A stretch of 64,000 bases of DNA from an uncultured Pirellulales bacterium (GTDB lineage: Bacteria > Planctomycetota > Phycisphaerae > Sedimentisphaerales > SM23-30). Each line of letters begins with the position of its first letter. Positions within the stretch are counted from its first letter, which is position 1. Below the pieces are notes generated by a model. It searched no databases. It was not told the DNA's origin and saw only the letters and a program-made list of their open reading frames with translations. The stretch is from NCBI GenBank assembly GCA_964482555.1, contig CAYZXY010000001.1:78591-142590 (forward strand), given 5' to 3'. Both the position numbers and the translations under genes were made by a program. Shown here piece after piece: positions 1 through 64,000 of the stretch.

Positions 1-1519
1 CGAGGCATTTTTCTCCCGATTCGACCCCGCCACCACCGTTATGAATCTTATGCCCCGGAACCGCCGGGGCGTCGGCTACTCGAAAGATACCTCTCTGGGG
101 ACCATCCCGGAAATGCAACAGACCGGGCGGGATAAAATTGCCCTGCACGTTTTCTCCCATGAAAAGCCCGGCTATCTGCGCGGCAACGCCTATGAACGTT
201 ATTCGAACGGAAGCTGGTTTTCCTCTTCCGATCCCAACCTGCTGACCGAGAGCAATTTTCACCCGATACATTTCAAACCCACCCTTGAGGCGAACATCTT
301 TCTTCTTGATCGTAAACATCATCGAGTTCAAAATTGGTATTCTTACGACATATGGCCGGCCTCCAGCGTTGAAACCGCCATGTTTTCTCCTTTAGGCACA
401 CGCATCGTCGAAGCCCCTGTTAAAGAACTGAAATGCGATTACAATTATATCTTTGATTCCGATGAACTGATTGGCGGGCTGAATTACCGCGTTTCTGTTC
501 CCGATGAACCGGATTACCCTGCCCTGAACAACCACCGCAAATCAACCTACCTGGAAGTACCAGAACGGTTCCAAAACGACAGACAAATCCGCCTTCTGGC
601 CGACGGACTCTCGGATCATACGCATTCAACCCAAAAAAAAATTAAAGCTACCGTCGATTTTTTTAAGAAAAATTACAGCTACCATCTGGGGGTCGAGGTT
701 CCTGAACGGATGGACCCTGTGGTCTATTTTCTCAAAGACAAACCGCCCGCCCATTGCGAATACTTCGCTTCCGCGGCGGCACTGCTTTTGCGATTACAGA
801 ATATCCCCACCCGCTATGTCACCGGATTCTATGCCGGCGAACAGAATTCCTATCTCGATTGCTGGATGGCCCGCAACCGGGACGCCCATGCCTGGGTCGA
901 AGCGTGGGACGACCAGACCGGCGAGTGGGTCATCGTCGAAGCGACGCCGCCTTCGGGCTTGCCGGGCGGTACGGCACAAAACAACAACTGGGAATATTAC
1001 TGGGACAGCTTCCTGTTCCGTCTGATGGAATTGCGCGTGGCATTATACCACAATGGCCTGAAGGGATTCTTCTTCTGGCTCTCTGAACAACTGAGTCATC
1101 TTATCCAGATGATTTTTTCCACCATTTCCGGCTGGATTTTCCTCGCGTCGCTGACGAGCCTGATAGGAACGATTCTCTTTGTACGCTGGTCCCGAAACCG
1201 CGAACCACGCCCTTCTGACCTCGAAATCATACAACTGCAAAAGCTCCTGTCTCGCTTGGACAACCGCTTCAAACAACTTGGTTATGTTCGCGGACACAAC
1301 GAAACGATCCATCAGTTTTCCGCCCGCATCAAAGATAATGCCCCCTTCCAGAGCGAAGTCAACGAAGCCCTGAGCTGGTATCAGCAATACGCCCGCTTAC
1401 GCTACCGCCGACAGCATGTACCGGATAATCTCTGCGATCTGCGAATCCGTCTGCAAAACGCTATCAAGACCCTGCCGAAAAGACCTCGCCTGGGAAAAAC
1501 CCGTAAACCTCGCCTGTGA
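1..1519 (+). CDS. transglutaminase-like protein with C-terminal TM helix and DUF4129-like tail (5' end probably outside window)
   Basis: ORF 41..1519. The frame stays open upstream to base 2 (EAFFSRFDPATTV-M), so the true start is probably off-window. Transglutaminase Cys/His/Asp core: PPAHCEYFASAAALLLRLQNIPTRYVTGF ... DAHAWVEAWD ... WVIVEATP, followed by hydrophobic helix IFSTISGWIFLASLTSLIGTILFV. Confidence 0.8.
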   Translation, partial: EAFFSRFDPATTVMNLMPRNRRGVGYSKDTSLGTIPEMQQTGRDKIALHVFSHEKPGYLRGNAYERYSNGSWFSSSDPNLLTESNFHPIHFKPTLEANIFLLDRKHHRVQNWYSYDIWPASSVETAMFSPLGTRIVEAPVKELKCDYNYIFDSDELIGGLNYRVSVPDEPDYPALNNHRKSTYLEVPERFQNDRQIRLLADGLSDHTHSTQKKIKATVDFFKKNYSYHLGVEVPERMDPVVYFLKDKPPAHCEYFASAAALLLRLQNIPTRYVTGFYAGEQNSYLDCWMARNRDAHAWVEAWDDQTGEWVIVEATPPSGLPGGTAQNNNWEYYWDSFLFRLMELRVALYHNGLKGFFFWLSEQLSHLIQMIFSTISGWIFLASLTSLIGTILFVRWSRNREPRPSDLEIIQLQKLLSRLDNRFKQLGYVRGHNETIHQFSARIKDNAPFQSEVNEALSWYQQYARLRYRRQHVPDNLCDLRIRLQNAIKTLPKRPRLGKTRKPRL

Positions 1520-1638
1520 AACATTACTCGTATGCCATTTCATAAAATAGCACGACTAACTCGAGTGGCATGCTAAAAAAACCGCACAGACGGAATAAGT
1601 TAAAGCATGGTGATTCATATTCCATAGTAATGAAATAC

Positions 1639-1745
1639 AGTACGCGTTCCGATTGAATTATTCCGTTTTTGACGGTACGTAATTATGTGCGGATAAAACA
1701 TTTACGCCTGACCCTCCCGGTAGACTTCTACCCGATGGGGTATAA
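1639..1745 (+). repeat. Family-1 structured interspersed repeat (MITE/REP-like), copy 1
   Basis: cagTACGCGTTCCGATTGAATTATTCCGTTTTTGACGGTACGTAATTATGTGCGGATAAAACATTTACGCC...CTACCCGATGGGGTATAA. Aligns end to end with the other copies and lies 12 nt from the tRNA-Thr 3' end. Confidence 0.85.
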
Positions 1746-1757
1746 TGCATACCAGAA

Positions 1758-1829
1758 AGCCAAAGGAGGGAATCGAACCCTCAACCCCAGCTTTACGAAA
1801 GCTGTGCTCTACCGTTGAGCTACTTTGGC
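1758..1829 (-). tRNA. tRNA-Thr (anticodon CGT)
   Basis: Reverse complement reads GCCAAAG TA GCTC AACGGTA GAGC A CAGCT TTCGTAA AGCTG GGGTT GAGGG TTCGATT CCCTC CTTTGGC T. This is a full cloverleaf with a 7-bp acceptor stem, a T-loop TTCGATT and anticodon loop TT-CGT-AA. No encoded CCA. Confidence 0.9.
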
Positions 1830-1945
1830 CTCTCCGGCCCCAAAGCCGGAATTATCATATTATCTGCTTTTTGACCGATGTCAACACCTTTCATCAGGCC
1901 GCTCTGAACAGATACCACTGGTTATGACCGACCTGACCGGCGATG

Positions 1946-3358
1946 TTATTCCTTTTTCGCTTTTTTCTCCGCGGCATCCAGCCCGTTATCCAATACCAGA
2001 TCGGTTAGCGTTTTCAAATCCGGCTGCATACGGATCAATCCCCGGCACTGCTTCACGGCTTGAGCTAGTTGGTCGTCCAACTCCAGCAGCCGCGCCATCA
2101 TTTTCGAATCGCTGAGCGGTTCTGTTTCAAATCTCTCAACATCATCGGATGTTTCGATATCTCCTTTAACCGCCGGTTCCTCTTCCACTGGCGACATCAA
2201 CATCAACTCTTCCATCAGTGCCCTTAGTTCGATTATCTCATCCGGATTGATTGATTCGACAACATCCGGTTCGACACCCCATACCTCAGAATCCGGTTTA
2301 CGATGAACGCAGCGGCCATTGGGCAGATAATAATAATCCGTGGTCAGCTTCAACTGGGCGCCCGAAGCTGGCAATTGTATGATCCGCTGCACCGATCCTT
2401 TCCCCCAGGAACGGTTGCCGACTATAACAGCCCGTCCATGATCTTGCAAAGCGCCCGCCACAATCTCCGATGCGCTGGCGCTGCCTTCATCGATAAGCAC
2501 GACCAGATGAAAACGCGGAAAGGTTCCCTCGGACGTCGCTTCGATCGATTCGCGCCGTGTATGCGCCCCCTTGGTCGAAACGATAACCCCCTCCTCGATA
2601 AAACAGTCCGCCACCTCCGTCGCCGCCGACATCAAGCCGCCGGGATTCAAACGCATATCCAGTATCATGGCCTGCATACCCTGTTCACGTAATTGCTCGA
2701 CGATAGCTGTAAAATCTGACGACGTATTCCCGGTAAATTGCGTAATTCTTACATAACCAATCCCGACATCCCCATCCAGCATATAGTCCCAGGTCCCATC
2801 CTCAAAATTCCGCCGCCAGCCCCGAATCGTGGGAACATGGATTTCCTGACGGGTTATCTCCAGCGTCTCTTCCGATCCGTCTTCATGCAGCACTTTCAGC
2901 TTGACCGTGGTCCCGGCCGGCCCTTTTATCTCCTTGACTGCCCGCGTATCCGACCAGCCTTTGGTCGATTTGCCGTCCACTTCCAGAATAATATCACCCG
3001 CACGGACCCCGGCACGATACGCCGGCGAATGCTCAAAAGGACTGATTACGACCAGATACCCCTCTTTAATATCCAGCCCGATGCCGATGCCTTCATAACT
3101 GCCGCTGGTATGGGCGGTAAACTCCTCCAGCTCTTCCGCCGGAATGTATTCGCTATAGGGATCCAGCTCATGCAGCATGCCGTTGATCGCGCCTGCGACC
3201 AGTTTGGCTTCATCCACTTCGGTAACATAGAATTTTTTCACCAGATCGGTGACATCGACCAGCGGATCGAAAAGACGGTTCGAGGCCGTCAATTTCAGAT
3301 TCAACAGGGTCAAAATCAGGCAGAAAATGATAAAAAAATAGGCAAAACGCTTAGACAC
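1946..3358 (-). CDS. S41 family C-terminal processing peptidase (Ctp/Prc-like, PDZ domain)
   Basis: 470-aa ORF with a GTG start preceded by AGGAG. N-terminal signal/anchor (FAYFFIIFCLILTLLNL). PDZ segment GIGIGLD...SPAYRAGVRAGDIILEVDGKST. S41 catalytic motifs LDMRLNPGG and VLIDEGSASASEIVAGALQD. Confidence 0.9.
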   Translation of the reverse strand: MSKRFAYFFIIFCLILTLLNLKLTASNRLFDPLVDVTDLVKKFYVTEVDEAKLVAGAINGMLHELDPYSEYIPAEELEEFTAHTSGSYEGIGIGLDIKEGYLVVISPFEHSPAYRAGVRAGDIILEVDGKSTKGWSDTRAVKEIKGPAGTTVKLKVLHEDGSEETLEITRQEIHVPTIRGWRRNFEDGTWDYMLDGDVGIGYVRITQFTGNTSSDFTAIVEQLREQGMQAMILDMRLNPGGLMSAATEVADCFIEEGVIVSTKGAHTRRESIEATSEGTFPRFHLVVLIDEGSASASEIVAGALQDHGRAVIVGNRSWGKGSVQRIIQLPASGAQLKLTTDYYYLPNGRCVHRKPDSEVWGVEPDVVESINPDEIIELRALMEELMLMSPVEEEPAVKGDIETSDDVERFETEPLSDSKMMARLLELDDQLAQAVKQCRGLIRMQPDLKTLTDLVLDNGLDAAEKKAKKE

Positions 3359-3383
3359 TTTGCTTGCTCCTGTGGATGAATGT

Positions 3384-3493
3384 TATATAGACTCGTTCCA
3401 TTTGAAATCACCCGTTTATCCCAAACGTAACTATTTCCGATTAAAACCTTTACGACTAGCCCTGGCGGAAATTCTCATACCCTTTGGGTATAT
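3384..3493 (+). repeat. Family-1 interspersed repeat, copy 2 (subfamily B)
   Basis: TTATATAGACTCGTTCCATTTGAAATCACCCGTTTATCCCAAACG...CTTTACGACTAGCCCTGGCGGAAATTCTCATACCCTTTGGGTATA. Confidence 0.85.
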
Positions 3494-3538
3494 TTCTTAA
3501 CGCTTTAACGCAATGGGTTGCGGCTTTTCAACCCTGAA

Positions 3539-4108
3539 TTAATCCCTGATTTTCTGCAGCAGCCACGCCAGATTTTCCCCAAAGCGCGTCAGCGTTTTTA
3601 ATGCTTCCTCATCCTGATTGATCTGCCCCGGCTCCCGAGCCAGCCCCACGTTCCAATATGTCGAACCAACTTGTATCATATCATTGATGGCAAAAAACAT
3701 GGATAGCTGGGCAAAAGTGGAATTATGGCCGGCCCTGCGAGCTATCGCTATCGCCCCGCCTACCTTACGTGATAGAAAATTACCCGCGCGACGCGAGGAA
3801 TATCCCAGCCTGTGCATCAGATTGCAAATTGGGCCTGTCGCACACCCAAAATAAACCGGACTGGCCAGTATTATACCATCAGCGGCTTTGGCCTGCTGGT
3901 AAATATCATCAAAATCATCTTCATGTGCCGTGCAACCGGCACCGTTAACGCAGCCGCCGCAGGCGATACAGGGCTGAATATCCAGTCCACATAACGAAAT
4001 AATCTGAGTCTCAAAGCCGGCTTGAACCAAAGGATCAAGGGCTACCTGGCAGGCTCTGTCTGTGTTTCCACCGGCCCGGGGACTGCCGGATATGGCGATA
4101 ACTTTCAT
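3539..4108 (-). CDS. flavodoxin-fold NAD(P)H-dependent FMN reductase / iron-sulfur flavoprotein family
   Basis: MKVIAISGSPRAGGNTD start typical of the FMN_red/flavodoxin_2 family. Cys cluster CGLDIQPCIACGGC. SD GGGAG upstream of the ATG. Confidence 0.75.
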   Translation of the reverse strand: MKVIAISGSPRAGGNTDRACQVALDPLVQAGFETQIISLCGLDIQPCIACGGCVNGAGCTAHEDDFDDIYQQAKAADGIILASPVYFGCATGPICNLMHRLGYSSRRAGNFLSRKVGGAIAIARRAGHNSTFAQLSMFFAINDMIQVGSTYWNVGLAREPGQINQDEEALKTLTRFGENLAWLLQKIRD

Positions 4109-4347
4109 TGCTCACTCCCACATATAACTAAACGGCTTTCAATTGAGTTTTCGCTTACGGGCGCTTCGTGTTCCAACTTATCTAATCATAAATATTTATA
4201 ATAAAAACGGTTATGCGAGACTATGCCCAAAACCTTTTGTCCGATAAGTTATAAACAAAACTACTCTGTTATCAAAAATCCCTGTGGCAGGGGATATCAT
4301 ATCGGCAGGTTAAACCGGAAGGTCAAAATGATACAAGTATTTAATAA

Positions 4348-4421
4348 TGGTGGCGACTGGATTCGAACCAGTGACCTGCGGGCTATGAATCCGCCGCTCT
4401 AACCACCTGAGCTACGCCACC
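4348..4421 (-). tRNA. tRNA-Met (anticodon CAT; elongator type, a lysidine-modified tRNA-Ile2 cannot be excluded)
   Basis: Reverse complement GGTGGCG TA GCTC AGGTGGTTA GAGC G GCGGA TTCATAG CCCGC AGGTC ACTGG TTCGAAT CCAGT CGCCACC A with encoded CCA. The G1-C72 pair argues against an initiator tRNA. Confidence 0.88.
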
Positions 4422-4580
4422 TGATCGTTTATCTTTCAGGATATCTCACATGCTGCATCTTCCCGAAACAGCATAATATATACTACAAACACCAATATTA
4501 ATATATGAATTTTTTATGGTATATAACTAAGTAATTCACGAACAATATTTATTTTATACAGACAAATCCATAAAATTTTC

Positions 4581-4609
4581 TTGAATATCATACATAAACT
4601 GTGTATATA
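4581..4609 (+). promoter_or_regulatory. candidate sigma70-type promoter in AT-rich spacer
   Basis: TTGAAT - 17 nt - TATATA(AT) in a very AT-rich 250-bp stretch. The nearest downstream + strand gene is the response regulator at 5016, and the transcript would cross Family-1 copy 3. Confidence 0.3.
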
Positions 4610-4681
4610 ATGTAAAGGTAATTTTATTTCAATTAACAAATTATAGTCTTGTTACAGTTTGCGGATTTTCGGCAGTTTGAA

Positions 4682-4791
4682 TTACCTAACCAATCAGGTA
4701 GAAAGCTCCGGGCAGGACCGGGCACAAGCTTTTTTCCGCAATCAATTATGATCCGATAAAACGGGACATTTCAATCGGAATGAGTATATAA
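4682..4791 (-). repeat. Family-1 interspersed repeat, copy 3
   Basis: Plus strand reads TTACCTAACCAATCAGGTAGAAAGCTCCGGGCAGGACCGGGCACAAGCTT...CGGGACATTTCAATCGGAATGAGTATATAA, which is the reverse complement of the family consensus. Confidence 0.85.
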
Positions 4792-5015
4792 GTCCGTCGA
4801 TACGAGTTATATTTCGGCTTACATCAAATCGGGTATGAGTGGCATCAATGACCGAATTTCTGGAGTCAATCGGAGGCGATTCCAGACAGAATTGTATGTC
4901 CTTCTTAACATTTATGGTCAGCCTCTAACTTAAAAATAAATTTTACCCTGGCTGTAATCCCCAATCATATATTTTTTGGGATTATCAAGGTTTTTTTATC
5001 CATCTGGTAATAATT

Positions 5016-5669
5016 ATGAACATTCGAATCATACTGGCAGACGATCATCAGGTCATACGGGAAGGTTTGCGCAGTTTAATAGAAAAGCAGCCAGACATGG
5101 AAGTGATCGCTGAAGCCGGCGACGGCCGGGAAGCCGTCCAATTGGCTCAGAAGCTCAAGCCTAATCTGGTAATTATGGATGTATCCATGCCGAATCTGAA
5201 TGGAATCGACGCTACCCGGCAAATCACGACACAATGTCCCGGCGTGAAAGTTCTGGCCCTCTCGATCCATCCCAGTAAACAGTTTATTTCGTACATGCTC
5301 AAAGCGGGCGCTTCGGGCTATCTTCTGAAGAATTGCGCATTTGATGAACTTACCCAGGCGATCAATGTTGTCGCGTCGGATCACACCTACCTGAGCCCCG
5401 GCATAACTGACGTGGTGGTAGATGATTACATCAATCAATTGCCCGAAAAAGGCGCGGAGATCTGCCCCGAGCTCTCCAGCCGGGAACGAGAAGTGCTGCA
5501 ACTTATCGCGGAAGGCAAATCCACCAAAGAGATAGCGCTGCACCTTCATGTCAGCGCCAAAACCGTTGCCACCCACCGGGAACATATTATGAGTAAATTG
5601 AATATTCATAATGTGGTAGAACTGGCAAAATACGCGGTCAGAGAAGGGCTGACCTCTTTCGAAATATAG
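5016..5669 (+). CDS. NarL/FixJ-family response regulator (REC + LuxR-type HTH)
   Basis: IRIILADDH...DLVIMDVSMPNLNGID receiver motifs. C-terminal LSSREREVLQLIAEGKSTKEIALHLHVSAKTVATHREHIMSKL LuxR HTH. No adjacent histidine kinase. Confidence 0.92.
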   Translation: MNIRIILADDHQVIREGLRSLIEKQPDMEVIAEAGDGREAVQLAQKLKPNLVIMDVSMPNLNGIDATRQITTQCPGVKVLALSIHPSKQFISYMLKAGASGYLLKNCAFDELTQAINVVASDHTYLSPGITDVVVDDYINQLPEKGAEICPELSSREREVLQLIAEGKSTKEIALHLHVSAKTVATHREHIMSKLNIHNVVELAKYAVREGLTSFEI

Positions 5670-5708
5670 CCACACACTTAAAATAGCTATTTCTTGTTGC
5701 GGAAACCA

Positions 5709-5793
5709 GTACCGCTGGCATCCTGCCTGCATTCAACCATACTTAAACGTTTAAAAACGGAAAATGTTGTATTATGAGATACGTCAAAAAATG
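5709..5793 (+). repeat. Family-3 element (hairpin + conserved tail), uninterrupted copy
   Basis: GTACCGCTGGCATCCTGCCTGCATT-CAACCATACTTAAACGTTTAAAAA-CGGAAAATGTTGTATTATGAGATACGTCAAAAAATG. Recurs at 18788..18975, where it is split by a Family-1 copy. Confidence 0.7.
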
Positions 5794-6037
5794 TAACCGC
5801 AACAGAAACCGGCTATCAGATTATTAAAATTACCGCCCCGTTTCAGCATTTTTCTTACACCAAATCAGGTTTTTTACTTATTTAATCGGGATCATAACCC
5901 CGTATATAATATAGAAGTAGCTCATATTTAACGCAAAGAATCGCTTCACGTAAAAGCCTGGCGTGGTGGTCTGAGCCCCACAATCCCCGACCGACAGATC
6001 GCTGCGCCAGGAGTTTTCCGGTATGATCCTGTTTACT

Positions 6038-6496
6038 TTAAACGGACTCACATGTTTTCTGCTTAACAAATCCCAGTTGCATCAGTTCATGAAACAGGGC
6101 TTCATATTTTATGGGCTTAATCAGATATGCCTCACAACCGGTGTTAAACGCCTGTAAAATGTTATTCTTATCGCCAAAAGCAGTGGTCATAATAACCCGA
6201 ACACCGTCCAGACCATAAATGCCATGTCTAGCTTCCAAATCCCGGATCTGCTGCAGCGCCTGCTGGCCATCCATTTCCGGCATGGAAATATCCAGCAAAA
6301 TAAAATGATAGGGTTTGTTCTCTTCCAGAGCGGCCTTCACTGCCCGAACGGCCTCCAGACCATTAACCGCTACTGCGCAATCCGCCACATCGGACAGATA
6401 ATCCTGCGTCAATTTACGGGCGGAAAATTCATCTTCCACAATCAGGCATCTCAGATTTTCTTTCACGGGGACAAATCCGCATTGCTCGGCATTCAT
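6038..6496 (-). CDS. single-domain CheY-like response regulator
   Basis: LIVEDEFSARKL...ILLDISMPEMDG...VIMTTAFGD...YLIKP receiver signature. SD AGGAGA 7 nt upstream of the ATG. Confidence 0.88.
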   Translation of the reverse strand: MNAEQCGFVPVKENLRCLIVEDEFSARKLTQDYLSDVADCAVAVNGLEAVRAVKAALEENKPYHFILLDISMPEMDGQQALQQIRDLEARHGIYGLDGVRVIMTTAFGDKNNILQAFNTGCEAYLIKPIKYEALFHELMQLGFVKQKTCESV

Positions 6497-6728
6497 AAAG
6501 CTTCTCCTGTCAGATATATCGATATTAATGGGCTGCCATGATGAAGATACAAAGGGGTATTATTTCGCCTAGCAGGCGCCCGAAAAACAATCTCTATTAC
6601 GTTCACTCAAAAAAAGAATCAGCCAGGCTCTGTTCACAGAGTCATAATCGACCATTTTGTGGGATACATTTTGTTAAAAACTACATTTTTTTAATGAATA
6701 TTTCAGGAAAAGCAGACCTGAATACGTG

Positions 6729-7439
6729 TTATTTCAATATGCAATCCAGCTCCGCAACCGAAATGTCTGAGAGTTTTTCCACGATCCTATCCGCCTGATT
6801 CAGTGCGGAGCCATCATAGCTGGTCATGACGGCCAGACAACAGAAGCCGGCGTTTTTGGCCGCCAGAATGCCCCAGGGACTGTCTTCGATAACCAGAATC
6901 TCCCCAGGTTTGAAGGGCTGATGGTTACCGGACTCACAAGCAGGCGTTTCTGCCAGGTATCGATTCATACGGTCATGACTGATGAGATACCCTTCCGGAT
7001 CGGGCTTACCATTTTCGACATCATCAGCTGCCACAATGACTGGAAAATACTCACCCAGTCCCCGGGAATCCAAAATCGCTTCGATCTCCGATTTCAGGGC
7101 GCCAGAACAAATGGCACAATATATGCCGGCGTGTTTCAGCTTCTCCAGAAACGGCTCGACTCCGGAAATAATGAAGTCGCTTTCCTTGATTTTTTGGGCA
7201 AAAAGCACCTTTTTTTCTTCAAAAAGGCGTGAAATCGTCTCGGCTTCCGGAGGAATCCCCTTGTCTTGTAGCAGATTGTAAAGACAATCGAAATCGGTAT
7301 AACCCAGGTATTTTTCATTATATTCGTCCCAGGTTAACTTGATATTCATCGTCTTGAGAACCTCACAAAACATCTCATAATGGGCCCGCTCGCTGTCGGC
7401 GATAACCCCGTCAAAATCAAATATTACCAGGCGAAGCAT
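6729..7439 (-). CDS. HAD-superfamily hydrolase (subfamily IA, beta-phosphoglucomutase-like)
   Basis: Motif I VIFDFDGVIADSE, motif II CSGA, motif IV GKPDPEGY...VIEDSPWGILAAKNAG. SD GGAGA upstream. Confidence 0.88.
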   Translation of the reverse strand: MLRLVIFDFDGVIADSERAHYEMFCEVLKTMNIKLTWDEYNEKYLGYTDFDCLYNLLQDKGIPPEAETISRLFEEKKVLFAQKIKESDFIISGVEPFLEKLKHAGIYCAICSGALKSEIEAILDSRGLGEYFPVIVAADDVENGKPDPEGYLISHDRMNRYLAETPACESGNHQPFKPGEILVIEDSPWGILAAKNAGFCCLAVMTSYDGSALNQADRIVEKLSDISVAELDCILK

Positions 7440-7502
7440 CTCACATCTCCGGTCATGTTTGCATAGGAATGAACAATCACAATGTTAATCAGAAAATATA
7501 AC

Positions 7503-7542
7503 ATACGTTGCCGCTCCGGGCGAAATTTCTCATAAAAGGTAT
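7503..7542 (+). repeat. partial Family-1 repeat (3' half only, degenerate)
   Basis: ACGTTGCCGCTCCGGGCGAAATTTCTCATAAAAGGTAT resembles the subfamily-B 3' half TTACGnnTAGCCCTGGCGGAAATTCTCATACCCTTTGGGTAT. Confidence 0.3.
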
Positions 7543-7747
7543 TGTTTTTTCCTTGCTAATAATCTCAATCATGTTAATTAGTTCTGATAGCGAAAATGAT
7601 GTATAACATGTTTTCCGGTAGAAATCAACTGCCGGCATTACCGTGAAAGAATCTGCCGGGGAGTTCGACTTAGAAAAGAGGCTGTTTGTAACCCTGCCGG
7701 GGCAGGGTGCAGCCGTCGACGAGAACTTGATGATTGAGAAAGAGGTG

Positions 7748-7856
7748 TTAATACTCGTTCCAAATTGAAACTCCCGTTGTGTCAGAACGGAATTATGGGC
7801 GGACAAAACACTTACGGATAGCCTCTGGCGGGAGCTTTCATACCCTTTGAGTATAA
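7748..7856 (+). repeat. Family-1 interspersed repeat, copy 4
   Basis: TTAATACTCGTTCCAAATTGAAACTCCCGTTGTGTCAGAACGGAATTATGGGCGGACAAAACACTTACGGATAGCCTCTGGCGGGAGCTTTCATACCCTTTGAGTATAA. Confidence 0.85.
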
Positions 7857-8128
7857 CCAGTTATCGGAACAAACTTATAAAAAACTGTTATCAATACTGA
7901 TATTTATTGTGCATTTTTTAATGTTGTTTTTTACCGCGTACCGATATAGTCGTCATGACAGTACTGATAGTACTGGTTATAACGAAGATTTCGGAACGGT
8001 CATGTGTAATGACGTTTAAGGTATTTGATGGGAAAGCTCGACCTGAAGCGTTAACTGGTTTAGTGTTCCGTGTGAGAACAAGGTGGAGACGTTTTCCATT
8101 GGGCCATTTTGAGCGAAAGGATTTGATT

Positions 8129-9667
8129 ATGAAGAAACTCATTTTATTTATGGTGGCATTGGCAGGAGCAGGAGGTTTGATATCACCAGCCTTCGCTGCG
8201 CAGGACAGCGACACGTCGTCGCAAATCGAAGCGCTGCAATCGCGCGTAACTGAACTGGAAAACGAACTGAAACATCAGAATTACCAGGAACGTAATAAAG
8301 AGCTCATGAGCGAAATGATCGCAGAAATGGGCGAGGCGCCGATCAGTCAGTCGGCGGACTCTTCGATGACGGCCGGTCATGACGGCCGCTTTTTCATTAA
8401 GACCGCGGACGATCAGTTCCGCCTGTCTTTTGATACGTTGCTCCAGTTTCGTCACACGTTCCTGCGTTCGGATGACGGCAACGACAAACTGGGCCGCGAC
8501 GGCACGAGAGATACGATCGATATTATAGATGACGGTTTTGGCGGTTTTGACATTACTATTAACGAAGACGCCCTGACCAACGGCGTTGACGCTACCGCCA
8601 GCGCGTTTGAAGCAGAAAGAATGTACCTGTTTCTCCGCGGCCATGTTTTGAAAGACATTAACTATGTAATTCAGATTTCCGGTAATGACGATAACGGCAC
8701 CGGCCTGAACCTGTACCGTTATGAAGTGGCTTACGATCTGATGGACAGCCTGGGCTTCAAAGCCGGCCGTTATAAAGGCCCGTTCGGCAAACAAGAATCT
8801 ACGGCCGCCGGCTCGCTGATGATGATCGACCGTTCTCTGGCTAATGAAGTGTTTAATATCGGACGTAGCAACGGCGTCGAACTGTATGGCATGTGGGACA
8901 TGGGTGATGTCAAACCTGAATACCGTGTTATGGTGTTCAACGGTTTCCGCGATGACGATGACATTCCCTTTCAGGACAATGACAACAGCCCCGGTTTCGC
9001 GGGCCGCATTGCCGTGCCGCTGATGGGCGCCAGCATGGCGGACTTCGCCAACGAATCCGATCTGGTGTATCATGACAACATGGTCGGCCTGGTGGGCTTC
9101 AGCCTGGCATACGAAAATAACAATGAATCAGGCCATTTTGCCCATACCGGCGACGCTTCAGACTATGAATTTCTGGGCAAGAGCGCTCATCGTGACGGCG
9201 GCACCGGCGTTTATCAGCTGGGCGGCGAAGCTACCATGCTCGGTATGGATGTGTCCATGAAGTACATGGGGCTTTCGGTCATCTGTGAAGGTTTCTATCA
9301 GCATATCAGGGCTGATGATAATAATCTGTCCGCGGGCGACGATTTCGGTTTCGGCGCTCGTGCCGCCTCCGGTATTGACGGCAGAAAAGTGGACAACTTT
9401 GGTTTCTATACCCAGGCCGGTTACTTTATCGTGCCGAACAAATTTGAGATTGCTGGCCGGATCGGTGCTGTTCTCGTGGATGACGCTACCGACAGCTGGG
9501 AATATACCCTGGGCTGGAATTACTACATTCACGGCCAGGACCTGAAACTGAGCATGGATGTCGGGTATATCGATCGCCTGCCGATCGAAAGCGACAACAC
9601 AAACTTCCTGGGTGTTCAGAACCAGAGTCTGCTGTCCGTCAGAAGCCAGTTGCAGTTCCAGTTCTAA
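8129..9667 (+). CDS. outer-membrane beta-barrel porin (porin O/P-like) with N-terminal coiled coil
   Basis: Start chosen at the internal ATG 8129, which has GAAAGGA upstream and gives the signal peptide MKKLILFMVALAGAGGLISPAFA-AQD. Coiled-coil SSQIEALQSRVTELENELKHQ. Alternating beta-strand pattern and a C-terminal ...QLQFQF aromatic terminus typical of OMPs. Family assignment is by pattern only. Confidence 0.65.
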   Translation: MKKLILFMVALAGAGGLISPAFAAQDSDTSSQIEALQSRVTELENELKHQNYQERNKELMSEMIAEMGEAPISQSADSSMTAGHDGRFFIKTADDQFRLSFDTLLQFRHTFLRSDDGNDKLGRDGTRDTIDIIDDGFGGFDITINEDALTNGVDATASAFEAERMYLFLRGHVLKDINYVIQISGNDDNGTGLNLYRYEVAYDLMDSLGFKAGRYKGPFGKQESTAAGSLMMIDRSLANEVFNIGRSNGVELYGMWDMGDVKPEYRVMVFNGFRDDDDIPFQDNDNSPGFAGRIAVPLMGASMADFANESDLVYHDNMVGLVGFSLAYENNNESGHFAHTGDASDYEFLGKSAHRDGGTGVYQLGGEATMLGMDVSMKYMGLSVICEGFYQHIRADDNNLSAGDDFGFGARAASGIDGRKVDNFGFYTQAGYFIVPNKFEIAGRIGAVLVDDATDSWEYTLGWNYYIHGQDLKLSMDVGYIDRLPIESDNTNFLGVQNQSLLSVRSQLQFQF

Positions 9668-9719
9668 GAACATGAGAACAATATGAACTGACTGTCTTTT
9701 TGATTTGCTATGAACACAA

Positions 9720-9752
9720 GGCACAGCCGTTATGCGGTTGTGCCTTTTTTTT
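9720..9752 (+). terminator. intrinsic terminator of the porin gene
   Basis: GGCACAGCCG-TTATG-CGGTTGTGCC (10-bp stem including one G-T) followed by T8. Confidence 0.85.
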
Positions 9753-9783
9753 ATGTTTTTGTTAACCGTATTACAGAATTTTA

Positions 9784-9950
9784 GGGGTGCTCATTATAAG
9801 AGAGCCCTTATAGATTATTTATCAGAATTGGCTTCGCCTGCGCTTCGCTGCGGCTCAGACCAGCCTTAATGCAGGCAGTATGCCTGCGATACAATAGCAT
9901 ACTTAAGATCATCTTCGCTGCGTTCGGGATTCGCCTATGCATGGCACCCC
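9784..9950. repeat. ~167-bp element bounded by short inverted termini GGGGTGC...GCACCCC, single copy in window
   Basis: Termini GGGGTGC / GCACCCC. Internal direct repeats CTTCGCTGCG (x2) and TTCGCCT(G/A) flank a central hairpin GCAGGCA-gta-TGCCTGC (9871..9887). The size and first bases resemble Family-2, but the similarity is weak. Confidence 0.3.
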
Positions 9951-10434
9951 ATTGAAATATAAAACTCACAATGGGGATAATTTCACAACAAATAGTGGTA
10001 TAACCAATCGGGTATCCCGAAAGACCTCGGCAATGGCGAAGAATGACCGTATCCTGCTTATTTATAGTAAGTTACGCGATATTAAGGTCGGGAAGTTAAG
10101 CAGGTAACGGTATAAATACAGGACTCATGCTTGCCAGGTAAGTTATGAGACGGTAGAATTAAGGCTTAAGAATTGAATGCGGCATTGAGTCAGATTGCCG
10201 TAAGTCCATGAAATATGAGTGGTTGTTGAATATCAGCCGCAAATCTAATTTCCAACAAATCATTGCTATACTTCAGGTTGGATGTTATTATACCACATAA
10301 AATAAATTCAGATTATGAATCGAGCTGCATGAAAGTGAGCGATGCCAACTTGCAATCTGGAATTATAAGCGATGAAGTGACGTTGATCTCAGGCACAATC
10401 TGACACGGAAGACAACAGTGAAAGGGTTCAATTC

Positions 10435-11487
10435 GTGATACTGGATTCCTTATTTGGTCTTTTTTCCTTAGATATGGGTATTGATCTGGGAACCTGTAAT
10501 ACACTGGTTTGTGTTCGTGGTGAGGGAATTGTGTTAAATGAGCCTTCGGTTGTCGCGGTCCGCAAAGGGACAAACCGTGTTTTGCAGGATGGCAATGCCG
10601 TTGGACTGGTTGCGAAAGAAATGCTGGGGAAAACACCCGGATCCATTTCGGCGATTCGTCCATTGAAGGACGGCGTGATCAGTGACTTCGAGATTACCGA
10701 GGCGATGCTGAGCTATTTTATCCGTAAAGTACACGGTCGCAGAGGTTTAATTCGTCCACGAGTGGTGATAGCGGTACCGTCGGGGATTACGGCGGTGGAA
10801 AAAAGAGCCGTTCTGGATTCAGCAATCCGGGCCGGCGCTCGAAAGGTGTATCTCGTGCAGGAGCCTATGGCGGCAGGCTTGGGTTCTGGTATGCCCATCA
10901 CGGACCCCACCGCATCCATGATTGTAGATATCGGCGGCGGTACAACCGAAGTGGCGATTATGAGCCTGGCGGACATCAGCGTACGGGAATCGGTCCGGGT
11001 AGCCGGTGATGATATGGACGAAGCTATCATCAACCACCTGAAAAGGACCTATAATCTGTTAATAGGCGAACCGCGTGCGGAACGCATAAAAATTGAAATC
11101 GGCTCAGCCGCCCCGCTACAGGAAGAACGGACGATGGAAATTGCCGGTCGTGATACGATTTCGGGCCTGCCGCGAAAAATCGTCATTACCAGTGAAGAAA
11201 TCCGGGAGTCGCTGAAAGAACCAATATCGGCGATTATCGACGCCGTAACGACGACGCTGGAAAAGGCCGAACCGGAGCTGGCGGCGGACCTGATTGAAAA
11301 CGGTATCTGTCTGGCGGGCGGCGGTGCGTTGCTGCGGAAACTCGATACAGTTCTCAGCAATGCCACGGGGCTGAAGGTTCGAGTGGCCGAAGATCCGTTG
11401 ACCTGTGTCGCCAGAGGAACCAGCGTGTATCTGGAAAATCTGGAGCTCTGGAAAGACACACTCGAATCAGATGATACGAATATTTAA
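10435..11487 (+). CDS. mreB: rod-shape-determining actin homologue MreB
   Basis: GTG start. FSLDMGIDLGTCNTLVCVRGEGIVLNEPSVVAV, VVIAVPSGITAVEKRAV, DIGGGTTEVAIMSL and GICLAGGGALLRKLD are canonical MreB/actin-fold motifs. Confidence 0.96.
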   Translation: MILDSLFGLFSLDMGIDLGTCNTLVCVRGEGIVLNEPSVVAVRKGTNRVLQDGNAVGLVAKEMLGKTPGSISAIRPLKDGVISDFEITEAMLSYFIRKVHGRRGLIRPRVVIAVPSGITAVEKRAVLDSAIRAGARKVYLVQEPMAAGLGSGMPITDPTASMIVDIGGGTTEVAIMSLADISVRESVRVAGDDMDEAIINHLKRTYNLLIGEPRAERIKIEIGSAAPLQEERTMEIAGRDTISGLPRKIVITSEEIRESLKEPISAIIDAVTTTLEKAEPELAADLIENGICLAGGGALLRKLDTVLSNATGLKVRVAEDPLTCVARGTSVYLENLELWKDTLESDDTNI

Positions 11488-11569
11488 GCTCCAGGAATCA
11501 GTTTTTTGGGGTGATGCCGGTTTTTATCGGGCCTGGTAAAATTCATCGTATATGATATAATATAAGCCT

Positions 11570-11694
11570 TATGTGCCCAAAGGGTATGAGGATGGCCGCC
11601 AGAGATAAACGTAAGTATATTATTTTCACATATTTACTGTTTTTCAGATGGACGGCGTCATTGGTTTCAAGTATTAAACCGAACGGAGTATAAA
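11570..11694 (-). repeat. Family-1 interspersed repeat, copy 5 (divergent, longer)
   Basis: Plus strand TGTGCCCAAAGGGTATGAGGATGGCCGCCAGAGATAAACGTAAG ... CCGAACGGAGTATAAA. Both termini match the family, the middle has diverged. Confidence 0.6.
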
Positions 11695-11721
11695 CATAAC
11701 CAACCGGAGCAGGGACGTATA

Positions 11722-12618
11722 GTGAGTTGGTCAAGACAGAAAAAGTTATCCGCCAGACAGGTGTTCATCTATATCATGACAGGGGCGTTCGTCTGCCTGT
11801 TAATACCGCATGAAGTGACGGACAAACTGGATCATGTTCTGGGATGGGCGGTCACGCCATTTACCAAAACCGGCCGCGGCCTGTCTTTGCAGGTGACGGA
11901 CAAGCTGCGCCAGGATGCCCCGATGGCTTTGACGCAGAAGGAATACCAGATTCTGCTGCATAATCAGCAGCAGCAAAAGATCAAAATCGCCAATCTGGAG
12001 CAGGAATTAAAGCGGTACAAGGAGATTAATGTCATTCTTTCGGGATTACGGCAGGATTTCGGGCAGCAGCAGGCGACATTCATATCCAGTCTCGTAACCG
12101 GTGACGATTCCAGTAATATCCGGGATGTCAGTTTTCTCAATCGCGGAAGTCTGCATCAGGTCGAGAAAGGGCAGATCGCATTAAGCCCGTTTCGCGTTGA
12201 AACAGTAAATGCTGATGGCGAAGGTGAGGCTTTAAGTTATCTGATGGCGGTGGTCGGCAAGATCGAAGACAGCAGCCTGAAGACGTCGCGGCTGCAGCTA
12301 TTGAGCGATCCGGACTTTTGTCTCAAGGTTACGATTGTGCCGCACTGGTCCCGCCAGGAGAACTGGCACACCAACGGCATGCTTTACGGCCACGGCATGA
12401 GCCGCATCAGCGTTTCAATGATTTCGACGGATTTTCCCGTTCAACCGGGCGATATTGTCCTGGCCCGTAAAGAAGCGAGGTATCTGCCGGTGAATATGGT
12501 CATTGGAACGGTTCAAAGCTGTACGCGTAAGAAGGATCCCCCGCTGGAATGGGAAATCACGGTCAAACCGTATGCGGATTTATATCACCTGAACGATATT
12601 TATATTGTAAAGATTTGA
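11722..12618 (+). CDS. mreC: rod-shape-determining protein MreC
   Basis: GTG start after GGAGCAGGGA. N-terminal TM (VFIYIMTGAFVCLLI), coiled-coil QKEYQILLHNQQQQKIKIANLEQELKRYKE, then a beta-rich C-terminal domain. Position directly after mreB. Confidence 0.85.
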   Translation: MSWSRQKKLSARQVFIYIMTGAFVCLLIPHEVTDKLDHVLGWAVTPFTKTGRGLSLQVTDKLRQDAPMALTQKEYQILLHNQQQQKIKIANLEQELKRYKEINVILSGLRQDFGQQQATFISSLVTGDDSSNIRDVSFLNRGSLHQVEKGQIALSPFRVETVNADGEGEALSYLMAVVGKIEDSSLKTSRLQLLSDPDFCLKVTIVPHWSRQENWHTNGMLYGHGMSRISVSMISTDFPVQPGDIVLARKEARYLPVNMVIGTVQSCTRKKDPPLEWEITVKPYADLYHLNDIYIVKI

Positions 12619-12619
12619 T

Positions 12620-13123
12620 GTGCGCTGGCTGAATCTTTCCATTATGATGCTGTTTGTACTGATCATTCAAATGAGCTTTGGTCGATTCGGGCTGGGGCCG
12701 CAGCGCATTATGCCCGATCTGCTTTTGATGATGGCGGTGATTGTGGCCTTTCGAGGACCGGCTGATCAGGCGCCGGTAGCGGGGTGCGTGCTGGGGATTC
12801 TCAAGGATTTAAGCAGTCTGGCGCCACTGGGGACTTATACGATTACCCTGGGATTGCTGACGTGGGCGATTGTCCGCATTCGAGATGTGTTTTACGGGGA
12901 ACATCCGCTGGCGCTGATCCTGATTATGTTTGTCGGCAGCTTTCTGGTGGAAACCCTGGCGCTGGGTATCTCGCTGCTGAAACAGGAAATGAACCGCAGC
13001 GATCCGTGGATGGTTATTTTTTTTACCGCCCTGCTTACCGCCGGAGTCGCCCCGTATGCCCAATGGATCATCATGAAATTCCATCGTCAACTGGGTATCC
13101 CCCAGCGCCGCAGTTATGGATAG
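12620..13123 (+). CDS. mreD: rod-shape-determining protein MreD (polytopic membrane protein)
   Basis: 167 aa and almost entirely hydrophobic helices. Begins 2 nt after the mreC stop. Call rests mainly on synteny and topology. Start (GTG 12620 vs ATG 12644) is uncertain. Confidence 0.7.
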   Translation: MRWLNLSIMMLFVLIIQMSFGRFGLGPQRIMPDLLLMMAVIVAFRGPADQAPVAGCVLGILKDLSSLAPLGTYTITLGLLTWAIVRIRDVFYGEHPLALILIMFVGSFLVETLALGISLLKQEMNRSDPWMVIFFTALLTAGVAPYAQWIIMKFHRQLGIPQRRSYG

Positions 13124-13231
13124 TCTCCGTTACAATCCGGCGTAAGAGGCCTGCAACCCTGAATACGGGATTTCAGTTGATTATTACACAGCGTGCGACG
13201 AAGCCTTCCCGTTTTCTCTAATGGGTGTGTC

Positions 13232-13372
13232 TATACGATCCAATCGGCTTCACGTCCTGCCTCACGTTTTCGAGCCAGGCTTGCCTCTTCCATGCGATGC
13301 GTCTTACGCCCACCAGACACATTTTCCGTAGCCCTGGCAGGCGTTTGCTGTCCGATGGGGTTACATACAATA
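13232..13372 (+). repeat. degenerate, expanded Family-1-like repeat
   Basis: CTATACGATCCAATCGG...CGTTTTCGAG...CTTACGCCCACC...GCCCTGGCAGG...CCGATGGGGTTACATA keeps the family landmarks in order but with many changes and extra sequence. Confidence 0.3.
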
Positions 13373-13397
13373 TGAACGGCTGTATCGCGGCAGCCGT

Positions 13398-13565
13398 TTA
13401 ATTGTATGGAACACTGGGTACCGATGCCGTCAAATTCATGGCATCAACTTCAAGCAGGTGGCTCATGTACTCTTTCAATTCCTGATCGTCAAACTGGGTG
13501 AGAAAATCCACTGTGGCGGTTGAATTCAACTGCCGAATCGCTTCAATAAGTTCACATTTACTCAT
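13398..13565 (-). CDS. hypothetical 55-aa protein (possible peptide partner of the divergent radical-SAM gene)
   Basis: MSKCELIEAIRQLNSTATVDFLTQFDDQELKEYMSHLLEVDAMNLTASVPSVPYN. ATG at 13565 preceded by TTGGAGC (GGAG, 8-nt spacing). The 105-aa version in the ORF track needs a TTG start without an SD. An 8-bp hairpin AACGGCTG/CAGCCGTT lies just past the stop. Confidence 0.4.
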   Translation of the reverse strand: MSKCELIEAIRQLNSTATVDFLTQFDDQELKEYMSHLLEVDAMNLTASVPSVPYN

Positions 13566-13972
13566 AACAAGCTCCAATCTAAATCGTTCCGGGTTGACAA
13601 TCGACAAAGAGCGGCGTCCTGGAATTCGCTCATAATTGTCGTTCGTCATGTCTATTCTGCCATCGTTACTCCCACTGGCTGACTTATCCGTGCGGAGCTG
13701 AGACGAACAAGCCAAATCGCGACTGTGGGTTTATCGACCCGGGCAACAATTATTCTTTAACAGAATTGCTTTACTAACAAGAATTTATGAATTGTCCGAT
13801 AAAAACGCCGCCAGCGGGAAATCACGTTATTTTTTATCAGACCCGCTATTATTTCCTGTTGAAAAAGCCGTTAAAACAAAATACACCCCATTGGGTACAA
13901 CAGGCTTTGATTCATGGGACCTATAATATTATGATACCATGATAGCCACTTTGTTTTATAATTCGTACTACT

Positions 13973-15040
13973 ATGACACCTGTGAGCTTATCTGACAATG
14001 TGATGAATCGGCGGCTTTCGCCGGCGGAGCCGAAGTTCAAGCTCTGGCATTCGGCGGGGCTGATGCTGACATACTGGTGTTCGAGCCGCTGTGCGTGCTG
14101 TTACAATTTTTCGGGACCGCAGGCGGGCACGCCGGCAACAGAGATGAGCGTCGAACTGGCGCTGGCCTGCTGGCGCAGCGTGATTTCTCTGGCCGGGCTG
14201 CGCGGCAAGGTCCATTTGACGGGAGGCGAGCCGTTTGGCGACTACCCGCGTTTGCGGGAAATCATGCGGCAGGCTCACAAGGAAAAACTGCCCGGTCTGG
14301 AGAAAGTCGAGACCAACGCTTACTGGTGTACGGATGCATCACGGGTCCGGGAGCGATTGCTGGAATTAAAAGAACTGGGATTGACAAAGCTGCAGATCAG
14401 CGCGGATATCTATCATCAGGAATATGTACCGCTCGAACGGGTGCGGCTGGCCCGTGACATAGCGATCAAGACCCTCGGCGTAGATGCGGTTCAGGTTCGC
14501 TGGCGCGATTATGTGGATAATCCGGTATTGGTCGCAGAGATGGATGAGCCGGAGCGGCTGGCGGCCTATGCCGCGGAATTGTCCAAACGAAAAGAAAGAT
14601 TGGTGGGCCGGGCCGCGAAACACCTGGCACCTTTGTTGTCCGACAAACCAGCGACGGAGTTTGCGGGCCAGAACTGCTGCCGGGGTTTGCTGGGTTCGGC
14701 ACATGTACACATTGACGGAATGGGAAATGTGTTTATCGGCACATGCGTGGGGATCATTGCCGGCAAGGTGGGATTGCAGCCGGAAACATCGCTGGAACAT
14801 TTATGGCGGCATTTCGATATGGATGAGCATCCGGTTCTCACGATCCTGCGGCATTCCGGACCGGCCGGCCTGCTGGAAGAAGCGACGAAATATGGTTATC
14901 GCCCGTTGCCGGAGTATGCCAGCAAGTGTCATATGTGTTATCATGTTAGACACTTCCTGCGGAAAATCGAGCCATATTGCCATTACCTGGGCCCCGGCGT
15001 CTGTCACGGCGAGAGTGAGAAACAGGGGGGATATTCATAA
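13973..15040 (+). CDS. radical SAM protein with Cys-rich C-terminal (twitch/SPASM-like) region
   Basis: CX3CX2C motif in LTYWCSSRCACCYNF, GGEPF SAM-binding motif. C-terminal cysteines QNCCRGLLGSAHVHIDGMGNVFIGTC and ASKCHMCYHVRHFLRKIEPYCHYLGPGVCHG. The start is uncertain (no SD). Confidence 0.8.
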   Translation: MTPVSLSDNVMNRRLSPAEPKFKLWHSAGLMLTYWCSSRCACCYNFSGPQAGTPATEMSVELALACWRSVISLAGLRGKVHLTGGEPFGDYPRLREIMRQAHKEKLPGLEKVETNAYWCTDASRVRERLLELKELGLTKLQISADIYHQEYVPLERVRLARDIAIKTLGVDAVQVRWRDYVDNPVLVAEMDEPERLAAYAAELSKRKERLVGRAAKHLAPLLSDKPATEFAGQNCCRGLLGSAHVHIDGMGNVFIGTCVGIIAGKVGLQPETSLEHLWRHFDMDEHPVLTILRHSGPAGLLEEATKYGYRPLPEYASKCHMCYHVRHFLRKIEPYCHYLGPGVCHGESEKQGGYS

Positions 15041-15191
15041 ATAGACAGATATTATCAAGTTACGTCTTGACGAGGACGTATATGGATATTAGAATTTAAT
15101 TGTTTCTATTTCAATTAGTGTAAAGAGTTCACTTTTTGGTATTAACACATTATCTCAGATCAGAGCTTTTTATTATCCTGAATAAACATAA

Positions 15192-16424
15192 ATGGCTGAA
15201 ACCAATATAGATTCCATATTAGGCCGGCTGGTCATCGATAAGCAATTGTGCACAGATGCCGAGGTTCGTGAATGCTATGATGTGATCAAGAATCTTGTCC
15301 GGCAAGGTAAACCGCACAGCCTGGCGGATGCATTGCTGGCTCAGGGATATATTACCAAAACACAACTGTCTCGAATCGCCAGAACGATCGATGAGGCTCG
15401 ACCGACCCATCGCATTCCCGGTCTTCAGATTCTGGAAAAAATTGGCTCGGGGGCGATGGCGACAGTTTTCAAAGCCAGGCAGTTATCGCTGGACCGCATT
15501 GTCGCGATCAAAGTGCTGCCTAAGCGAATGAGCGAGAATCCCGAGTATGTCGAGCGGTTCTACAAGGAGGGACGTGCGGCGGCCCGGTTAAACCATCCGA
15601 ACATTGTTCAGGCAATCGACGTGGGAGAAGCGGGGGGCTATCACTATTTCGTGATGGAATATGTCAAGGGCAAGACGGTTTATGATGATGTCAAAGACGG
15701 AAATGTTTACGACGAAAAAGAGGCACTGAAAGTAATTATACAGATTGCCGAAGCGCTGCAGCACGCGCACGCACGAGGCCTGATACACCGCGACGTCAAA
15801 CCGAAAAACGTCATGATCACCGAAGACGGCATCGCCAAGCTGGCGGACATGGGTCTGGCACGTGAGGTGACAGACCAGCAGGCAGCACAAATGGAAGCCG
15901 GACGAGCCTACGGCACGCCATATTATATCTCGCCCGAACAGATTCGCGGCGAACTGGACATTGACTTCCGGGCGGATATCTATTCGCTGGGCGCGATGTT
16001 TTATCACATGGTGACGGGGCGGGTGCCCTTCGAAGCGCCGACGCCGTCCGCTGTCATGCACAAACACCTCAAGGAAACGCTGGTGCCCCCGGATCACGTC
16101 AACAACGAACTTAGTGTGGGTGCGGCCGAGGTGATCGAGCTGATGATGGCGAAAAATCGCGACGAACGGTATAACAGCGTCAAGACCCTGCAGGAAGACC
16201 TCAACAGCGTGTATAACGGCGAACTGCCGCTACATGCACATCGCCATTTCGATTCGGACGCGCTGGGCGATCTGGAGCGGCAAAGCCCGGAAGCCGACCG
16301 GGAGATCGAAGATGCCTTCGAAGATGGTTCAGACAAGACCGGCACGAAAATTATCCTGATCATCCTGACGGCCATGCTGGTAATCGCGATGCTGATTATC
16401 GTCGTACTGCTAAGCCGACCCTAA
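15192..16424 (+). CDS. Hanks-type Ser/Thr protein kinase with ~75-aa N-terminal helical domain and C-terminal TM anchor
   Basis: GSGAMATVFKA...VAIKVL (ATP site), HRDVKPKNVMI (catalytic loop), ADMGLAR (DFG variant), YISPEQ (APE). C-terminal helix IILIILTAMLVIAMLIIVVLL. Confidence 0.92.
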   Translation: MAETNIDSILGRLVIDKQLCTDAEVRECYDVIKNLVRQGKPHSLADALLAQGYITKTQLSRIARTIDEARPTHRIPGLQILEKIGSGAMATVFKARQLSLDRIVAIKVLPKRMSENPEYVERFYKEGRAAARLNHPNIVQAIDVGEAGGYHYFVMEYVKGKTVYDDVKDGNVYDEKEALKVIIQIAEALQHAHARGLIHRDVKPKNVMITEDGIAKLADMGLAREVTDQQAAQMEAGRAYGTPYYISPEQIRGELDIDFRADIYSLGAMFYHMVTGRVPFEAPTPSAVMHKHLKETLVPPDHVNNELSVGAAEVIELMMAKNRDERYNSVKTLQEDLNSVYNGELPLHAHRHFDSDALGDLERQSPEADREIEDAFEDGSDKTGTKIILIILTAMLVIAMLIIVVLLSRP

Positions 16425-16639
16425 ATCCCTTCCATAAGTCTCCTTTCAGATGAAACCTGGCAAACACCCTCATATCCTTATGAGTGCAAAATAATGCCAT
16501 TTTATTTCGAGCATTAGCTCTCAAAATAGCGTATAATTAGCAATTGTGTTTGCGGCCGCCGTCGGCTTTTCGCCACAAACCATTGTACGTTAAGCAATTA
16601 CATAAATATCACCGCCAATTTTAAAAACAGCGAGAGGAT

Positions 16640-18604
16640 ATGACAGGAAAACTTCTGAAAATGATCGATTCGCCTGCGGATTTACGTCTGCTGACGATAC
16701 CGCAGTTATTGGAACTGGCCGATGAAATTCGCCAGCTTATCAAAATCTCGGTGAGCCGTAATGGAGGACATCTGGCCAGTAATCTGGGCGTCGTCGAGCT
16801 GACCATCGCCCTGAATTACGTGTTCGATTTCTCATACGACCGGGTCGTCTGGGACGTCGGGCATCAGTGCTACATCCAGAAAATACTTACCGGCCGGAAG
16901 CAGGGCTTCGAGCAGCTACGACAGGCCGGGGGCGTCAGCGGTTTTCCCGATCCGCAGGAGAGCATGTATGACCAGTTTAAGGTTGGACATGCCGGTACGG
17001 CGGTCGCGACGGCGGTCGGACTGGCGATGGGCGCCCAGATGCAGGGAACTGACGAAAAAGTCGTCGCGGTCGTCGGCGACGCCAGCATCGTCAACGGCAT
17101 CTCCTTCGAAGGGCTCAACAACACCGACAAGGTCAAACGACAGCTCCTGATCATCATGAACGACAACTCTATGGCGATCGACAAGACCCAGGGCGCCTTT
17201 GCCCAATATCTCACACGCGTGCGGGTCTCGCGAACCTACGAAGACATCCAGCGACACACACGCCAACTGGTCAAACAACTGCCGGTACTCGGCGGCGCCC
17301 TGCACGATACCATCGACCGCATCAAAGGCGGCATCAAATCGACCCTGCTCAACCAGGGTAAATTCGCCCAGCTCGGCATTCCGTTCTACGGCCCTGTGGA
17401 CGGACACGACCTGGCCAATATGATTACGCTCCTGCGAAACATCAAAGAAGTCGATCACCCGATGATTCTGCATGTCTATACCGAAAAGGGACGCGGTTTC
17501 AACCCCGCCAGCCAGAATCCCACGGCTTTCCACAGCACCAAACCGTTTATCGTGGACGGCGAGACAGTCAGCTTCGCCGAAAGCAGCGACCTGAGCTTTA
17601 CCGCTGCCTTCGCCCACGCCCTGGAAGATGTCATGGCGAAAGATGAGCGCGTCGTCGCGATTACCGCCGCCATGCAGGACGGCACGGGCCTCTCCAAACT
17701 GCGCAATGAATTCCCCAACCGCATCATCGACGTCGGCATCGCCGAAAGCGCCGCTATAGATATCGCCGCCGGCATGGCCAAAACCGGCCTGCGACCCGTC
17801 GTCGCCATTTATTCCACCTTTATGCAGCGGTGTTTCGACCAGATTTTCCAGGAAATGGCCCTGCAGAATCTGCCGGTCGTGCTCTGCATGGATCGGGCAG
17901 GCCTGGTGGGAAATGACGGCGCAACCCATCACGGCTTATGCGATATCGCTATGCTCCGACCGCTGCCGAACATGATACTGATGTCGCCCATGGACGACAA
18001 GGAAATGGCTTTGGCCCTGGATTTCGCCATTCATTCCGAGCAGCCCTGTGCCATCCGCTTTCCGCGCGATGTCGTGCCGCAACTGGATAAACTTTTCCTG
18101 AACTATAAACCGGCTCCCTTCGAACCCGGCAAAGCGGCCACCATCCGCCATGGGAGCGATGTATCGATCATGGCCTACGGCCCGATAACTTTCGATGCCT
18201 ATCTGGCCGCGGAAAGCCTCGCCGCCGACGGCATCGAAGCCGGCGTTATCAGCGGCAGATTCGCCAAACCAGTCGATGAAAATCTGCTGGTCGAATTGCT
18301 GGACAACCGTTTCGATACGCCTCTGATAGTGGTTGATGAGCATTCCGTCATAGGTGGTTTCGGCTCGGCTATTCTGGAAACCGCCCAGCTGCTGCGACTG
18401 GATACCAACCGTATTCATTGCCTCGGCACCCCTGACAGATTCATCGAGCACGACACTCGCAAAAAACAGCTCGAAAAATGCGGCCTGACCCCTCAGCAGA
18501 TTGCCGATTACATCCGGCGGGTTCTCAACCAGAGCGGCAAACGAAAGATAGACGGCAAGTGGCGACTGCCGGTCGAAGCCAAAAAAGACACGCAAAAACA
18601 ATAG
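16640..18604 (+). CDS. dxs: 1-deoxy-D-xylulose-5-phosphate synthase
   Basis: GGHLASNLGVVELTIAL...VWDVGHQCY...GHAGTAVATAVG...VVGDASIVNGISFEGLN (TPP-binding) ...DVGIAESAAIDIAAGMA...GNDGATHHG. SD GAGAGGA upstream. Confidence 0.96.
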   Translation: MTGKLLKMIDSPADLRLLTIPQLLELADEIRQLIKISVSRNGGHLASNLGVVELTIALNYVFDFSYDRVVWDVGHQCYIQKILTGRKQGFEQLRQAGGVSGFPDPQESMYDQFKVGHAGTAVATAVGLAMGAQMQGTDEKVVAVVGDASIVNGISFEGLNNTDKVKRQLLIIMNDNSMAIDKTQGAFAQYLTRVRVSRTYEDIQRHTRQLVKQLPVLGGALHDTIDRIKGGIKSTLLNQGKFAQLGIPFYGPVDGHDLANMITLLRNIKEVDHPMILHVYTEKGRGFNPASQNPTAFHSTKPFIVDGETVSFAESSDLSFTAAFAHALEDVMAKDERVVAITAAMQDGTGLSKLRNEFPNRIIDVGIAESAAIDIAAGMAKTGLRPVVAIYSTFMQRCFDQIFQEMALQNLPVVLCMDRAGLVGNDGATHHGLCDIAMLRPLPNMILMSPMDDKEMALALDFAIHSEQPCAIRFPRDVVPQLDKLFLNYKPAPFEPGKAATIRHGSDVSIMAYGPITFDAYLAAESLAADGIEAGVISGRFAKPVDENLLVELLDNRFDTPLIVVDEHSVIGGFGSAILETAQLLRLDTNRIHCLGTPDRFIEHDTRKKQLEKCGLTPQQIADYIRRVLNQSGKRKIDGKWRLPVEAKKDTQKQ

Positions 18605-18763
18605 GGTGCCTCTAATAATTGCTTTTGAGGCGAAAGCGAAGATTTTTTTCGTCTGACAAGAAATGCAAAACCGGGCATATGGGTGACTATTCACGGTTTT
18701 TCATGACGAAGGCCAGAGGGAAAAATGATCGCTTGCAGCCCAAAATGAATTTTTAGTGGTGCC
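18605..18763 (+). mobile_element. Family-2 MITE-like element, copy A (16-bp imperfect TIRs, 6-bp flanking direct repeat)
   Basis: GGTGCCTCTAATAATT...AATTTTTAGTGGTGCC. About 95% identical to 27068..27226. Flanked on both sides by CAATAG (18599..18604 and 18764..18769). The left CAATAG contains the dxs stop codon. Confidence 0.75.
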
Positions 18764-18787
18764 CAATAGTTATTATCGCGGAATCAT

Positions 18788-18975
18788 GTACCGCAGGCAT
18801 CCTGCCTGCATTTATACTCGTTCCAATTTAATATTACCGTTTTGCCCAAACGCAACTATTTTCGGGCAAAGCCTTTACGATTGGCCCTGGCGGGGATTCT
18901 CATACCCTTTGGGTTTAACCACGCTCAAACATCTGAAAGCGGAAAATGTTGAATTATGAGATACGTCAAAAAATG
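18788..18975 (+). repeat. Family-3 element interrupted by a Family-1 copy (nested insertion)
   Basis: GTACCGCAGGCATCCTGCCTGCATT | Family-1 copy | AACCACGCTCAAACATCTGAAAGCGGAAAATGTTGAATTATGAGATACGTCAAAAAATG. Colinear with 5709..5793 apart from the insert. Confidence 0.75.
18813..18917 (+). repeat. Family-1 interspersed repeat, copy 6 (subfamily B), nested in Family-3
   Basis: TATACTCGTTCCAATTTAATATTACCGTTTTGCCCAAACGCAACTATTTTCGGGCAAAGCCTTTACGATTGGCCCTGGCGGGGATTCTCATACCCTTTGGGTTTA. Confidence 0.85.
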
Positions 18976-18994
18976 CCGCAGCAGCAGATCCTGG

Positions 18995-19050
18995 TTATCC
19001 ACACAGAACAATCATTGTAATGGCCTTCTGAAAAAACACTTACAATGATT
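18995..19050. promoter_or_regulatory. perfect DnaA-box 9-mer plus 11-bp perfect inverted repeat upstream of the peroxiredoxin gene
   Basis: TTATCCACA at 18995..19003. AATCATTGTAA (19010..19020) and TTACAATGATT (19040..19050) are exact reverse complements separated by 19 nt. Confidence 0.3.
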
Positions 19051-19232
19051 TCATGTCCATTTTCAACAATTCCAGTATTTTAATCTCCTTTCTTTTTCTC
19101 TTATAAATCTTCCTGACTCCAAAATTTTTTTCTAACTTTTGTGACCTTTTTAGATTCTTCCGCCTACAATAAATCAGTAGTTTATTTAATTGGAGAACTA
19201 AATATTATATTGTTAATGAGGTATGAACAGTT

Positions 19233-19871
19233 ATGAGTGAACAAGAATGCTGCGTATACAATAAGATAAAAGTCGGCCAACAGGCTCCCGGATTCTGCGG
19301 CCAGGCCGTTGTTGGCCAGGAAATTGTTGATTTGTGCTACGATAAGGGCGAATTGAAAATCGGAGACCAGAAGATTACCGGTCAGTATATTGTCCTGTTT
19401 TTTTATCCGCTTGATTTCACCTTCGTTTGCCCGACGGAAATTCTGGCATTTCATGAAAAAATCGACGAGTTCAAAAAAATCGGCGCCCAGGTCATCGGTG
19501 CTTCCATCGACAGCCCTTTTACCCACATGGCTTGGAAAAACACCCCGCGCAACAAGGGCGGGCTGGGCGAGCTGGATTTCCCGCTGTTTTCCGACCTGAA
19601 CCGCCAATGCGCTGACGATTATGAAGTCCTGCTCGAAAACGGCGTTGCCGCCCGCGGTGTTTTCATTATCGACGAAAACGGCATCCTGCAAAGCCTCACC
19701 GTCAACAACCTCGGCGTCGGTCGCAATGTCGATGAGATCATCCGCGTTATCCAGGCTTTCCAGTTCGTCGCCAAACACGGCGAAGTCTGCCCGGCCAACT
19801 GGACCCCCGGCGGAGATACCATGAAAGCGGATCCCGTCGGTTCGCAGGAATATTTCAGCAAAGTGAAATGA
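19233..19871 (+). CDS. typical 2-Cys peroxiredoxin (AhpC/Prx1 subfamily)
   Basis: FFYPLDFTFVCPTEI (peroxidatic Cys) and HGEVCPANW (resolving Cys). SD TGAGGT upstream. Confidence 0.92.
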   Translation: MSEQECCVYNKIKVGQQAPGFCGQAVVGQEIVDLCYDKGELKIGDQKITGQYIVLFFYPLDFTFVCPTEILAFHEKIDEFKKIGAQVIGASIDSPFTHMAWKNTPRNKGGLGELDFPLFSDLNRQCADDYEVLLENGVAARGVFIIDENGILQSLTVNNLGVGRNVDEIIRVIQAFQFVAKHGEVCPANWTPGGDTMKADPVGSQEYFSKVK

Positions 19872-19900
19872 TACCCACAAAAAAATTCAAAGCTCATGAG

Positions 19901-19937
19901 ACCGGGGAGTCGCTTATTGCGCTCTCCGGTTTTTTTG
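19901..19937 (+). terminator. intrinsic terminator after the peroxiredoxin gene
   Basis: ACCGGGGAG-tcgcttattgcg-CTCTCCGGT (9-bp stem, one G-T) followed by TTTTTTT. Confidence 0.75.
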
Positions 19938-19977
19938 TAATTGCTTTTTCAATCCACGCGCAGGAGATAAAGACAAC

Positions 19978-20538
19978 ATGGACAAGGTGTTTGACATTGT
20001 AACGACCAAAGGAGGCGACGGCGGCCAAACATCACTGCTGGGCGGTGTACGTTTGCCCAAAGACGACTTCGTTTTCGAAGCCCTCGGCACCGTCGATGAG
20101 CTGAATTCGTTTATCGGCCTGGCCCGTTCGTCGTGCCATATCCGCATGGTGAGACTGTCCCTCCGGGCCATCCAGAAACGCCTGCTCACGGTTGGCACCG
20201 AACTGGCCCTGATCGACAGCGATGCCCCCAACCCCGGCATGCCGCAAATCATCCCCTCAGACGTTTCCCGGCTCGAAACGCTTGAATCCTGGTTTATGGC
20301 CAAAACCCCCATCCAGCGGCAATTCATCCTGCCCGGCGATGCCTTCGATTCGGCCTGTCTGGATGTCGCCCGCACCATCTGCCGACGAGCGGAACGACAG
20401 GTTGTCCGCCTCGCCCATCAGCGCGAAACTTCCGGCCTGGCGCTCGTCATGAAATTTCTCAACCGCCTCTCCGACCTGCTCTTTGTTATGGCCCGTTACA
20501 CAACCCACCAGCAAACATCAAACCATCAGCCGCGTTAA
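19978..20538 (+). CDS. PduO-type ATP:cob(I)alamin adenosyltransferase
   Basis: TTKGGDGGQTSLLGGVRLPKDDFVFEALGTVDELNSFIGLA is the hallmark N-terminal PduO-type motif. SD AGGAGA upstream. Confidence 0.88.
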   Translation: MDKVFDIVTTKGGDGGQTSLLGGVRLPKDDFVFEALGTVDELNSFIGLARSSCHIRMVRLSLRAIQKRLLTVGTELALIDSDAPNPGMPQIIPSDVSRLETLESWFMAKTPIQRQFILPGDAFDSACLDVARTICRRAERQVVRLAHQRETSGLALVMKFLNRLSDLLFVMARYTTHQQTSNHQPR

Positions 20539-20585
20539 CGATTCACGCTGTGAGCAAAAATTACTCGATGTTTAACTTACCCCGT

Positions 20586-21641
20586 TCAAAACAACGACGG
20601 CTCCTCATCGACCGCATCCTCATCCTGCGGTTCCGGCTTCTCCGGCGGCATTATGCCCAGATGCTCATACGCTCGTGCCGTCGCGACCCGCCCCTGCCGG
20701 GTCCGGGCGATAAAACCGATCTGAAGCAGATACGGCTCGACCACATCCTCCAGCGTATCGCGTTCTTCGCCCAGTGTAGCCGCCAGCGCCTCAATCCCTG
20801 CCGGTCCGCCGTCATAAACCTTTATCAAGGCGTTCAACATCGACCGGTCCAGTTGATCCAGTCCCAGACCGTCAATTTCCTCTATCTTCAGCGCCGCCTG
20901 GGCCATCTTTTCATTTATAACCCCCTCGCCGTGTACCTGGGCATAATCCCGCACCCGCCGCAACAGTCGATTCGCCACCCGTGGCGTCCCCCGGCTGCAA
21001 GAACTGATCAGATCGATCGCCAACTCATCACACGGAATCCGCAGCAGACGCGCTGACCGCGCGACACATTGTCCCAGATGCTCCCGAGACCAGAACTCCA
21101 GATGATGCTGTATCCCGAACCTCGCCCGCAACGGCGAAGTGATCAGCCCCGCCCGCGTCGTCGCCCCCAGCAGCGTAAACGCCTGCAGAGGTATATTGAT
21201 TGTCTTGGCATGCATGCCGCTATCGACCGTAAAATCTACCTTGAAATCCTCCATCGCCGGATAAATAAACTCCTCCACCGTCACCGGCAGCCGGTGAATC
21301 TCATCAATAAACAGCACATCTCCCTGCTGCAGATTCGTCAGCACCCCCATCAGGTCACCCGGTCGCACCAGTGCCGGCCCGCTGGTCGCCTTGATATTCA
21401 CACCCATCTCATGAGCAATCACATAGGCGATCGTCGTCTTACCTAAGCCGGGCGGCCCATGCAGCAGCGTATGTTCCATTGGCTCGTTTCGCTGCTTCGC
21501 CGCCGTAATCGCAATCCGCAGCTTCTCGATCAGCTTTTCCTGACCGATACACTCCTCCAGCGACGTCGGCCGCAACGTTAGATCGTACCGGTCCTCATCC
21601 TGCCCTTGAGCATTCGCATCTATGATTCGTTCTCGTGTCAT
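20586..21641 (-). CDS. ruvB: Holliday junction branch-migration helicase RuvB
   Basis: LRPTSLEECIGQEKL...LLHGPPGLGKTTIA (Walker A)...VLFIDEIHRL (Walker B)...GATTRAGLITSPLRARFG...GTPRVANRLLRRVRD. No ruvA adjacent. Confidence 0.96.
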   Translation of the reverse strand: MTRERIIDANAQGQDEDRYDLTLRPTSLEECIGQEKLIEKLRIAITAAKQRNEPMEHTLLHGPPGLGKTTIAYVIAHEMGVNIKATSGPALVRPGDLMGVLTNLQQGDVLFIDEIHRLPVTVEEFIYPAMEDFKVDFTVDSGMHAKTINIPLQAFTLLGATTRAGLITSPLRARFGIQHHLEFWSREHLGQCVARSARLLRIPCDELAIDLISSCSRGTPRVANRLLRRVRDYAQVHGEGVINEKMAQAALKIEEIDGLGLDQLDRSMLNALIKVYDGGPAGIEALAATLGEERDTLEDVVEPYLLQIGFIARTRQGRVATARAYEHLGIMPPEKPEPQDEDAVDEEPSLF

Positions 21642-21651
21642 AAAAAACCAA

Positions 21652-21760
21652 TTTATACCCCATTGGGGAGAAAGCTCCCGGCAGGGCCGGGCGTAAGCTT
21701 TTTATTCGCAGATAATTACGTTCCGACAAAACGGATATTTTCTATCGGAACGAGTATTAA
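21652..21760 (-). repeat. Family-1 interspersed repeat, copy 7
   Basis: Plus strand TTTATACCCCATTGGGGAGAAAGCTCCCGGCAGGGCCGGGCGTAAGCTTTTTATTCGCAGATAATTACGTTCCGACAAAACGGATATTTTCTATCGGAACGAGTATTAA. Starts 11 nt upstream of the ruvB start codon. Confidence 0.88.
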
Positions 21761-21807
21761 TATTAAAAATAAAAAAACATGAGCTTTGATATTGGACTTT
21801 TTCATTT

Positions 21808-22041
21808 TTATTCCTCCATCTCCCCTTTCTCTTTCGAAACGCCCCCTTCCAGCCATTCCTCATAACGCGCCCGTGTCCGCTTGATCCGTTTGGGCATAAA
21901 ATCCTTATGGATCTTATTCTCGTACAAATCCACCTGAAACGACAGGTTTTTCTCCATAATCTCCCGTAACGCATCCACACCCTCCGACATCGCTAAAACC
22001 GCTGCCTTCAGTTCCTTCATCTCTTGATTATTCTGCTCCAT
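21808..22041 (-). CDS. hypothetical 77-aa charged/helical protein
   Basis: MEQNNQEMKELKAAVLAMSEGVDALREIMEKNL... SD GGGAGA 8 nt upstream of the ATG. No recognisable family. Confidence 0.35.
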   Translation of the reverse strand: MEQNNQEMKELKAAVLAMSEGVDALREIMEKNLSFQVDLYENKIHKDFMPKRIKRTRARYEEWLEGGVSKEKGEMEE

Positions 22042-22230
22042 GATTCATCTCCCATATTCCAGTAGATTAATAGTGCCTCCAATGGGTCATACATTGCCAC
22101 TATTCACGTTCCATTCTCTCTTAATCATCTATAAGATTCTATAAAATCTCGTCATGTTAATAAACAAAAATCCTCACTATCCTCAGGAATACCCCTTCAC
22201 GTATATAGTCCGGGGATGGATTTTTGTTAT

Positions 22231-22308
22231 ATATACTCGTTTCGATTGAATTTACCCGTTTTGTCGGAACCTAATCATGTACGGAGCTTTCCACCCGATT
22301 GGGTATAG
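22231..22308 (+). repeat. Family-1 interspersed repeat, copy 8 (about 30-nt internal deletion)
   Basis: ATATACTCGTTTCGATTGAATTTACCCGTTTTGTCGGAACCTAATCATGTACGGAGCTTTCCACCCGATTGGGTATA. Lies 34 nt beyond the znuC stop. Confidence 0.8.
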
Positions 22309-22341
22309 TTCTTGCTGCGGTACATGTCTACACAACAAGAA

Positions 22342-23109
22342 CTATCTATGCTGTGTCACATTTCCGTCATGTTGATGGCAGATTAAATGCTGCTGAAACT
22401 CACCGAAATATTGTGTCATGTTGTCGGATTGGCAGAACTCGTCAAAGGAGCCATAATAAACCAGCTTCCGATCAAGATAAAGCAGTTTCGTCGCGTATTC
22501 GCCGATCGTCGTACTGTCGTGACTGATTAGCATGATGGTCGTACCCTGTTGCCGGTGCAGTTTCGTGGTGATCTCGTAGAACTGGTTACGGGCTATCGGA
22601 TCGAGCGCCAGAATCGGTTCATCCAGGACCAGCAACTCCGGGCGAGATACCAGCGCCCGAGCCAAAAGCACCCGCTGCCGCTGGCCGCCGGAAAGCCGGC
22701 CAATGAATTTATCCTTCAGTCCGGAGATCCCAAGCAGCTCCAGCGTATCTCTGACGGATTCCATATCAGCGCGGGTAATCCAGCGGGGAAACTGCTTCCG
22801 GCATATCAGCCCCGTCGCCACGATTTCCGCGACTTTAGCAGGAAAGCGGTGCGTGGGAATGGATGTGCTCTGCGGCAGATACCCGATTCGTGCCCACTGG
22901 TTGAATCCGTCCAGCCTCTGGTCAAACAGTTTGATCTCACCATTAGATTTTTCGACAAGCCCGAGCAGGGCCTTAACCAGTGTCGATTTACCCGAACCGT
23001 TAGGTCCGACAATCCCCAGATATTCGCCCGCCTCCAGGTCAAAGCTGATATTATCCAGCACGGTCGATTGCTGATATTTTACGCTGAGCTGATTGACTGA
23101 AACGATCAT
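22342..23109 (-). CDS. znuC: metal (zinc-type) ABC transporter ATP-binding protein
   Basis: GIVGPNGSGKSTL (Walker A), LSGGQRQRVLLARAL (signature), LLVLDEP (Walker B). Start overlaps the znuA stop (ATGA). Confidence 0.85.
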   Translation of the reverse strand: MIVSVNQLSVKYQQSTVLDNISFDLEAGEYLGIVGPNGSGKSTLVKALLGLVEKSNGEIKLFDQRLDGFNQWARIGYLPQSTSIPTHRFPAKVAEIVATGLICRKQFPRWITRADMESVRDTLELLGISGLKDKFIGRLSGGQRQRVLLARALVSRPELLVLDEPILALDPIARNQFYEITTKLHRQQGTTIMLISHDSTTIGEYATKLLYLDRKLVYYGSFDEFCQSDNMTQYFGEFQQHLICHQHDGNVTQHR

Positions 23110-24107
23110 GGCGTGTACTCCAGACCTTTTTTAAGTCGTTCCAGGTTGGCTCGCATGATATCAAGATAAGTAATGCCGTTTTTGAATTCCTTTTTACTGA
23201 CGTTATGGGCCCCATGCAGAAGCAGCATCTCCGTGCCGGTTTCCTCGGAAATGATCTCGGCCATTTTCGGCTGCACCAACTCTTCGTAAAAAATGGCCTT
23301 GATGTCCATTTCCTTTACCTTATCGATCAGGCGAATGGTTTCCTGAGGACGGGCCTGGGAATTGGGCGAAACGCCTTTATAAGGCGACATATATTCCAGT
23401 CCGTACCGACGGGAAAAATAACCAAAAGCAAAATGACCGCCATAAATGATGGTCTTGTGTTTGCATTTGGCCAGCGTCTCGCGTATGTCCTTGTCAAGCT
23501 GTTCGAGTTCGGCGATGAGTTTCTGAGAATTCTCTTCATACTTTTGCTTGTTGGCCGGGTCTTTAGCACTCAACGCCTCGGCAATCCCTCCCACCATTTG
23601 CTGCGCCAGAATCGGATCCAGCCAGATATGCGGATCGATGTTCAAGCCTGTATTGGTATGACCGTGTTCACAGGCTTCCGTATGTACATGGTGTGAATCA
23701 TTATGCGAACAACCTTCATGATCTTCCAGTTCCTCCAGCTTAACCTTGCCGCTGATGTCCACCACCATCAATTCAGAACTGTCAACGCTGGCCGGCAGAT
23801 CTTCAGCCCACGGTTCCATAAACGGACCGGTATAAATAAAAATATCCGCCTGGCCGATCTGGACCAGCTCTTTTGGCGTCGGGGAATAACTGTGAGCTTC
23901 GACGCCCGGGGGCAGCAGCAGCGTAACGTCAACCTCTTCACCTCCAACGTGCCGAACAAAATCGTACAACGGGAAAAGTGTCGTAATAACCTGTAGATTT
24001 CCCGTATTTCCCGCAGTCGGCTCTTGCCGATTACAACTGGTAAAAATGGCTAAAACAAACATTTGAAATATGAAAAACAAGGTATAAATGCGATTCATGA
24101 TCAGCAT
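23106..24107 (-). CDS. znuA: zinc ABC transporter substrate-binding lipoprotein (ZnuA/TroA cluster A-I)
   Basis: Lipobox ...LAIFTSC. His/Cys-rich loop HEGCSHNDSHHVHTEACEHGHTN typical of ZnuA. DPHIWLDP motif. Overlaps the zur stop by 7 nt. Confidence 0.85.
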   Translation of the reverse strand: MLIMNRIYTLFFIFQMFVLAIFTSCNRQEPTAGNTGNLQVITTLFPLYDFVRHVGGEEVDVTLLLPPGVEAHSYSPTPKELVQIGQADIFIYTGPFMEPWAEDLPASVDSSELMVVDISGKVKLEELEDHEGCSHNDSHHVHTEACEHGHTNTGLNIDPHIWLDPILAQQMVGGIAEALSAKDPANKQKYEENSQKLIAELEQLDKDIRETLAKCKHKTIIYGGHFAFGYFSRRYGLEYMSPYKGVSPNSQARPQETIRLIDKVKEMDIKAIFYEELVQPKMAEIISEETGTEMLLLHGAHNVSKKEFKNGITYLDIMRANLERLKKGLEYTP

Positions 24108-24553
24108 TCCTCATACATTTTTTTTTGTAACTTTGAATGGCTGCATTCCGGACAGAATCCTTCTAGTCGCAGTTGCTGCCTTTCTACGACATAACCACCG
24201 GGTATATTCGTAACGGCCGGGATGAAGGTGTCTTTCAGGCAATCAGTTTTCCCGCAATCCTGACAGATGAAATGCGGATGGCACTGATTATCCCGGCAGT
24301 GATGAGCCAGTTCATAATGCCAGGCACGATCCTTGACGAAGGCCCGATGGACCAGTCCAACATCGACAAAATGTTCCAGTGTTCTGTAAATAGTTGTCCT
24401 GTCTATATTTACGTCAATATTATCCTGTATGTCCTTTTCGCGGATCGGGTGGTCGGCATCGTGCAGCAGCCGGTATATTTCCACCCGGCCGGGCGTACAA
24501 CGCAACCCTGATTGATTCAGCATCTGTTTGATCGTATGATCGGACGTCGTCAT
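24101..24553 (-). CDS. zur: Fur-family metalloregulator, probably Zur
   Basis: Start set at the internal ATG (MTTSDHTIKQMLNQSGLRCTPGRVEIYRLL...), giving 150 aa. Winged-helix N-domain, then HHCRDNQCHPHFICQDCG...CPEC metal sites. The first 63 codons of the tracked ORF are AT-rich leader. Confidence 0.8.
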   Translation of the reverse strand: MTTSDHTIKQMLNQSGLRCTPGRVEIYRLLHDADHPIREKDIQDNIDVNIDRTTIYRTLEHFVDVGLVHRAFVKDRAWHYELAHHCRDNQCHPHFICQDCGKTDCLKDTFIPAVTNIPGGYVVERQQLRLEGFCPECSHSKLQKKMYEEC

Positions 24554-24590
24554 ATAATAACAATAACCTATTAATTGAGCATCATTTAGA

Positions 24591-24609
24591 ATAATACTCA
24601 TGTTATTAT
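24591..24609. promoter_or_regulatory. candidate Fur/Zur-box-like operator upstream of zur-znuAC
   Basis: ATAATACTCATGTTATTAT: 19-mer with 6-bp inverted arms ATAATA/TATTAT, 38-56 nt upstream of the zur ATG. A further ATAATAAC/GTTATTAT pair sits nearby. Confidence 0.3.
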
Positions 24610-24764
24610 ATATTAAATGCAACACATTTGCAAGTAGTGACAGGATAATTAATCGACGGGTGTATCTCAGACATTCTGCCTGCAGTTGGTGGGTTGCTTG
24701 TGTTGCGAAAAGAATGCCGTGAGGGCTTGCCGCTAAAAACAATGGAACCGTTTACGGTATTTTT

Positions 24765-24869
24765 TTATACGCGTTTCGATTGAAATTGCCCGTTTTATCA
24801 GAACGTAATTTTTGCGGATAATACACTTACGCCCGACCTTGCCAAAAATTTCTACCCAACAGGGTATAA
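24765..24869 (+). repeat. Family-1 interspersed repeat, copy 9
   Basis: TTATACGCGTTTCGATTGAAATTGCCCGTTTTATCAGAACGTAATTTTTGCGGATAATACACTTACGCCCGACCTTGCCAAAAATTTCTACCCAACAGGGTATAAA. Lies between the dnaA stop and the zur promoter. Confidence 0.85.
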
Positions 24870-24949
24870 AAATCGAATTCATGCTTCAATTTTTCGGCTG
24901 CACCGCGAAAGCGTTTCCTGATGTACTGTTTCGCAGAAACCCAAACGCT

Positions 24950-26311
24950 TTAACGCATATGATTGCGGCTTTCATGCTGCGTCAGGCCAGTCACCAGGGA
25001 ATCGACCATGCCGCGAATGGATTCATCGTGGTCGCAAAGCTTGTCGATATTGCGGTAGGCGTGCAGGACGGTGGTATGATCACGCCCGCCGAAATAGCCG
25101 CCGATTTCTTCGAGGCTGTGGTTGGTCAGATCGCGGGCCAGATACATGCAGATCTGGCGGGGCAGAGCGATGCTGCGGCTGCGGCGTTTGCCCTGCAGAT
25201 CGCTGAGCCGGACGTTGAAATGATCCGTGACGGCTTCGATAATCTGGCTGATGGAGACCTGCCGATGGGCGGGTGTGGGCTCTTCGCCCAGGGCCTGCCG
25301 GGCCAGTTCCAAGTTGATAGTGCCGTTATCCAGCATGGCCAGCCCATGTACCTTGGTCAGAGCGCCTTCGAGTTCCCGGGTGTTGCTTTCGATTTTTCGG
25401 GCGATGAAGTTGATCACTTCTTCCGGAGGGTGCAGACCGCGCAAGGACGCTTTTTTATATAAAATCGCCATCCGCATTTCAAAACTGGGTTTATCGATGC
25501 GGGTGACCAGCCCCTGATTGAAGCGACTGACCAGACGGTCTTCGAGTTTCGGCATTTCCGCCGGCGAGCAATCAGCGGAAAGGATTATCTGCTTACGGGA
25601 TTGATAAAGGCTGTTGAAAGTGTGGAAAAATTCCTCCTGCGACCGCTCCCGGTCGGAGAGAAACTGAACATCGTCAATGACCAGCACATCCACATGCCGG
25701 TATTTATGTCGAAAATCGTACAGTTTCCCCTCTTCCACGGCCCGAATGAAATCGTTCACGAACGTTTCGCAGGTCATATACATTACCCGCGCGTTGCTGT
25801 TGGATTTAAGAAACGCCTGGCAGGTGGCCTGCATCAGGTGGGTTTTACCAAGCCCGACTGAACCATGCAGAAACAAGGGATTGTAGGTCGTACCAGGCGA
25901 TTCGCTGACTGCCAGACATGCCGCGTGCGAAAGCCGGTTGCAGGGGCCGACCACAAAATTGGAAAAGGTGTAATCCGGATTGAAAAAGATTAGATCGTTA
26001 TCGTCATCCTGGTAATCTTCATCATCTGTTGACGAATACATCATATCCGATTGTTCGGAGTAAAAGAATTCCAGGCTGATCAAATGGCCGGTAATACACT
26101 GGGCGGCCTCTTTGAATTCATTATAACAGTTATGTTTGAGGTACTGCTGCCAGGAGCGCTCGGGGACACCGATTCGAAGCAGCCCGTTGTCCAGGCCGAT
26201 CGGTTCCAGCTGCTCAAACCAGCTGCGCCAGTGAGGGCAGTTATTGATTTGTAAATGGCGTAAAATCCTATCCCAGATGTCAGTTAATACGTCTGCCACG
26301 AAAATCTCCAT
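24950..26311 (-). CDS. dnaA: chromosomal replication initiator protein DnaA
   Basis: NPLFLHGSVGLGKTHLMQA (Walker A), VLVIDDVQFL (Walker B), box VII/sensor RELEGAL. C-terminal DNA-binding domain IALPRQICMYLARDLTNHSLEEIGGYFGGRDHTTVLHAYRNI. Confidence 0.97.
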   Translation of the reverse strand: MEIFVADVLTDIWDRILRHLQINNCPHWRSWFEQLEPIGLDNGLLRIGVPERSWQQYLKHNCYNEFKEAAQCITGHLISLEFFYSEQSDMMYSSTDDEDYQDDDNDLIFFNPDYTFSNFVVGPCNRLSHAACLAVSESPGTTYNPLFLHGSVGLGKTHLMQATCQAFLKSNSNARVMYMTCETFVNDFIRAVEEGKLYDFRHKYRHVDVLVIDDVQFLSDRERSQEEFFHTFNSLYQSRKQIILSADCSPAEMPKLEDRLVSRFNQGLVTRIDKPSFEMRMAILYKKASLRGLHPPEEVINFIARKIESNTRELEGALTKVHGLAMLDNGTINLELARQALGEEPTPAHRQVSISQIIEAVTDHFNVRLSDLQGKRRSRSIALPRQICMYLARDLTNHSLEEIGGYFGGRDHTTVLHAYRNIDKLCDHDESIRGMVDSLVTGLTQHESRNHMR

Positions 26312-26802
26312 GTTGGACTCAGAAAATTCTGGTAACCAATTGCAAATACTAAAATGAAGCGAAGTTAACGAACGAACCGGCAGACCCGGATACCATTACG
26401 TATGACCAATTTTCCTATCCAGCTTGTATCAACCGTAATAAAAAAGGATGTGCTATGATATTGAAATGCCGCAATATGTGCAGTCACGTAGTTCATATAA
26501 ATTCAAAACCTTTGTCCGCGCAAAACACTTGTGATGCATGATTATCCCCCTCCCTGGGGCAGGTAAGGCTATTGAGGTACGCGTCCATGCGTGAATATCA
26601 CTCAAAGCTCAATACATAACGGAAATTACTGAAAAACGAGCGAATGGCTCATTTGTGCCGCATAAATCCGCTGAAACTCTTTTCCTGGCAAAATGGCTTT
26701 GCATCCGATTTCGCCTTTGAAGTTTATAGATTCGAAGTGGATCTGTCAAACGAAAATACCTTATCAATTTTTAATTGCTCCAGTAGCTTATAAATAACTT
26801 TT

Positions 26803-26908
26803 CTATATTTGTTCCGATTGTAATTGTCCGTTTTACCAGGCCGTTATTTTGTGCAGATAATACACTAAAGCTCGGCCCTGACAGAAACTTTTTACACGAG
26901 GGGTAAAC
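26803..26908 (+). repeat. Family-1 interspersed repeat, copy 10 (divergent)
   Basis: CTATATTTGTTCCGATTGTAATTGTCCGTTTTACCAGGCCGTTATTTTGTGCAGATAATACACTAAAGCTCGGCCCTGACAGAAACTTTTTACACGAGGGGTAAAC. Confidence 0.7.
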
Positions 26909-27067
26909 AATGACCATTTAGCAGCGTTTATGATTTTTTCATAATCAATGTATCAGTGCGATTTCGCTCTTTTTTTGTGGTATCTTTAACGGATGAGGCT
27001 TTACAGAGCCTTTTGACCAGCAACTCAAGATGTTTTGGAGTATTCGATCACTTATTCGAGAGTTAAG

Positions 27068-27226
27068 GGTGCCTCTAATAATTGCTTTTGAGGCGAAAGC
27101 GAAGATTTTTTTCGTCTAACAAGAAATGGAAAACCGGGCATATTGGTATATATTCACGGTTTTTCATGACGAAGGCCAGAAGGAAAAAAGATCGCTTGCA
27201 GCCCAAAATGAATTTTTAGAGGTACC
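27068..27226 (+). mobile_element. Family-2 MITE-like element, copy B
   Basis: GGTGCCTCTAATAATTGCTTTTGAGGCGAAAGCGAAG...CCCAAAATGAATTTTTAGAGGTACC. TIR GGTGCCTCTAATAATT vs reverse complement GGTACCTCTAAAAATT. Flanks TTAAG / TTAAA. Confidence 0.75.
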
Positions 27227-27804
27227 TTAAATAATATCATCGGGCTTTAAAGGCCCGGCGGAACGCTAAAGCGTTATCAAAAAATGCAAAAGTTAAGTAT
27301 CATTTGGAACACGGCAAAAACTTCAACCTTTCCGAAAATCTGTCATGCCTGGAAATGGTTAGGCTTTCTGGCCAGACATGTTAGCGAGAGGGTGTTACAT
27401 AATTGCGGTCCGGGCCTCCTGCTCGCGCAAGTCATTGCGACATGGGCATTTTGCCCATGCAATGAGCGGTTACATCGACCTCCTGCTCATGGTGTGTATA
27501 TCAAAACTGAAAATGGCAATGCCATTAAGAATGAGCCAACCAGAATGATCAATCAATAACGAGTGAATATTTGTCACATTCCTGAAGGCAATTTGCCATT
27601 GCGGAAAACATATCCCGAACATGAATATTGTCAGACTTTCGATACCATATATTGTATGTATATCATTTGAACATTGCTTATTATGTGTGAGTGAAACACC
27701 AGAACGTTCACATAAAATGCGAAAGTTAACTGGGCATACATGCAAAAAAATTGTTCAAAGCCGCTCTGATACTCAAACATCAGGTCCAACCGCTGTATCA
27801 AAAA

Positions 27805-27911
27805 TATACACGGTCGGGCAGAAGGCTCCGGGCAGGGCCAGGCGTAAGCTTTTTATCCGCAGACAATTACGTTCCGACAAAATGGGGATTTCAATCGAAA
27901 CGAGGTATACA
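27805..27911 (-). repeat. Family-1 interspersed repeat, copy 11
   Basis: Plus strand TATACACGGTCGGGCAGAAGGCTCCGGGCAGGGCCAGGCGTAAGCTTTTTATCCGCAGACAATTACGTTCCGACAAAATGGGGATTTCAATCGAAACGAGGTATACA. Forms an inverted pair with copy 12. Confidence 0.85.
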
Positions 27912-27977
27912 TAACAAAAAATATCTCATTTTTTTATGCCTGCCAGGCATCAGCATTCGTGTCGCATAAAATAAGAA

Positions 27978-28006
27978 TTGACTTGGAAGCCCGCAATTCG
28001 TATTAT
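27978..28006 (+). promoter_or_regulatory. candidate sigma70-type promoter between the inverted Family-1 pair
   Basis: TTGACT - 17 nt - TATTAT. Confidence 0.35.
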
Positions 28007-28156
28007 GAACGGTTTATCCGAGGCTGTCGTAACATGATCAGTCGCTGGTAATCGTAAAAATAATGTATGTGATTATTCACAGACAAAGCCCTTCACGTAA
28101 AGTGAGGAGGTGGTTTATGCTGAAATTGTGATTTCCCCGTTTTTGCAGCGGGGCTT

Positions 28157-28263
28157 TTATACTCGTTCCGATTGAAAATACCCGTTTTGTCGGAACGTAA
28201 TTGTCTGCGGATAAAAAGCTTACGCTTGGCCTTGCCCGGAGCTTTTTACCCAATTGGGCATAA
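28157..28263 (+). repeat. Family-1 interspersed repeat, copy 12 (close to consensus)
   Basis: TTATACTCGTTCCGATTGAAAATACCCGTTTTGTCGGAACGTAATTGTCTGCGGATAAAAAGCTTACGCTTGGCCTTGCCCGGAGCTTTTTACCCAATTGGGCATAAA. Confidence 0.9.
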
Positions 28264-28329
28264 AACACAATTGAACGAAATTCTGTGAATAGTAACCAAT
28301 AAATCTATTTGACTTGAACGAGGAAGCCG

Positions 28330-29088
28330 TTGGCGTCATACGCAATAATATCCGATATTCATTCCAATCTTTCGGCATTATCGGCAGTGCTGGATGATAT
28401 TACCGCACGAGGGGTCGAAGAAGTATTCTGTTTGGGCGATATCGTCGGCTATGGTCCCCAGCCCCGTGAATGTCTGGACCTGATCATCGAACGCAAGATC
28501 ATCAGTATTATGGGGAATCATGACCACGCCGTCTTTTATGAACCGACCAATTTCAACACCGGTGCCGAGCGGGCCAGCTACTGGACCCGCCGGATTCTCG
28601 AAGAAGAGCCGGACCGCGAAAAACGAAATCAGCGATGGTCGTTCCTGGGCCGTCTGCCGTTGCGGATTCAGATGGGCAACGTCCTCTTGGTCCATGGCTC
28701 GCCGCGCCGTCCGGTAAATGAATATATTTTTCCTGATGATATTTATACGAATAACACCAAGCTTCTGGCGATTTTTGAAAAAGTCGATCATATTTGTTTT
28801 GTAGGGCATACCCATGTACCGGGCGTTTTCCTGGAAGACCCGGATTTTTACGGTATCGATGAGCTTGACTATCATTACCCGATTATCGATTCGGAAAAGG
28901 CGATTATTAATGTCGGCAGTGTGGGCCAGCCGCGGGACCAGGATACCCGGGCCAGCTATGTCGTCGTCAGCGACGACAAGGTCGAGTTCGTTCGCGTGGA
29001 ATATGACGTCGAAAAGACGGCAGATATGATACTCGCCAATCCTCATCTGGATAACTTTGAGGGGGAACGTTTACGTGAAGGACGCTAA
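28330..29088 (+). CDS. metallophosphoesterase (calcineurin-like, YfcE/MJ0936-type)
   Basis: TTG start. ISDIHSN, LGDIVGYGP, GNHD, LVHGSP and GHTH are the five metallophosphatase motifs in order. Confidence 0.87.
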   Translation: MASYAIISDIHSNLSALSAVLDDITARGVEEVFCLGDIVGYGPQPRECLDLIIERKIISIMGNHDHAVFYEPTNFNTGAERASYWTRRILEEEPDREKRNQRWSFLGRLPLRIQMGNVLLVHGSPRRPVNEYIFPDDIYTNNTKLLAIFEKVDHICFVGHTHVPGVFLEDPDFYGIDELDYHYPIIDSEKAIINVGSVGQPRDQDTRASYVVVSDDKVEFVRVEYDVEKTADMILANPHLDNFEGERLREGR

Positions 29089-29193
29089 ACACTTCCAGCC
29101 CCGACGGTCGGCTATCCGGATTTCCGCGTCTTCTAAGTGAATGAATAATGGAACGGAAAATCTATACTCACCAACCTATTGGTATAAAAGCTT

Positions 29194-31257
29194 ATGAATG
29201 AAGAAATGCGTCGCATGTTAACGGCGGTGTTGTTGTGCATGGCGATCCTGTTTGCCTGGCAGCATTTTTTAGGGCCGCAGCAGGATTCTGCCACACCCGC
29301 TGATAAAACGGACACACAGGAAACTTCCGCTCCACGAGCAGGCACCGCTCCCGCGGTGACCGCCATGCCACAGGGCCAGGACGAAGAAGGCTGGCGTCTG
29401 CATACTTATGCCCCGCAGGAATTGACGGAAGAAGTGGCGCTCGGGGCTATCCGCGATGATGAAAAAGACGGTTACAAAGCAAAAGTCGTTTTTGATCCCA
29501 CCAGCGCCTCGGTGTCACTGGCATTGCTGAGCGAGCATAAATTCAAGGTTACCGATGAACACCACGGCTATCCCGTCCTGGCCGCAACCCGCGACGCGAA
29601 CGGCCGTGAATTCAATTCGTTTATGCTGGGCATGCTCAAACTCAAGGATCGGCCGGAAGAATACGATCTTTCGCGTAATTGCTGGGTTCTAAAGTCAGTC
29701 GATACGGATGATGACGGCAGTCAGCATGTGGCCTTTGAGGCGACGCTAATCGATGAAAATGATTCTCCGGCATTGCGGGTGATCAAAACCTTTTCGTATA
29801 ACCGCAATGATTACATGCTGGATTTTCATGTGCAGATGATCAATGAATCTCAGGAAACGATCGAAGTCGAATCACTGGATTTATATGGTCCTGCCGGCCT
29901 GGCCCGGGAAGATGCCCGCACGGACATGCGATTTGCTTTGGCGGCTTATGTTGGCGGCAATGCCGGGAACGGCGCCGATGTCAAGGTCGAGAAAGAGGCC
30001 GCCAGCAAGCTGATCGTCGATGCCCAAAATGGCAAAAGAGACAGGGCCCTGCTTAAAACGCATAAGAACGACCGGCTTCAGTGGATCGCACTGGCGAATA
30101 AGTACTTTGCCGCCACCATACATCCCGCCCCCGGCAGCGATGAATCGCAATTGCTCAGGATCGACCAGTCGGATATCGTAACCCACGTAACGCAAATCAG
30201 TAAAGGCCCGGCCGTTCAAAAAGAAGATGTCACCGAGCAGAGCATGGCCCTGACCAGCAGTCTCCAGACCGAGAGGCCGCTGGCCGCCGGCATGGAAGCG
30301 GCCGTTCATTTGCAGGTCTTTCTGGGGCCAATAGATAAGGATATTTTCGACAACAATCCACTTTTTGCCGATCTGCATTACGAAAAACTGATGACCAATC
30401 AGTCCTGTTTCTGTGCGGTGGACTGGCTGACGTTTCTACTGATCAAACTGCTCAAGGGAACCTATCTGGTCTTTCAGAATTACGGCGTGGCCATCATTAT
30501 CCTGGTGCTGCTGGTGCGGACAATTCTGCATCCCATTCAGGTACGCAGCCAGCTCAACATGATGAAGATGCAGAAATTTGCTCCTAAAATGGAGGAAATC
30601 AAAAAGAAATATGGTAATAATCAACAGGAAATGCAGAAAAAAATGATGGAACTGCAAAAGGAACAAGGCATGATGGGCAATATGGTGCTCGGGTGTCTGC
30701 CCATGTTCCTGCAGATGCCTATCTGGATTGCACTGTACACCGCGGTGAATTCCAATGTCGCCGTGCGGCATCAGGGATTGCTGCCGGCCAGTTGGCACTG
30801 GCTGAACGATCTATCGGCACCGGACCGGCTGATTCCTTTTTCCCTGTTCGGACTGGATTCCTTATCCCTGCCACTGATCGGGAGCATGATGGGAGAAATC
30901 GACGCGTTCAATCTGCTGCCGATTCTCGGCGCAGTGGCCTTGTATTTGCAGACCAAGTTGTCGCCGCAGTCCAAAATGACCGCCGCCACCAATCCGCAGG
31001 CCGCTCAGCAGCAAAAGATGATGCTGGTCATGATGCCGGTCATGATGCTGTTGTTTTTATACAATGCCTCCTCGGGCTTTAACCTTTACTTTATGGCCAG
31101 TCTTTTTGGCGGTTTGATCGAGCAGCATTTTATCCGTAAGCACCTGAAAAAAGAGGAAGAAAAAAACAAGGAAGTCACCGTAAAAGCCACGACCAAGGTC
31201 AGTTCCCGGGTCGGGCCAAAGAAGAAAAAGCCCAAACCCCCGGTCCGTTACAACTAA
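29194..31257 (+). CDS. yidC: membrane protein insertase YidC (long periplasmic P1 domain)
   Basis: N-terminal TM, a ~400-aa periplasmic domain, then the conserved core NYGVAIIILVLLVRTILHPIQVRSQ...MKMQKFAPKMEEIKKKY...GCLPMFLQMPIWIALY...FLWLNDLSAPD-like and a Lys-rich tail. Confidence 0.92.
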   Translation: MNEEMRRMLTAVLLCMAILFAWQHFLGPQQDSATPADKTDTQETSAPRAGTAPAVTAMPQGQDEEGWRLHTYAPQELTEEVALGAIRDDEKDGYKAKVVFDPTSASVSLALLSEHKFKVTDEHHGYPVLAATRDANGREFNSFMLGMLKLKDRPEEYDLSRNCWVLKSVDTDDDGSQHVAFEATLIDENDSPALRVIKTFSYNRNDYMLDFHVQMINESQETIEVESLDLYGPAGLAREDARTDMRFALAAYVGGNAGNGADVKVEKEAASKLIVDAQNGKRDRALLKTHKNDRLQWIALANKYFAATIHPAPGSDESQLLRIDQSDIVTHVTQISKGPAVQKEDVTEQSMALTSSLQTERPLAAGMEAAVHLQVFLGPIDKDIFDNNPLFADLHYEKLMTNQSCFCAVDWLTFLLIKLLKGTYLVFQNYGVAIIILVLLVRTILHPIQVRSQLNMMKMQKFAPKMEEIKKKYGNNQQEMQKKMMELQKEQGMMGNMVLGCLPMFLQMPIWIALYTAVNSNVAVRHQGLLPASWHWLNDLSAPDRLIPFSLFGLDSLSLPLIGSMMGEIDAFNLLPILGAVALYLQTKLSPQSKMTAATNPQAAQQQKMMLVMMPVMMLLFLYNASSGFNLYFMASLFGGLIEQHFIRKHLKKEEEKNKEVTVKATTKVSSRVGPKKKKPKPPVRYN

Positions 31258-31504
31258 TGTTCGTTCGTGCTTGAAATGAACAAAAGTTGAGTAATGCGGG
31301 TTTTCCTGGAATTAATTGTCCGATAACATGCGGGATTCCTGGCCAGAGGTATTTTTGTAAGTGTATTTATTTAATTGATTTATGGAAAAATTAGGGAATG
31401 GTTTTTTATCTCTCTATTGCTTTTGTCGATTTGTTTTTTGTATAATTGGACTCTTTGAAACAAAAGTTGTTGATATGGTAATAGTATACAATTTGTACTG
31501 AACC

Positions 31505-32164
31505 ATGAAAAAATTAATACTAGTTCAAACTGGAAGTACCACTTGGAAAGAGAAGGACGCCTGCTCTCCGGAGACGGGTGAGAGTTTCGAGAAGATGCGG
31601 CTGCAAGGGACGATGCCCCTGCCGCTAACCGAAACCGATAAGAAATCCTTATCAGATATCGCCGCCACATTGCAGGAGGAAGATGCGGACGTTCTCTACA
31701 GCAGTGGGAATGAATCGTCCGGCCCTTCCGCGTCGTGCCTGGCCGAAATCTGCGGCTTGAAGACCAGAAAAGAACCGCTGCTGAAAGAATTGAATTGTGG
31801 TTTATGGCAGGGATTGCAGGTCAGGGACATCAAAAACCGTTATGGCCGGGCCTATAAGCAATGGCGCAACGATCCCCTGAGCGTGTGTCCCCCTCAAGGA
31901 GAATGTGTTTCTGAGGCGCTGACGCGCGTGAGACAAGCCGTCGTAAAATTGATAAAGAAAAATCGCAACAAATCCGTGGTCATCGTGGCCGCTCCCATTG
32001 TGGCCGCGATTATCGAATGCCTCCTGACCAGCAACAGCATGGAACATTTCTGGCGATATGCCGATCAGGGCCGGGTTGTCAAAGTCTTTCCTGATCCAGA
32101 AATCATTACCGATAACAACGATATTCTATTAACCACCACCGCACCCAAAGAGATTAAAATCTGA
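31505..32164 (+). CDS. histidine-phosphatase (PGAM) superfamily homologue lacking the catalytic residues
   Basis: Colinear with GpmB/SixA-type proteins, but RHGET is LVQTGSTTW (R->Q, nucleophile H->T), the loop Arg region is SSGNESSG, and the distal SHG motif is VAAP. The E of ..KELNCG.. is retained. Confidence 0.7.
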   Translation: MKKLILVQTGSTTWKEKDACSPETGESFEKMRLQGTMPLPLTETDKKSLSDIAATLQEEDADVLYSSGNESSGPSASCLAEICGLKTRKEPLLKELNCGLWQGLQVRDIKNRYGRAYKQWRNDPLSVCPPQGECVSEALTRVRQAVVKLIKKNRNKSVVIVAAPIVAAIIECLLTSNSMEHFWRYADQGRVVKVFPDPEIITDNNDILLTTTAPKEIKI

Positions 32165-32169
32165 TATCT

Positions 32170-33012
32170 ATGGCGAATAATTCTAATATGTCCTGGAACG
32201 GATATTCCCTGACAAAAAAACGTGATGTCCCCGAAGGCCTGTGGAGTAAATGCCCCGGTTGCGAAGATATGATTTTCACCCGGGCGATGCAGGAGAATAT
32301 GGGGGTATGCCCCGAATGCGGTCATCATTTTCGCATCAGTGCCCGGGAACGTATCGACCAGTTGTGCGACGAGGGCTCATTTGAGGAGATCCTCAAGGAC
32401 TGTATGCCGATCGATTCGTTGGCCTTTATAGACAGTCAGCCTTACCATCAGCGATTGCAGAAAATGCAAAGTCGGACCGGGCTGGCGGATGCCGTGGTTG
32501 CGGGAAAAGGGTATATCAAAGGCCGGCCTCTGATTGTGGCCGCGCTGGACCCGCATTTCATGATGGGCTCGATGGGCTCGGTCGTGGGTGAAAAGGTATC
32601 CGGCGCCGCCGAAACGGCGGAAGAATTGTCGCTGCCGTTTGTCGCGGTCAGTTGCTCGGGCGGGGCCCGAATGCAGGAAGGAGCTTTGAGCCTGGCCCAG
32701 ATGGCCAAAACCAGCGCCGCAATCGGACGTCTGCATGAAGCAGGCGGGTTATTTATTTCGGTATTGGCCGATCCCACCTCGGGCGGTGTCACCGCCAGTT
32801 ACGCCATGCTGGGCGATTTTACCATTGCTGAACCGGGGGCGTTAATTTGTTTTGCCGGGCCGCGGACGATCTGGCACACGATCAAGGTGGAGCTGCCCGA
32901 AGGCTTTCAGCGGGCGGAGTTTCTGCTGGAGCATGGTTTTGTCGATATTATCGCCGAGCGGAAAAACCTGCGCAGCGAGATTGCCCGATTGATCGATTTT
33001 TGCGGGAAATAA
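32170..33012 (+). CDS. accD: acetyl-CoA carboxylase carboxyltransferase subunit beta
   Basis: Zinc ribbon CPGCEDMIF...CPECGHHFR, then MGSMGSVVGEK...SGGARMQEG...LADPTSGGVTASYA. Confidence 0.94.
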   Translation: MANNSNMSWNGYSLTKKRDVPEGLWSKCPGCEDMIFTRAMQENMGVCPECGHHFRISARERIDQLCDEGSFEEILKDCMPIDSLAFIDSQPYHQRLQKMQSRTGLADAVVAGKGYIKGRPLIVAALDPHFMMGSMGSVVGEKVSGAAETAEELSLPFVAVSCSGGARMQEGALSLAQMAKTSAAIGRLHEAGGLFISVLADPTSGGVTASYAMLGDFTIAEPGALICFAGPRTIWHTIKVELPEGFQRAEFLLEHGFVDIIAERKNLRSEIARLIDFCGK

Positions 33013-33203
33013 TCGCTCCGGACAAGACCGAATGGATCCCCCGGCGAAATCATACTCTAAGTGATTGTCCGGATTGGACTTACGGTCGTTTTTGGGGTTT
33101 GCGTTCTCGGTATATTCCTCTCTTTTTTTGCCGCAAGACAACTATTGACAAATTTTTCCACGCCATATATATTGTGGGTTTGCAAACGCTGAGGGCGTTT
33201 TAT

Positions 33204-33278
33204 GGTGAAAGTAGCTCAGTCGGCTAGAGCACCAGGTTGTGGTCCTGGGGGTCGCGGGTTCGAGTCCCGTCTTTCACC
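33204..33278 (+). tRNA. tRNA-His (anticodon GTG) with encoded G-1
   Basis: G GTGAAAG TA GCTC AGTCGGCTA GAGC A CCAGG TTGTGGT CCTGG GGGTC GCGGG TTCGAGT CCCGT CTTTCAC C. The extra 5' G pairs opposite discriminator C, the His identity element. Confidence 0.92.
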
Positions 33279-33721
33279 CTTACTTACCCGACAGAATTAA
33301 ACCTTTCATTTGCACTTCGTTTCCAGTGATAGCGGGTGTTCGCGGCTCTTGTACTTCGAAAAAGAAAGTGACAATTTGTAATTATATGGTAACGTCTGTG
33401 ACAAAAACGCCGTTGCAAAGATGAGGCGTGCTTTTGCCAAAATCCGCCAATTGTCGAATAAAAGCAAAACGCAATAGTGAATATTATCGCTTTTTTGACC
33501 TTTCTTTATCCAGGTTCTATAATTCCTCAGTTCAATATTAGATTGGTGTAACAATAAACAGACGGGCGAACTTAAACAAAAAATATTCATGATGGCAGAA
33601 AAAAAGATTTTGTTTGTTATCAGGATCTATCTTTCATCATATAAGTGAAACAACAAGCTGTCTTTTGAGTCGATGGCTGGATTGTGTACAAGCCTTCCCT
33701 TTCGGTTTATGTTTTTGTCTG

Positions 33722-33748
33722 ACCTCCGAAGAAATTCGGAGGTTTTTT
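33722..33748 (+). terminator. strong orphan intrinsic terminator (no annotated gene upstream)
   Basis: ACCTCCGAA-GAAA-TTCGGAGGT (9-bp stem, GNRA loop) followed by TTTTT. It sits 440 nt after tRNA-His in a gene-free AT-rich region. Confidence 0.75.
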
Positions 33749-33860
33749 ATTGTGCCAGCCAGATCAGCAGCTAGAATAGGTAACAAAATACATACCCGAT
33801 GGCGACTATTATGTATTGGGCGGATTAAGGTTACGCTCAGGATGAAGGGATAAAGCGGAT

Positions 33861-33966
33861 TAATACCCAAAGGGTATGCCCCCCGCCAGGGCCAACCGTT
33901 AGTGTTTTATCCGCAATTAATTAAGTCTGGACAAAACGAGAAAATTTCATCGGAGTGAGTATATAA
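33861..33966 (-). repeat. Family-1 interspersed repeat, copy 13 (subfamily B)
   Basis: Plus strand TAATACCCAAAGGGTATGCCCCCCGCCAGGGCCAACCGTTAGTGTTTTATCCGCAATTAATTAAGTCTGGACAAAACGAGAAAATTTCATCGGAGTGAGTATATAA. Confidence 0.85.
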
Positions 33967-34051
33967 TTCCGTATAAACGCATTAACGCATCATTGCATTA
34001 ATATAATGCCGGCAAGATGACTGTGTAACATTGGGTAAGGAGGATGGGATC

Positions 34052-34615
34052 ATGGAAATGAAGGTGACGGAGCTGGAATTGCCGGGGGTACTGGTGATCG
34101 AGCCGCAGGTGTTCGGCGACAACCGTGGTTTTTTTCTGGAAACGTATCATATCGAGCGGTATCAGCAAGCGGGTTTGACGCAGCCGTTCGTGCAGGACAA
34201 TCATTCTCGGTCGCAGCGGGGAGTGCTGCGCGGTCTGCATTATCAATTGAATCATCCCCAGGGCAAGCTGGTGATGGCGGCCAAAGGGGAGATATTCGAC
34301 GTCGCGGTAGATATCCGCCGCGGTTCGCCGACCTACGGCCGCTGGGTGGGTGCGATTTTATCCGAAGAGAACCATAAACAAATATATGTCCCCGAAGGTT
34401 TCGCCCACGGCTTCTGCGTTCTCTCCGAAGTGGCAGATGTGATATATAAATGTACCAATGTTTATACCCCCGGAGATGATTACGGCATAATCTGGTCCGA
34501 TCCCGAAATCGCAATCGACTGGCCGATAGACGATCCCCAATTATCGGAGAAGGACGGCAAAACTCCCGCTCTGGCGGCGGCCCCGCCGGAAACTCTGCCG
34601 CAATTCCCCGGCTAA
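34052..34615 (+). CDS. rfbC: dTDP-4-dehydrorhamnose 3,5-epimerase
   Basis: ATG at 34052 preceded by AAGGAGGA. VFGDNRGFFLETY...QDNHSRSQRGVLRGLHYQ...GKLVMAAKGEIFDVAVDIR..SPTYGRW...LYVPEGFAHGF. No rfbA/B/D nearby. Confidence 0.92.
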   Translation: MEMKVTELELPGVLVIEPQVFGDNRGFFLETYHIERYQQAGLTQPFVQDNHSRSQRGVLRGLHYQLNHPQGKLVMAAKGEIFDVAVDIRRGSPTYGRWVGAILSEENHKQIYVPEGFAHGFCVLSEVADVIYKCTNVYTPGDDYGIIWSDPEIAIDWPIDDPQLSEKDGKTPALAAAPPETLPQFPG

Positions 34616-34641
34616 AAGAATTCCAGGCGCTTTTTGGGTTC

Positions 34642-36063
34642 TTACTGGATCCAGGATGTAGACAACAGGCTGAGAATGTTGTTGGAGTTCGTATTCATGG
34701 AAGCCAGCAGGGACGTGCCCATTTCCATTAACAGTTGCAGACGGTTATTATTCGCGGTTTCTTGGGTATAGTCGATTTCCGCCACATTGGCGATGGATTC
34801 CTGGAGGGCTGTTTTGGTATCTGCCATGGCGTTCAAAGTAGAATTGATCGTGTAGTTTTGCAGAGCGCCCATCCGTGCCCGCAGATTAGAAACCTGAGAA
34901 CCGGCCAACGAGACGATCTCTTGAGCCGAGCTCAAATCCGCCCCCGATAAATCATTGTCTTCACCTGTACGCAATGAATTGATATACCCCATAACGGAAT
35001 TGCCTAACATCGACGAGGTAACACTGGGAATACCGAACTGCAGCTCACCTCCCGCATCGGCGCCGAGGCTCCAGCCGGCCCCATTACCGCTCACGCTGAA
35101 GGTTGTACTGCCAGAACCGCCCCCATAGAACGACTCGGTGAAAGTCAATTCGCCGGACAGACCATTCAGATTAAATGTGGCCTTATTAGTATTACTATCG
35201 ACATTGACGGCATCGCCGTTTAATGATACGGTAAAATCAACGCCGCTGTCCGAAGCGCTGTTCTGGCCGCCTTCCCAAGTCATGTTACCCACTCCGGCCG
35301 TCACCGCGACCGAGACCGTCTTATCCGCTCCGGGATTCTGGGTATTCAAGACGATCTTCCCCGAATCGATACTCGCTACGATGCCGGTCGTTCCGGTTTG
35401 TGCGTTAATCGTATCGCGAACAATTTCACGATTAGAGCCGCTCAATAAATCAATATTGGCGCTGCCGTCCGGACCGGTTAAAGACAATGTGAGATCGCCT
35501 GGCAGCCAACTGAATGAATCAGAAGATACCTGCCCCGATTCGGCGTTGATAATATCCACATTGACCGTTTGCGTAGAACTGCTGGTATTAGCCGAGTAGA
35601 TTTTCACATCGGTAATTTTGTCGCTCTCGGGAATCGAAACCGAATATCCCTGGTTTCCATTAAGCAAACCTTTGCCATTATATTTTGTTGTGTTCACCAG
35701 GCGGTCGATGCCATCCAGCGCCATGTCAACATTCGCCTGATAGGTGATAATATCATCCGGATCCGCCCCTACCGCCGCATTAACATTCGTCTCGATAGTG
35801 GTAATCAGGCTGGAAATCTCCTCCAGGGCCCCGTCGGCCGTATTGATAATATCATTTACACGCTGTCCGGCAGATGCAATGCCGTCAATCCTGGCGATGT
35901 GGGAGTTCAAACTGGTCAGCGTTACTATCCCCGCCGGGTCATCGCTGGCTCTATTGATGCGCATCCCCGTCACCAGCCGCTCGTTGGAAACCGCCAGTTG
36001 ACTGCCAAGCTGCGTCAGATTATTGACTATGCGTGCATAATTGCTTGTATTGAATCCTAACAT
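34642..36063 (-). CDS. fliC: flagellin
   Basis: Start set at the internal ATG 36063 (GGAGGT 10 nt upstream): MLGFNTSNYARIVNNLTQLGSQLAVSNERLVTGMRINRASDDPAGI (flagellin N domain). The C-terminal region ...RARMGALQNYTINSTLNAMADTKTALQESIANVAEIDYTQETANNNRLQLLMEMGTSLLA is the flagellin C domain. Central Gly/Ser/Thr-rich variable region. Confidence 0.88.
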   Translation of the reverse strand: MLGFNTSNYARIVNNLTQLGSQLAVSNERLVTGMRINRASDDPAGIVTLTSLNSHIARIDGIASAGQRVNDIINTADGALEEISSLITTIETNVNAAVGADPDDIITYQANVDMALDGIDRLVNTTKYNGKGLLNGNQGYSVSIPESDKITDVKIYSANTSSSTQTVNVDIINAESGQVSSDSFSWLPGDLTLSLTGPDGSANIDLLSGSNREIVRDTINAQTGTTGIVASIDSGKIVLNTQNPGADKTVSVAVTAGVGNMTWEGGQNSASDSGVDFTVSLNGDAVNVDSNTNKATFNLNGLSGELTFTESFYGGGSGSTTFSVSGNGAGWSLGADAGGELQFGIPSVTSSMLGNSVMGYINSLRTGEDNDLSGADLSSAQEIVSLAGSQVSNLRARMGALQNYTINSTLNAMADTKTALQESIANVAEIDYTQETANNNRLQLLMEMGTSLLASMNTNSNNILSLLSTSWIQ

Positions 36064-36922
36064 CTTTTTCTTTACCTCCATTTTCCATTTGCTGTTGATG
36101 GTGCCTTTCTGCCAAATCGCGCGCGGTGATTCCCTGGTGCGCATGAAAAAAGGCGCTCTCACAGGCGGTACTGCCTGAACAAAGCGCCTCCACGGGCAAT
36201 GATGAAATTTTTCCTTGCGCGGCACCCATTACGCCGAGGCGCACTGCGCGCACTGATGCTGTCGATAAGTTAACGCTGGAAAGCGTATTCTGTTGGAAAT
36301 GACTCCGTACAGGTCAGATGAACAGCCGCCCCACAGCGGAATGCCCATAGCGGCATAACACCTCCGGCTCTGAGGACCAAAGCATGTCATACCATTATTA
36401 CTTATTACTGGAGAACCGCTCTCGCGTCAGCCGCTGCGACTCTCCTCATACAACTCTAATGAATATGTAAAATATAATATATCTAAATGCAACTCCCTCC
36501 CCGGTATTAATCCCCTCCATCTTCGTTGGCTTTGCTTTGCCCTGCCAGTTATAACGATTATTCTAGTTGGATGTACCTTGCCGGGCGGTTTCAAAGGCAA
36601 CTTCTGCCATTTCACCTTAAGTGCCAGCGCAAATCCTGCGCGACATTAATTCTGAATCTGGTAAAGCTGCAGGAATCTTCGGAACGGTCATTCTGTCTTT
36701 ATAGAGGGGCTGTCAGGCGAGATGAAATCATAAGCTGTTATAGAATAATTGCTTATGATATATTTTGTCTTCCGGGTGAGACTTGCCAGATGGCGTTATT
36801 CAGGAAGGATGAAATATTTTTTTATGTTCGGCACGCCATTTGCGAATCTACCAGTGAGGACTTTTCCTGACCGGGTCTTCTCTCGAGCGGAGTCTCGACG
36901 AAATATTGCTTAAGGATGAGCG

Positions 36923-37132
36923 ATGTATTTGATTTACGAACAATTAAAAAAACACATCATAACTGATGTGGGCCTGCTTCATCATGAATCGAAGAGCTAT
37001 GGCCTGTTGAACTGTAAAAAGACGCCCTCCCCTTTTAAACGGTCCGATTCTTCTGCTGATTTCATATCCTCGATCTCATTGTTCGGTATGCCCATGTTCA
37101 AGATTATTTGGAGCCTGGAGGGTCCCAGATGA
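36923..37132 (+). CDS. hypothetical 69-aa protein, possibly translationally coupled to the next gene
   Basis: ATG preceded by TAAGGA. Its stop overlaps the next start as ATGA (37129..37132). AT-rich with no family match, so weak. Confidence 0.3.
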   Translation: MYLIYEQLKKHIITDVGLLHHESKSYGLLNCKKTPSPFKRSDSSADFISSISLFGMPMFKIIWSLEGPR

Positions 37133-37620
37133 GCCTACAGACAGCGATCGGATTTATTAAGCTTTACCAGGGGCTCATTTTGAAAATAGCTCTCGGCTGC
37201 GTCGCATTTGCGGCAATGGAAGCCGGCATCATCACGGCGATTCGCCACGCCACCAAACCGCAGGCAATTCAGGCTCAGGCCGCAAATGAAACTGATATAT
37301 ATGGCGTTTTAGATTATGCCGCCGAACCAGCCGGTCAGTCCAGAAAGGAATCCGTCCAGCAGCGTCTGGATCGCATTATGACGAAACTGCAAGAGCAAAA
37401 CGATCCCGAACGCATCAATGAATTGATAACCGAAGAATATCTCGCCGGGGGTATTTCCGACAAGGATCTGGATTTCATCATCAGCGTCGCCAGGATTCCC
37501 AAAGAGATCAAAGAGGAACTCCAGTTACGAAAGAGGGAGCGGCAAAAAAAACTAGCCGCAATGAATAAGATTATTTCCCCTGAACGCTTAGCCGAACGAA
37601 GTACACGTTTTCCCCCGTAA
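37129..37620 (+). CDS. hypothetical membrane-anchored protein heading the polysaccharide-export operon
   Basis: ATG 37129 after GGAGGG. One TM (ILKIALGCVAFAAMEAGIITAI), then a charged helical region ...KEIKEELQLRKRERQKKLAAMNK. The next gene starts 12 nt downstream. Confidence 0.5.
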   Translation: MSLQTAIGFIKLYQGLILKIALGCVAFAAMEAGIITAIRHATKPQAIQAQAANETDIYGVLDYAAEPAGQSRKESVQQRLDRIMTKLQEQNDPERINELITEEYLAGGISDKDLDFIISVARIPKEIKEELQLRKRERQKKLAAMNKIISPERLAERSTRFPP

Positions 37621-37631
37621 GGAGAATATGG

Positions 37632-38777
37632 GTGAAATTGTTCTTTAACAGAACATTACAGTATCATCTGGCATTCCTGCTGCTGGCGGGAATGTTGCTG
37701 TTTACCGGCTGCTCGCAGACGCCGCGCGAGGTCGGGGTATGGCGATCCCGATCGCTCGATGGACCTTCGCATATCGATGTTCCCAACGGCAGTGACGGCG
37801 ATCGCACCGAGATGGACAATTTACGAATGTTCGAGCAGGCCGGCCCGGTCATGCCGATGCTCGATTTTAATGAGATCATGCAGGCCCGGCAGTACACGGG
37901 CGAATATCGTGTCGTGTCCGGGGATGTCATCGAATTTGACATGCCGGCGATCCTGCAGGCCGTCACACCTGGCCTGGCGGATGCCGTGGGCAAATTTCAA
38001 CCTTATAAATGCCGGGTGTCAATGAGCGGGACGATATACATGCCGATTGTCGGCGAGCTTCTGGTGGCCGGCAAAACGCTCGCTCAGATAGAAGAAATGA
38101 TCGTAAAAACCTTCTACCCCAAATATGTTCTCAGTCCGCCTTCGGTGGTGGGAACTGTGGTTGATCATAAGACTGCCCGGATTACGATCGTAGGCGCTGT
38201 CGAGAAGGAAGGGATTTACCATTGTAACAGTAACGAAATGACCGTCGTCGATCTGATCATGAAAGCCGGCGGTATTGTGTCAAAAGGGGCAGCCCGCATA
38301 CGAATACGCCGTGCCAATGATCCGGGCGGGTCCGATCCGGTGGTTCTGCCGGTCAAGGGGCTCAATATTCCATTTGTGAATGTCTCCCTGCGGGACGGCG
38401 ATACCGTCGAGGTCGAACCGCTTAATCCGCAGGTCTTTACCGTAATCGGCCTGGTCAGTCGTAGCGGCGTGTTCGATTATCCCGAAGGCGCCCGCTACAA
38501 CCTGCTACAGGCGCTGGCGTTTGCCGGCGGCGTGAACGAACTGGCCGCTCCGGAATATGCCCGGGTCTATCGCCAGACGGCCGATGGCAAGATCATCTCC
38601 GCGTCGTTCCGCCTGAAGGGGACGCTGCCGGCCGATGCCGCCAATTTGATGATCAAGCCGGGCGATGTGATCGCCGTCGAACAGACCTTCAGCACCCGGA
38701 CACGACTGCTCTTTGCCCAGATTCTCCGCGTGACTGCCGGATTCAACGCTTATTCGAGGTTTCCGGATGATGATTGA
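37632..38777 (+). CDS. wza: outer-membrane polysaccharide export protein (Wza family: Poly_export + SLBB domains)
   Basis: GTG start. Lipobox LLFTGCSQ. YRVVSGDVIEFDM...GTIYMPIVGELLVAGKTLAQIEEMI (Poly_export). Repeated SLBB-like segments ...ITIVGAVEKEGIY... and ...FTVIGLVSRSGVFDYPEG. Confidence 0.87.
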   Translation: MKLFFNRTLQYHLAFLLLAGMLLFTGCSQTPREVGVWRSRSLDGPSHIDVPNGSDGDRTEMDNLRMFEQAGPVMPMLDFNEIMQARQYTGEYRVVSGDVIEFDMPAILQAVTPGLADAVGKFQPYKCRVSMSGTIYMPIVGELLVAGKTLAQIEEMIVKTFYPKYVLSPPSVVGTVVDHKTARITIVGAVEKEGIYHCNSNEMTVVDLIMKAGGIVSKGAARIRIRRANDPGGSDPVVLPVKGLNIPFVNVSLRDGDTVEVEPLNPQVFTVIGLVSRSGVFDYPEGARYNLLQALAFAGGVNELAAPEYARVYRQTADGKIISASFRLKGTLPADAANLMIKPGDVIAVEQTFSTRTRLLFAQILRVTAGFNAYSRFPDDD

Positions 38778-38864
38778 AAGCTGTCGACACAAATTGTGAA
38801 TGGTTTCTGAATGATTCGATCATAATGACATAAAACCAGGATTACCAAAGGTACAGGTATAATA

Positions 38865-41105
38865 GTGAATGCGACCATGACTCCAAAACCACAGCAGCCT
38901 AATCCGTTCGACACGGATGCGCTGGGCAAGGCCATATTGCAGATTTTATGGCGTCGCAAATATATTATCCTTTTTGCCATTACCGTTGCGGTAGTGGCGG
39001 GGGTAGTGTATCTGTCGCAGGCAACGCCCCTTTATACCAGTACGAGTCGGATTTATGTCGAACAGACCGGGCCCAAGCTGATTACTGAACAGGAAGGGGT
39101 CATGACTCAGACGAAGAACTACCTGTTCACCCAGACGGAACTGATCAGATCCGCCCCGATCCTGTCCCACCTTCTTGAAGATCCTGCGCTGGACAACATG
39201 AAAACCTTTGCCGGCATATCCAACGGCCTCCAGTATCTCAAAAACCATCTCAAGGTCTCCGTCGGCCGAGAGGATGAAATCATCAATATCTCGCTGGAGA
39301 ATCCATATCCGGAAGAATCCGCTATTCTGGTCAATAAGACGGTCGAGGCCTATATCGATTATCACAGCACGCGCAAGCGGTCTTCCTCGAGTGAGGTGCT
39401 GAAAATTCTCAAAACGGAAAAAGAAAAACGCGACCAGGAACTCAACCATAAGATCGACGCCTTGCTCCAGTTCACCCGGGAGAATGGGACGATCCCCGCC
39501 GAAGAAAATGACAATAACATCATTATGAGCCGACTGGAGCGTCTCTCTCAGGCTCTTACGGAAGTCCAGCTGGAAATTGTCGATGCCAGGGCGGAATACG
39601 ATGCGTTTACCAAGGTCATGCAGGATTCGCTGCGTGTACGGCATTTTATAGAAAATCGCGGCGAAACAGGCTATCAGGTCAATACCATTGTCAATCAGTT
39701 AAAGACCGAACAAGAGGTCCTGCAGAAAAGGCTGGAATCGCTCCAGCAGCACGGTACCTCCCAGCATCCGGCGGTTCATACGACGATAGTTCAGATCGCC
39801 CAGATCAAACGACGTATCGCCGAAGAAGAAAACAATTTTATCGAGGCCTATCGCGATGTACTCGTGCAGAAAGTCGCTTCCGCCACCCAGAAAGAACAGC
39901 AGATTCGCCAGTCACTCGAAGAACAGCAGAAGCTGGCCCTGGAATTGAACGCCAAAACAACGGAACTGTCCATGCTGCGCTCGGAAGTGAAGCGGACCGA
40001 AAATTTCTGCGATATCCTCGACAGCAGCATCAAGGAAATTAATCTCGGAGAAAACTCCGGTGCTTTAAACATCAGTATTCTCGAAGCGGCCCGCGTGCCT
40101 GAGCATACGAGTTATCCGGTCAAGGGCCGGATTCTGGCCATGACGATGATGTTAGGTTTCGTACTCGGCGGGTTGCTGGCTGTCGGCGTGGAATGGGCCG
40201 ACAACCGGGTTCACACCTCCGATGAGGTGATGGCGCTGCTGGGCGTGCCGATTCTGGGCGCCGTGCCGCGTATGCCGGAGAATGAATCGCCGCGTCAGCG
40301 CGGTCAGAAGGTGCTGCTTGAACCCAGCGGGCCCGAGGCCGAAGCCTATCGTTCAATCCGAACCGCAATTTATTTCGGCGTCGCGAAAGAAAACGCCCGG
40401 ACCGTGGTCATCACCTCGCCGATGGAAGGCGACGGCAAAACGACCATGACCTGTAATCTGGGCGCGGTGATGGCCCAGTCCGGCCAGAAAACACTTATCA
40501 TCGACGGCGATTTCCGCCGACCGATGGTTCATAAGATTTTCAATCTTCGGATACCGTCCGGCTTTTCCAACGTACTTAATGGAGAGATTCCTGTCGAAGA
40601 AGCGATTCAGACAGGACCGGTACCGGGGCTGGATATACTCCCATGCGGACCGGTTCCGCAGAATCCCTCCGAAATGCTCAGCAGTCCCGGCTGCATCAAT
40701 ATCATTCGGGATCTGGTCGGGCAATACGACCGGGTGCTGATCGATTCGCCGCCGGTGCTGCGAGTGACCGATGCCCGTATTCTGGCCAGTTTCAGCGATT
40801 TGTCCGTGATCGTGCTGCGGGCACAGAAATCGACCCGCAAGGCCGCCGAGCAATCGCGGGAAGCCCTGGCCAGTGTCGGCAGTCGACTGCTGGGGGCGGT
40901 CGTCAACGATGTCCAGTTGCAGAAAAACAGTTATGGTTATTATGCTGGTTATTATGGTTACGGCACTTACGGCCGACAGGCGGACAGCCTGATGGGGCGG
41001 CATGATTCGTCCGCAAAGAGTCCGCCCGCTTCGCGGGTTCAGGCGGTAGTGGAAAAAACGCCTGTGAATAAGCCGCCTCGTAACCAGGCCGGTCATTCGA
41101 GATAA
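38865..41105 (+). CDS. wzc: polysaccharide co-polymerase / BY-kinase (Wzc/GumC-like tyrosine autokinase)
   Basis: Wzz-type N domain with 2 TMs and a long coiled coil. Kinase domain VITSPMEGDGKTT (Walker A), VLIDSPPV (Walker B). Tyr cluster NSYGYYAGYYGYGTYG at the C-terminus. No Wzb phosphatase seen in the locus. Confidence 0.9.
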   Translation: MNATMTPKPQQPNPFDTDALGKAILQILWRRKYIILFAITVAVVAGVVYLSQATPLYTSTSRIYVEQTGPKLITEQEGVMTQTKNYLFTQTELIRSAPILSHLLEDPALDNMKTFAGISNGLQYLKNHLKVSVGREDEIINISLENPYPEESAILVNKTVEAYIDYHSTRKRSSSSEVLKILKTEKEKRDQELNHKIDALLQFTRENGTIPAEENDNNIIMSRLERLSQALTEVQLEIVDARAEYDAFTKVMQDSLRVRHFIENRGETGYQVNTIVNQLKTEQEVLQKRLESLQQHGTSQHPAVHTTIVQIAQIKRRIAEEENNFIEAYRDVLVQKVASATQKEQQIRQSLEEQQKLALELNAKTTELSMLRSEVKRTENFCDILDSSIKEINLGENSGALNISILEAARVPEHTSYPVKGRILAMTMMLGFVLGGLLAVGVEWADNRVHTSDEVMALLGVPILGAVPRMPENESPRQRGQKVLLEPSGPEAEAYRSIRTAIYFGVAKENARTVVITSPMEGDGKTTMTCNLGAVMAQSGQKTLIIDGDFRRPMVHKIFNLRIPSGFSNVLNGEIPVEEAIQTGPVPGLDILPCGPVPQNPSEMLSSPGCINIIRDLVGQYDRVLIDSPPVLRVTDARILASFSDLSVIVLRAQKSTRKAAEQSREALASVGSRLLGAVVNDVQLQKNSYGYYAGYYGYGTYGRQADSLMGRHDSSAKSPPASRVQAVVEKTPVNKPPRNQAGHSR

Positions 41106-41121
41106 AAGGAAAGAGATTTTC

Positions 41122-43779
41122 TTGGAAAACCATGAAGTGACATCTTCATCTGAATCAACCCTGCGGGCCGGTCGGCAGCTGCGATATATGTATGCCGGGT
41201 TCGATACTGTTATTGAAGTGTTAATGGCACTGCTGCTGCTGTTGCTGCCGGCGGCGATGGGCGGGATATATGTCTGGACGGAACAGATCGCTTTGAGCCT
41301 TGCCGGTGCGATGTTATTTCTGGGCGGGCTCAAGTCGCTGCTGAGAAAAAGACAGAAACTGTTCTGGACCGCGGCGCTGTTACCGGTTGTGTTGATACTG
41401 CTTTGGGTGGGCGGTCAGTTGCTGCCGCTGCCGATAGGTCTGGTCGCGTTCCTTTCGCCCAGAACGGCGGCCCTGAAGGCGGAGCTTCTCGCCGAACTTG
41501 TCAGAGCTGATAATGCTTTTCCGTCTGTGTCCTTGAGTTTCTATCCGCAGGCCACTTGGGAAACGCTCCGGCTGATGCTGCTGGCGAGCGGCGTTTTTGT
41601 CGTAACACTGAACTATTTCCGACGGGAGGAGAGAATCAAGCGTCTATTGTTCATCATCACCGGCATCGGGATCGCCATCGCCGGACTGGCCCTTTTGCAA
41701 AGATTGCCGGGCAACGGCAAGATTTACTGGATAATTCCCACCTGGCATCATACCGCCACTTCCGGCCCCTTCGTCAATCACAGCCATTATTGCCAGTATA
41801 TGAATTTATGTATCGGGGCGGCCTGGGGGCTGATGCTGACCTTGTATTATGAACGAAAAACCCGCAAGCAGCCCGCTTTCAGCCGCGAGATTCTAAAAAA
41901 ACACTTTCGTCAAGATTATCGTGTCTGGCTGCCGGCCACCGCAATCGTGCTGGGGACCGTCACGGTGTTTCTTTCTTTGAGCCGGGGCGGCACCATTAGC
42001 CTGCTGGTCGCGGGGACCGCTATGGTTCTGATCATGGCCCATAAGCGTCGATTCCGCTGGCAGGTCTGGATTATGCTGCTGCTGGCGCTGGCGGCGGGCG
42101 CCACGGCTCTCTATGTTGGATTTGAAAACGTTTATGACCGTTGGGCCGCGCTGCAGCAGGGTGACAGGCTGCACGGGCGCTGGCAGCTTATTGAAGGCGC
42201 CCGCGCCATCAGCCGCGATTTCCCTTTGTCGGGCATCGGCCTGGGCGCCCATGAAATGATCTATGCCCTTTATCACACCTCGCCGGCAACTCCCGCGATT
42301 GCGGTATTTGTCGAAAATGAATACATGCAGATGCTGGCAGAATGCGGCTGGCCGGGACTCATCGTGGTTATATCATTCATCACGATCATCTGGTATTATT
42401 TCTATCGCTGCGTGAAACGTATCAGCGTTCCTGTCAGGGCAGCGGCCATCGGGCTGGGTTTTGGTCTGCTGGCCGTCCAGATTCACAGCCTCAGTGATTA
42501 CGGTCAACACCTGCCGGCCAATGCCTGCCTGTCCGCTATCTACTCGGCACTGTTAATTAACATCTTCTTTCTGGGCCATCGCCACAGGGGACATAAAACT
42601 GTTTCTGGCTTTTCGTCCGTTCCGGTCGCCGGTGTCAGTAAAAACCGAGCAGCGAACTTGCGCCGCCGTTTCATGGATTGGGGCAGCCGGTCAATCAGCC
42701 ATTATTATTGCAACTGGCATACGAAACTGTTTTCGCTGCGTCTGGTTGCTTTGTCCCGGGCGTATCGGATTATCCTGTTGTGCATTATTATGGTCGGCTG
42801 GGGCTGGATGCTCATTGAGGTCAATGCCGCACGCCGGGCGGAAGCCAGTTGGCGGCGGGCTTTGACCCTCGAGGAGCAATTACGACATCAAAACTGGCAG
42901 GGTTCCGAAGCGGACTATCAGGCTTTGCTCTCGCATGCCGCCAACGCGGTGCGTTTGCAGCCGTATGATGTAAAAAAACAGTATTGGCTGTGCGCCTATG
43001 AGTGGGAATACCTCCGGTCGAAAGAGGCCGTGTTCGAATCGGACGCCGCCCGGGAAAAAGCCAAGGACATCGTCGCCCGCCTGCACCGGCAGCGCCGGGA
43101 ATGCCCGACGTTTGGTCCGGTTTATTGTCTGGCGGGACAACTCGAGCATTATCTGCTGGAGCAGCCGCGCGGCCGGGCTCATATTCGTCAGGCCTACCGT
43201 CTCGCCTCGAACCGCCCATCGATCTGTTATGCGGCCGGATTGCTGGATGCCGAACAGCAGCGGCTGGCGGCCTCCCTCGAAAAATTTAAACGTTATCTTC
43301 ATCTCGGCGGCAGCTTCGACCGGATGACAGATGTGTATCTCAACCAGCTCGATCGGCCGGAAATGGCCTTTTCCCTCGTGTTGAACGATCCCGTGCAACT
43401 GGTACGACTGGCCAAAACGCTTCGAGCTTCGGCTTCGCATCAGGCCCTGGAGCCGACCGTGCTGAATATCGCGATCGCACAACTGGAAAAGCAAATCCGG
43501 CAGGCCCGCGTCAACACGCAAACTCTGGCCCTGCTGGCCCAGGCCTGCTATCTCAATGAACAATACACCAAGGCGGAGGAATACTTGCGCCAGGCACTGG
43601 ACCGCGACTATGGTCGGCTGGGTTGGCGCTTTACGCTGGCGGACATTCTCGCCCGGACCGGCAGATACGCCCTGGCCGTCGAAGAACTGCAAACCTGCCT
43701 CCGCCTCAAGCCCGGCTGGGACAAAGCCCACCGGCTCATGCAGCAATATACGAATAAACTCGAGCAGCCGATCCAGTAA
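41122..43779 (+). CDS. O-antigen ligase/polymerase-family (Wzy_C) polytopic membrane protein fused to a ~350-aa C-terminal TPR-like domain
   Basis: About 12 predicted helices. Large loop ...SLSRGGTISLLV...RWQLIEGARAISRDFPLSGIGLGAHE typical of the Wzy_C/O-antigen ligase domain. C-terminal helical repeats (...AEEYLRQALDRDYGRLGWRFTLADILARTGRYALAVEELQTCLRLKP). TTG start after GGAAAGAG; start uncertain. Confidence 0.72.
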   Translation: MENHEVTSSSESTLRAGRQLRYMYAGFDTVIEVLMALLLLLLPAAMGGIYVWTEQIALSLAGAMLFLGGLKSLLRKRQKLFWTAALLPVVLILLWVGGQLLPLPIGLVAFLSPRTAALKAELLAELVRADNAFPSVSLSFYPQATWETLRLMLLASGVFVVTLNYFRREERIKRLLFIITGIGIAIAGLALLQRLPGNGKIYWIIPTWHHTATSGPFVNHSHYCQYMNLCIGAAWGLMLTLYYERKTRKQPAFSREILKKHFRQDYRVWLPATAIVLGTVTVFLSLSRGGTISLLVAGTAMVLIMAHKRRFRWQVWIMLLLALAAGATALYVGFENVYDRWAALQQGDRLHGRWQLIEGARAISRDFPLSGIGLGAHEMIYALYHTSPATPAIAVFVENEYMQMLAECGWPGLIVVISFITIIWYYFYRCVKRISVPVRAAAIGLGFGLLAVQIHSLSDYGQHLPANACLSAIYSALLINIFFLGHRHRGHKTVSGFSSVPVAGVSKNRAANLRRRFMDWGSRSISHYYCNWHTKLFSLRLVALSRAYRIILLCIIMVGWGWMLIEVNAARRAEASWRRALTLEEQLRHQNWQGSEADYQALLSHAANAVRLQPYDVKKQYWLCAYEWEYLRSKEAVFESDAAREKAKDIVARLHRQRRECPTFGPVYCLAGQLEHYLLEQPRGRAHIRQAYRLASNRPSICYAAGLLDAEQQRLAASLEKFKRYLHLGGSFDRMTDVYLNQLDRPEMAFSLVLNDPVQLVRLAKTLRASASHQALEPTVLNIAIAQLEKQIRQARVNTQTLALLAQACYLNEQYTKAEEYLRQALDRDYGRLGWRFTLADILARTGRYALAVEELQTCLRLKPGWDKAHRLMQQYTNKLEQPIQ

Positions 43780-43913
43780 ATCTGCTTGCTCATAAATCGG
43801 CGACGCCCGGCGACGCTGAAACCCAATCGGCGCAGCCGACAGGGACGGAGTATGTCCGCAGGTTGCGGATCTGGAATGCACGTTTTGCGAGTTTACAGCA
43901 AGGATTTCAATCG

Positions 43914-45446
43914 ATGAAAACATATCTGGTTGTCTATCTGGGAGCGACATTTCTGGTCATCATGGTCATGCCGCTGATCATCTATATTTCGCGGGCCCTG
44001 AATATGTATGATGATACGGGGCCGCGCAAAGTACACGCCCGCGATATCCCCCGCATCGGCGGCATCAGCATCGTGCTGGCCATGCTGGGCATGACCGTCC
44101 CGATTCTGCTGCTGAACAATTCCATCGGCCAGGCCTTTCGCGAATTGAAATACGAGATCGCCATTCTGCTCTGCGGCAGTTTTACGATTTTTCTGGTCGG
44201 CCTGGTCGATGACATCCGCCGGCTTACCGCCCGGACCAAGTTTCTGGCCCAGTTTCTCGTGGCTCTTGCCGTCACCGCTCTGGGCATCCGGATCGAAGAG
44301 ATTCTCATCGCCGACTGGCTCACCATTCCGCTGGGAATTTTCTCCTGGCCCATTACCCTCCTCTGGATTGTCGGCGTTACCAACGCCATCAACCTCATCG
44401 ACGGCCTCGACGGTCTTGCCGCCGGCATCTCCGCGATCGCCTGCGGCGTCATCGCCATTATCTCGATCTATACCGCCCAGCCGGTCATGGCCGTACTCAT
44501 GCTGGCCCTGCTGGGCAGCCTGACCGGTTTTCTCTTCTTCAATTTCAACCCCGCCAAGATTTTCATGGGCGACGGCGGCAGCTTCTTCCTCGGCTTCATT
44601 CTCTCGGTTTCCAGCATCATCTGTACGGCCAAAACCGTGGCTGTCGTCGGATTGGGCCTGCCCGCCCTGGCCCTCGGTATCCCCATTTTCGATACGCTGT
44701 TCAGCATGATTCGCCGTTTTTGCGAACGCCGCTCGATGTTCTCGCCCGATCGCGGCCATTTCCATCATCATCTGCTCGACCGCGGCCTTCATCATCGCCA
44801 TGCCGTCCTGGTCATCTACCTGGCCACTCTGTTGGTTACCGGCATCGGCATGTTCATGATCGCCACCCGCGACATCGGAACTCTGCTTGTCTTCTTCTGT
44901 TCGCTGTTTGTGCTGATGCTGATTTTCCGCATCTTTGGCGCCGTCCGCATTCGCAAAATCATCAACGGCTTCCAGCGCAAATACGACCTCGAACAGAAAA
45001 CCCGCGGCCAACGCCGCGACTTCGAAACCATCCAGCTTCAGTTCCGTATGGTCACCACCTTCAACCAGTGGTGGGACACCCTGCAACTGGCGGCCTCCCG
45101 CATGAAATGCGCCTGGATGGTCATACCTCTGCAAAACCGGGACGGCAGCCGCCGTACCCTTTTCTGGCGCTGCCCCGGCCCCCAGCCCGAAAACGATAAA
45201 ATCCTCGAAGTCAATCTGCCCGTCCTCCAGCGCCGCCATAACGAACAGCTCCGCCTGACACTGGCCTTCAAAATCAACGGCTCGCTCGAAACCGCCGGCC
45301 ATCGCGCCGCCCTGTTCAGCCGACTGATCGAAGAACACAACCTGGAAATGCTGACGGACGGATTCATTGATTCGGGTTTACCCGTAAAGAGCATCTTCAA
45401 TCTGATCTCGACCGAACGCCCGGACCGCAACAAAATAAACGCATAA
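43914..45446 (+). CDS. wecA: polyprenyl-phosphate HexNAc-1-phosphate transferase (WecA/MraY family) with ~165-aa cytoplasmic C-terminal extension
   Basis: Start at ATG 43914 (MKTYLVVYLG...). GLVDDIRRL, NAINLIDGLDGLAAG, FMGDGGSFFLGF and PDRGHFHHHL are the family motifs. The last TM ends about residue 345 of 510. Confidence 0.83.
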   Translation: MKTYLVVYLGATFLVIMVMPLIIYISRALNMYDDTGPRKVHARDIPRIGGISIVLAMLGMTVPILLLNNSIGQAFRELKYEIAILLCGSFTIFLVGLVDDIRRLTARTKFLAQFLVALAVTALGIRIEEILIADWLTIPLGIFSWPITLLWIVGVTNAINLIDGLDGLAAGISAIACGVIAIISIYTAQPVMAVLMLALLGSLTGFLFFNFNPAKIFMGDGGSFFLGFILSVSSIICTAKTVAVVGLGLPALALGIPIFDTLFSMIRRFCERRSMFSPDRGHFHHHLLDRGLHHRHAVLVIYLATLLVTGIGMFMIATRDIGTLLVFFCSLFVLMLIFRIFGAVRIRKIINGFQRKYDLEQKTRGQRRDFETIQLQFRMVTTFNQWWDTLQLAASRMKCAWMVIPLQNRDGSRRTLFWRCPGPQPENDKILEVNLPVLQRRHNEQLRLTLAFKINGSLETAGHRAALFSRLIEEHNLEMLTDGFIDSGLPVKSIFNLISTERPDRNKINA

Positions 45447-45469
45447 CCCAACGCAGCCGGAACTTCGAA

Positions 45470-45556
45470 CTGGAATGGGTGGCATACTTACCTGATACCT
45501 GAGCGCAGCGACAAAACTTACGCCCTGCCCGGAGCTTTCTATCCAATTGAGTATAA
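45470..45556 (+). repeat. Family-1 repeat, truncated/degenerate copy (good 3' half)
   Basis: ...GCAGCGACAAAACTTACGCCCTGCCCGGAGCTTTCTATCCAATTGAGTATAA. Confidence 0.6.
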
Positions 45557-45675
45557 TATTGATTACCATGAAGATTTGAAATGTCGAATGTAGTGTTTCC
45601 TGTTTCCGATTTATTCGGTTAGGACCTTAAGAGACTGAATCATCATTTCAACCGGTTTAATCTGAGTAAAAATAC

Positions 45676-47199
45676 ATGCCCCCGACCCCGACATCCCGAC
45701 AATCCCTCACACATAAAATCTCCTGGAGTTCGCTGGCCAGTATCATCAACCTGACTGGGCGGCTGGGCGTCCAGATCGCCCTGGCTCGCCTGCTCGGCCC
45801 CGACGGCTTCGGCAGCATCGCCTATACGATCTGGATCATTGAAATCGTCACCGTCATCACTAGCCTCGGCCTCGACAAAAGCCTCACCCGCTTCCTGGCC
45901 GACCTGGCCGGCGGCAACCAGCAGCAGATCGCAGACACCTTCGCCCGCTGGACCTGCAAACGCCTAATGATGCTGATGATACCTGCCCTTCTGATCGGAG
46001 CGATGTTCTTCAGCGTTTCCTCGCCTTATGACCATACCGTCGAAAACATGATCATCTTTATAATCCTGTTCTGTTTTCGCTATCTGCAGAACATCAATCA
46101 GGCCTGGCTCACCGGCTGCCAGCGTTACGATACCCTCGTAAAACTCAACACCGCCGCCGCCCTCTTTATGCTTCTGGCTATTATTATCGGAACATACTAT
46201 TACGGCATTAACGGCGCCCTCGCAGGGTATACCTGCGGCGCGGTCGTGCCCGCGATGTATTGTCTGACACTTTTACGCAAGCCGGCGATTGCGGCCCAGT
46301 TGCCCGAAAACATACAAACGCGCATCCGCAATTATTCCTTTAACACATGGGTCGCCATGATTGTTACCATCGTCATCGGTGTCGGCTCCCGCACCGAAAT
46401 ATTCTTCCTTGAACGCTTCTGGAGCGAGCGGGAAGTGGGCCTCTTTACCATCGGTCTGACCCTGACCATGCTTGTCAGTCAGACGTCCATGCTGTTCAGC
46501 AGGGCCTTTCTGCCCCATTTTGCCCAGCTTGCCGGTTCGCGCGAACAACAACGCATCGCCGATACCTACCATTTCGCCACGCGAATGTTCGCACTGGTCC
46601 TCTTCCCGATGGCCTTCGGCATAGCCGGGCTCATGCCGGTCTTGATGCTGCTGGTTTTCGGCCCCGAATTCGAGCCCGCCGTGCCGTATGCCGTCGTGCT
46701 CGCCGCCACCGGCGCTATGAGCTTCTCCAACATCGGCTCTTCGCTGGTGTACGGCCTGGAACGCTCACGGTTCATTGCCGTGATCGGCGGCGTCGCCGCG
46801 ATACTGTCTCTGGGGCTGAGCCTGCTGGTCATTCCCGTCTGGGGCGCCTGGGGAGCCGTGTGGGCCCGGGCCGGCGTCCAGTGCAGCATCGTCCTGATTG
46901 GCATGTGGTATATTGCTGCCCGCCTGCATTGCCCGGTGCCGCTCTCGCAACTCGCGCGAACGATGCTGGCCGCGGCAGGCTGCGGCCTGACGGCCTGGTG
47001 GATCGTACGTTTGTGGTCGATGCCCTGGGCATTGCCGGTCGCCATGTTCGGCGGTTTTTTTATTTATATTTTCGCTCTTAAGCTGTTAAAATGTCTTCAG
47101 CCCGGCGACGGCGTCAGTTTCGAAAAAATCATCCGGAAAATGCTGCCGCCCATACAGAAACCGGCCCGGGCTTTCATTCAATGGATCTGTCTGGCCTGA
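45676..47199 (+). CDS. wzx: Wzx-type oligosaccharide flippase (MOP superfamily polysaccharide biosynthesis protein)
   Basis: 507 aa with about 14 hydrophobic helices. N-terminal ...SLASIINLTGRLGVQIALARLLGPDGFGSIAY pattern typical of Wzx/RfbX. Context in a Wzy-dependent locus. Confidence 0.8.
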   Translation: MPPTPTSRQSLTHKISWSSLASIINLTGRLGVQIALARLLGPDGFGSIAYTIWIIEIVTVITSLGLDKSLTRFLADLAGGNQQQIADTFARWTCKRLMMLMIPALLIGAMFFSVSSPYDHTVENMIIFIILFCFRYLQNINQAWLTGCQRYDTLVKLNTAAALFMLLAIIIGTYYYGINGALAGYTCGAVVPAMYCLTLLRKPAIAAQLPENIQTRIRNYSFNTWVAMIVTIVIGVGSRTEIFFLERFWSEREVGLFTIGLTLTMLVSQTSMLFSRAFLPHFAQLAGSREQQRIADTYHFATRMFALVLFPMAFGIAGLMPVLMLLVFGPEFEPAVPYAVVLAATGAMSFSNIGSSLVYGLERSRFIAVIGGVAAILSLGLSLLVIPVWGAWGAVWARAGVQCSIVLIGMWYIAARLHCPVPLSQLARTMLAAAGCGLTAWWIVRLWSMPWALPVAMFGGFFIYIFALKLLKCLQPGDGVSFEKIIRKMLPPIQKPARAFIQWICLA

Positions 47200-47247
47200 A
47201 GCCGTCAAGCGCAAAAAGGATAAAACCCATAAAAGCACTAACGCACT

Positions 47248-48387
47248 ATGAAAATCGCATTTATCTGTCATGAATACCCCCCTCACCCCGGCATCGGCGG
47301 CATCGGGGTCTTTACCTATACTCTGGCCCACGGACTGGTCAACGCCGGCCATGAAGTCACCGTTGTCGGGCTGAGCGCAACCCAACAGCAGCGCAACGAT
47401 GACGGCGTAACGGTGATGACGCTGCCGCAATCCACCTCCCGCGGCATCGCCTGGCATCGGAACCGCCGGCGGCTGTATAACTGGCTCCGCGAAAAGGTCA
47501 TCGACGGCCAATTTGACATCATCGAAACCCCTGAATTCCAGGGATCTCTGCCCTATATGGTTCATGCCTGTCCGGTGGTGGTTCGTCTGCATCTCAACGC
47601 GACGATCGTGGCCCATTACGCCGGCAAACGCCCTGGCCTGCTGACCCGCTGGCTCGAGAAACGCACCCTCGCCAGTCATGACAACTGGATCGCCGTCTCA
47701 CATTATATCTATCAGGAAACGGTCGCCGAATACCGTATCCGTCCCCGCAACGTCCGGATCATTTACAATCCCATCAACATCCATGTGGACCCGACACAGA
47801 CGCCTGCCGGCCTGCCTGAAAAGTTCGTCCTTTTCGCCGGTTCCGTTGGCGACCGCAAAGGCGCGTTTGTTCTGGCCGAGGCCGCCCGGCGTTTTCTGCG
47901 GGACGATCCTGACCTGCATCTGGTCTATATCGGCGCTTTGACAACTGAAAAAGGCATGACCGCCGATCAGCGTATCTATTCGATAATCGATGAGAATCTC
48001 AAACCGCGTGTGCACTGTCTGGGCTTGATGCAGCCGCCGGCCGTTTATGCCGCGATGGCGCGCGCCGCGGTCGTGGCCTTTCCCAGTAAGCTCGAATCTT
48101 TCGGTCTGGTCCCGCTCGAGGCTATCATCGCCGGTGCGCCGGTGGTTTATTCTCAGGCCGGCCCCGGCCCTGAGATCGTCCCGCATAATCAGGCCGGATT
48201 GCTCGCCGATCCTTACAGCCATGATGATGTCTATGAAAAGGTTACCCAGTTTCTCCAGTCGCCAGAATTTGGCAGACAACTGGTCGAAAACGGCAGAAAA
48301 CTCGTCCACGAACGCTACTCACTTGAACAATGTCTCAATCAGACCCTGAACTTCTATCAAAACTGCATCGACCGGTTTATGGGTTAA
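47248..48387 (+). CDS. glycosyltransferase family 4 (GT-B, group 1)
   Basis: MKIAFICHEYPPHPGIGGIGVFTY. C-terminal EX7E region SKLESFGLVPLEAIIAGAPVVYS. Confidence 0.87.
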   Translation: MKIAFICHEYPPHPGIGGIGVFTYTLAHGLVNAGHEVTVVGLSATQQQRNDDGVTVMTLPQSTSRGIAWHRNRRRLYNWLREKVIDGQFDIIETPEFQGSLPYMVHACPVVVRLHLNATIVAHYAGKRPGLLTRWLEKRTLASHDNWIAVSHYIYQETVAEYRIRPRNVRIIYNPINIHVDPTQTPAGLPEKFVLFAGSVGDRKGAFVLAEAARRFLRDDPDLHLVYIGALTTEKGMTADQRIYSIIDENLKPRVHCLGLMQPPAVYAAMARAAVVAFPSKLESFGLVPLEAIIAGAPVVYSQAGPGPEIVPHNQAGLLADPYSHDDVYEKVTQFLQSPEFGRQLVENGRKLVHERYSLEQCLNQTLNFYQNCIDRFMG

Positions 48388-48668
48388 TGCGTTTATGCGA
48401 AATGGTTGTACCGAGGGCATCCTGCCCTTGATTAGATATTGGGTACCGTGAACGGTCACAAATTCCGAAAGATGAACAGTCACAACTCTTTGCTCCATAG
48501 AGTTTTTCCGACATTTCCTTTATGGATGTCATCGCCGATATGCCGAAACAACCCCCCGGAGCATATTTTCGACATTCTTCATTCGCCCTTGATTCATCAT
48601 TCTGGTTTCGTCATTCGTAATGTCATTGCTATTTTGTGCAAGTTTATTCCCATAAGAGACTAACTCCT

Positions 48669-49451
48669 ATGCTTACCGCTTTTAAATCACTCGCTCGTAA
48701 TGTATGTCCCGAAATGTATCAGAACCTGCGGCGCATGGTCAATCCGCATCACCGCCTGACACGATTGGTGATCCATCGACAGGGGCTCAAGATAGCCGCC
48801 GGCCCCTTTACCGGCATGCGCTACATTCCCCAAAGCCGCGGCAGCCGTCTCATCCCCAAGCTGATCGGTTCCTACGAGGCCGAGCTCCATCCGGCTCTCG
48901 CCCGTGTCATCCAATGGCGGCCCGACCTGGTCGTTGATATCGGCTGTGCCGAAGGCTATTACTCCGTCGGCCTGGCCTGTGTCCTGCCGCAGGCGCGGGT
49001 GGTTGCCTTCGACAGCGACGAACCTTCCCGGCAATACTGCCGGCAACTGTCCGAGTGGAATATGGTTCATGACCGTATCGACATCAGGGAAAAGTGCGAC
49101 ACTGCCGCCCTGAACGAGCTCTCGCTCGAAAATGCCTTCGTGCTCTCTGATTGCGAAGGGAGTGAAAAAGTACTGCTCGATCCAGTCAAGGTCCCGCAAC
49201 TGATCCGGTCCGTCATCCTGGCCGAACTGCATGATGTCTTCGTCCCCGATACGACACCGTTACTGATCAGCCGCTTCACGGCAACCCATAAAGTGGAAAT
49301 GATCGACGTCCAGCCCCGCGATCCAATGTGCTACCCGCTGCTTCGGCAACTCCCGCCGGACATGCAGCAACTGGCCCTTTACGAACGCGATACCGACATC
49401 GATCCGCCCCAGCAATGGCTCTTTCTGATCCCGAAAGGATTGTCTCTGTGA
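48669..49451 (+). CDS. class I SAM-dependent methyltransferase (putative)
   Basis: Start at ATG 48669 (MLTAFKSLARN...). Motif I VVDIGCAEGYYSVGLA, acidic VVAFDSD. Otherwise unassigned. Confidence 0.6.
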   Translation: MLTAFKSLARNVCPEMYQNLRRMVNPHHRLTRLVIHRQGLKIAAGPFTGMRYIPQSRGSRLIPKLIGSYEAELHPALARVIQWRPDLVVDIGCAEGYYSVGLACVLPQARVVAFDSDEPSRQYCRQLSEWNMVHDRIDIREKCDTAALNELSLENAFVLSDCEGSEKVLLDPVKVPQLIRSVILAELHDVFVPDTTPLLISRFTATHKVEMIDVQPRDPMCYPLLRQLPPDMQQLALYERDTDIDPPQQWLFLIPKGLSL

Positions 49452-50452
49452 AACTCGCCTGCTCATCCAATAATGCTTACGATGTCTTTCAACCGCTCAT
49501 GAAACGGTTCGGCGCTGCCGGCCCCTCGCGCGATTTCTACTGGGCCGTCAACCATGCCCTGCATGCCGCCCAGGCCCGGATATATGACGACCATTATCAG
49601 GACATGTATCATGAGGAAGAAATGGTCTGGCAAACACTGTTTTCGCATCTGGAGGAATCAAAGGCAAAGCTCACCGGCCTCGATGTCGGGTGCGGCACCG
49701 GTCTGGTCTGTCATTTCGCCGCCCGGTTTTGTCCCGAACGTATCGCGACTTTTCATCTGCTCGATCCCTCCGCCGAAATGCTGCATACCGCCCATTGCCG
49801 CAGTATCAACTGGCCGTTCCCTGTCGAACTTTTTGCAGGCGAAATATTCACGCTTCCGAACAAAGCCCGCTATGACGTGATAACCATTAATTCCGTTCTG
49901 CATCACATTGTCGAACTGTCGCCGTTTCTCGAAACGCTGCAGCGGCTCCTGCGGCCCGGCGGTTTCCTGCTGACCGCTCAGGACCCCGGCTGCGTCCTGC
50001 AGACGGCGGAGGATGATGTGTTAAGGCAGCGGCGCAGAAGTGCGGCATTCAACCGCAATCAAAAAACCTGGAAGAAAACCTTTCGGCGATACCTCACCCG
50101 TCCGCTCGCCCGGCTGCTCAGCCTCCGGCGGGATGACCCCGTCACCGCCGCCGCCAACCGAACACTGCTGGAGCAGGGCATCATTACCCGACCCATGGAC
50201 GAAAAATCCCTGTTCTCCGTAACCGATATTCATGTCCCCGACCAGCCGCTTAACCTCGGCCGGGGGATCGATCTAGCCGATTTGCAACGTTTGCTGCCCG
50301 GCTTGCGATTGATCGCCGACTATTCCTATCATTATCATGATCTGGGCTGGTCGCGTCTTACGCCAAACGAAATCGAAAATGAAAAACACTGGTGGCTGCA
50401 AAACGACCCCCACGGCACACTCTTCGCCACCGCCTGGCAGAAAACAACGTAA
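49448..50452 (+). CDS. class I SAM-dependent methyltransferase
   Basis: GTG start overlapping the previous stop (GTGA). GLDVGCGTGLVCHFAA (motif I), LLDPSAEML, DVITINSVLHHI, LRPGGFLL. Start uncertain. Confidence 0.72.
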   Translation: MKLACSSNNAYDVFQPLMKRFGAAGPSRDFYWAVNHALHAAQARIYDDHYQDMYHEEEMVWQTLFSHLEESKAKLTGLDVGCGTGLVCHFAARFCPERIATFHLLDPSAEMLHTAHCRSINWPFPVELFAGEIFTLPNKARYDVITINSVLHHIVELSPFLETLQRLLRPGGFLLTAQDPGCVLQTAEDDVLRQRRRSAAFNRNQKTWKKTFRRYLTRPLARLLSLRRDDPVTAAANRTLLEQGIITRPMDEKSLFSVTDIHVPDQPLNLGRGIDLADLQRLLPGLRLIADYSYHYHDLGWSRLTPNEIENEKHWWLQNDPHGTLFATAWQKTT

Positions 50453-50561
50453 TGTTTACCGCTTCCAAATGAAATGTTTCGTTTTGTCAGAAGACATACT
50501 CATATTTCTTTATAATGGACTATATTTGACCTTTTTAAACTTCAGACTTTGAGATTTTCCC

Positions 50562-51461
50562 ATGACAAAAATACCATCCATTGCCGTCGCCATTCCGACC
50601 TATAACCGCGAGCAGGTTCTGATCAATACCATCTATCAGATTCTCAATCAGAATCCGCCCGCTAATGAAATTCTCGTCATCGATCAGACTGACCAACACG
50701 AACCCTCAACCACCGCTGTTCTGCAATCGCTGCACGAGAACCGGCAGATACGCTGGATCAGGCATTCGCCGCCCAACCTTAACGGGGCCCGCAACCGCGC
50801 TCTGCGCGAGACCGTATGCGATGTCCTCCTGTATATCGACGACGATGTCGAACCGGCGCCCGGCTTCATTGCCAGCCATCGCCGGAACTATCACGACCCC
50901 GCCGTGGTCGCGGTCGCCGGCCGAACCCTCCAGTCGCATGACTCCCCGGATTATGAAAAGGCTACCCCCTGGCTGCGGCCGGTGGGGGCGCCCCGGTTTT
51001 CGCTCGACGCCACCACGCGCATTGAAGGCGTCGCCAGTTTTATCGGTGCCAATCATTCCGTCCGGGTCGATGCCCTCCGACGTCTCGGCGGCTACGATGA
51101 AAACTACGTCGGGCCGCTCTTCGACGAATCGGACATGGCCCTGACACTTTATAAACACGGCGGTAAAATCATCTTCGATCCCGAAGCCCAGCTCTTTCAC
51201 CTGCAAGCGCCATCCGGCGGCACCCGCCTCCGAAACCCGCAAAAACAAACGCTTCCTGAATTCCAGATGTCCTTTACCCGTGTCTATTTTCACTGGAAAC
51301 ATTTCTTCCCAACCTGGTATTTCTGGAAGCACATTATGTTCGTACAGTTTCGCCGGTCGGTCCTCCGCCGCGATAATGTCTTTCATCCCTGGCGGTTGCC
51401 GTGGGCCTTTTGTTCGTATCTTTATTCCCTTTATCGGGCCGGTCGTCTGCTGGCCAAATGA
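50562..51461 (+). CDS. glycosyltransferase family 2
   Basis: IAVAIPTYNREQVLINTI...ILVIDQTD...LLYIDDDV (DXD) GT-A signature. Confidence 0.87.
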   Translation: MTKIPSIAVAIPTYNREQVLINTIYQILNQNPPANEILVIDQTDQHEPSTTAVLQSLHENRQIRWIRHSPPNLNGARNRALRETVCDVLLYIDDDVEPAPGFIASHRRNYHDPAVVAVAGRTLQSHDSPDYEKATPWLRPVGAPRFSLDATTRIEGVASFIGANHSVRVDALRRLGGYDENYVGPLFDESDMALTLYKHGGKIIFDPEAQLFHLQAPSGGTRLRNPQKQTLPEFQMSFTRVYFHWKHFFPTWYFWKHIMFVQFRRSVLRRDNVFHPWRLPWAFCSYLYSLYRAGRLLAK

Positions 51462-51476
51462 GAAAGCCTTGCCAAC

Positions 51477-52901
51477 ATGGACGCTATATTCCTCTTCATA
51501 CTCGTTTTTCTCAATCTTTTACTGTTCCATTTCTTCTTTCGGTATATCTTCCCGCACGAAGGCTGGATTTCCCCTATTGCCTTTTTTCTGCCCTTTTACC
51601 AATTGATTTACCCTCTCCGTGCCATCGTGGTTTTCTTCTCCATCGGCACATCATTTGAAGCGGATATCTGTACCAGCAATTACAATTTTACCCGCTGGGA
51701 AGTAATCTGGGCCCTCCTGTATGCCACGTTTTTTGCCTGGGTTTTGGTCATTTTTTATGCAATTCTTGTCGAAAAAAGACAAAAATCTCGCATTCTACTA
51801 CCCAAATCCACCTTTAACCGCTGGCAGCATCTTTTCTTTGTTTTTCTCGTAACGCTATATTTTATAGTGTTTTACCTCAAAGTCGCCACCGAAGGACTTT
51901 ACGGCCTCTATGAAGCCAATATTGAAAGCATCAAACGCCCATTTCTTATAAACCTCATATTCACTGGGCTTTATATTGAACATTTACTACTGACCTTCAC
52001 CTGCCTGCGCTATTTGAAAACACGCAGCCGCACATATCTGCTCTTTGCGATTATGATTGTTTTATGTATTTTTCTGCGTGCTCTCGTTTCGACCAGTAAG
52101 GGAGATCTGGTGGAGTTGTTCATGGTGTTGGTAGCATGTTACTGCTTGTTTTACAAGAAGTTGCCGGTTAAGTTGATCAGCGTGGGGCTGGTCATGGCGA
52201 TTGGTTTTTCGTTTTACAGTTTCACGGTTCGCCGGGAAGGTAATGTCGTGCGGTCTGGGGCCTCGAATCCGATCACATCGGTGAGGGACAACATCCAGAC
52301 ATTTTACAATAGCTATCTATCTGACAAGGACTTATGGAAAAAACAAGTCAGCATGCTGACCAATCGGCTTTACGGCATCGATCCCATCATCCTGTGCATG
52401 CGGAAAAAGACGTTTGTCGAGGAAGGTTTGTATGCCGCCGGTTCACTGGCGGATCTGGGGAATGTGGTGCCGCGTATTTTCTGGCCGGACCGGCCGCATT
52501 TGAGTTTTAATCATTATCTCAGTCATGAGGTCTGGCAGCGACCGCCAAAGGTCTTGGCCGAAATGCCGATCGGCAAGGTAGGCGAGTCATTTTTTGTTCT
52601 GAACTGGGGGGGCATTCTGTATGCGTTTTTTTATGCCGGCATCTGGAGACTGTTTTATGCCGTCTTTATTCGCCGAGGACGAGACGAAACCGATCATGCG
52701 TTGTATATCAGCCTGCTGATTCTGTATGTTTTCCCCGACGCCAACCTGACCTATAACTGGAAACTGGTGCTGGTGACTCTGGCGGTGGTGGGAGTGTTTC
52801 GGCAATTGCGTTATGTTTACGACAAAGCCTTGCTGCCCGGCACGAAAGGCGGGGTCGGCTATCCCTTGAACCAGTTGCCGCCGGGTTTTGTGCAAACGTG
52901 A
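51477..52901 (+). CDS. Wzy-like oligosaccharide repeat-unit polymerase (polytopic membrane protein)
   Basis: 474 aa and more than 10 hydrophobic helices. Visibly lower GC and F/I/L/Y-rich, as usual for wzy genes. No soluble-domain motif, so the call rests on context and topology. Confidence 0.6.
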   Translation: MDAIFLFILVFLNLLLFHFFFRYIFPHEGWISPIAFFLPFYQLIYPLRAIVVFFSIGTSFEADICTSNYNFTRWEVIWALLYATFFAWVLVIFYAILVEKRQKSRILLPKSTFNRWQHLFFVFLVTLYFIVFYLKVATEGLYGLYEANIESIKRPFLINLIFTGLYIEHLLLTFTCLRYLKTRSRTYLLFAIMIVLCIFLRALVSTSKGDLVELFMVLVACYCLFYKKLPVKLISVGLVMAIGFSFYSFTVRREGNVVRSGASNPITSVRDNIQTFYNSYLSDKDLWKKQVSMLTNRLYGIDPIILCMRKKTFVEEGLYAAGSLADLGNVVPRIFWPDRPHLSFNHYLSHEVWQRPPKVLAEMPIGKVGESFFVLNWGGILYAFFYAGIWRLFYAVFIRRGRDETDHALYISLLILYVFPDANLTYNWKLVLVTLAVVGVFRQLRYVYDKALLPGTKGGVGYPLNQLPPGFVQT

Positions 52902-52919
52902 TCTAAAACGGGGTATTTC

Positions 52920-53024
52920 TATACTCGTTTCGATTGAAGAACCCGTTTTGTCCAAACGTAACTCTTTGCGGGCAAAACCTTTACGGCTGGCCCTGGCGGG
53001 AAGTCTCATACCTTTTGGGTATAA
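52920..53024 (+). repeat. Family-1 interspersed repeat, copy 14 (subfamily B), inside the polysaccharide operon
   Basis: TATACTCGTTTCGATTGAAGAACCCGTTTTGTCCAAACGTAACTCTTTGCGGGCAAAACCTTTACGGCTGGCCCTGGCGGGAAGTCTCATACCTTTTGGGTATAA. Begins 19 nt after the wzy-like stop and ends 2 nt before ATG 53027. Confidence 0.88.
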
Positions 53025-53026
53025 AT

Positions 53027-53992
53027 ATGAATGTATATGTCGATCGATCGGAGAATATAATTCGCACGCAGTGTATTATGAACAGGACCTTAACTGCCGC
53101 TTCTGATTTGCCGGGGTGTATTGTGTGCAATGCCGCCGGGGCGAAGCGGTGGTTTATCAAGGAAACCGAAGCGGAGGCATATCCCGTTCATCGGTGCGGT
53201 CGGTGCGGCAGCGCATTTGTCTGGCCGCGTCCGGCTAAGGAGCATATCCGTCAGTTTTACGCCGCCAAGGGTTTCCGTCGGCGGGATACCGATTCGCCGA
53301 CGGAGCGACTGGAGGACATTCTGGAACGGGAAAGGATTTATCCCAATTCCAGCATCGACGCCGAAAGCTTCGCGCGAGATTGCCGACGGTTGAGTCCCGG
53401 CCGCCGCCTGCTGGATATCGGCGCGGGCTATGGATTCGTTACGCAGGCGGCTTTGCGGCTTGGCTTTGAGGTAACGGCACTGGAGCCGTCGCCATCGTGC
53501 CGGGATGTGTTTGCGTTGCTGAATGGTTTCGCGCCGGCCGCGCAGTTCCTGGATGACGATTTCGTCCGGGAGCATCAGAATCGGTTCGATGCCGTGGTGA
53601 TGAGCCAGGTCCTCGAGCATATCGCCGATATCGATTTATGTCTCCGGCAGCTAAGGGCTCTGCTGGCCCCGGGGGCTGTGGCGGTCATCGCCGTGCCGCA
53701 GTTTGGTTCGCTGACATCGCTGGTGCAGCAGCGGCGGGACATGTTCATCATTCCGCCGGAGCATCTGAATTATTTTACGGCCCGCGGTCTGCGGCGCCTG
53801 TTCGCCCGGCACGGATTCACACACTTGAAATCAACAACGTATTCGCGGTTCGACAGCCGAAAGGTGGCTCGGAGTTTGCGGCCAGGTGCGGCAGGAAATT
53901 TCATGCGGGGCATACTTCGTTCGACATTGCATATCGCGGACCGGTTCGAGAAGGGGATGTACTTCAGAGGATGCTTCAGGGTAATAAAATAA
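53027..53992 (+). CDS. class I SAM-dependent methyltransferase with N-terminal Cys4 zinc-ribbon
   Basis: The tracked ORF start (52934) lies inside the repeat, so I use ATG 53027 (alternative 53078). CIVCNAAG...HRCGRCGSAF. LLDIGAGYGFVTQAAL (motif I), FDAVVMSQVLEHI. Confidence 0.75.
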   Translation: MNVYVDRSENIIRTQCIMNRTLTAASDLPGCIVCNAAGAKRWFIKETEAEAYPVHRCGRCGSAFVWPRPAKEHIRQFYAAKGFRRRDTDSPTERLEDILERERIYPNSSIDAESFARDCRRLSPGRRLLDIGAGYGFVTQAALRLGFEVTALEPSPSCRDVFALLNGFAPAAQFLDDDFVREHQNRFDAVVMSQVLEHIADIDLCLRQLRALLAPGAVAVIAVPQFGSLTSLVQQRRDMFIIPPEHLNYFTARGLRRLFARHGFTHLKSTTYSRFDSRKVARSLRPGAAGNFMRGILRSTLHIADRFEKGMYFRGCFRVIK

Positions 53993-54093
53993 CCGAGCAC
54001 AAGGTTTCGCTGTTTTTCCTGAAATAACCTAATTTCCGTTGTCCCTTCGGGATTTCCTGGTGAAGTAAATAAAGGGAGAATCGCATATGATGA

Positions 54094-55221
54094 GTGAGAA
54101 AATATTTAATGGATAATCCCGGGCGGATACTGGTTTTTCGGCATGGGGCGCTGGGGGATATGCTGTCGCTGGCGCCGTCGTTGTGGGTGTTGCGGGAGCA
54201 TTATCCGGCGGCTCATATCACGCTGCTGTTCGACAAGACGGTCGGGCAGGAGCGAATCAATCCCCGGATGGTGTTTGAAGGGTCGGGATTAATCGACGAC
54301 TATCTGATGTATCCCGGATTTCCAGGACGCTACGGTCGGGTGTTGCTGCCGGCGGTTCTGGCAGGTTTGCTCGCGCGGCTGCGGGCCGGGCGTTATGATA
54401 TGCTGGTTCATCTGGCCCGGACATACAACAAGCCGGCCATGATTCAGCGCGATGTGACGTTTTTCCGACTGGCTGGCATCCCCCGAATAATGGGGACGGA
54501 AAATCTGGAGAATCTGTTCGAGCAGACCAACATACGGCCGTTGCCGCGGGTGAGGCATCAGATCGATTTGTCGTTGCTGAGATTGGCGGAATCCGGTTTT
54601 GAGGTGCCTGCCCCGGGCAAAGCGCGAGTGGACATCAATATCCAACCGGTCGAGCGTCGGCGTGTCGCTGATTGGAAGGCAACATTGCCGGACGATGGCG
54701 GGCGGCACTGGGTGGCGGTGGGACCGGGCTCGAAGATGCCGGTCAAGGTCTGGCCGGTCGAGCGATATGCGGAAACACTGGAGCGGATGATCGCGGAGTA
54801 TGATATCTGGCCGGTGGTGTTTGGCGGCCGGGAAGACCGGGAAAAAGGCAAGTATCTGCTGGAGCGGCTGGGCCGTGGGACAATTGCGGCAGGTGTGCTT
54901 AGCGTACGGGAAGCGGCGGCGGCGATGGAGGAGTGTGCGCTGTACCTGGGGAACGATACCGGGACGATGCATCTCGCAGTGGCGGCCGGCGTGCGGTGTG
55001 TGGCGATCTTCAGCGCCCGGGATTTTCCCGGCAAGTGGGACCCCTACGGCGGCGGACATGTTGTTTTGCGCAAGTCGGTCTCGTGCGAAGGATGCATTTT
55101 GACCGAGTGTGTAAAGGAGAAAAAAAGATGCATCATGTCGATAGGTGTTGAAGAAGTCATGAACGCCGTGAGGAAATGCGGAATGCAGTATAACATGACG
55201 AATGATAAAAACAGAATATGA
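54094..55221 (+). CDS. glycosyltransferase family 9 (heptosyltransferase-like)
   Basis: ILVFRHGALGDML N-terminal motif and GNDTGTMHLAVAAGVRCVAIF C-terminal motif of GT9. Start is GTG 54094 or ATG 54109. Confidence 0.8.
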   Translation: MRKYLMDNPGRILVFRHGALGDMLSLAPSLWVLREHYPAAHITLLFDKTVGQERINPRMVFEGSGLIDDYLMYPGFPGRYGRVLLPAVLAGLLARLRAGRYDMLVHLARTYNKPAMIQRDVTFFRLAGIPRIMGTENLENLFEQTNIRPLPRVRHQIDLSLLRLAESGFEVPAPGKARVDINIQPVERRRVADWKATLPDDGGRHWVAVGPGSKMPVKVWPVERYAETLERMIAEYDIWPVVFGGREDREKGKYLLERLGRGTIAAGVLSVREAAAAMEECALYLGNDTGTMHLAVAAGVRCVAIFSARDFPGKWDPYGGGHVVLRKSVSCEGCILTECVKEKKRCIMSIGVEEVMNAVRKCGMQYNMTNDKNRI

Positions 55222-55222
55222 C

Positions 55223-55239
55223 GCAGGCAATCTGCCTGC
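55223..55239. repeat. REP-like hairpin GCAGGCA-N3-TGCCTGC immediately after the GT9 stop
   Basis: GCAGGCAatcTGCCTGC. The same 7-bp stem occurs at 18793..18809 and 9871..9887, with shorter versions at 5717..5727 and 48415..48427. Confidence 0.6.
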
Positions 55240-55398
55240 ATTATGTTGAAACGATTTATCAAAGATGTTCCCTGGTTAAATAGTATTCCTTTTTCAACTT
55301 AAGTTTCGCATTTTTTGCGAGCGTTTTGACGTTCCGCAGGGTCTTTTCCTGAAATGTTATCACCATAAAAAGTATGAAATCGCACTTCGAGTTACGTT

Positions 55399-56568
55399 AT
55401 GAAAATCAGTCAGGTTCTAGCGCAAATACATAAGGAAGCGAGCGGGGTCTCGCATTCGGTGCCGAATCTATGCGAGTCGCTGGCGCGTAAAGGGGTTGAT
55501 GTCGAGATGCATGTTTTGGCGCCGGTACCGGAGCAGAAGCGTTCGTATGAAGTACGATCGTATCCGTTCTGGCCGTATCCGGCCCGGCTGGGCATTTCGC
55601 CTTCGATGGCGCAGGGGTTGAACCGTGCGGCACGACGCTGCGTGTTGATGCACGTGCACAGTTTGTGGATGATGCCGAGTTATTATCCACCGCACAGCGT
55701 GGACGGAACCGATTGCCGGCTGATCACCTCGCCGCGCGGCACGCTGTCCGCCTGGGCGCTGCGTCATTCTCGCTGGGTTAAACGGGCTTTCTGGGCCATG
55801 GGACAAAAGGAACTGCTGAAGCGGTCGGTCTGTTTTCATGCCACGGCAGAAAACGAATATCACGAAATTCGCCAGGCGGGTTTCCGGGCACCGGTAGCTG
55901 TCATACCTAATGGCGTGCATGTACCGGAGCGTCTGCTGGAGCCGCGTGAGAAACCGCTACACCGGCTGCTGTTCATCTCGCGGATACATCCCATAAAGGG
56001 GATCGATCTGCTGCTGCGGATCTGGCGGAAGCTGGAGCGGGATTACCCGGACTGGGAGCTGTGGGTCGTCGGGCCCGATTCGCAGATTGCCGGCTATACC
56101 CGACAAATGCAGCTGCTGGCGAAAGAGCTGGGTTTGCGGCGGGTCTCATTTCCCGGACCAGCATATGGCGAAACGAAAGAGCGGATGTATTTTGACGCGG
56201 ACCTGTTTGTCCTGCCAACGCATTCGGAGAATTTCGGGATTGTCGTGGCCGAGGCGCTGGCGCATGGTGTGCCGGCGGTGGTGTCGCGGCAGGCGCCCTG
56301 GCAGGGACTGCAGGAACATGGCTGCGGCTGGTGGCCGGTGCTGGAGGAGGCGTCATTGGAGGACAGCCTGCGCGAGGGGATGTCGCTGTCGGCGTTTCGG
56401 CGGCGGGAAATGGGTCTGAAGGGGCGCGAATGGATTCGCCGCGATTATTCATGGGAGAAGATCGGGGCGATGATGTTGCGGACATACGAGTGGCTGCTGG
56501 GCGGAGGCGAGAGACCGGCGTTTGTGGAAGGTAGGTCATGTGGTAGGCGGAATAGTTCAGGTTCATAA
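55399..56568 (+). CDS. glycosyltransferase family 4 (GT-B, group 1)
   Basis: LLFISRIHPIKGIDLLL... and SENFGIVVAEALAHGVPAVVS (EX7E). Confidence 0.87.
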   Translation: MKISQVLAQIHKEASGVSHSVPNLCESLARKGVDVEMHVLAPVPEQKRSYEVRSYPFWPYPARLGISPSMAQGLNRAARRCVLMHVHSLWMMPSYYPPHSVDGTDCRLITSPRGTLSAWALRHSRWVKRAFWAMGQKELLKRSVCFHATAENEYHEIRQAGFRAPVAVIPNGVHVPERLLEPREKPLHRLLFISRIHPIKGIDLLLRIWRKLERDYPDWELWVVGPDSQIAGYTRQMQLLAKELGLRRVSFPGPAYGETKERMYFDADLFVLPTHSENFGIVVAEALAHGVPAVVSRQAPWQGLQEHGCGWWPVLEEASLEDSLREGMSLSAFRRREMGLKGREWIRRDYSWEKIGAMMLRTYEWLLGGGERPAFVEGRSCGRRNSSGS

Positions 56569-56595
56569 TGTCATAATGATAAGGATAAAAACAAA

Positions 56596-57594
56596 ATGAC
56601 GACAAAAAATCATTTACGATATTACGGCCGACGGGCGGGGGGATATCTGCTTCAACAGTTATTTTGGCGGAAGCATCCGCTGTTTCGCAGTCTGGTTATG
56701 CTGCGGGTGCGGCAGCGGATCGAGGCGGTGGAGCGTTCCGTGATTCCGCCGCGGCAGGTGCATCTGGAAAATACCAACATGTGCAATTCACGCTGCATTA
56801 TGTGCCCTTACAGCCAGATGCAGCGACCGAAGGGGATCATGGATATCGAACTGTTTCGCAAGGGGCTGCGTGAGGCAAGCGAACTGGGTGCGACCTGGAT
56901 ACAGCCGCAGTTTTTTGGCGAACCTTTTCTGGATAAGACGTTCGGGAAGAAGCTGGCGTTGTGCAAGGCGATGGGCTTTTATGTCTCGATTCATACCAAC
57001 GGATCGGTGATGGGGGTCGAGCAGGTTCAGATGCTGCTGGATAATGAGGTTGACGAGGTGCATGTCAGCATTGACAGTCTGTCAGCGGAAACGTTTGAGA
57101 GCATTCGCCGTGGGTTGAAATATGAAGATGTAGCCGGTAATGTCGAGCGGTTGATGCAAATGAGGAGACAGCAGCAGCGGACGAAACCGATGGTCTGGGT
57201 GAATTACCTGGAGATGCCGGAAAACCAGGGGGAATCCGAGACGTTCTTCCGGCACTGGAATGCGATTGTCGATCGGGTGAACGTATCGTTTGCCCGGAGC
57301 TGGGGCGATCATTGCCGGCGAGACGATGTACAACGGATCGATAAACTGCGGTTTCCGTGCCCGTCGCCGTGGCAGCAGCTGGTTGTGACGGCCCAGGGGA
57401 ATATTCTGCCCTGCTGTCAGGATTATGAGGGACAGGCATTGAGTCTGGGGAACCTGCGGGACATCAGCCTGCGCGAGGCATGGGAAGGTGAAAAAATGAA
57501 ATGGCTGCGGGAGAAACTGCTCACCTGTAAGTATGATGAAATCCCGCTTTGCCGGGATTGTTATCCGAACGATATTCTGGGATGGCGGAAATAG
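56596..57594 (+). CDS. radical SAM / SPASM-domain protein embedded in the glycan locus
   Basis: ENTNMCNSRCIMCPY (CX3CX2C), FFGEPFLD. C-terminal SPASM-type cysteines CPSPWQQLVVTAQGNILPCCQD...IPLCRDC. Confidence 0.85.
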   Translation: MTTKNHLRYYGRRAGGYLLQQLFWRKHPLFRSLVMLRVRQRIEAVERSVIPPRQVHLENTNMCNSRCIMCPYSQMQRPKGIMDIELFRKGLREASELGATWIQPQFFGEPFLDKTFGKKLALCKAMGFYVSIHTNGSVMGVEQVQMLLDNEVDEVHVSIDSLSAETFESIRRGLKYEDVAGNVERLMQMRRQQQRTKPMVWVNYLEMPENQGESETFFRHWNAIVDRVNVSFARSWGDHCRRDDVQRIDKLRFPCPSPWQQLVVTAQGNILPCCQDYEGQALSLGNLRDISLREAWEGEKMKWLREKLLTCKYDEIPLCRDCYPNDILGWRK

Positions 57595-57606
57595 GAGGAG
57601 GATCGA

Positions 57607-58626
57607 ATGAGAAACGCAGCGTGCGAAACGACAGATATACGATCCGGCAGGAAAAAGCTGCCGGTCTCGGTGATCATGCTGACGTTGAATGAGGAACATC
57701 ATCTGCCCGGCGCTATTGAAAATGTTCGTGATTGGGTAGAAGATATTTTCATCGTTGACAGTTTAAGCACGGACCGGACAGTGGATATAGCGCTGGAGCA
57801 TGGCGTGACAGTAATCCAGCGGCCGTTTACAAATTTCGGCGATCAGTGGAATTTCGCGCTCGAGAATCTGCCGATTCGCACACCCTGGACCATCAAGCTC
57901 GACCCAGACGAACGCATCTCCGAGGACCTCTGGGAACAGATCGCCGGCGTGATGGAACAGTATCGTTATGACGGCTTTATTATGCCGTTGCGATTGTGGT
58001 TTATGGGTCGGCCGCTCCATGTCAAGATGGACATCATGCGGTTGTGGCGGACGGGGCGCTGCCGTTTTTCCGATGTGATCGTCAATGAACATCCGCTGGT
58101 CGCGGGCGAGCTTGGACATTTGAACGGCTGGATGGAGCATCTGGATTGTCCCAACCTGCATCACTGGTTCGAGAAACAGAATCGCTATTCGACGCTGGAG
58201 GCGATCAGCCGGGTAAAAAGTCATTCGCTGGCGGTGCGGCCGCGACTCTGGGGCACAAAAATGCAGCGGCGGATGTTTTTGAAAAAGTATATTTTTAACA
58301 TGCCGCTGCGGTATCAATTGTTGTGGCTGTATTACTATTTTTATCGTGGAGCCTGGCGCGATGGCGTTGAAGGACGAGCTTGGGCGCATCTGCGGGTAGA
58401 GATTATGCGAACACGACAGTTTAAGACGCGCGAAATGCAAACAACCGGGCGTATCCCAGAACTGCCGCGGACGCGGGTAGGGGAATACGACCCGCGCATA
58501 CTCGAACAACCGCTGCAGCGGGAGATTATGCGGCGGGATAACGACCGTCGCTTATGTTCACCATTGCCGGTTCAAACGTCGAAGCAACTGCAGCAAAAGG
58601 TTTCATTTTCCGACGTTGGGAGTTGA
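57607..58626 (+). CDS. glycosyltransferase family 2
   Basis: Strong SD AGGAGGAGGA. VSVIMLTLNEEHHLPGAIENV...IFIVDSLSTDRTVDIA...KLDPDE GT-A pattern. Confidence 0.87.
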   Translation: MRNAACETTDIRSGRKKLPVSVIMLTLNEEHHLPGAIENVRDWVEDIFIVDSLSTDRTVDIALEHGVTVIQRPFTNFGDQWNFALENLPIRTPWTIKLDPDERISEDLWEQIAGVMEQYRYDGFIMPLRLWFMGRPLHVKMDIMRLWRTGRCRFSDVIVNEHPLVAGELGHLNGWMEHLDCPNLHHWFEKQNRYSTLEAISRVKSHSLAVRPRLWGTKMQRRMFLKKYIFNMPLRYQLLWLYYYFYRGAWRDGVEGRAWAHLRVEIMRTRQFKTREMQTTGRIPELPRTRVGEYDPRILEQPLQREIMRRDNDRRLCSPLPVQTSKQLQQKVSFSDVGS

Positions 58627-58632
58627 GCTGTC

Positions 58633-60324
58633 TTGCGAAAAATGTATTTGTATGCCGTTTCGTTGCGCTATACACGCTTGCGGCAGATTATATATCGCTT
58701 GCGTTTTGTCATCGAACGGCAGTTGGCGCGGTCCGGCTGGCTCGCGACAGCGCTTTACCGGCGCTGTCATTACGCGGCAAAACGTAACCAGACAGCCGCG
58801 GCGGTACAGCAGCCTTTCAATCCGCTCTTTGCACCGCGCAAGAACGAAATAACATGGGAAGACGGCAAGCCGCAGCTGCTATTTCTGAACCGGAAACTGC
58901 CGTTGCAGCAGCCGATGGTCTGGCATCCGCCGAAATGGGGGACAGACGCCGGCCTAGAAGTGTTCCATCTGCATTACATGACCTGGCTGGAGGGGCTGGA
59001 TGATGAGTGGTTTACGCGTACCGTTTCCGACTGGATACACGCTAATCCGCCCGACCAGCGACAGGCACGCAATCGCAGTTGGAGCAGTTATGTCATCTCT
59101 CTGCGATGTGTGGTCTGGATGCAGCAGTATGCCCGGCGACAGTCGCGACTGCCGGAGCCGTTCCTGCGGGATATGATATGTTCGCTGGCAGGACAGCTGT
59201 ATTTTCTGGAAAATCATCTCGAACATGATATCGGCGGTAATCATTTAATCAAGAATATCAAGGCATTGCTCTGGGCGGGACAGTTCTTACGGGGGGCGGA
59301 CGCATGCCGCTGGTCAGCAATCGGGCGTCATTTGCTCTCGCGGGAACTGCATGAACAGATTCTCCCGGACGGCATGCACTTCGAACGCAGCCCGGCATAT
59401 CATGTACAAGTGTTTGCGGATTTACTGGAATGTTATGCCATCTCGAAAGACGGCCCCTTTCGTAAACGGCTGGCGGACACGCTCCATAAAATGGCGACGG
59501 TGACGAAGGCGTTAACGCATCCGGATAAAAAAATCAGCCTGTTTAACGACGGCGGTTTGCGCATGGCTTATTCGCCGGGAGAATGTCTTAAAGTTTATCA
59601 GACGCTGCTGGGCCGGAACGTCGCGACCTCGGACGCGGTTTGGTTGACCGAGGCGGGTTATTATGGCAGACGACAGGGAAATGATTATCTGCTGATGGAT
59701 TGCGGGCCGATCGGGCCGGATCATCTGCCGGCTCATGGTCATGGTGACACCTTGTCTTTTGAATGGGATGTCGCCGGCGAGCGCATCGTCGTCGATGCCG
59801 GCGTGTATGAATATCATGCGGGTCGCTGGAGGGAGCTTAGCCGGGCAAGCCGCTGCCATAATACGGTTACGCTGGATGAGCAGGATCAGTCGGAGTTTTG
59901 GAAATCATTTCGCGTCGGCCGCCGGGCGCGAGCGAAAGTGCATTGTTGTAAAATACATGATGAGACCATGATGTTTGTCGGTTCACACGATGGCTATGCA
60001 CGACTGGCTGGTTCTCCCCGGCATATACGCCGACTGTCTTTCAAAAACGCCGGCATTCACGTTACGGATACTATCACCTGCGGCGCCGGCCAGGTTGCTA
60101 AGGCTCATTTATTGCTTCATCCTGCCTGCCGTCCGCGATGGGAGAAAAAAAATGTTGTCATATCGCGCGGATCTGTACAAATACGTTTAAGCGCCTCCGG
60201 CAGCATTAATATCGACAATGCCTGGTGGTTCCCTGATTTCGGCGTTAAACAGCCAACCCATCGTATTACCATCACTTATCGCTCGGCCCCCTGCCGGGGG
60301 CATTTTATTTTAAGCAGGCTTTGA
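58633..60324 (+). CDS. heparinase II/III-like (alginate-lyase fold) protein
   Basis: HDIGGNHLIKNIKAL, ...FERSPAYH..., HLPAHGHGDTLSFEW and CHNTVTLDEQDQ match the heparinase II/III N and C domains commonly paired with WbuB-type GT4 genes. Confidence 0.8.
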   Translation: MRKMYLYAVSLRYTRLRQIIYRLRFVIERQLARSGWLATALYRRCHYAAKRNQTAAAVQQPFNPLFAPRKNEITWEDGKPQLLFLNRKLPLQQPMVWHPPKWGTDAGLEVFHLHYMTWLEGLDDEWFTRTVSDWIHANPPDQRQARNRSWSSYVISLRCVVWMQQYARRQSRLPEPFLRDMICSLAGQLYFLENHLEHDIGGNHLIKNIKALLWAGQFLRGADACRWSAIGRHLLSRELHEQILPDGMHFERSPAYHVQVFADLLECYAISKDGPFRKRLADTLHKMATVTKALTHPDKKISLFNDGGLRMAYSPGECLKVYQTLLGRNVATSDAVWLTEAGYYGRRQGNDYLLMDCGPIGPDHLPAHGHGDTLSFEWDVAGERIVVDAGVYEYHAGRWRELSRASRCHNTVTLDEQDQSEFWKSFRVGRRARAKVHCCKIHDETMMFVGSHDGYARLAGSPRHIRRLSFKNAGIHVTDTITCGAGQVAKAHLLLHPACRPRWEKKNVVISRGSVQIRLSASGSINIDNAWWFPDFGVKQPTHRITITYRSAPCRGHFILSRL

Positions 60325-60464
60325 ATTAGCCGGAACGCCCAGAAAAAAAATATTCACATTATTTCAACTATTCGATAATGCAAAATGGTTGTTATTTTCG
60401 ATAGATAGTATTGGAGTTTTGAGGCTATGTTGACCAGGGGAATACCAAAAGCATACGTGGGAGT

Positions 60465-61859
60465 ATGAAAAAGAATATGAATTCGAAAAAATACATTCTG
60501 TTTTTAAGCCATTATTTTTATCCTGAGGGAAATGCCCCCGCGGCTCGCGTCTATGAGATGGCCCGCCAATGGGTCCGGGAAGGCCATCAGGTCACCGTCA
60601 TCACCAGCAATCCCAATGTGCCCAACGGCGTCGTCTATCCCGGTTATCGCAATGGCTGGAAACAAAAAGAATGCATTGACGGTATTGATGTGATTCGAGT
60701 CTGGACGCATATTGCGCCGAATCGCGGCGTTATCCGCCGGATACTGAATTATCTGTCATTTATGTTGACCGCGGTTCTGGCCGCGATGTCGGTCCGGAGG
60801 CCCGATCTGATCATTACGACGAGTCCGCAGTTTTTCTGCGGGTTCGCCGGCGTTATCCTGAAAAAACTTTTCCGGATACCATTCATCCTGGAAATCCGCG
60901 ACCTGTGGCCCGAATCGATCAGCGTCCTCGGAGCTATTCGCAACCAGTTTATTATCGGACCCCTTGAGTGGCTCGAAAAAACAATGTATAAAACCGCCGA
61001 TCATATCGTGATTGTCAGTCGGGCGTTCCAGGATCATATTATCGCCCGGGGCGGCAAACCGGACTGCATATCCACCATTACCAACGGCGTCGATCTCGAC
61101 GAGTTTTACCCACGTGCCAACGACCATCTTTTACGTAAGCAGTACCATCTGAATGGTGAGTTCGTTTGTGCCTATATCGGCACTATCGGCATGGCTTCTG
61201 GTCTTGAAGTGGCGCTGGAGGCGGCTCGCATTCTGCGTCAACGCGACCTGCGCCATATCAAATTAATGTTAGTCGGCGATGGTGCCATTCGAGATGACTT
61301 ACAGCGACAGGCCAGAAACGAGAATCTGGATAATATCATTTTTACCGGCCGGCAGGATAAAAACCAGATTCCCGAATATCTGGCCAGTTCCGACGTTTGC
61401 CTGGTACATCTAAAACGAAACGATCTCTTTAAGCTGGTGATTCCTTCCAAAATTTTCGAAGCGGCCGCCATGGCCCGCCCCATCGTTCTGGGCGTGGAAG
61501 GTTATGCCGCACGGCTGCTGGAATTATCGGGCGCTGGCTGCTGCATCGAACCCGAAAATGCCGAACAACTGGTTAATACGCTGACTTATCTGGCGGATAA
61601 TCCGGCAGAAAGAACCCAAATGGGAATAGCGGGCCGTCAATACGTCACGAAATATTTCAACCGCGCAACGCTGGCGATGGATTTTCTGCAATTAATCCAG
61701 ACTCTCCTGGAATCGCGTTCCATGAAACCCGGAACAACCCCAGGCTGCTCTGATCAACCCGCTCCCATCCAGCTTTCCATTCCTGTTTTCCGCGTTCGCG
61801 AGCCCGTTTTCCGAGATATGATCGAGAAAACTCCCGGTCGAACCGTGCAGAACGTCTGA
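60465..61859 (+). CDS. glycosyltransferase family 4, WbuB/WcaI-like, with ~70-aa C-terminal tail
   Basis: ILFLSHYFYPEGNAPAARVYEMA..., TSPQFF, ...VIPSKIFEAAAMARPIVLG. Start is 60465 or 60477. Confidence 0.86.
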   Translation: MKKNMNSKKYILFLSHYFYPEGNAPAARVYEMARQWVREGHQVTVITSNPNVPNGVVYPGYRNGWKQKECIDGIDVIRVWTHIAPNRGVIRRILNYLSFMLTAVLAAMSVRRPDLIITTSPQFFCGFAGVILKKLFRIPFILEIRDLWPESISVLGAIRNQFIIGPLEWLEKTMYKTADHIVIVSRAFQDHIIARGGKPDCISTITNGVDLDEFYPRANDHLLRKQYHLNGEFVCAYIGTIGMASGLEVALEAARILRQRDLRHIKLMLVGDGAIRDDLQRQARNENLDNIIFTGRQDKNQIPEYLASSDVCLVHLKRNDLFKLVIPSKIFEAAAMARPIVLGVEGYAARLLELSGAGCCIEPENAEQLVNTLTYLADNPAERTQMGIAGRQYVTKYFNRATLAMDFLQLIQTLLESRSMKPGTTPGCSDQPAPIQLSIPVFRVREPVFRDMIEKTPGRTVQNV

Positions 61860-61875
61860 AATCCCTCCCACAACT

Positions 61876-61904
61876 TGACGATTTGGAATACTCCCGGTAA
61901 AATT
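61876..61904 (+). promoter_or_regulatory. near-consensus sigma70-type promoter upstream of the PEP-CTERM mini-ORF
   Basis: TTGACG - 17 nt - TAAAAT. Confidence 0.4.
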
Positions 61905-62135
61905 GAAGTGAATAGTAAGTTGAACCTGCCTATAATGGAGTGACACCAGCAAAAAGCCAGCCGGATGCATCAGGGTCGCACCGGTGGGGTCTGTGAATCA
62001 TTTAATGTTCTATCTCATTGTATAAAAATGATTTATGACTCCACTTCTCACGGATGCGATTCTAAATAAGTGGGTGTGACCGGCCTGAAACTATTACAGA
62101 AATAATGTTTTATCGGGGGAACAGGGAGTTGAGTT

Positions 62136-62330
62136 ATGAGCAGCTATCTCGGTATGGTAATGGGCTCTGTTGTTATGCTGATCAATCAGTGCGGTTTTTA
62201 TCCCCTTAATCCTTTCATATTCCATTGTCAGTTAAAATTTTCTCTGGCAAGTATTCCCGAGCCGACGGCTATTCTGGTCCTGCTTTTGGGGGTGCCGTTT
62301 CTTTTACTCCGCCGAAAATCCCGAAGATAG
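62136..62330 (+). CDS. 64-aa protein consisting of little more than a PEP-CTERM sorting signal (possibly a gene remnant)
   Basis: C-terminus SIPEPTAILVLLLGVPFLLLRRKSRR = PEP motif + TM helix + Arg/Lys cluster. SD AGGGAG 9 nt upstream of the ATG. N-terminus MSSYLGMVMGSVVMLINQCG is signal-like. Confidence 0.45.
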   Translation: MSSYLGMVMGSVVMLINQCGFYPLNPFIFHCQLKFSLASIPEPTAILVLLLGVPFLLLRRKSRR

Positions 62331-62343
62331 CTTATTCCGCATA

Positions 62344-62458
62344 TTTCTAACCAATGGGGTAGAAATCTCCCGGCAGGTCTGGACGTAAGCTTCTTATCCG
62401 CAGACAATTACGTTCCGAAAATCGGGGATTTTCAATCGGAACGAGTATGCTGCAATTC
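62344..62458 (-). repeat. Family-1 interspersed repeat, copy 15
   Basis: Plus strand TTTCTAACCAATGGGGTAGAAATCTCCCGGCAGGTCTGGACGTAAGCTTCTTATCCGCAGACAATTACGTTCCGAAAATCGGGGATTTTCAATCGGAACGAGTAT. Confidence 0.85.
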
Positions 62459-62626
62459 GAATTTCGTACCGGAAATCTCCGGCTGCGCCGGCTTTGGGGT
62501 AATAATTCCGCCGCATCTTAAAGTGGCTCTCTTCAATGACCGATAATTATAAACAAGTTAATTTGTGCGCACTAGAACTGGCGCGGGCACAAACAGTAGG
62601 CCCAGAATTATTTTAAAGGTATTATT

Positions 62627-64000
62627 ATGGGTACGATAAGCAGCGGAATTGGTATGATTTCCGGTATCAATTTTGAGGAAATTGTCGGTCAGCTCATGGA
62701 GCTTGAGAAAAAGCCTCTCAATCAGGTCAAGGGGCAGTTAGAAAACTCCGTTGCCGAGCAAGAGGCTCTGATGAAAATCCAGGCACTGGTCCTGTCTTTA
62801 CAGGTCAGCGTCTCCTCCTTCGACGAAGAAAACATTTTCAATCAAAAATCCGTTACCTCAAGTAATGAAGACGTTATTCGTGCCAGCGTGACCCGATTCG
62901 CCGAATCAGGAACCCATGCATTTACCGTCCGGCAGCGGGCAGCGAATCACACCTTTATCACTCGCCAGTCATATAAGGACTTGAACAGCAACGTAGGAAC
63001 CGGCACGCTTTCTTTTGAGATGGGGCAGGGGCAACTCAACCGGGCTACGCATGTCAACTTCATTAACGGCCAGCAGGGTTTTCAGCGCGGCAAGATTTCC
63101 ATCATGGACCGTTCCGGCGCCACATCGGAAATTGATCTGACCGAAGCGATTACCATGCAGGATATTATCGACGAGATCAACAAAAACAGTGATATCAATG
63201 TCAAGGCCGGCGTTTCCGGCGATTCACTCACTCTGGATGATCTTTCCGGCGGTGCGGGTAAGCTTCAGGTTTTCGAAGTCGGCGACGGCACAGCCGCACG
63301 TGACCTCGGGCTTACCGAATCGGTGGCCCTGAGCGCCGAAGAGGGAAAAATAACCGGCGCCGACCTGATGTACATTGCCGAAAACACCCTGCTTTCCGAT
63401 CTTAATGACGGTAACGGCCTTCGCGGTATCGACACGTCTCTGGACGATATAAGAATCACGCCTACCTTTGGTCCCGCCTTTGAAATTGATCTGAAATCGA
63501 CCATGTCCCAGACCATCGGCAACGATTCACAAAGCACATTGCTGAAAGCTCTGAACCGCGGTGCGGGAATTAGAGCTGGTGAATTCCGGATAACGGATCA
63601 AAACGGCAAGTTTATCGAAGTTGACCTCAACGAACTCGGCGAAAATGCCACCGCGGCACAACTGGAAAAGTTTATTGAACAAAAAGCCGTTGATAACGGC
63701 ATGAAATTAGATGTTTCTTTTGCCAATCAGGATCATTTCGACATCAGGGATAACAGCACGCCGATAACGAACCCGGCCGACCCGGACGATACCTCCCGCC
63801 GCAGCCATTTCATTATCGAAGATTTGAACGGCGGACATGCGGCGGCCGATCTGGGAATCGTCGCCGATACGACAAGCTCATCCGTCGAAGGCGACAAGGT
63901 CTGGTTTTTAGAAACCGTCGGCGATGTGATCAATGCCGTCAATAATCACTGGGCCAATTCTCTGGGACATATCCAAATGGAAATCGACGCCGAGGGCAAC
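62627..64000 (+). CDS. fliD: flagellar filament cap protein FliD (hook-associated protein 2), 3' end outside window
   Basis: Not in the ORF track because it has no stop. My own translation of frame 62627 is open for all 458 codons. MGTISSGIGMISGINFEEIVGQLMELEKKPLNQVKGQLENSVAEQEALMKIQALVLSLQVS is a FliD_N-type start. RBS AAAGG upstream. Confidence 0.8.
   Translation, partial: MGTISSGIGMISGINFEEIVGQLMELEKKPLNQVKGQLENSVAEQEALMKIQALVLSLQVSVSSFDEENIFNQKSVTSSNEDVIRASVTRFAESGTHAFTVRQRAANHTFITRQSYKDLNSNVGTGTLSFEMGQGQLNRATHVNFINGQQGFQRGKISIMDRSGATSEIDLTEAITMQDIIDEINKNSDINVKAGVSGDSLTLDDLSGGAGKLQVFEVGDGTAARDLGLTESVALSAEEGKITGADLMYIAENTLLSDLNDGNGLRGIDTSLDDIRITPTFGPAFEIDLKSTMSQTIGNDSQSTLLKALNRGAGIRAGEFRITDQNGKFIEVDLNELGENATAAQLEKFIEQKAVDNGMKLDVSFANQDHFDIRDNSTPITNPADPDDTSRRSHFIIEDLNGGHAAADLGIVADTTSSSVEGDKVWFLETVGDVINAVNNHWANSLGHIQMEIDAEGN

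Follow-up and report, generated by a model that had tools for sequence, protein, structure and literature searches.

A dense family of short intergenic repeats, best read as a previously undescribed TA-type MITE

What kind of element recurs between the genes of a single stretch of DNA so often, so short and so constant in length? The stretch analyzed here (the window, 64 kb in full) had been described in a sequence-only reading as carrying a dense interspersed repeat, Family-1, confined to intergenic DNA and present in both orientations. An iterated nhmmer profile search of the 64-kb window, on which all copy calls rest, and a check of gene overlap confirmed this description. It yielded 14 copies of full length, one of which carries an internal deletion, together with three clear fragments and one or two relics that are weak; E values of full copies lie between 1e-30 and 4e-13. 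The hairpin-1 pattern by itself was counted five times, where shuffles predict 0.01 occurrences. Family-1 accounts for 2.4% of all sequence in the window and for 11% of the non-coding part. That part amounts to 22% of the window, and none of the 17 copies and fragments overlaps a curated gene. The orientation of copies bears no relation to the direction of neighboring genes, and no ORF that overlaps a copy matches Pfam. With a length of ~101 nt, the element reads 5'-TAC...GTA-3' and falls into two subfamilies, A and B, as had been proposed. The copies are old: pairwise identity averages 70% and reaches 88% at most. They are 12–45% diverged, yet their length is kept. The common ends are sharp, and the flanks of different copies are unrelated to one another. 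Other local repeats also occur in the window, namely a 161-nt repeat at 94% identity and 135-nt paralogous segments.

Full copies assigned to subfamily A lie at 4687–4787 (− strand, between tRNA-Met and a LuxR-type response regulator, nhmmer E 2.6e-23), 21654–21757 (−, its 3' end 12 nt ahead of the start codon of ruvB, E 1.3e-30), 27805–27904 (−, in the gap upstream of dnaA, E 1.7e-25), 28159–28262 (+, right after a terminator-like hairpin at 28135–28153, E 2e-30) and 62348–62448 (−, downstream of a glycosyltransferase gene, E 2.9e-26); the copies at 27805 and 28159 have a 41-nt identical block in common. Those of subfamily B lie at 3389–3492 (+, between the start of ctpA and the stop of the upstream gene, E 2.4e-23), 7751–7855 (+, in a divergent promoter region, E 1.2e-24), 18813–18917 (+, directly after a terminator-like hairpin at 18793–18809, E 7.4e-24 over 18814–18916), 33863–33962 (−, upstream of rmlC, E 2e-22) and 52921–53023 (+, 20 nt past the stop of a polymerase-like gene and within a same-strand gene cluster, E 1.7e-26). 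Further full copies were found at 1641–1744 (+, flanked by the stop of a transglutaminase-like gene and by the 3' end of tRNA-Thr, neighbors called from tRNA and Pfam evidence; E 5.6e-26), at 24767–24868 (+, between the start of a Fur-like gene and the stop of dnaA, E 2.1e-23) and at 26805–26903 (+, upstream of dnaA, E 1.7e-20), the last being the most diverged, with 54–75% identity to the others. The copy at 22233–22307 (+) spans model positions 1–104 over 75 nt; in the alignment 29 nt are missing from its interior, and CGGA direct repeats border the gap.

All 15 copies that the earlier reading had listed as full were found by the profile; 14 are of full length, and the one near 11570 matches the 3' two-thirds only (11574–11637, −, model 39–102, E 1.4e-9), lying in the mreB/mreC gap antisense to the operon. 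As for the listed partial copies, that near 45470 is a genuine 3' half within a polysaccharide gene cluster (45500–45555, +, model 44–104, E 4.5e-8), the one near 10006 is a weak match (E 0.3–5) and possibly a decayed relic in which the terminal palindrome alone is recognizable (9999–10076, −), and those at 7503 and 13232 are without statistical support. The search added a short 5' fragment at 50457–50492 (+, E 0.006; repeat family D6).

The most informative feature, absent from the earlier description, is a pair of paralogous sites, one filled by Family-1 and one empty. The filled site (18813–18917) consists of a TA (18813–18814), a 101-nt element reading TAC...GTT (18815–18915) and a second TA (18916–18917). 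Its two flanks match 5688–5817 (+) in stretches of 46 nt (83% identity, E 1.3e-5) and of 86 nt (79%, E 9e-14); the two matches are adjacent at 5688–5817, where the junction reads ...CTGCATT-CA-ACCAT..., and are separated by 101 nt plus a TA at 18.8 kb. In-silico excision of the 101 nt and one TA from 18813–18917 produced a gapless match to 5688–5817, with 17 identical bases to the left of the junction and the target TA facing CA in the empty site. From a single filled/empty pair, whose empty site reads CA rather than TA, we conclude that insertion took place at a TA and that this TA was duplicated; for that one pair, a TA brought in by the element, or a duplication of 3 bp (TTA), formally fits as well as a duplication of TA.

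Most copies have similar surroundings, in a T-rich/A-rich context. Of 13 full copies, 8–9 have TA on the left and 11 have it on the right; T stands at position −2 in 10 of them and A at position +1 in 9. The short inverted termini TATAC...GTATA reported earlier were also borne out: they are contiguous over ~5 bp, and of 25 positions at the consensus ends, 16 match. In subfamily A copies the terminal inverted match is 7–10 of 15 positions compared with ~4 in shuffles, and in subfamily B inverted repeats past TAC/GTA are at the chance level of shuffles. Family-1 thus has terminal inverted repeats in a weak form.

These features coincide with the published description of bacterial MITEs as elements of <200 bp with terminal inverted repeats (TIRs) of 4–24 bp, 5'-TA-3' termini and a target-site duplication (TSD) (PMC2229807). 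Family-1 has the size, the many dispersed copies and the lack of a protein of its own; its TIR length falls within the published range, TA stands at both termini in the proportions given above, and one filled/empty pair displays the TSD. The earlier reading did not recognize the family as a described one; its TA target duplication places it in the known TA-type MITE class. We therefore consider it likely that Family-1 is a non-autonomous DNA transposon (MITE) of ~101 nt that inserts at TA in AT-rich intergenic DNA and duplicates the TA, and it is best read as a previously undescribed family of a class that is itself familiar from RUP, ERIC and Correia.

Elements of the IS630/Tc1-mariner type insert at TA and duplicate it. 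We infer that a transposase of this type mobilized Family-1 in trans and that the family is presently inactive. Such an enzyme, encoded elsewhere or since lost, would recognize inverted ends that are short and imperfect and move the element by cut-and-paste into TA, and its gene would be expected between TACTCGTTCCGATTG.../...CCCAATTGGGTA-like ends. The internal palindromes would derive from master copies, and the present copies would be old and decaying, surviving only between genes, where insertion is harmless. No transposase, RAYT or TnpA gene was found in the 64-kb window, including by Pfam, in agreement with the earlier reading, and in two scans of genome contigs the matches listed were all chance matches.

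Family-1 extends beyond the window and is spread across the genome. Two other contigs of the same SRA metagenome series carry four copies in 10.2 kb (L034) and three in 2.3 kb (L035); the family is also present on a contig from an ENA assembly (L036), and translated copies appear in ORFs of three other NCBI contigs. Copies on unrelated contigs adjoin groEL and other genes. Homologs of the window's RuvB carry Phycisphaerae/Sedimentisphaerales (Planctomycetota) names, which suggest a planctomycete of that kind as the host. No copy was detected, even at nhmmer E ≤ 10, in ~55 kb of distinct sequence from three relatives with RuvB 74–77% identical, and plasmid and phage collections yielded no match.

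Conservation of length at 12–45% divergence is somewhat unexpected for purely neutral bacterial DNA. Besides the length kept at ~30% divergence, co-option could be indicated by the copies that follow terminator-like hairpins or end 12 nt from a start codon, by the hairpin-plus-T-run that subfamily A presents in both directions, by the near-DnaA box of that subfamily and by the three copies upstream of dnaA. We regard it as possible, though unlikely, that copies have been co-opted as terminators, mRNA-processing sites or protein-binding sites, or that they were moved by a transposase of a type other than IS630.

How far the internal palindromes reflect selection on structure bears on the other readings. 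The conserved three-hairpin structure put forward earlier reduces to consensus palindromes that are strong in subfamily A only. Relative to shuffles, folding is clearly better in copies of subfamily A (z −3.2 to −4.4, the lowest value for copy 21654–21757) but not in those of subfamily B (z near −1). Some 69–70% of cells are paired, compared with 68–69% in column shuffles, leaving ~30% unpaired. Measures of covariation on 13 or 19 copies were not significant and did not convincingly exceed their controls, the observed score being reached by 36–112 of 500 shuffles. G-T changes in the stems had been taken as a sign that one strand folds; departures from Watson-Crick consensus pairs comprise 16 G·U and 26 A·C, and with A·C mismatches as common as G·U, neither strand is favored.

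This symmetry weighs against an element that transposes as a single strand, either a REP/REPIN mobilized by RAYT or a palindrome-associated derivative of IS200/IS605, in which subterminal hairpins on one DNA strand, rather than inverted ends, are recognized. Such an element would account for the hairpin near the left end, the hairpins or palindrome near the right end, the very weak inverted termini and the high density in intergenic DNA only. However, the gapless filled/empty junction requires a duplicated TA; had the element gone in 3' of a TATA-type target with no duplication, the empty site would be short by 2 nt. Subfamily B has not kept the hairpins, the element is ~101 nt long where a REP has 20–40 nt, and the window is devoid of a RAYT or TnpA gene. 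On the duplicated TA, the absent strand asymmetry and the hairpins not kept in subfamily B we rejected assignment to either class, and we consider single-strand transposition improbable.

A role as functional structured RNA throughout the genome, whether as small RNA genes or as cis-acting hairpins for termination, stability or processing of mRNA, is quite improbable in our estimation. The folds of subfamily A, the several copies at gene ends and a GC-rich hairpin with TTTTT after it on the antisense strand of subfamily A (repeat family D5) would be compatible with it, and the MITEs ERIC and Correia are known to act on mRNA in this way (PMC2229807). Against it, the Rfam search proposed earlier returned no match over any copy to the Rfam 15 covariance models at gathering score or at E ≤ 5, and the covariation, the unpaired cells and the folds of subfamily B are as described above. 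Nor is there a pattern in how copies are placed relative to genes, be it sense or antisense, upstream or downstream, and the family is absent from the sequence of the three relatives. We see no indication that Family-1 is a conserved structured RNA.

It is very improbable that the copies are dispersed DNA sites for a protein such as DnaA or a nucleoid protein, kept for chromosome organization or regulation. Family-1 does carry TTATCCGCA, a DnaA box with one mismatch; six of the 22 near-boxes of the window fall inside its copies, three copies occupy the 2-kb gap upstream of dnaA, and lengths are kept despite 30% divergence. The motif is nevertheless not kept in subfamily B, which has TGCGGGCAA or TTCGGGCAA there, 12.9 one-mismatch boxes are expected in the window by chance, and copies are scattered all over the window and on unrelated contigs. 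Finally, we give almost no credence to a local oddity in which intergenic DNA of this region only was duplicated in segments and is not mobile, a reading that the other local repeats of the window would favor and that is contradicted by the sharp common ends with unrelated flanks and by the copies on unrelated contigs (near groEL) and on three other NCBI contigs.

Reading Family-1 as a TA-type MITE has practical consequences. Of 14 distinct Logan contig ends, three lie within copies whose 31-mers each occur once in the window. Contigs L020 and L021 both end at 3488, inside copy 3389–3492, and L031 ends at 21698, inside copy 21654–21757. We attribute breaks in short-read assemblies of this organism to such copies. 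Family-1 also explains erroneous N-terminal extensions and spurious ORFs among public protein sequences (P0123–P0128), and a model of the family would improve the annotation of Phycisphaerae genomes. In the literature that was searched, no paper named MITEs along with Phycisphaerae or Sedimentisphaerales, and Planctomycetes appeared beside them only once, in passing. The exact insertion boundaries provide a handle for finding the responsible transposase, and co-option, if true, would concern a phylum about whose regulatory DNA almost nothing is known.

Among known elements, a close parallel is RUP, the IS630-Spn1-associated MITE of Streptococcus pneumoniae, which at 107 bp compares with 101 nt plus TA for Family-1 and is likewise an intergenic element with TA insertion, short TIRs (9 bp contiguous in RUP) and 5'-TA-3' termini; a copy number of around a hundred or more is a further likeness (PMC2229807). 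The ends of RUP resemble those of a known IS, IS630-Spn1, while Family-1 is without a known partner, and RUP copies are highly similar and thought to have been recently mobile, unlike the diverged copies of Family-1; with hosts in different phyla, sequence similarity is not expected. The enterobacterial ERIC/IRU (RU-1) and RU-3 also resemble Family-1 as imperfect palindromes overall of 100–130 bp, with contiguous TIRs of 7 and 4 bp, TA termini and TA target duplication; copies are found in either orientation and may contain open reading frames (PMC2229807). They differ in their unrelated sequence and host, and effects on mRNA stability are documented for ERIC transcripts. Correia/NEMIS of Neisseria is similar in making up ~2% of the genome, in its TA duplication, in its intergenic position, often adjoining gene starts or stops, and in having internally deleted variants; it possesses TIRs of 24–26 bp and an IHF site, compared with ~5 bp contiguous in Family-1, and on TIR length we do not count Family-1 as a member. 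A short resemblance to Correia, CCGCAGACA, we take to be probably due to chance. REP/BIME and the RAYT-mobilized REPINs are likewise abundant intergenic palindromic repeats that break short-read assemblies, but REPs are 20–40 nt long, do not duplicate TA, form characteristic inverted pairs and have a RAYT gene, features that Family-1 does not show. TA-inserting MITEs at ~2% of the genome are familiar from Neisseria, pneumococci and enterobacteria, and Family-1 belongs beside them rather than representing a new kind of system.

We iterated the consensus of the sequence-only reading into a profile and searched it against the 64-kb window, recovering 14 full-length copies of Family-1, the dense interspersed repeat, each ~100-105 nt long (E 1e-30 to 4e-13). 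The repeat is real: every copy earlier called full was recovered, although for the one at ~11570 only the 3' two-thirds (11574-11637) can still be made out. Of the 14, the copy at 22233-22307 is internally deleted: the missing 29 nt are exactly those that separate two CGGA direct repeats in the complete element, which fits slippage or microhomology deletion. There are also a 3' half (45500-45555), a short 5' fragment (50457-50492) and a weak relic near 10,000; partial copies once proposed at 7503 and 13232 drew no support from family or subfamily profiles. The hairpin-1 pattern alone gave five matches against 0.01 expected from shuffles. Family-1 accounts for 2.4% of the window, or 11% of the non-coding part, and none of its copies in the window overlaps a gene with family support. 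With a mean pairwise identity of 70% (maximum 88%) and a division into two subfamilies, A and B, the copies in the window are old, and none looks recently transposed. Two copies that point apart with 254 nt between them (27805-27904 and 28159-28262) are 86% identical overall and have an identical 41-nt block in common (27842-27882 and 28185-28225), which may reflect local gene conversion.

With a repeat finder, the sequences bordering the 18.8-kb copy were found again as direct neighbours at 5688-5817; the left border matches there at 83% identity (46 nt), the right one at 79% (86 nt). The filled site reads CTGCATT-TA-[TAC...GGGTT]-TA-ACCAC and the uninterrupted paralogue CTGCATT-CA-ACCAT; removing 101 nt and one TA in silico yields a gapless alignment across the junction. 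The pair represents an insertion accompanied by TA duplication, for which a precise excision would be the equivalent reading, and the gapless junction fixes the element as 5'-TAC...GTA-3', ~101 nt. Amongst the 13 full copies compared, TA stands at the left end of 8-9 and at the right end of 11, with T-rich sequence to the left and A-rich sequence to the right; two copies lie directly after terminator-like hairpins, within the hairpins' T-tails. A transposase-encoding partner would be expected between TA + TACTCGTTCCGATTG... and ...CCCAATTGGGTA + TA. The termini TATAC/GTATA are inverted, and further in the consensus ends agree at 16 of 25 positions, a match that subfamily A shows plainly and that in subfamily B does not rise above chance. 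Insertion, TA duplication and end structure can be read directly from the DNA. Quite probably, Family-1 is non-autonomous and is mobilised in trans by a TAC/GTA-cutting, TA-integrating transposase, for which an IS630/Tc1-mariner-like type is proposed by analogy.

The ~135-nt paralogous segment forming the empty/filled pair (5688-5817 and 18767-18999 minus the insertion) keeps at both places a hairpin, GCWGGCATCCTGCCTGC, and a tiny ORF start, MRYVKKC... (at 5774 and 18956); the segment may represent a small gene, a leader or a further repeat.

That Family-1 is a functional RNA family is disfavoured. Subfamily A copies do form the three hairpins of the sequence-only reading (z -3.2 to -4.4), but subfamily B folds like its shuffles (z about -1) and prefers a different hairpin. 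Covariation, suggested earlier as a check on the structure, was assessed for these three hairpins, for an alternative hairpin TTTTGYC/GRYAAAA and for a closing stem TATACTCG/TGGGTATA; nothing was significant in any of the three folds over 13 and then 19 copies, with 69-70% of cells pairing against 68-69% in column shuffles and covariation measures equalled in 27-112 of 500 shuffles, well within the tool's stated false-positive range. Only one double change recurs, from C-G to U-A in hairpin 2 (outer stem); it divides subfamilies A and B and probably arose once, and most copies have disrupted pairs next to it. G-T stem changes had been taken to indicate folding on one strand, an argument that fails because A·C departures from Watson-Crick consensus pairs (26) outnumber G·U (16). 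Placement is patternless: copies occur in sense and antisense orientation, on the upstream as well as the downstream side of genes, and within operons. Rfam returned no match at the gathering score or even at E<=5, in line with the earlier failure to recognise a described RNA family; a promoter/terminator scan found no consistent promoter within copies, and GC skew gave no usable origin signal for comparing orientation with replication. The evidence says that Family-1 is not a structured RNA.

A role as a family of protein-binding sites is likewise disfavoured: six of the 22 near-DnaA boxes in the window fall in Family-1 copies, which carry the one-mismatch box TTATCCGCA (1688, 24813, 27853, 28206, 33907 and 62394), but this box is not kept in subfamily B, and the likeness is therefore probably a coincidence. 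The 2-kb gap from dnaA to the next gene (26312-28330), which shows no clear clustering of perfect DnaA boxes, is a repeat patchwork of three Family-1 copies, a 161-nt repeat and two shorter repeats (27249-27298 and 27510-27567, matching the reverse complements of 55297-55346 and 48578-48635, respectively). The 161-nt repeat (18603-18763 and 27066-27226, 94% identity) begins at the dxs stop codon, recurs upstream of dnaA and holds TTGCTTTTGAGGCGAAAGCGA, a terminator-like hairpin that leads into a T-run; Rfam has no match to this repeat.

Two findings speak against single-strand mobilisation by RAYT or IS200/605 enzymes: TA is duplicated at the junction, and Family-1 mismatches show no strand asymmetry. 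For the trans-mobilised, IS630/Tc1-mariner-like element that we prefer, a transposase would cut at the TAC/GTA ends and the excised element would integrate at TA; the strictly intergenic location would follow from selection against insertions within genes and from an AT-rich target. The window holds no transposase, RAYT or TnpA gene, as had been noted for the first two, and no transposase-carrying partner element was seen.

Many copies are free of stops in one reading frame, which let us query protein collections with Family-1 translations. Three further NCBI contigs, of 44, 68 and 100 kb, proved to carry copies translated in spurious ORFs, as did two Logan contigs of run SRR7048224 (L034, four copies in 10.2 kb adjoining groESL; L035, three copies in 2.3 kb) and one ENA contig (L036, ERZ27237542; one copy and a fragment). 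The L035 copy at 1213-1327 bears in its 3' part a ~11-nt insertion, CCCGATATCCTTCGGGAT, forming a small hairpin, a length variant with no counterpart in the window. Three of 14 distinct Logan contig ends lie inside copies whose 31-mers are window-unique, implying near-identical k-mers elsewhere in the genome. No Family-1 match at E<=10 turned up in five ruvB loci from three relatives whose RuvB is 74-77% identical; with two near-duplicate pairs among them, these loci amount to ~55 kb of distinct sequence. Plasmid, phage, viral-contig and JGI metagenome collections yielded no true copy. The central pattern had no match in metagenomes, a scan of viral contigs gave no match, and the first repeat pattern found none among the genome-collection matches listed. 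The sole metagenome match to the 5' pattern (L033) agrees over the pattern part only (13 bits) and was taken as chance; a second genome-collection pattern gave at least 19 single matches in unrelated taxa, and the Family-1 profile showed these to be chance. Copies on other contigs and absence from the relatives' ruvB loci and these collections show that Family-1 is genome-wide yet restricted to a narrow lineage.

The window carries dnaA, yidC, ruvB, mreBCD, dxs, a flagellin gene and a polysaccharide gene cluster, and Logan contigs from runs SRR7048221-4 match it at 99.95-100% identity; the literature searched gave no mention of these runs. MAGs of Sedimentisphaerales, Phycisphaerae and Planctomycetes supply the named RuvB homologues. 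Identity is only 85% for the nearest and 74-79% for those that follow, which points to a poorly sampled Phycisphaerae lineage. In the three relatives (L022-L026) ruvC-ruvA-ruvB are contiguous; in the window (region 20586-22342) ruvB is on its own. Two Family-1 copies lie immediately upstream of it, one ending 12 nt from the start codon, and these may mark a rearrangement breakpoint. The stop-free frame, reading ...SERNxLRIKSLRLALPG... at 28157-28264 and in other copies, has misled gene callers, so that public databases contain small proteins that are spurious and N-terminal extensions that are false (P0123-P0128); the TTG start at 52934 is probably such an extension. Family-1 is useful in assembling and annotating this lineage and offers a clue to the responsible transposase.

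The literature searched contains no paper linking MITEs with Phycisphaerae or Sedimentisphaerales, and its one co-mention of MITEs and Planctomycetes is incidental. As far as our tools tell, the sequence family is undescribed, but its kind of element is already well known. The bacterial MITEs RUP (107 bp), ERIC and Correia are small, with TA termini, short terminal inverted repeats and TA duplication, and lie between genes in both orientations (PMC2229807), and Family-1 shares with them all of these features.

Follow-up and report, generated by a model that had tools for sequence, protein, structure and literature searches.

The window, the 64-kb stretch of DNA analyzed here, comes from an uncultured Phycisphaerae/Sedimentisphaerales-like planctomycete. 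It is core chromosome, with dnaA, yidC, ruvB, mreBCD, dxs, a gene for flagellin and a cluster for polysaccharide synthesis. Sequences identical to its dxs protein are confined to an NCBI record and the Logan assemblies of three runs (SRR7048221, SRR7048222, SRR7048224). Among named relatives the best are Sedimentisphaerales/Phycisphaerae MAGs, at ~66% identity; the closest protein of all reaches 68%. Downstream of dxs and 258 nt upstream of a peroxiredoxin gene lies a copy of one repeat, Family-3, that is interrupted by a copy of another, Family-1. An uninterrupted copy of Family-3 starts 19 nt past the stop of a NarL/LuxR-type response regulator gene (5016–5669), and each of the two Family-3 copies follows a plus-strand gene. 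A third repeat also occurs next to dxs (18603–18778, 91% identical over 178 nt to 27066–27242); it begins at the dxs stop codon, with a terminator-like hairpin and T-run at 18619–18639, and its second copy lies in a gene-free stretch adjoining dnaA.

The initial annotation had described Family-3 as an 85-nt element split at 18788–18975 by a complete Family-1 copy, and its coordinates and quoted strings for the 5709 and 18788 loci are all exact on re-reading of the sequence. When the window is compared with itself, both Family-3 arms of the interrupted (filled) site match the uninterrupted (empty) site, colinearly and on the same strand: the left arm (18767–18812 vs 5688–5733) at 83% identity (E 9e-5) and the right arm (18914–18999 vs 5732–5817) at 79% (E 2e-13). 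Removing 103 nt (18815–18917) from 18767–18999 leaves a sequence that aligns without gaps to 5688–5817, identical at 104 of 130 positions, and joining the flanks with one TA kept yields a gapless 106-nt blastn match to 5688–5793 (84%, E 1e-25). The interrupting segment is full-length Family-1, covering profile positions 2–107 at 18812–18917 (nhmmer, E 8e-31), and the gap between the Family-3 arms coincides exactly with the boundaries of the other 14 Family-1 copies. The nested arrangement is thus confirmed, and a chance match is not possible. The description of Family-3 itself needs amendment: homology extends over ~130 nt (5688–5817) rather than 85 nt, and the repeat is better called a duplicated intergenic module than an element.

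Table 1. Coordinates of the filled and empty Family-3 copies and of the Family-1 (F1) copies in the window.
Feature	Coordinates	Strand	Evidence or remark
Family-3 left arm, filled copy	18767..18812	+	83% identical to 5688-5733
Perfect 7-bp hairpin GCAGGCA-TCC-TGCCTGC in left arm	18793..18809	+	insertion point 3 nt past stem
Left TA, one copy of putative 2-bp target duplication	18813..18814	+	junction reading
F1 core, 101 nt, TACTCGTTCC...CCTTTGGGTT, subfamily B	18815..18915	+	nhmmer E 8e-31
Right TA, second copy of putative duplication	18916..18917	+	junction reading, flank survey
Family-3 right arm, filled copy	18918..18999	+	79% identical to 5736-5817
Family-3 block 2, filled copy	18940..18975	+	35/36 identical to 5758-5793
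Uninterrupted (empty) Family-3 copy	5688..5817	+	gapless alignment to rebuilt filled copy
CA at position equivalent to filled copy's TA target	5734..5735	+	gapless alignment
F1 copy	1641..1744	+	nhmmer E 4e-20
F1 copy, subfamily B	3387..3492	+	nhmmer E 1.9e-29
F1 copy	4690..4789	-	nhmmer E 3e-17
F1 copy, subfamily B	7749..7855	+	nhmmer E 1e-21
Diverged F1 copy, 234-nt mreB-mreC spacer	11574..11692	-	nhmmer E 1.9e-6
F1 copy, 13 nt upstream of ruvB	21654..21759	-	nhmmer E 1.3e-31
F1 copy with internal deletion	22231..22305	+	nhmmer E 6e-11
F1 copy	24765..24868	+	nhmmer E 9e-19
F1 copy	26803..26903	+	nhmmer E 4e-11
F1 copy	27805..27904	-	nhmmer E 9.5e-23
F1 copy, subfamily A, nearest family consensus	28157..28262	+	nhmmer E 3.4e-31
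F1 copy, subfamily B	33863..33964	-	nhmmer E 2e-19
F1 solo 3' fragment	45513..45555	+	nhmmer E 4.8e-5, HMM positions 60-107
F1 copy, subfamily B	52919..53023	+	nhmmer E 5e-32
F1 copy	62348..62448	-	nhmmer E 3e-23

The right junction, from Family-1 through Family-3 and on to the peroxiredoxin gene, is present at 100% identity in Logan contigs of two other runs; both contigs (L003 and L004) begin at 18885 and confirm the sequence from there onward. The left junction (18812/18813) comes from the window assembly alone, and a look-up of ORFs spanning it returned no record. Misassembly is unlikely, since the nested copy shares at most 82% identity with any other Family-1 copy of the window. Logan contigs end at Family-1 repeats. 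Contigs from three independent runs (L005, L006 and L007) all end inside block 2 of the empty Family-3 copy, at 5787–5791, a region that the other window copy matches only by a 23-nt exact run; these shared end points hint at further copies of Family-3 elsewhere in the genome.

Family-1 is represented in the 64 kb by 15 copies and one 3' fragment (Table 1), about one per 4 kb and on both strands, as found with an nhmmer profile built from five copies. By the window gene calls these (15–16 copies) are all intergenic, several of them only 13–30 nt from a start or stop codon. One lies between mreB and mreC, genes that normally belong to a single operon. No clear bias in Family-1 orientation is seen across the dnaA region, and GC skew over the 64 kb carries too much noise for a test of replication-strand bias. 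Pairwise identity among copies ranges from 53 to 88% (mean 69%) and the family divides into two subfamilies, A and B; the nested copy belongs to subfamily B, and its closest kin, at 3387 and 52919, match it at 80–82%. The family therefore appears old, and at such identities there is no sign of recent movement. When all copies are anchored on their ends, the core runs from TACTCGTTCC to GGGTA and measures 98–103 nt (~101 nt), except for one copy with an internal deletion, whose core is 72 nt. A longer element reaching beyond the 3' end was considered from a comparison of 4561–4690 with 28263–28382, and was dropped because the similarity is weak and AT-rich. Two pairs of copies stand head to head with their 5' ends inward: 21654–21759(-)/22231–22305(+), which encloses ~470 nt with a possible 77-aa ORF (21808–22041, minus strand), and 27805–27904(-)/28157–28262(+), which encloses ~250 nt.

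Beyond the window, Family-1 is absent from the 22-kb locus of the nearest relative (the genome with the 68% identical dxs protein), and degenerate patterns for it gave 0 matches in metagenome and viral collections. Distant blastn against plasmids matched neither Family-1 nor Family-3. A Family-3 20-mer searched across genome contigs returned only a chance match, in an archaeal MAG, and an 18-mer searched in the viral collection returned 16 matches, all by chance, with no similarity past the 18-mer. A search of the literature on Sedimentisphaerales repeats and on the SRA run numbers found nothing.

The gapless rebuilt empty site, with a gap that fits the boundaries of Family-1, bears out the initial claim that Family-1 is or was mobile rather than a conserved regulatory site. 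This evidence is one empty/filled pair (n = 1), of paralogues 80% identical within one genome rather than alleles; rebuilt empty sites for the other 14 copies, searched against the window, found no paralogous counterpart. Family-1 is non-coding, with stops in most frames; one partly open frame has no relatives in the database, and its profile has no match at E<=10. As a structured RNA gene it can be set aside, because the consensus folds weakly (-2.45 kcal/mol, one hairpin having modest support), the nested copy has no advantage in folding over shuffled sequence (z = -0.65) and Rfam gives no match: with Rfam 15, only three tRNAs reach gathering score over the window, nothing appears at E<=10 over 5640–5900 and only chance-level matches appear over 18590–19240. 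The same weak structure and empty Rfam search count against an immobile Family-1, a functional intergenic module (an RNA, for instance, or a protein-binding site) shuffled by recombination, as in BIME-type mosaics. That view could draw on the mosaic of three repeat types downstream of dxs (18603–18778, Family-3 and Family-1), on an internal hairpin, TTTTGTC...GATAAAA, that most copies retain, with a few changes that are one-sided or compensatory, and on the frequent placement of copies 13–30 nt from gene ends. We find it scarcely credible, as the unit has identical boundaries in all copies while the surrounding sequence is unrelated, occurs in both orientations relative to neighboring genes, and is flanked by a pattern that resembles a target-site preference. 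Nor does Family-1 resemble a REP or BIME repeat, being ~101 nt long and not palindromic overall.

The empty junction reads ...CCTGCCTGCATT-CA-ACCATAC (that is, GCATT-CA-ACC), and the filled junction ...CCTGCCTGCATT-TA-[TACTCG...GGGTT]-TA-ACCACGC. Filled and empty copies differ in length by exactly 103 nt, the sum of the 101-nt core and one TA in the filled copy. A 105-nt element that includes both TAs and makes no duplication predicts a difference of 105 nt, and is rejected. Two models fit 103 nt: a 101-nt core that duplicated a TA, and a 103-nt element with one terminal TA. The initial annotation had judged a TA target-site duplication compatible with these junctions and had cautioned that the exact boundary is ambiguous; both statements hold, as the length difference also fits insertion beside an existing TA, unduplicated. 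For this single paralogous pair, a 2-bp TA duplication would be the simplest and most economical reading, and it passes through one substitution, since the empty site reads CA and not TA.

A survey of the flanks of all copies, proposed in the initial annotation, finds TA before the core in 10 of 15 copies and after it in 10 of 15, with TA on both sides in seven; the background frequency of the dinucleotide is 4.3% (binomial p 5e-11 for 10/15), and deviations from TA on the two sides are mutually independent. Moreover, T occupies position -4 in 13 of 15 copies (p 9e-6), A position -1 in 14 of 15, and A positions +3 and +4 in nine of 15 each (p 0.015), which suggests a roughly palindromic target, T-n-TA-n-A. 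At the nested copy the bases at -4/-3 and +3 belong to the target and not to the element, because the empty Family-3 copy has them too. The duplication model is favored because of this symmetric flank bias and because duplication is usual for bacterial small mobile repeats, which are described with TA termini, target duplications and contiguous terminal repeats of 4–24 bp (PMC2229807). The terminal symmetry of Family-1 is short (TATACYC...GRGTATA, ~5–7 bp; 13 of 20 matches over the first 20 nt); it falls within that range and below the 10–15 bp required by some MITE definitions (PMC11602168).

The 103-nt difference fits equally well if Family-1 moves as single-stranded DNA in the manner of IS200/IS605. 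The element would then be 103 nt, the core plus its own terminal TA, inserted without duplication 3' of a T-rich ...TA target, and the two TAs would be the target and the right cleavage site of the element. In favor of this model, conservation is stronger in the left flank than in the right (T at -4, A at -1), Family-1 terminates at its 3' end in a hairpin (TACCC-N4-GGGTA or ATACCC-TTT-GGGTAT) and has a looser one, CGTTCCGA...TCGGAACG, close to the 5' end, and both the nested copy and the copy at 28157 lie a few bases past a hairpin. The 5' hairpin is, however, poorly conserved in subfamily B, and the bias at +3 and +4 makes the target symmetric, as expected of a staggered double-strand cut. 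Family-1 also has a short terminal inverted repeat, which IS200/IS605 ends lack, shows no clear orientation bias across the dnaA region, and is accompanied by no TnpA (Y1 transposase) or TnpB gene in the window. On balance we hold single-strand movement to be improbable, and prefer insertion at a staggered cut with duplication of TA. The insertion points, 3 nt past the stem of the Family-3 hairpin at the nested site and 4 nt past a terminator-like hairpin at 28157, may mean that T-rich tails ending in TA are favored targets. The sequence abutting the copy at 28157 (28108–28155) contains GGAGG, a 4-codon ORF (ATG CTG AAA TTG TGA) and a G+C hairpin with a T-run, and looks like a leader peptide or attenuator region.

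The comparison of the two sites gives a difference and not its direction, and by their identities, 80–82% between the nested Family-1 copy and its closest kin and 80% within the Family-3 pair, the two are of similar age. The empty copy at 5688–5817 could thus descend from an interrupted ancestor, if Family-1 predated the Family-3 duplication and was later lost, either excised precisely or deleted between the TAs. We consider such a loss very unlikely: the alignment is gapless, with no footprint or leftover Family-1 bases in the empty copy, elements that duplicate TA normally leave extra bases behind on cut-and-paste excision, and clean deletion on 2-bp microhomology is rare. Even if loss were the case, Family-1 would remain a discrete mobile or excisable unit.

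Family-1 is, with high probability, a MITE-type bacterial DNA transposon, small, non-coding and non-autonomous, that became nested by insertion; it combines small size and lack of coding capacity with many intergenic copies and the filled-versus-empty comparison. In the sequence of events that we propose, the ~130-nt Family-3 module would already have been duplicated, with one copy downstream of dxs and the other downstream of the response regulator gene, when a subfamily-B Family-1 inserted into a TA three bases past the hairpin of the copy near dxs. A staggered cut, once repaired, would have duplicated the TA to give GCATT-TA[101-nt core]TA-ACC, while the paralogue at 5688–5817 would never have been occupied and would retain GCATT-CA-ACC. 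We infer duplication of the TA, as opposed to a TA already present on one side. Mobilization was presumably by a DDE-type transposase encoded elsewhere; the 64-kb window contains no transposase and no full-length partner for Family-1, and the IS630/Tc1-mariner style of the initial annotation is only an analogy; a duplicated TA would be compatible with that family and is not peculiar to it. The family is probably inactive now, and is best described as a lineage-specific MITE-like family that is old and decayed.

RUP, Correia and ERIC are known examples of the bacterial MITE type, and the first two are among the closest parallels to Family-1. RUP, the repeat unit of pneumococcus, is a MITE proposed to be mobilized by IS630-Spn1; it is 107 bp long and inserts at TA (PMC2229807). 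Family-1 (101–105 nt) is likewise non-coding, intergenic and dispersed, with a short terminal inverted repeat, TA termini, TA targets and nesting in other repeats (PMC2229807), although we claim no sequence relationship. The RUP host is a firmicute rather than a planctomycete, its terminal repeats match a known IS630-family element whereas Family-1 has no known partner, and its copies are highly similar and considered recently active, in contrast to the old-looking copies of Family-1 (53–88% identical). Correia/NEMIS elements of Neisseria (~100–150 bp, hundreds of intergenic copies, no known transposase) share with Family-1 a TA target duplication (putative in Family-1), TATA-like ends and positions near gene starts and ends (PMC2229807). 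Their terminal repeats are ~24–26 bp, with IHF and promoter motifs, whereas Family-1 has ~5–7 bp of symmetry and a consensus in which no promoter is recognizable on reading; the sequences are unrelated. IS200/IS605-derived PATEs and REP/RAYT systems resemble Family-1 in the 3'-terminal hairpin and in insertion beside a short conserved left-flank motif (T-n-T-A in Family-1), but Family-1 has biased flanks on both sides and a short terminal inverted repeat, and the window has no Y1 transposase. PATEs are defined by subterminal hairpins at both ends, the lack of a terminal inverted repeat and insertion 3' of a fixed target of 4–5 nt that is not duplicated; in Family-1 the 5' hairpin is weak. The same logic, in which an insertion into one copy of a repeat exposes the boundaries of an element and its duplication, has been applied to eukaryotic and bacterial MITEs, and such comparisons of empty with filled sites are cited for YPAL (PMC2229807); here, the comparison is of one pair only, paralogues in a single genome.

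Family-3, of which the window holds only two full copies, contains two blocks that are far better conserved than the rest of the module (59 of 61 positions identical vs 45 of 69; Fisher p 4e-6). Block 1 (25 nt; 5709–5733 and 18788–18812) reads GTACCGC-GGCATCCTGCCTGCATT and holds the perfect 7-bp hairpin, and block 2 (36 nt; 5758–5793 and 18940–18975) reads CGGAAAATGTTG-ATTATGAGATACGTCAAAAAATG. Their conservation even where Family-1 has put 103 nt between them would point to constraint or gene conversion. The hairpin motif has 10 strand-matches against 0.27 expected, and GCAGGCA-N3-TGCCTGC followed by ATT occurs four times, at 5714–5733, 18793–18812, 9868–9887 (-) and 55223–55242 (+); because it also stands alone at 9868 and 55223, the left block looks like a small REP-like unit. 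Block 1 can be read as GG-N10-GC, which may be a sigma-54-like spacing, and block 2 as GGAAAA-N17-CGTC, which may be an ECF-like one. REP units are G+C-rich palindromes of 20–40 nt that carry a GTAG or CGTC tag and occur in high copy number; the hairpin is REP-like in form, but with only four copies and no such tag (compare PMC3733652) it is not assigned to that class. Family-3 as a MITE with terminal repeats of its own was also considered and finds no support, as the pair TTCTTGTTGCGG/CCGCAACAGAAA seen in copy 1 is not kept in copy 2.

A functional two-part Family-3 module, a REP-like hairpin joined with a 36-nt block that is possibly an alternative-sigma promoter, is a speculative joint reading to which we give a low probability. 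If it were true, the parts would act independently of spacing, and Family-1 would have been tolerated or co-opted in a regulatory region upstream of the peroxiredoxin gene; on the same reading Family-1 would be the first MITE family characterized in Phycisphaerae and, at ~1 copy per 4 kb, would make up 2–3% of the genome.

Beside dnaA (24950–26311, minus strand), a 2-kb gene-free region (26312–28329) extends to a metallophosphoesterase/yidC pair. This region, a candidate replication origin, carries several other repeats besides three Family-1 copies. Two further short inverted repeat pairs, 27249–27298/55297–55346 and 27510–27567/48578–48635 (80–81% identical), connect the region near dnaA with intergenic sites far away.

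The nested copy gives exact boundaries to a repeat family that is undescribed and very abundant in this uncultured planctomycete, together with its likely insertion signature, a 101-nt core at TA. Family-1 belongs to a commonplace class of bacterial mobile elements, here in a lineage that has received little study, and reveals no new mechanism; with it, elements of the RUP/Correia type reach a phylum for which there are hardly any descriptions of them. Its repeats break short-read assemblies of the host and generate spurious ORFs, and they should be masked and annotated, as they lie 13–30 nt from the starts of ruvB, a Fur-family regulator gene and a protease gene. The general interest of the finding is modest, and its use lies in the annotation and assembly of this lineage.
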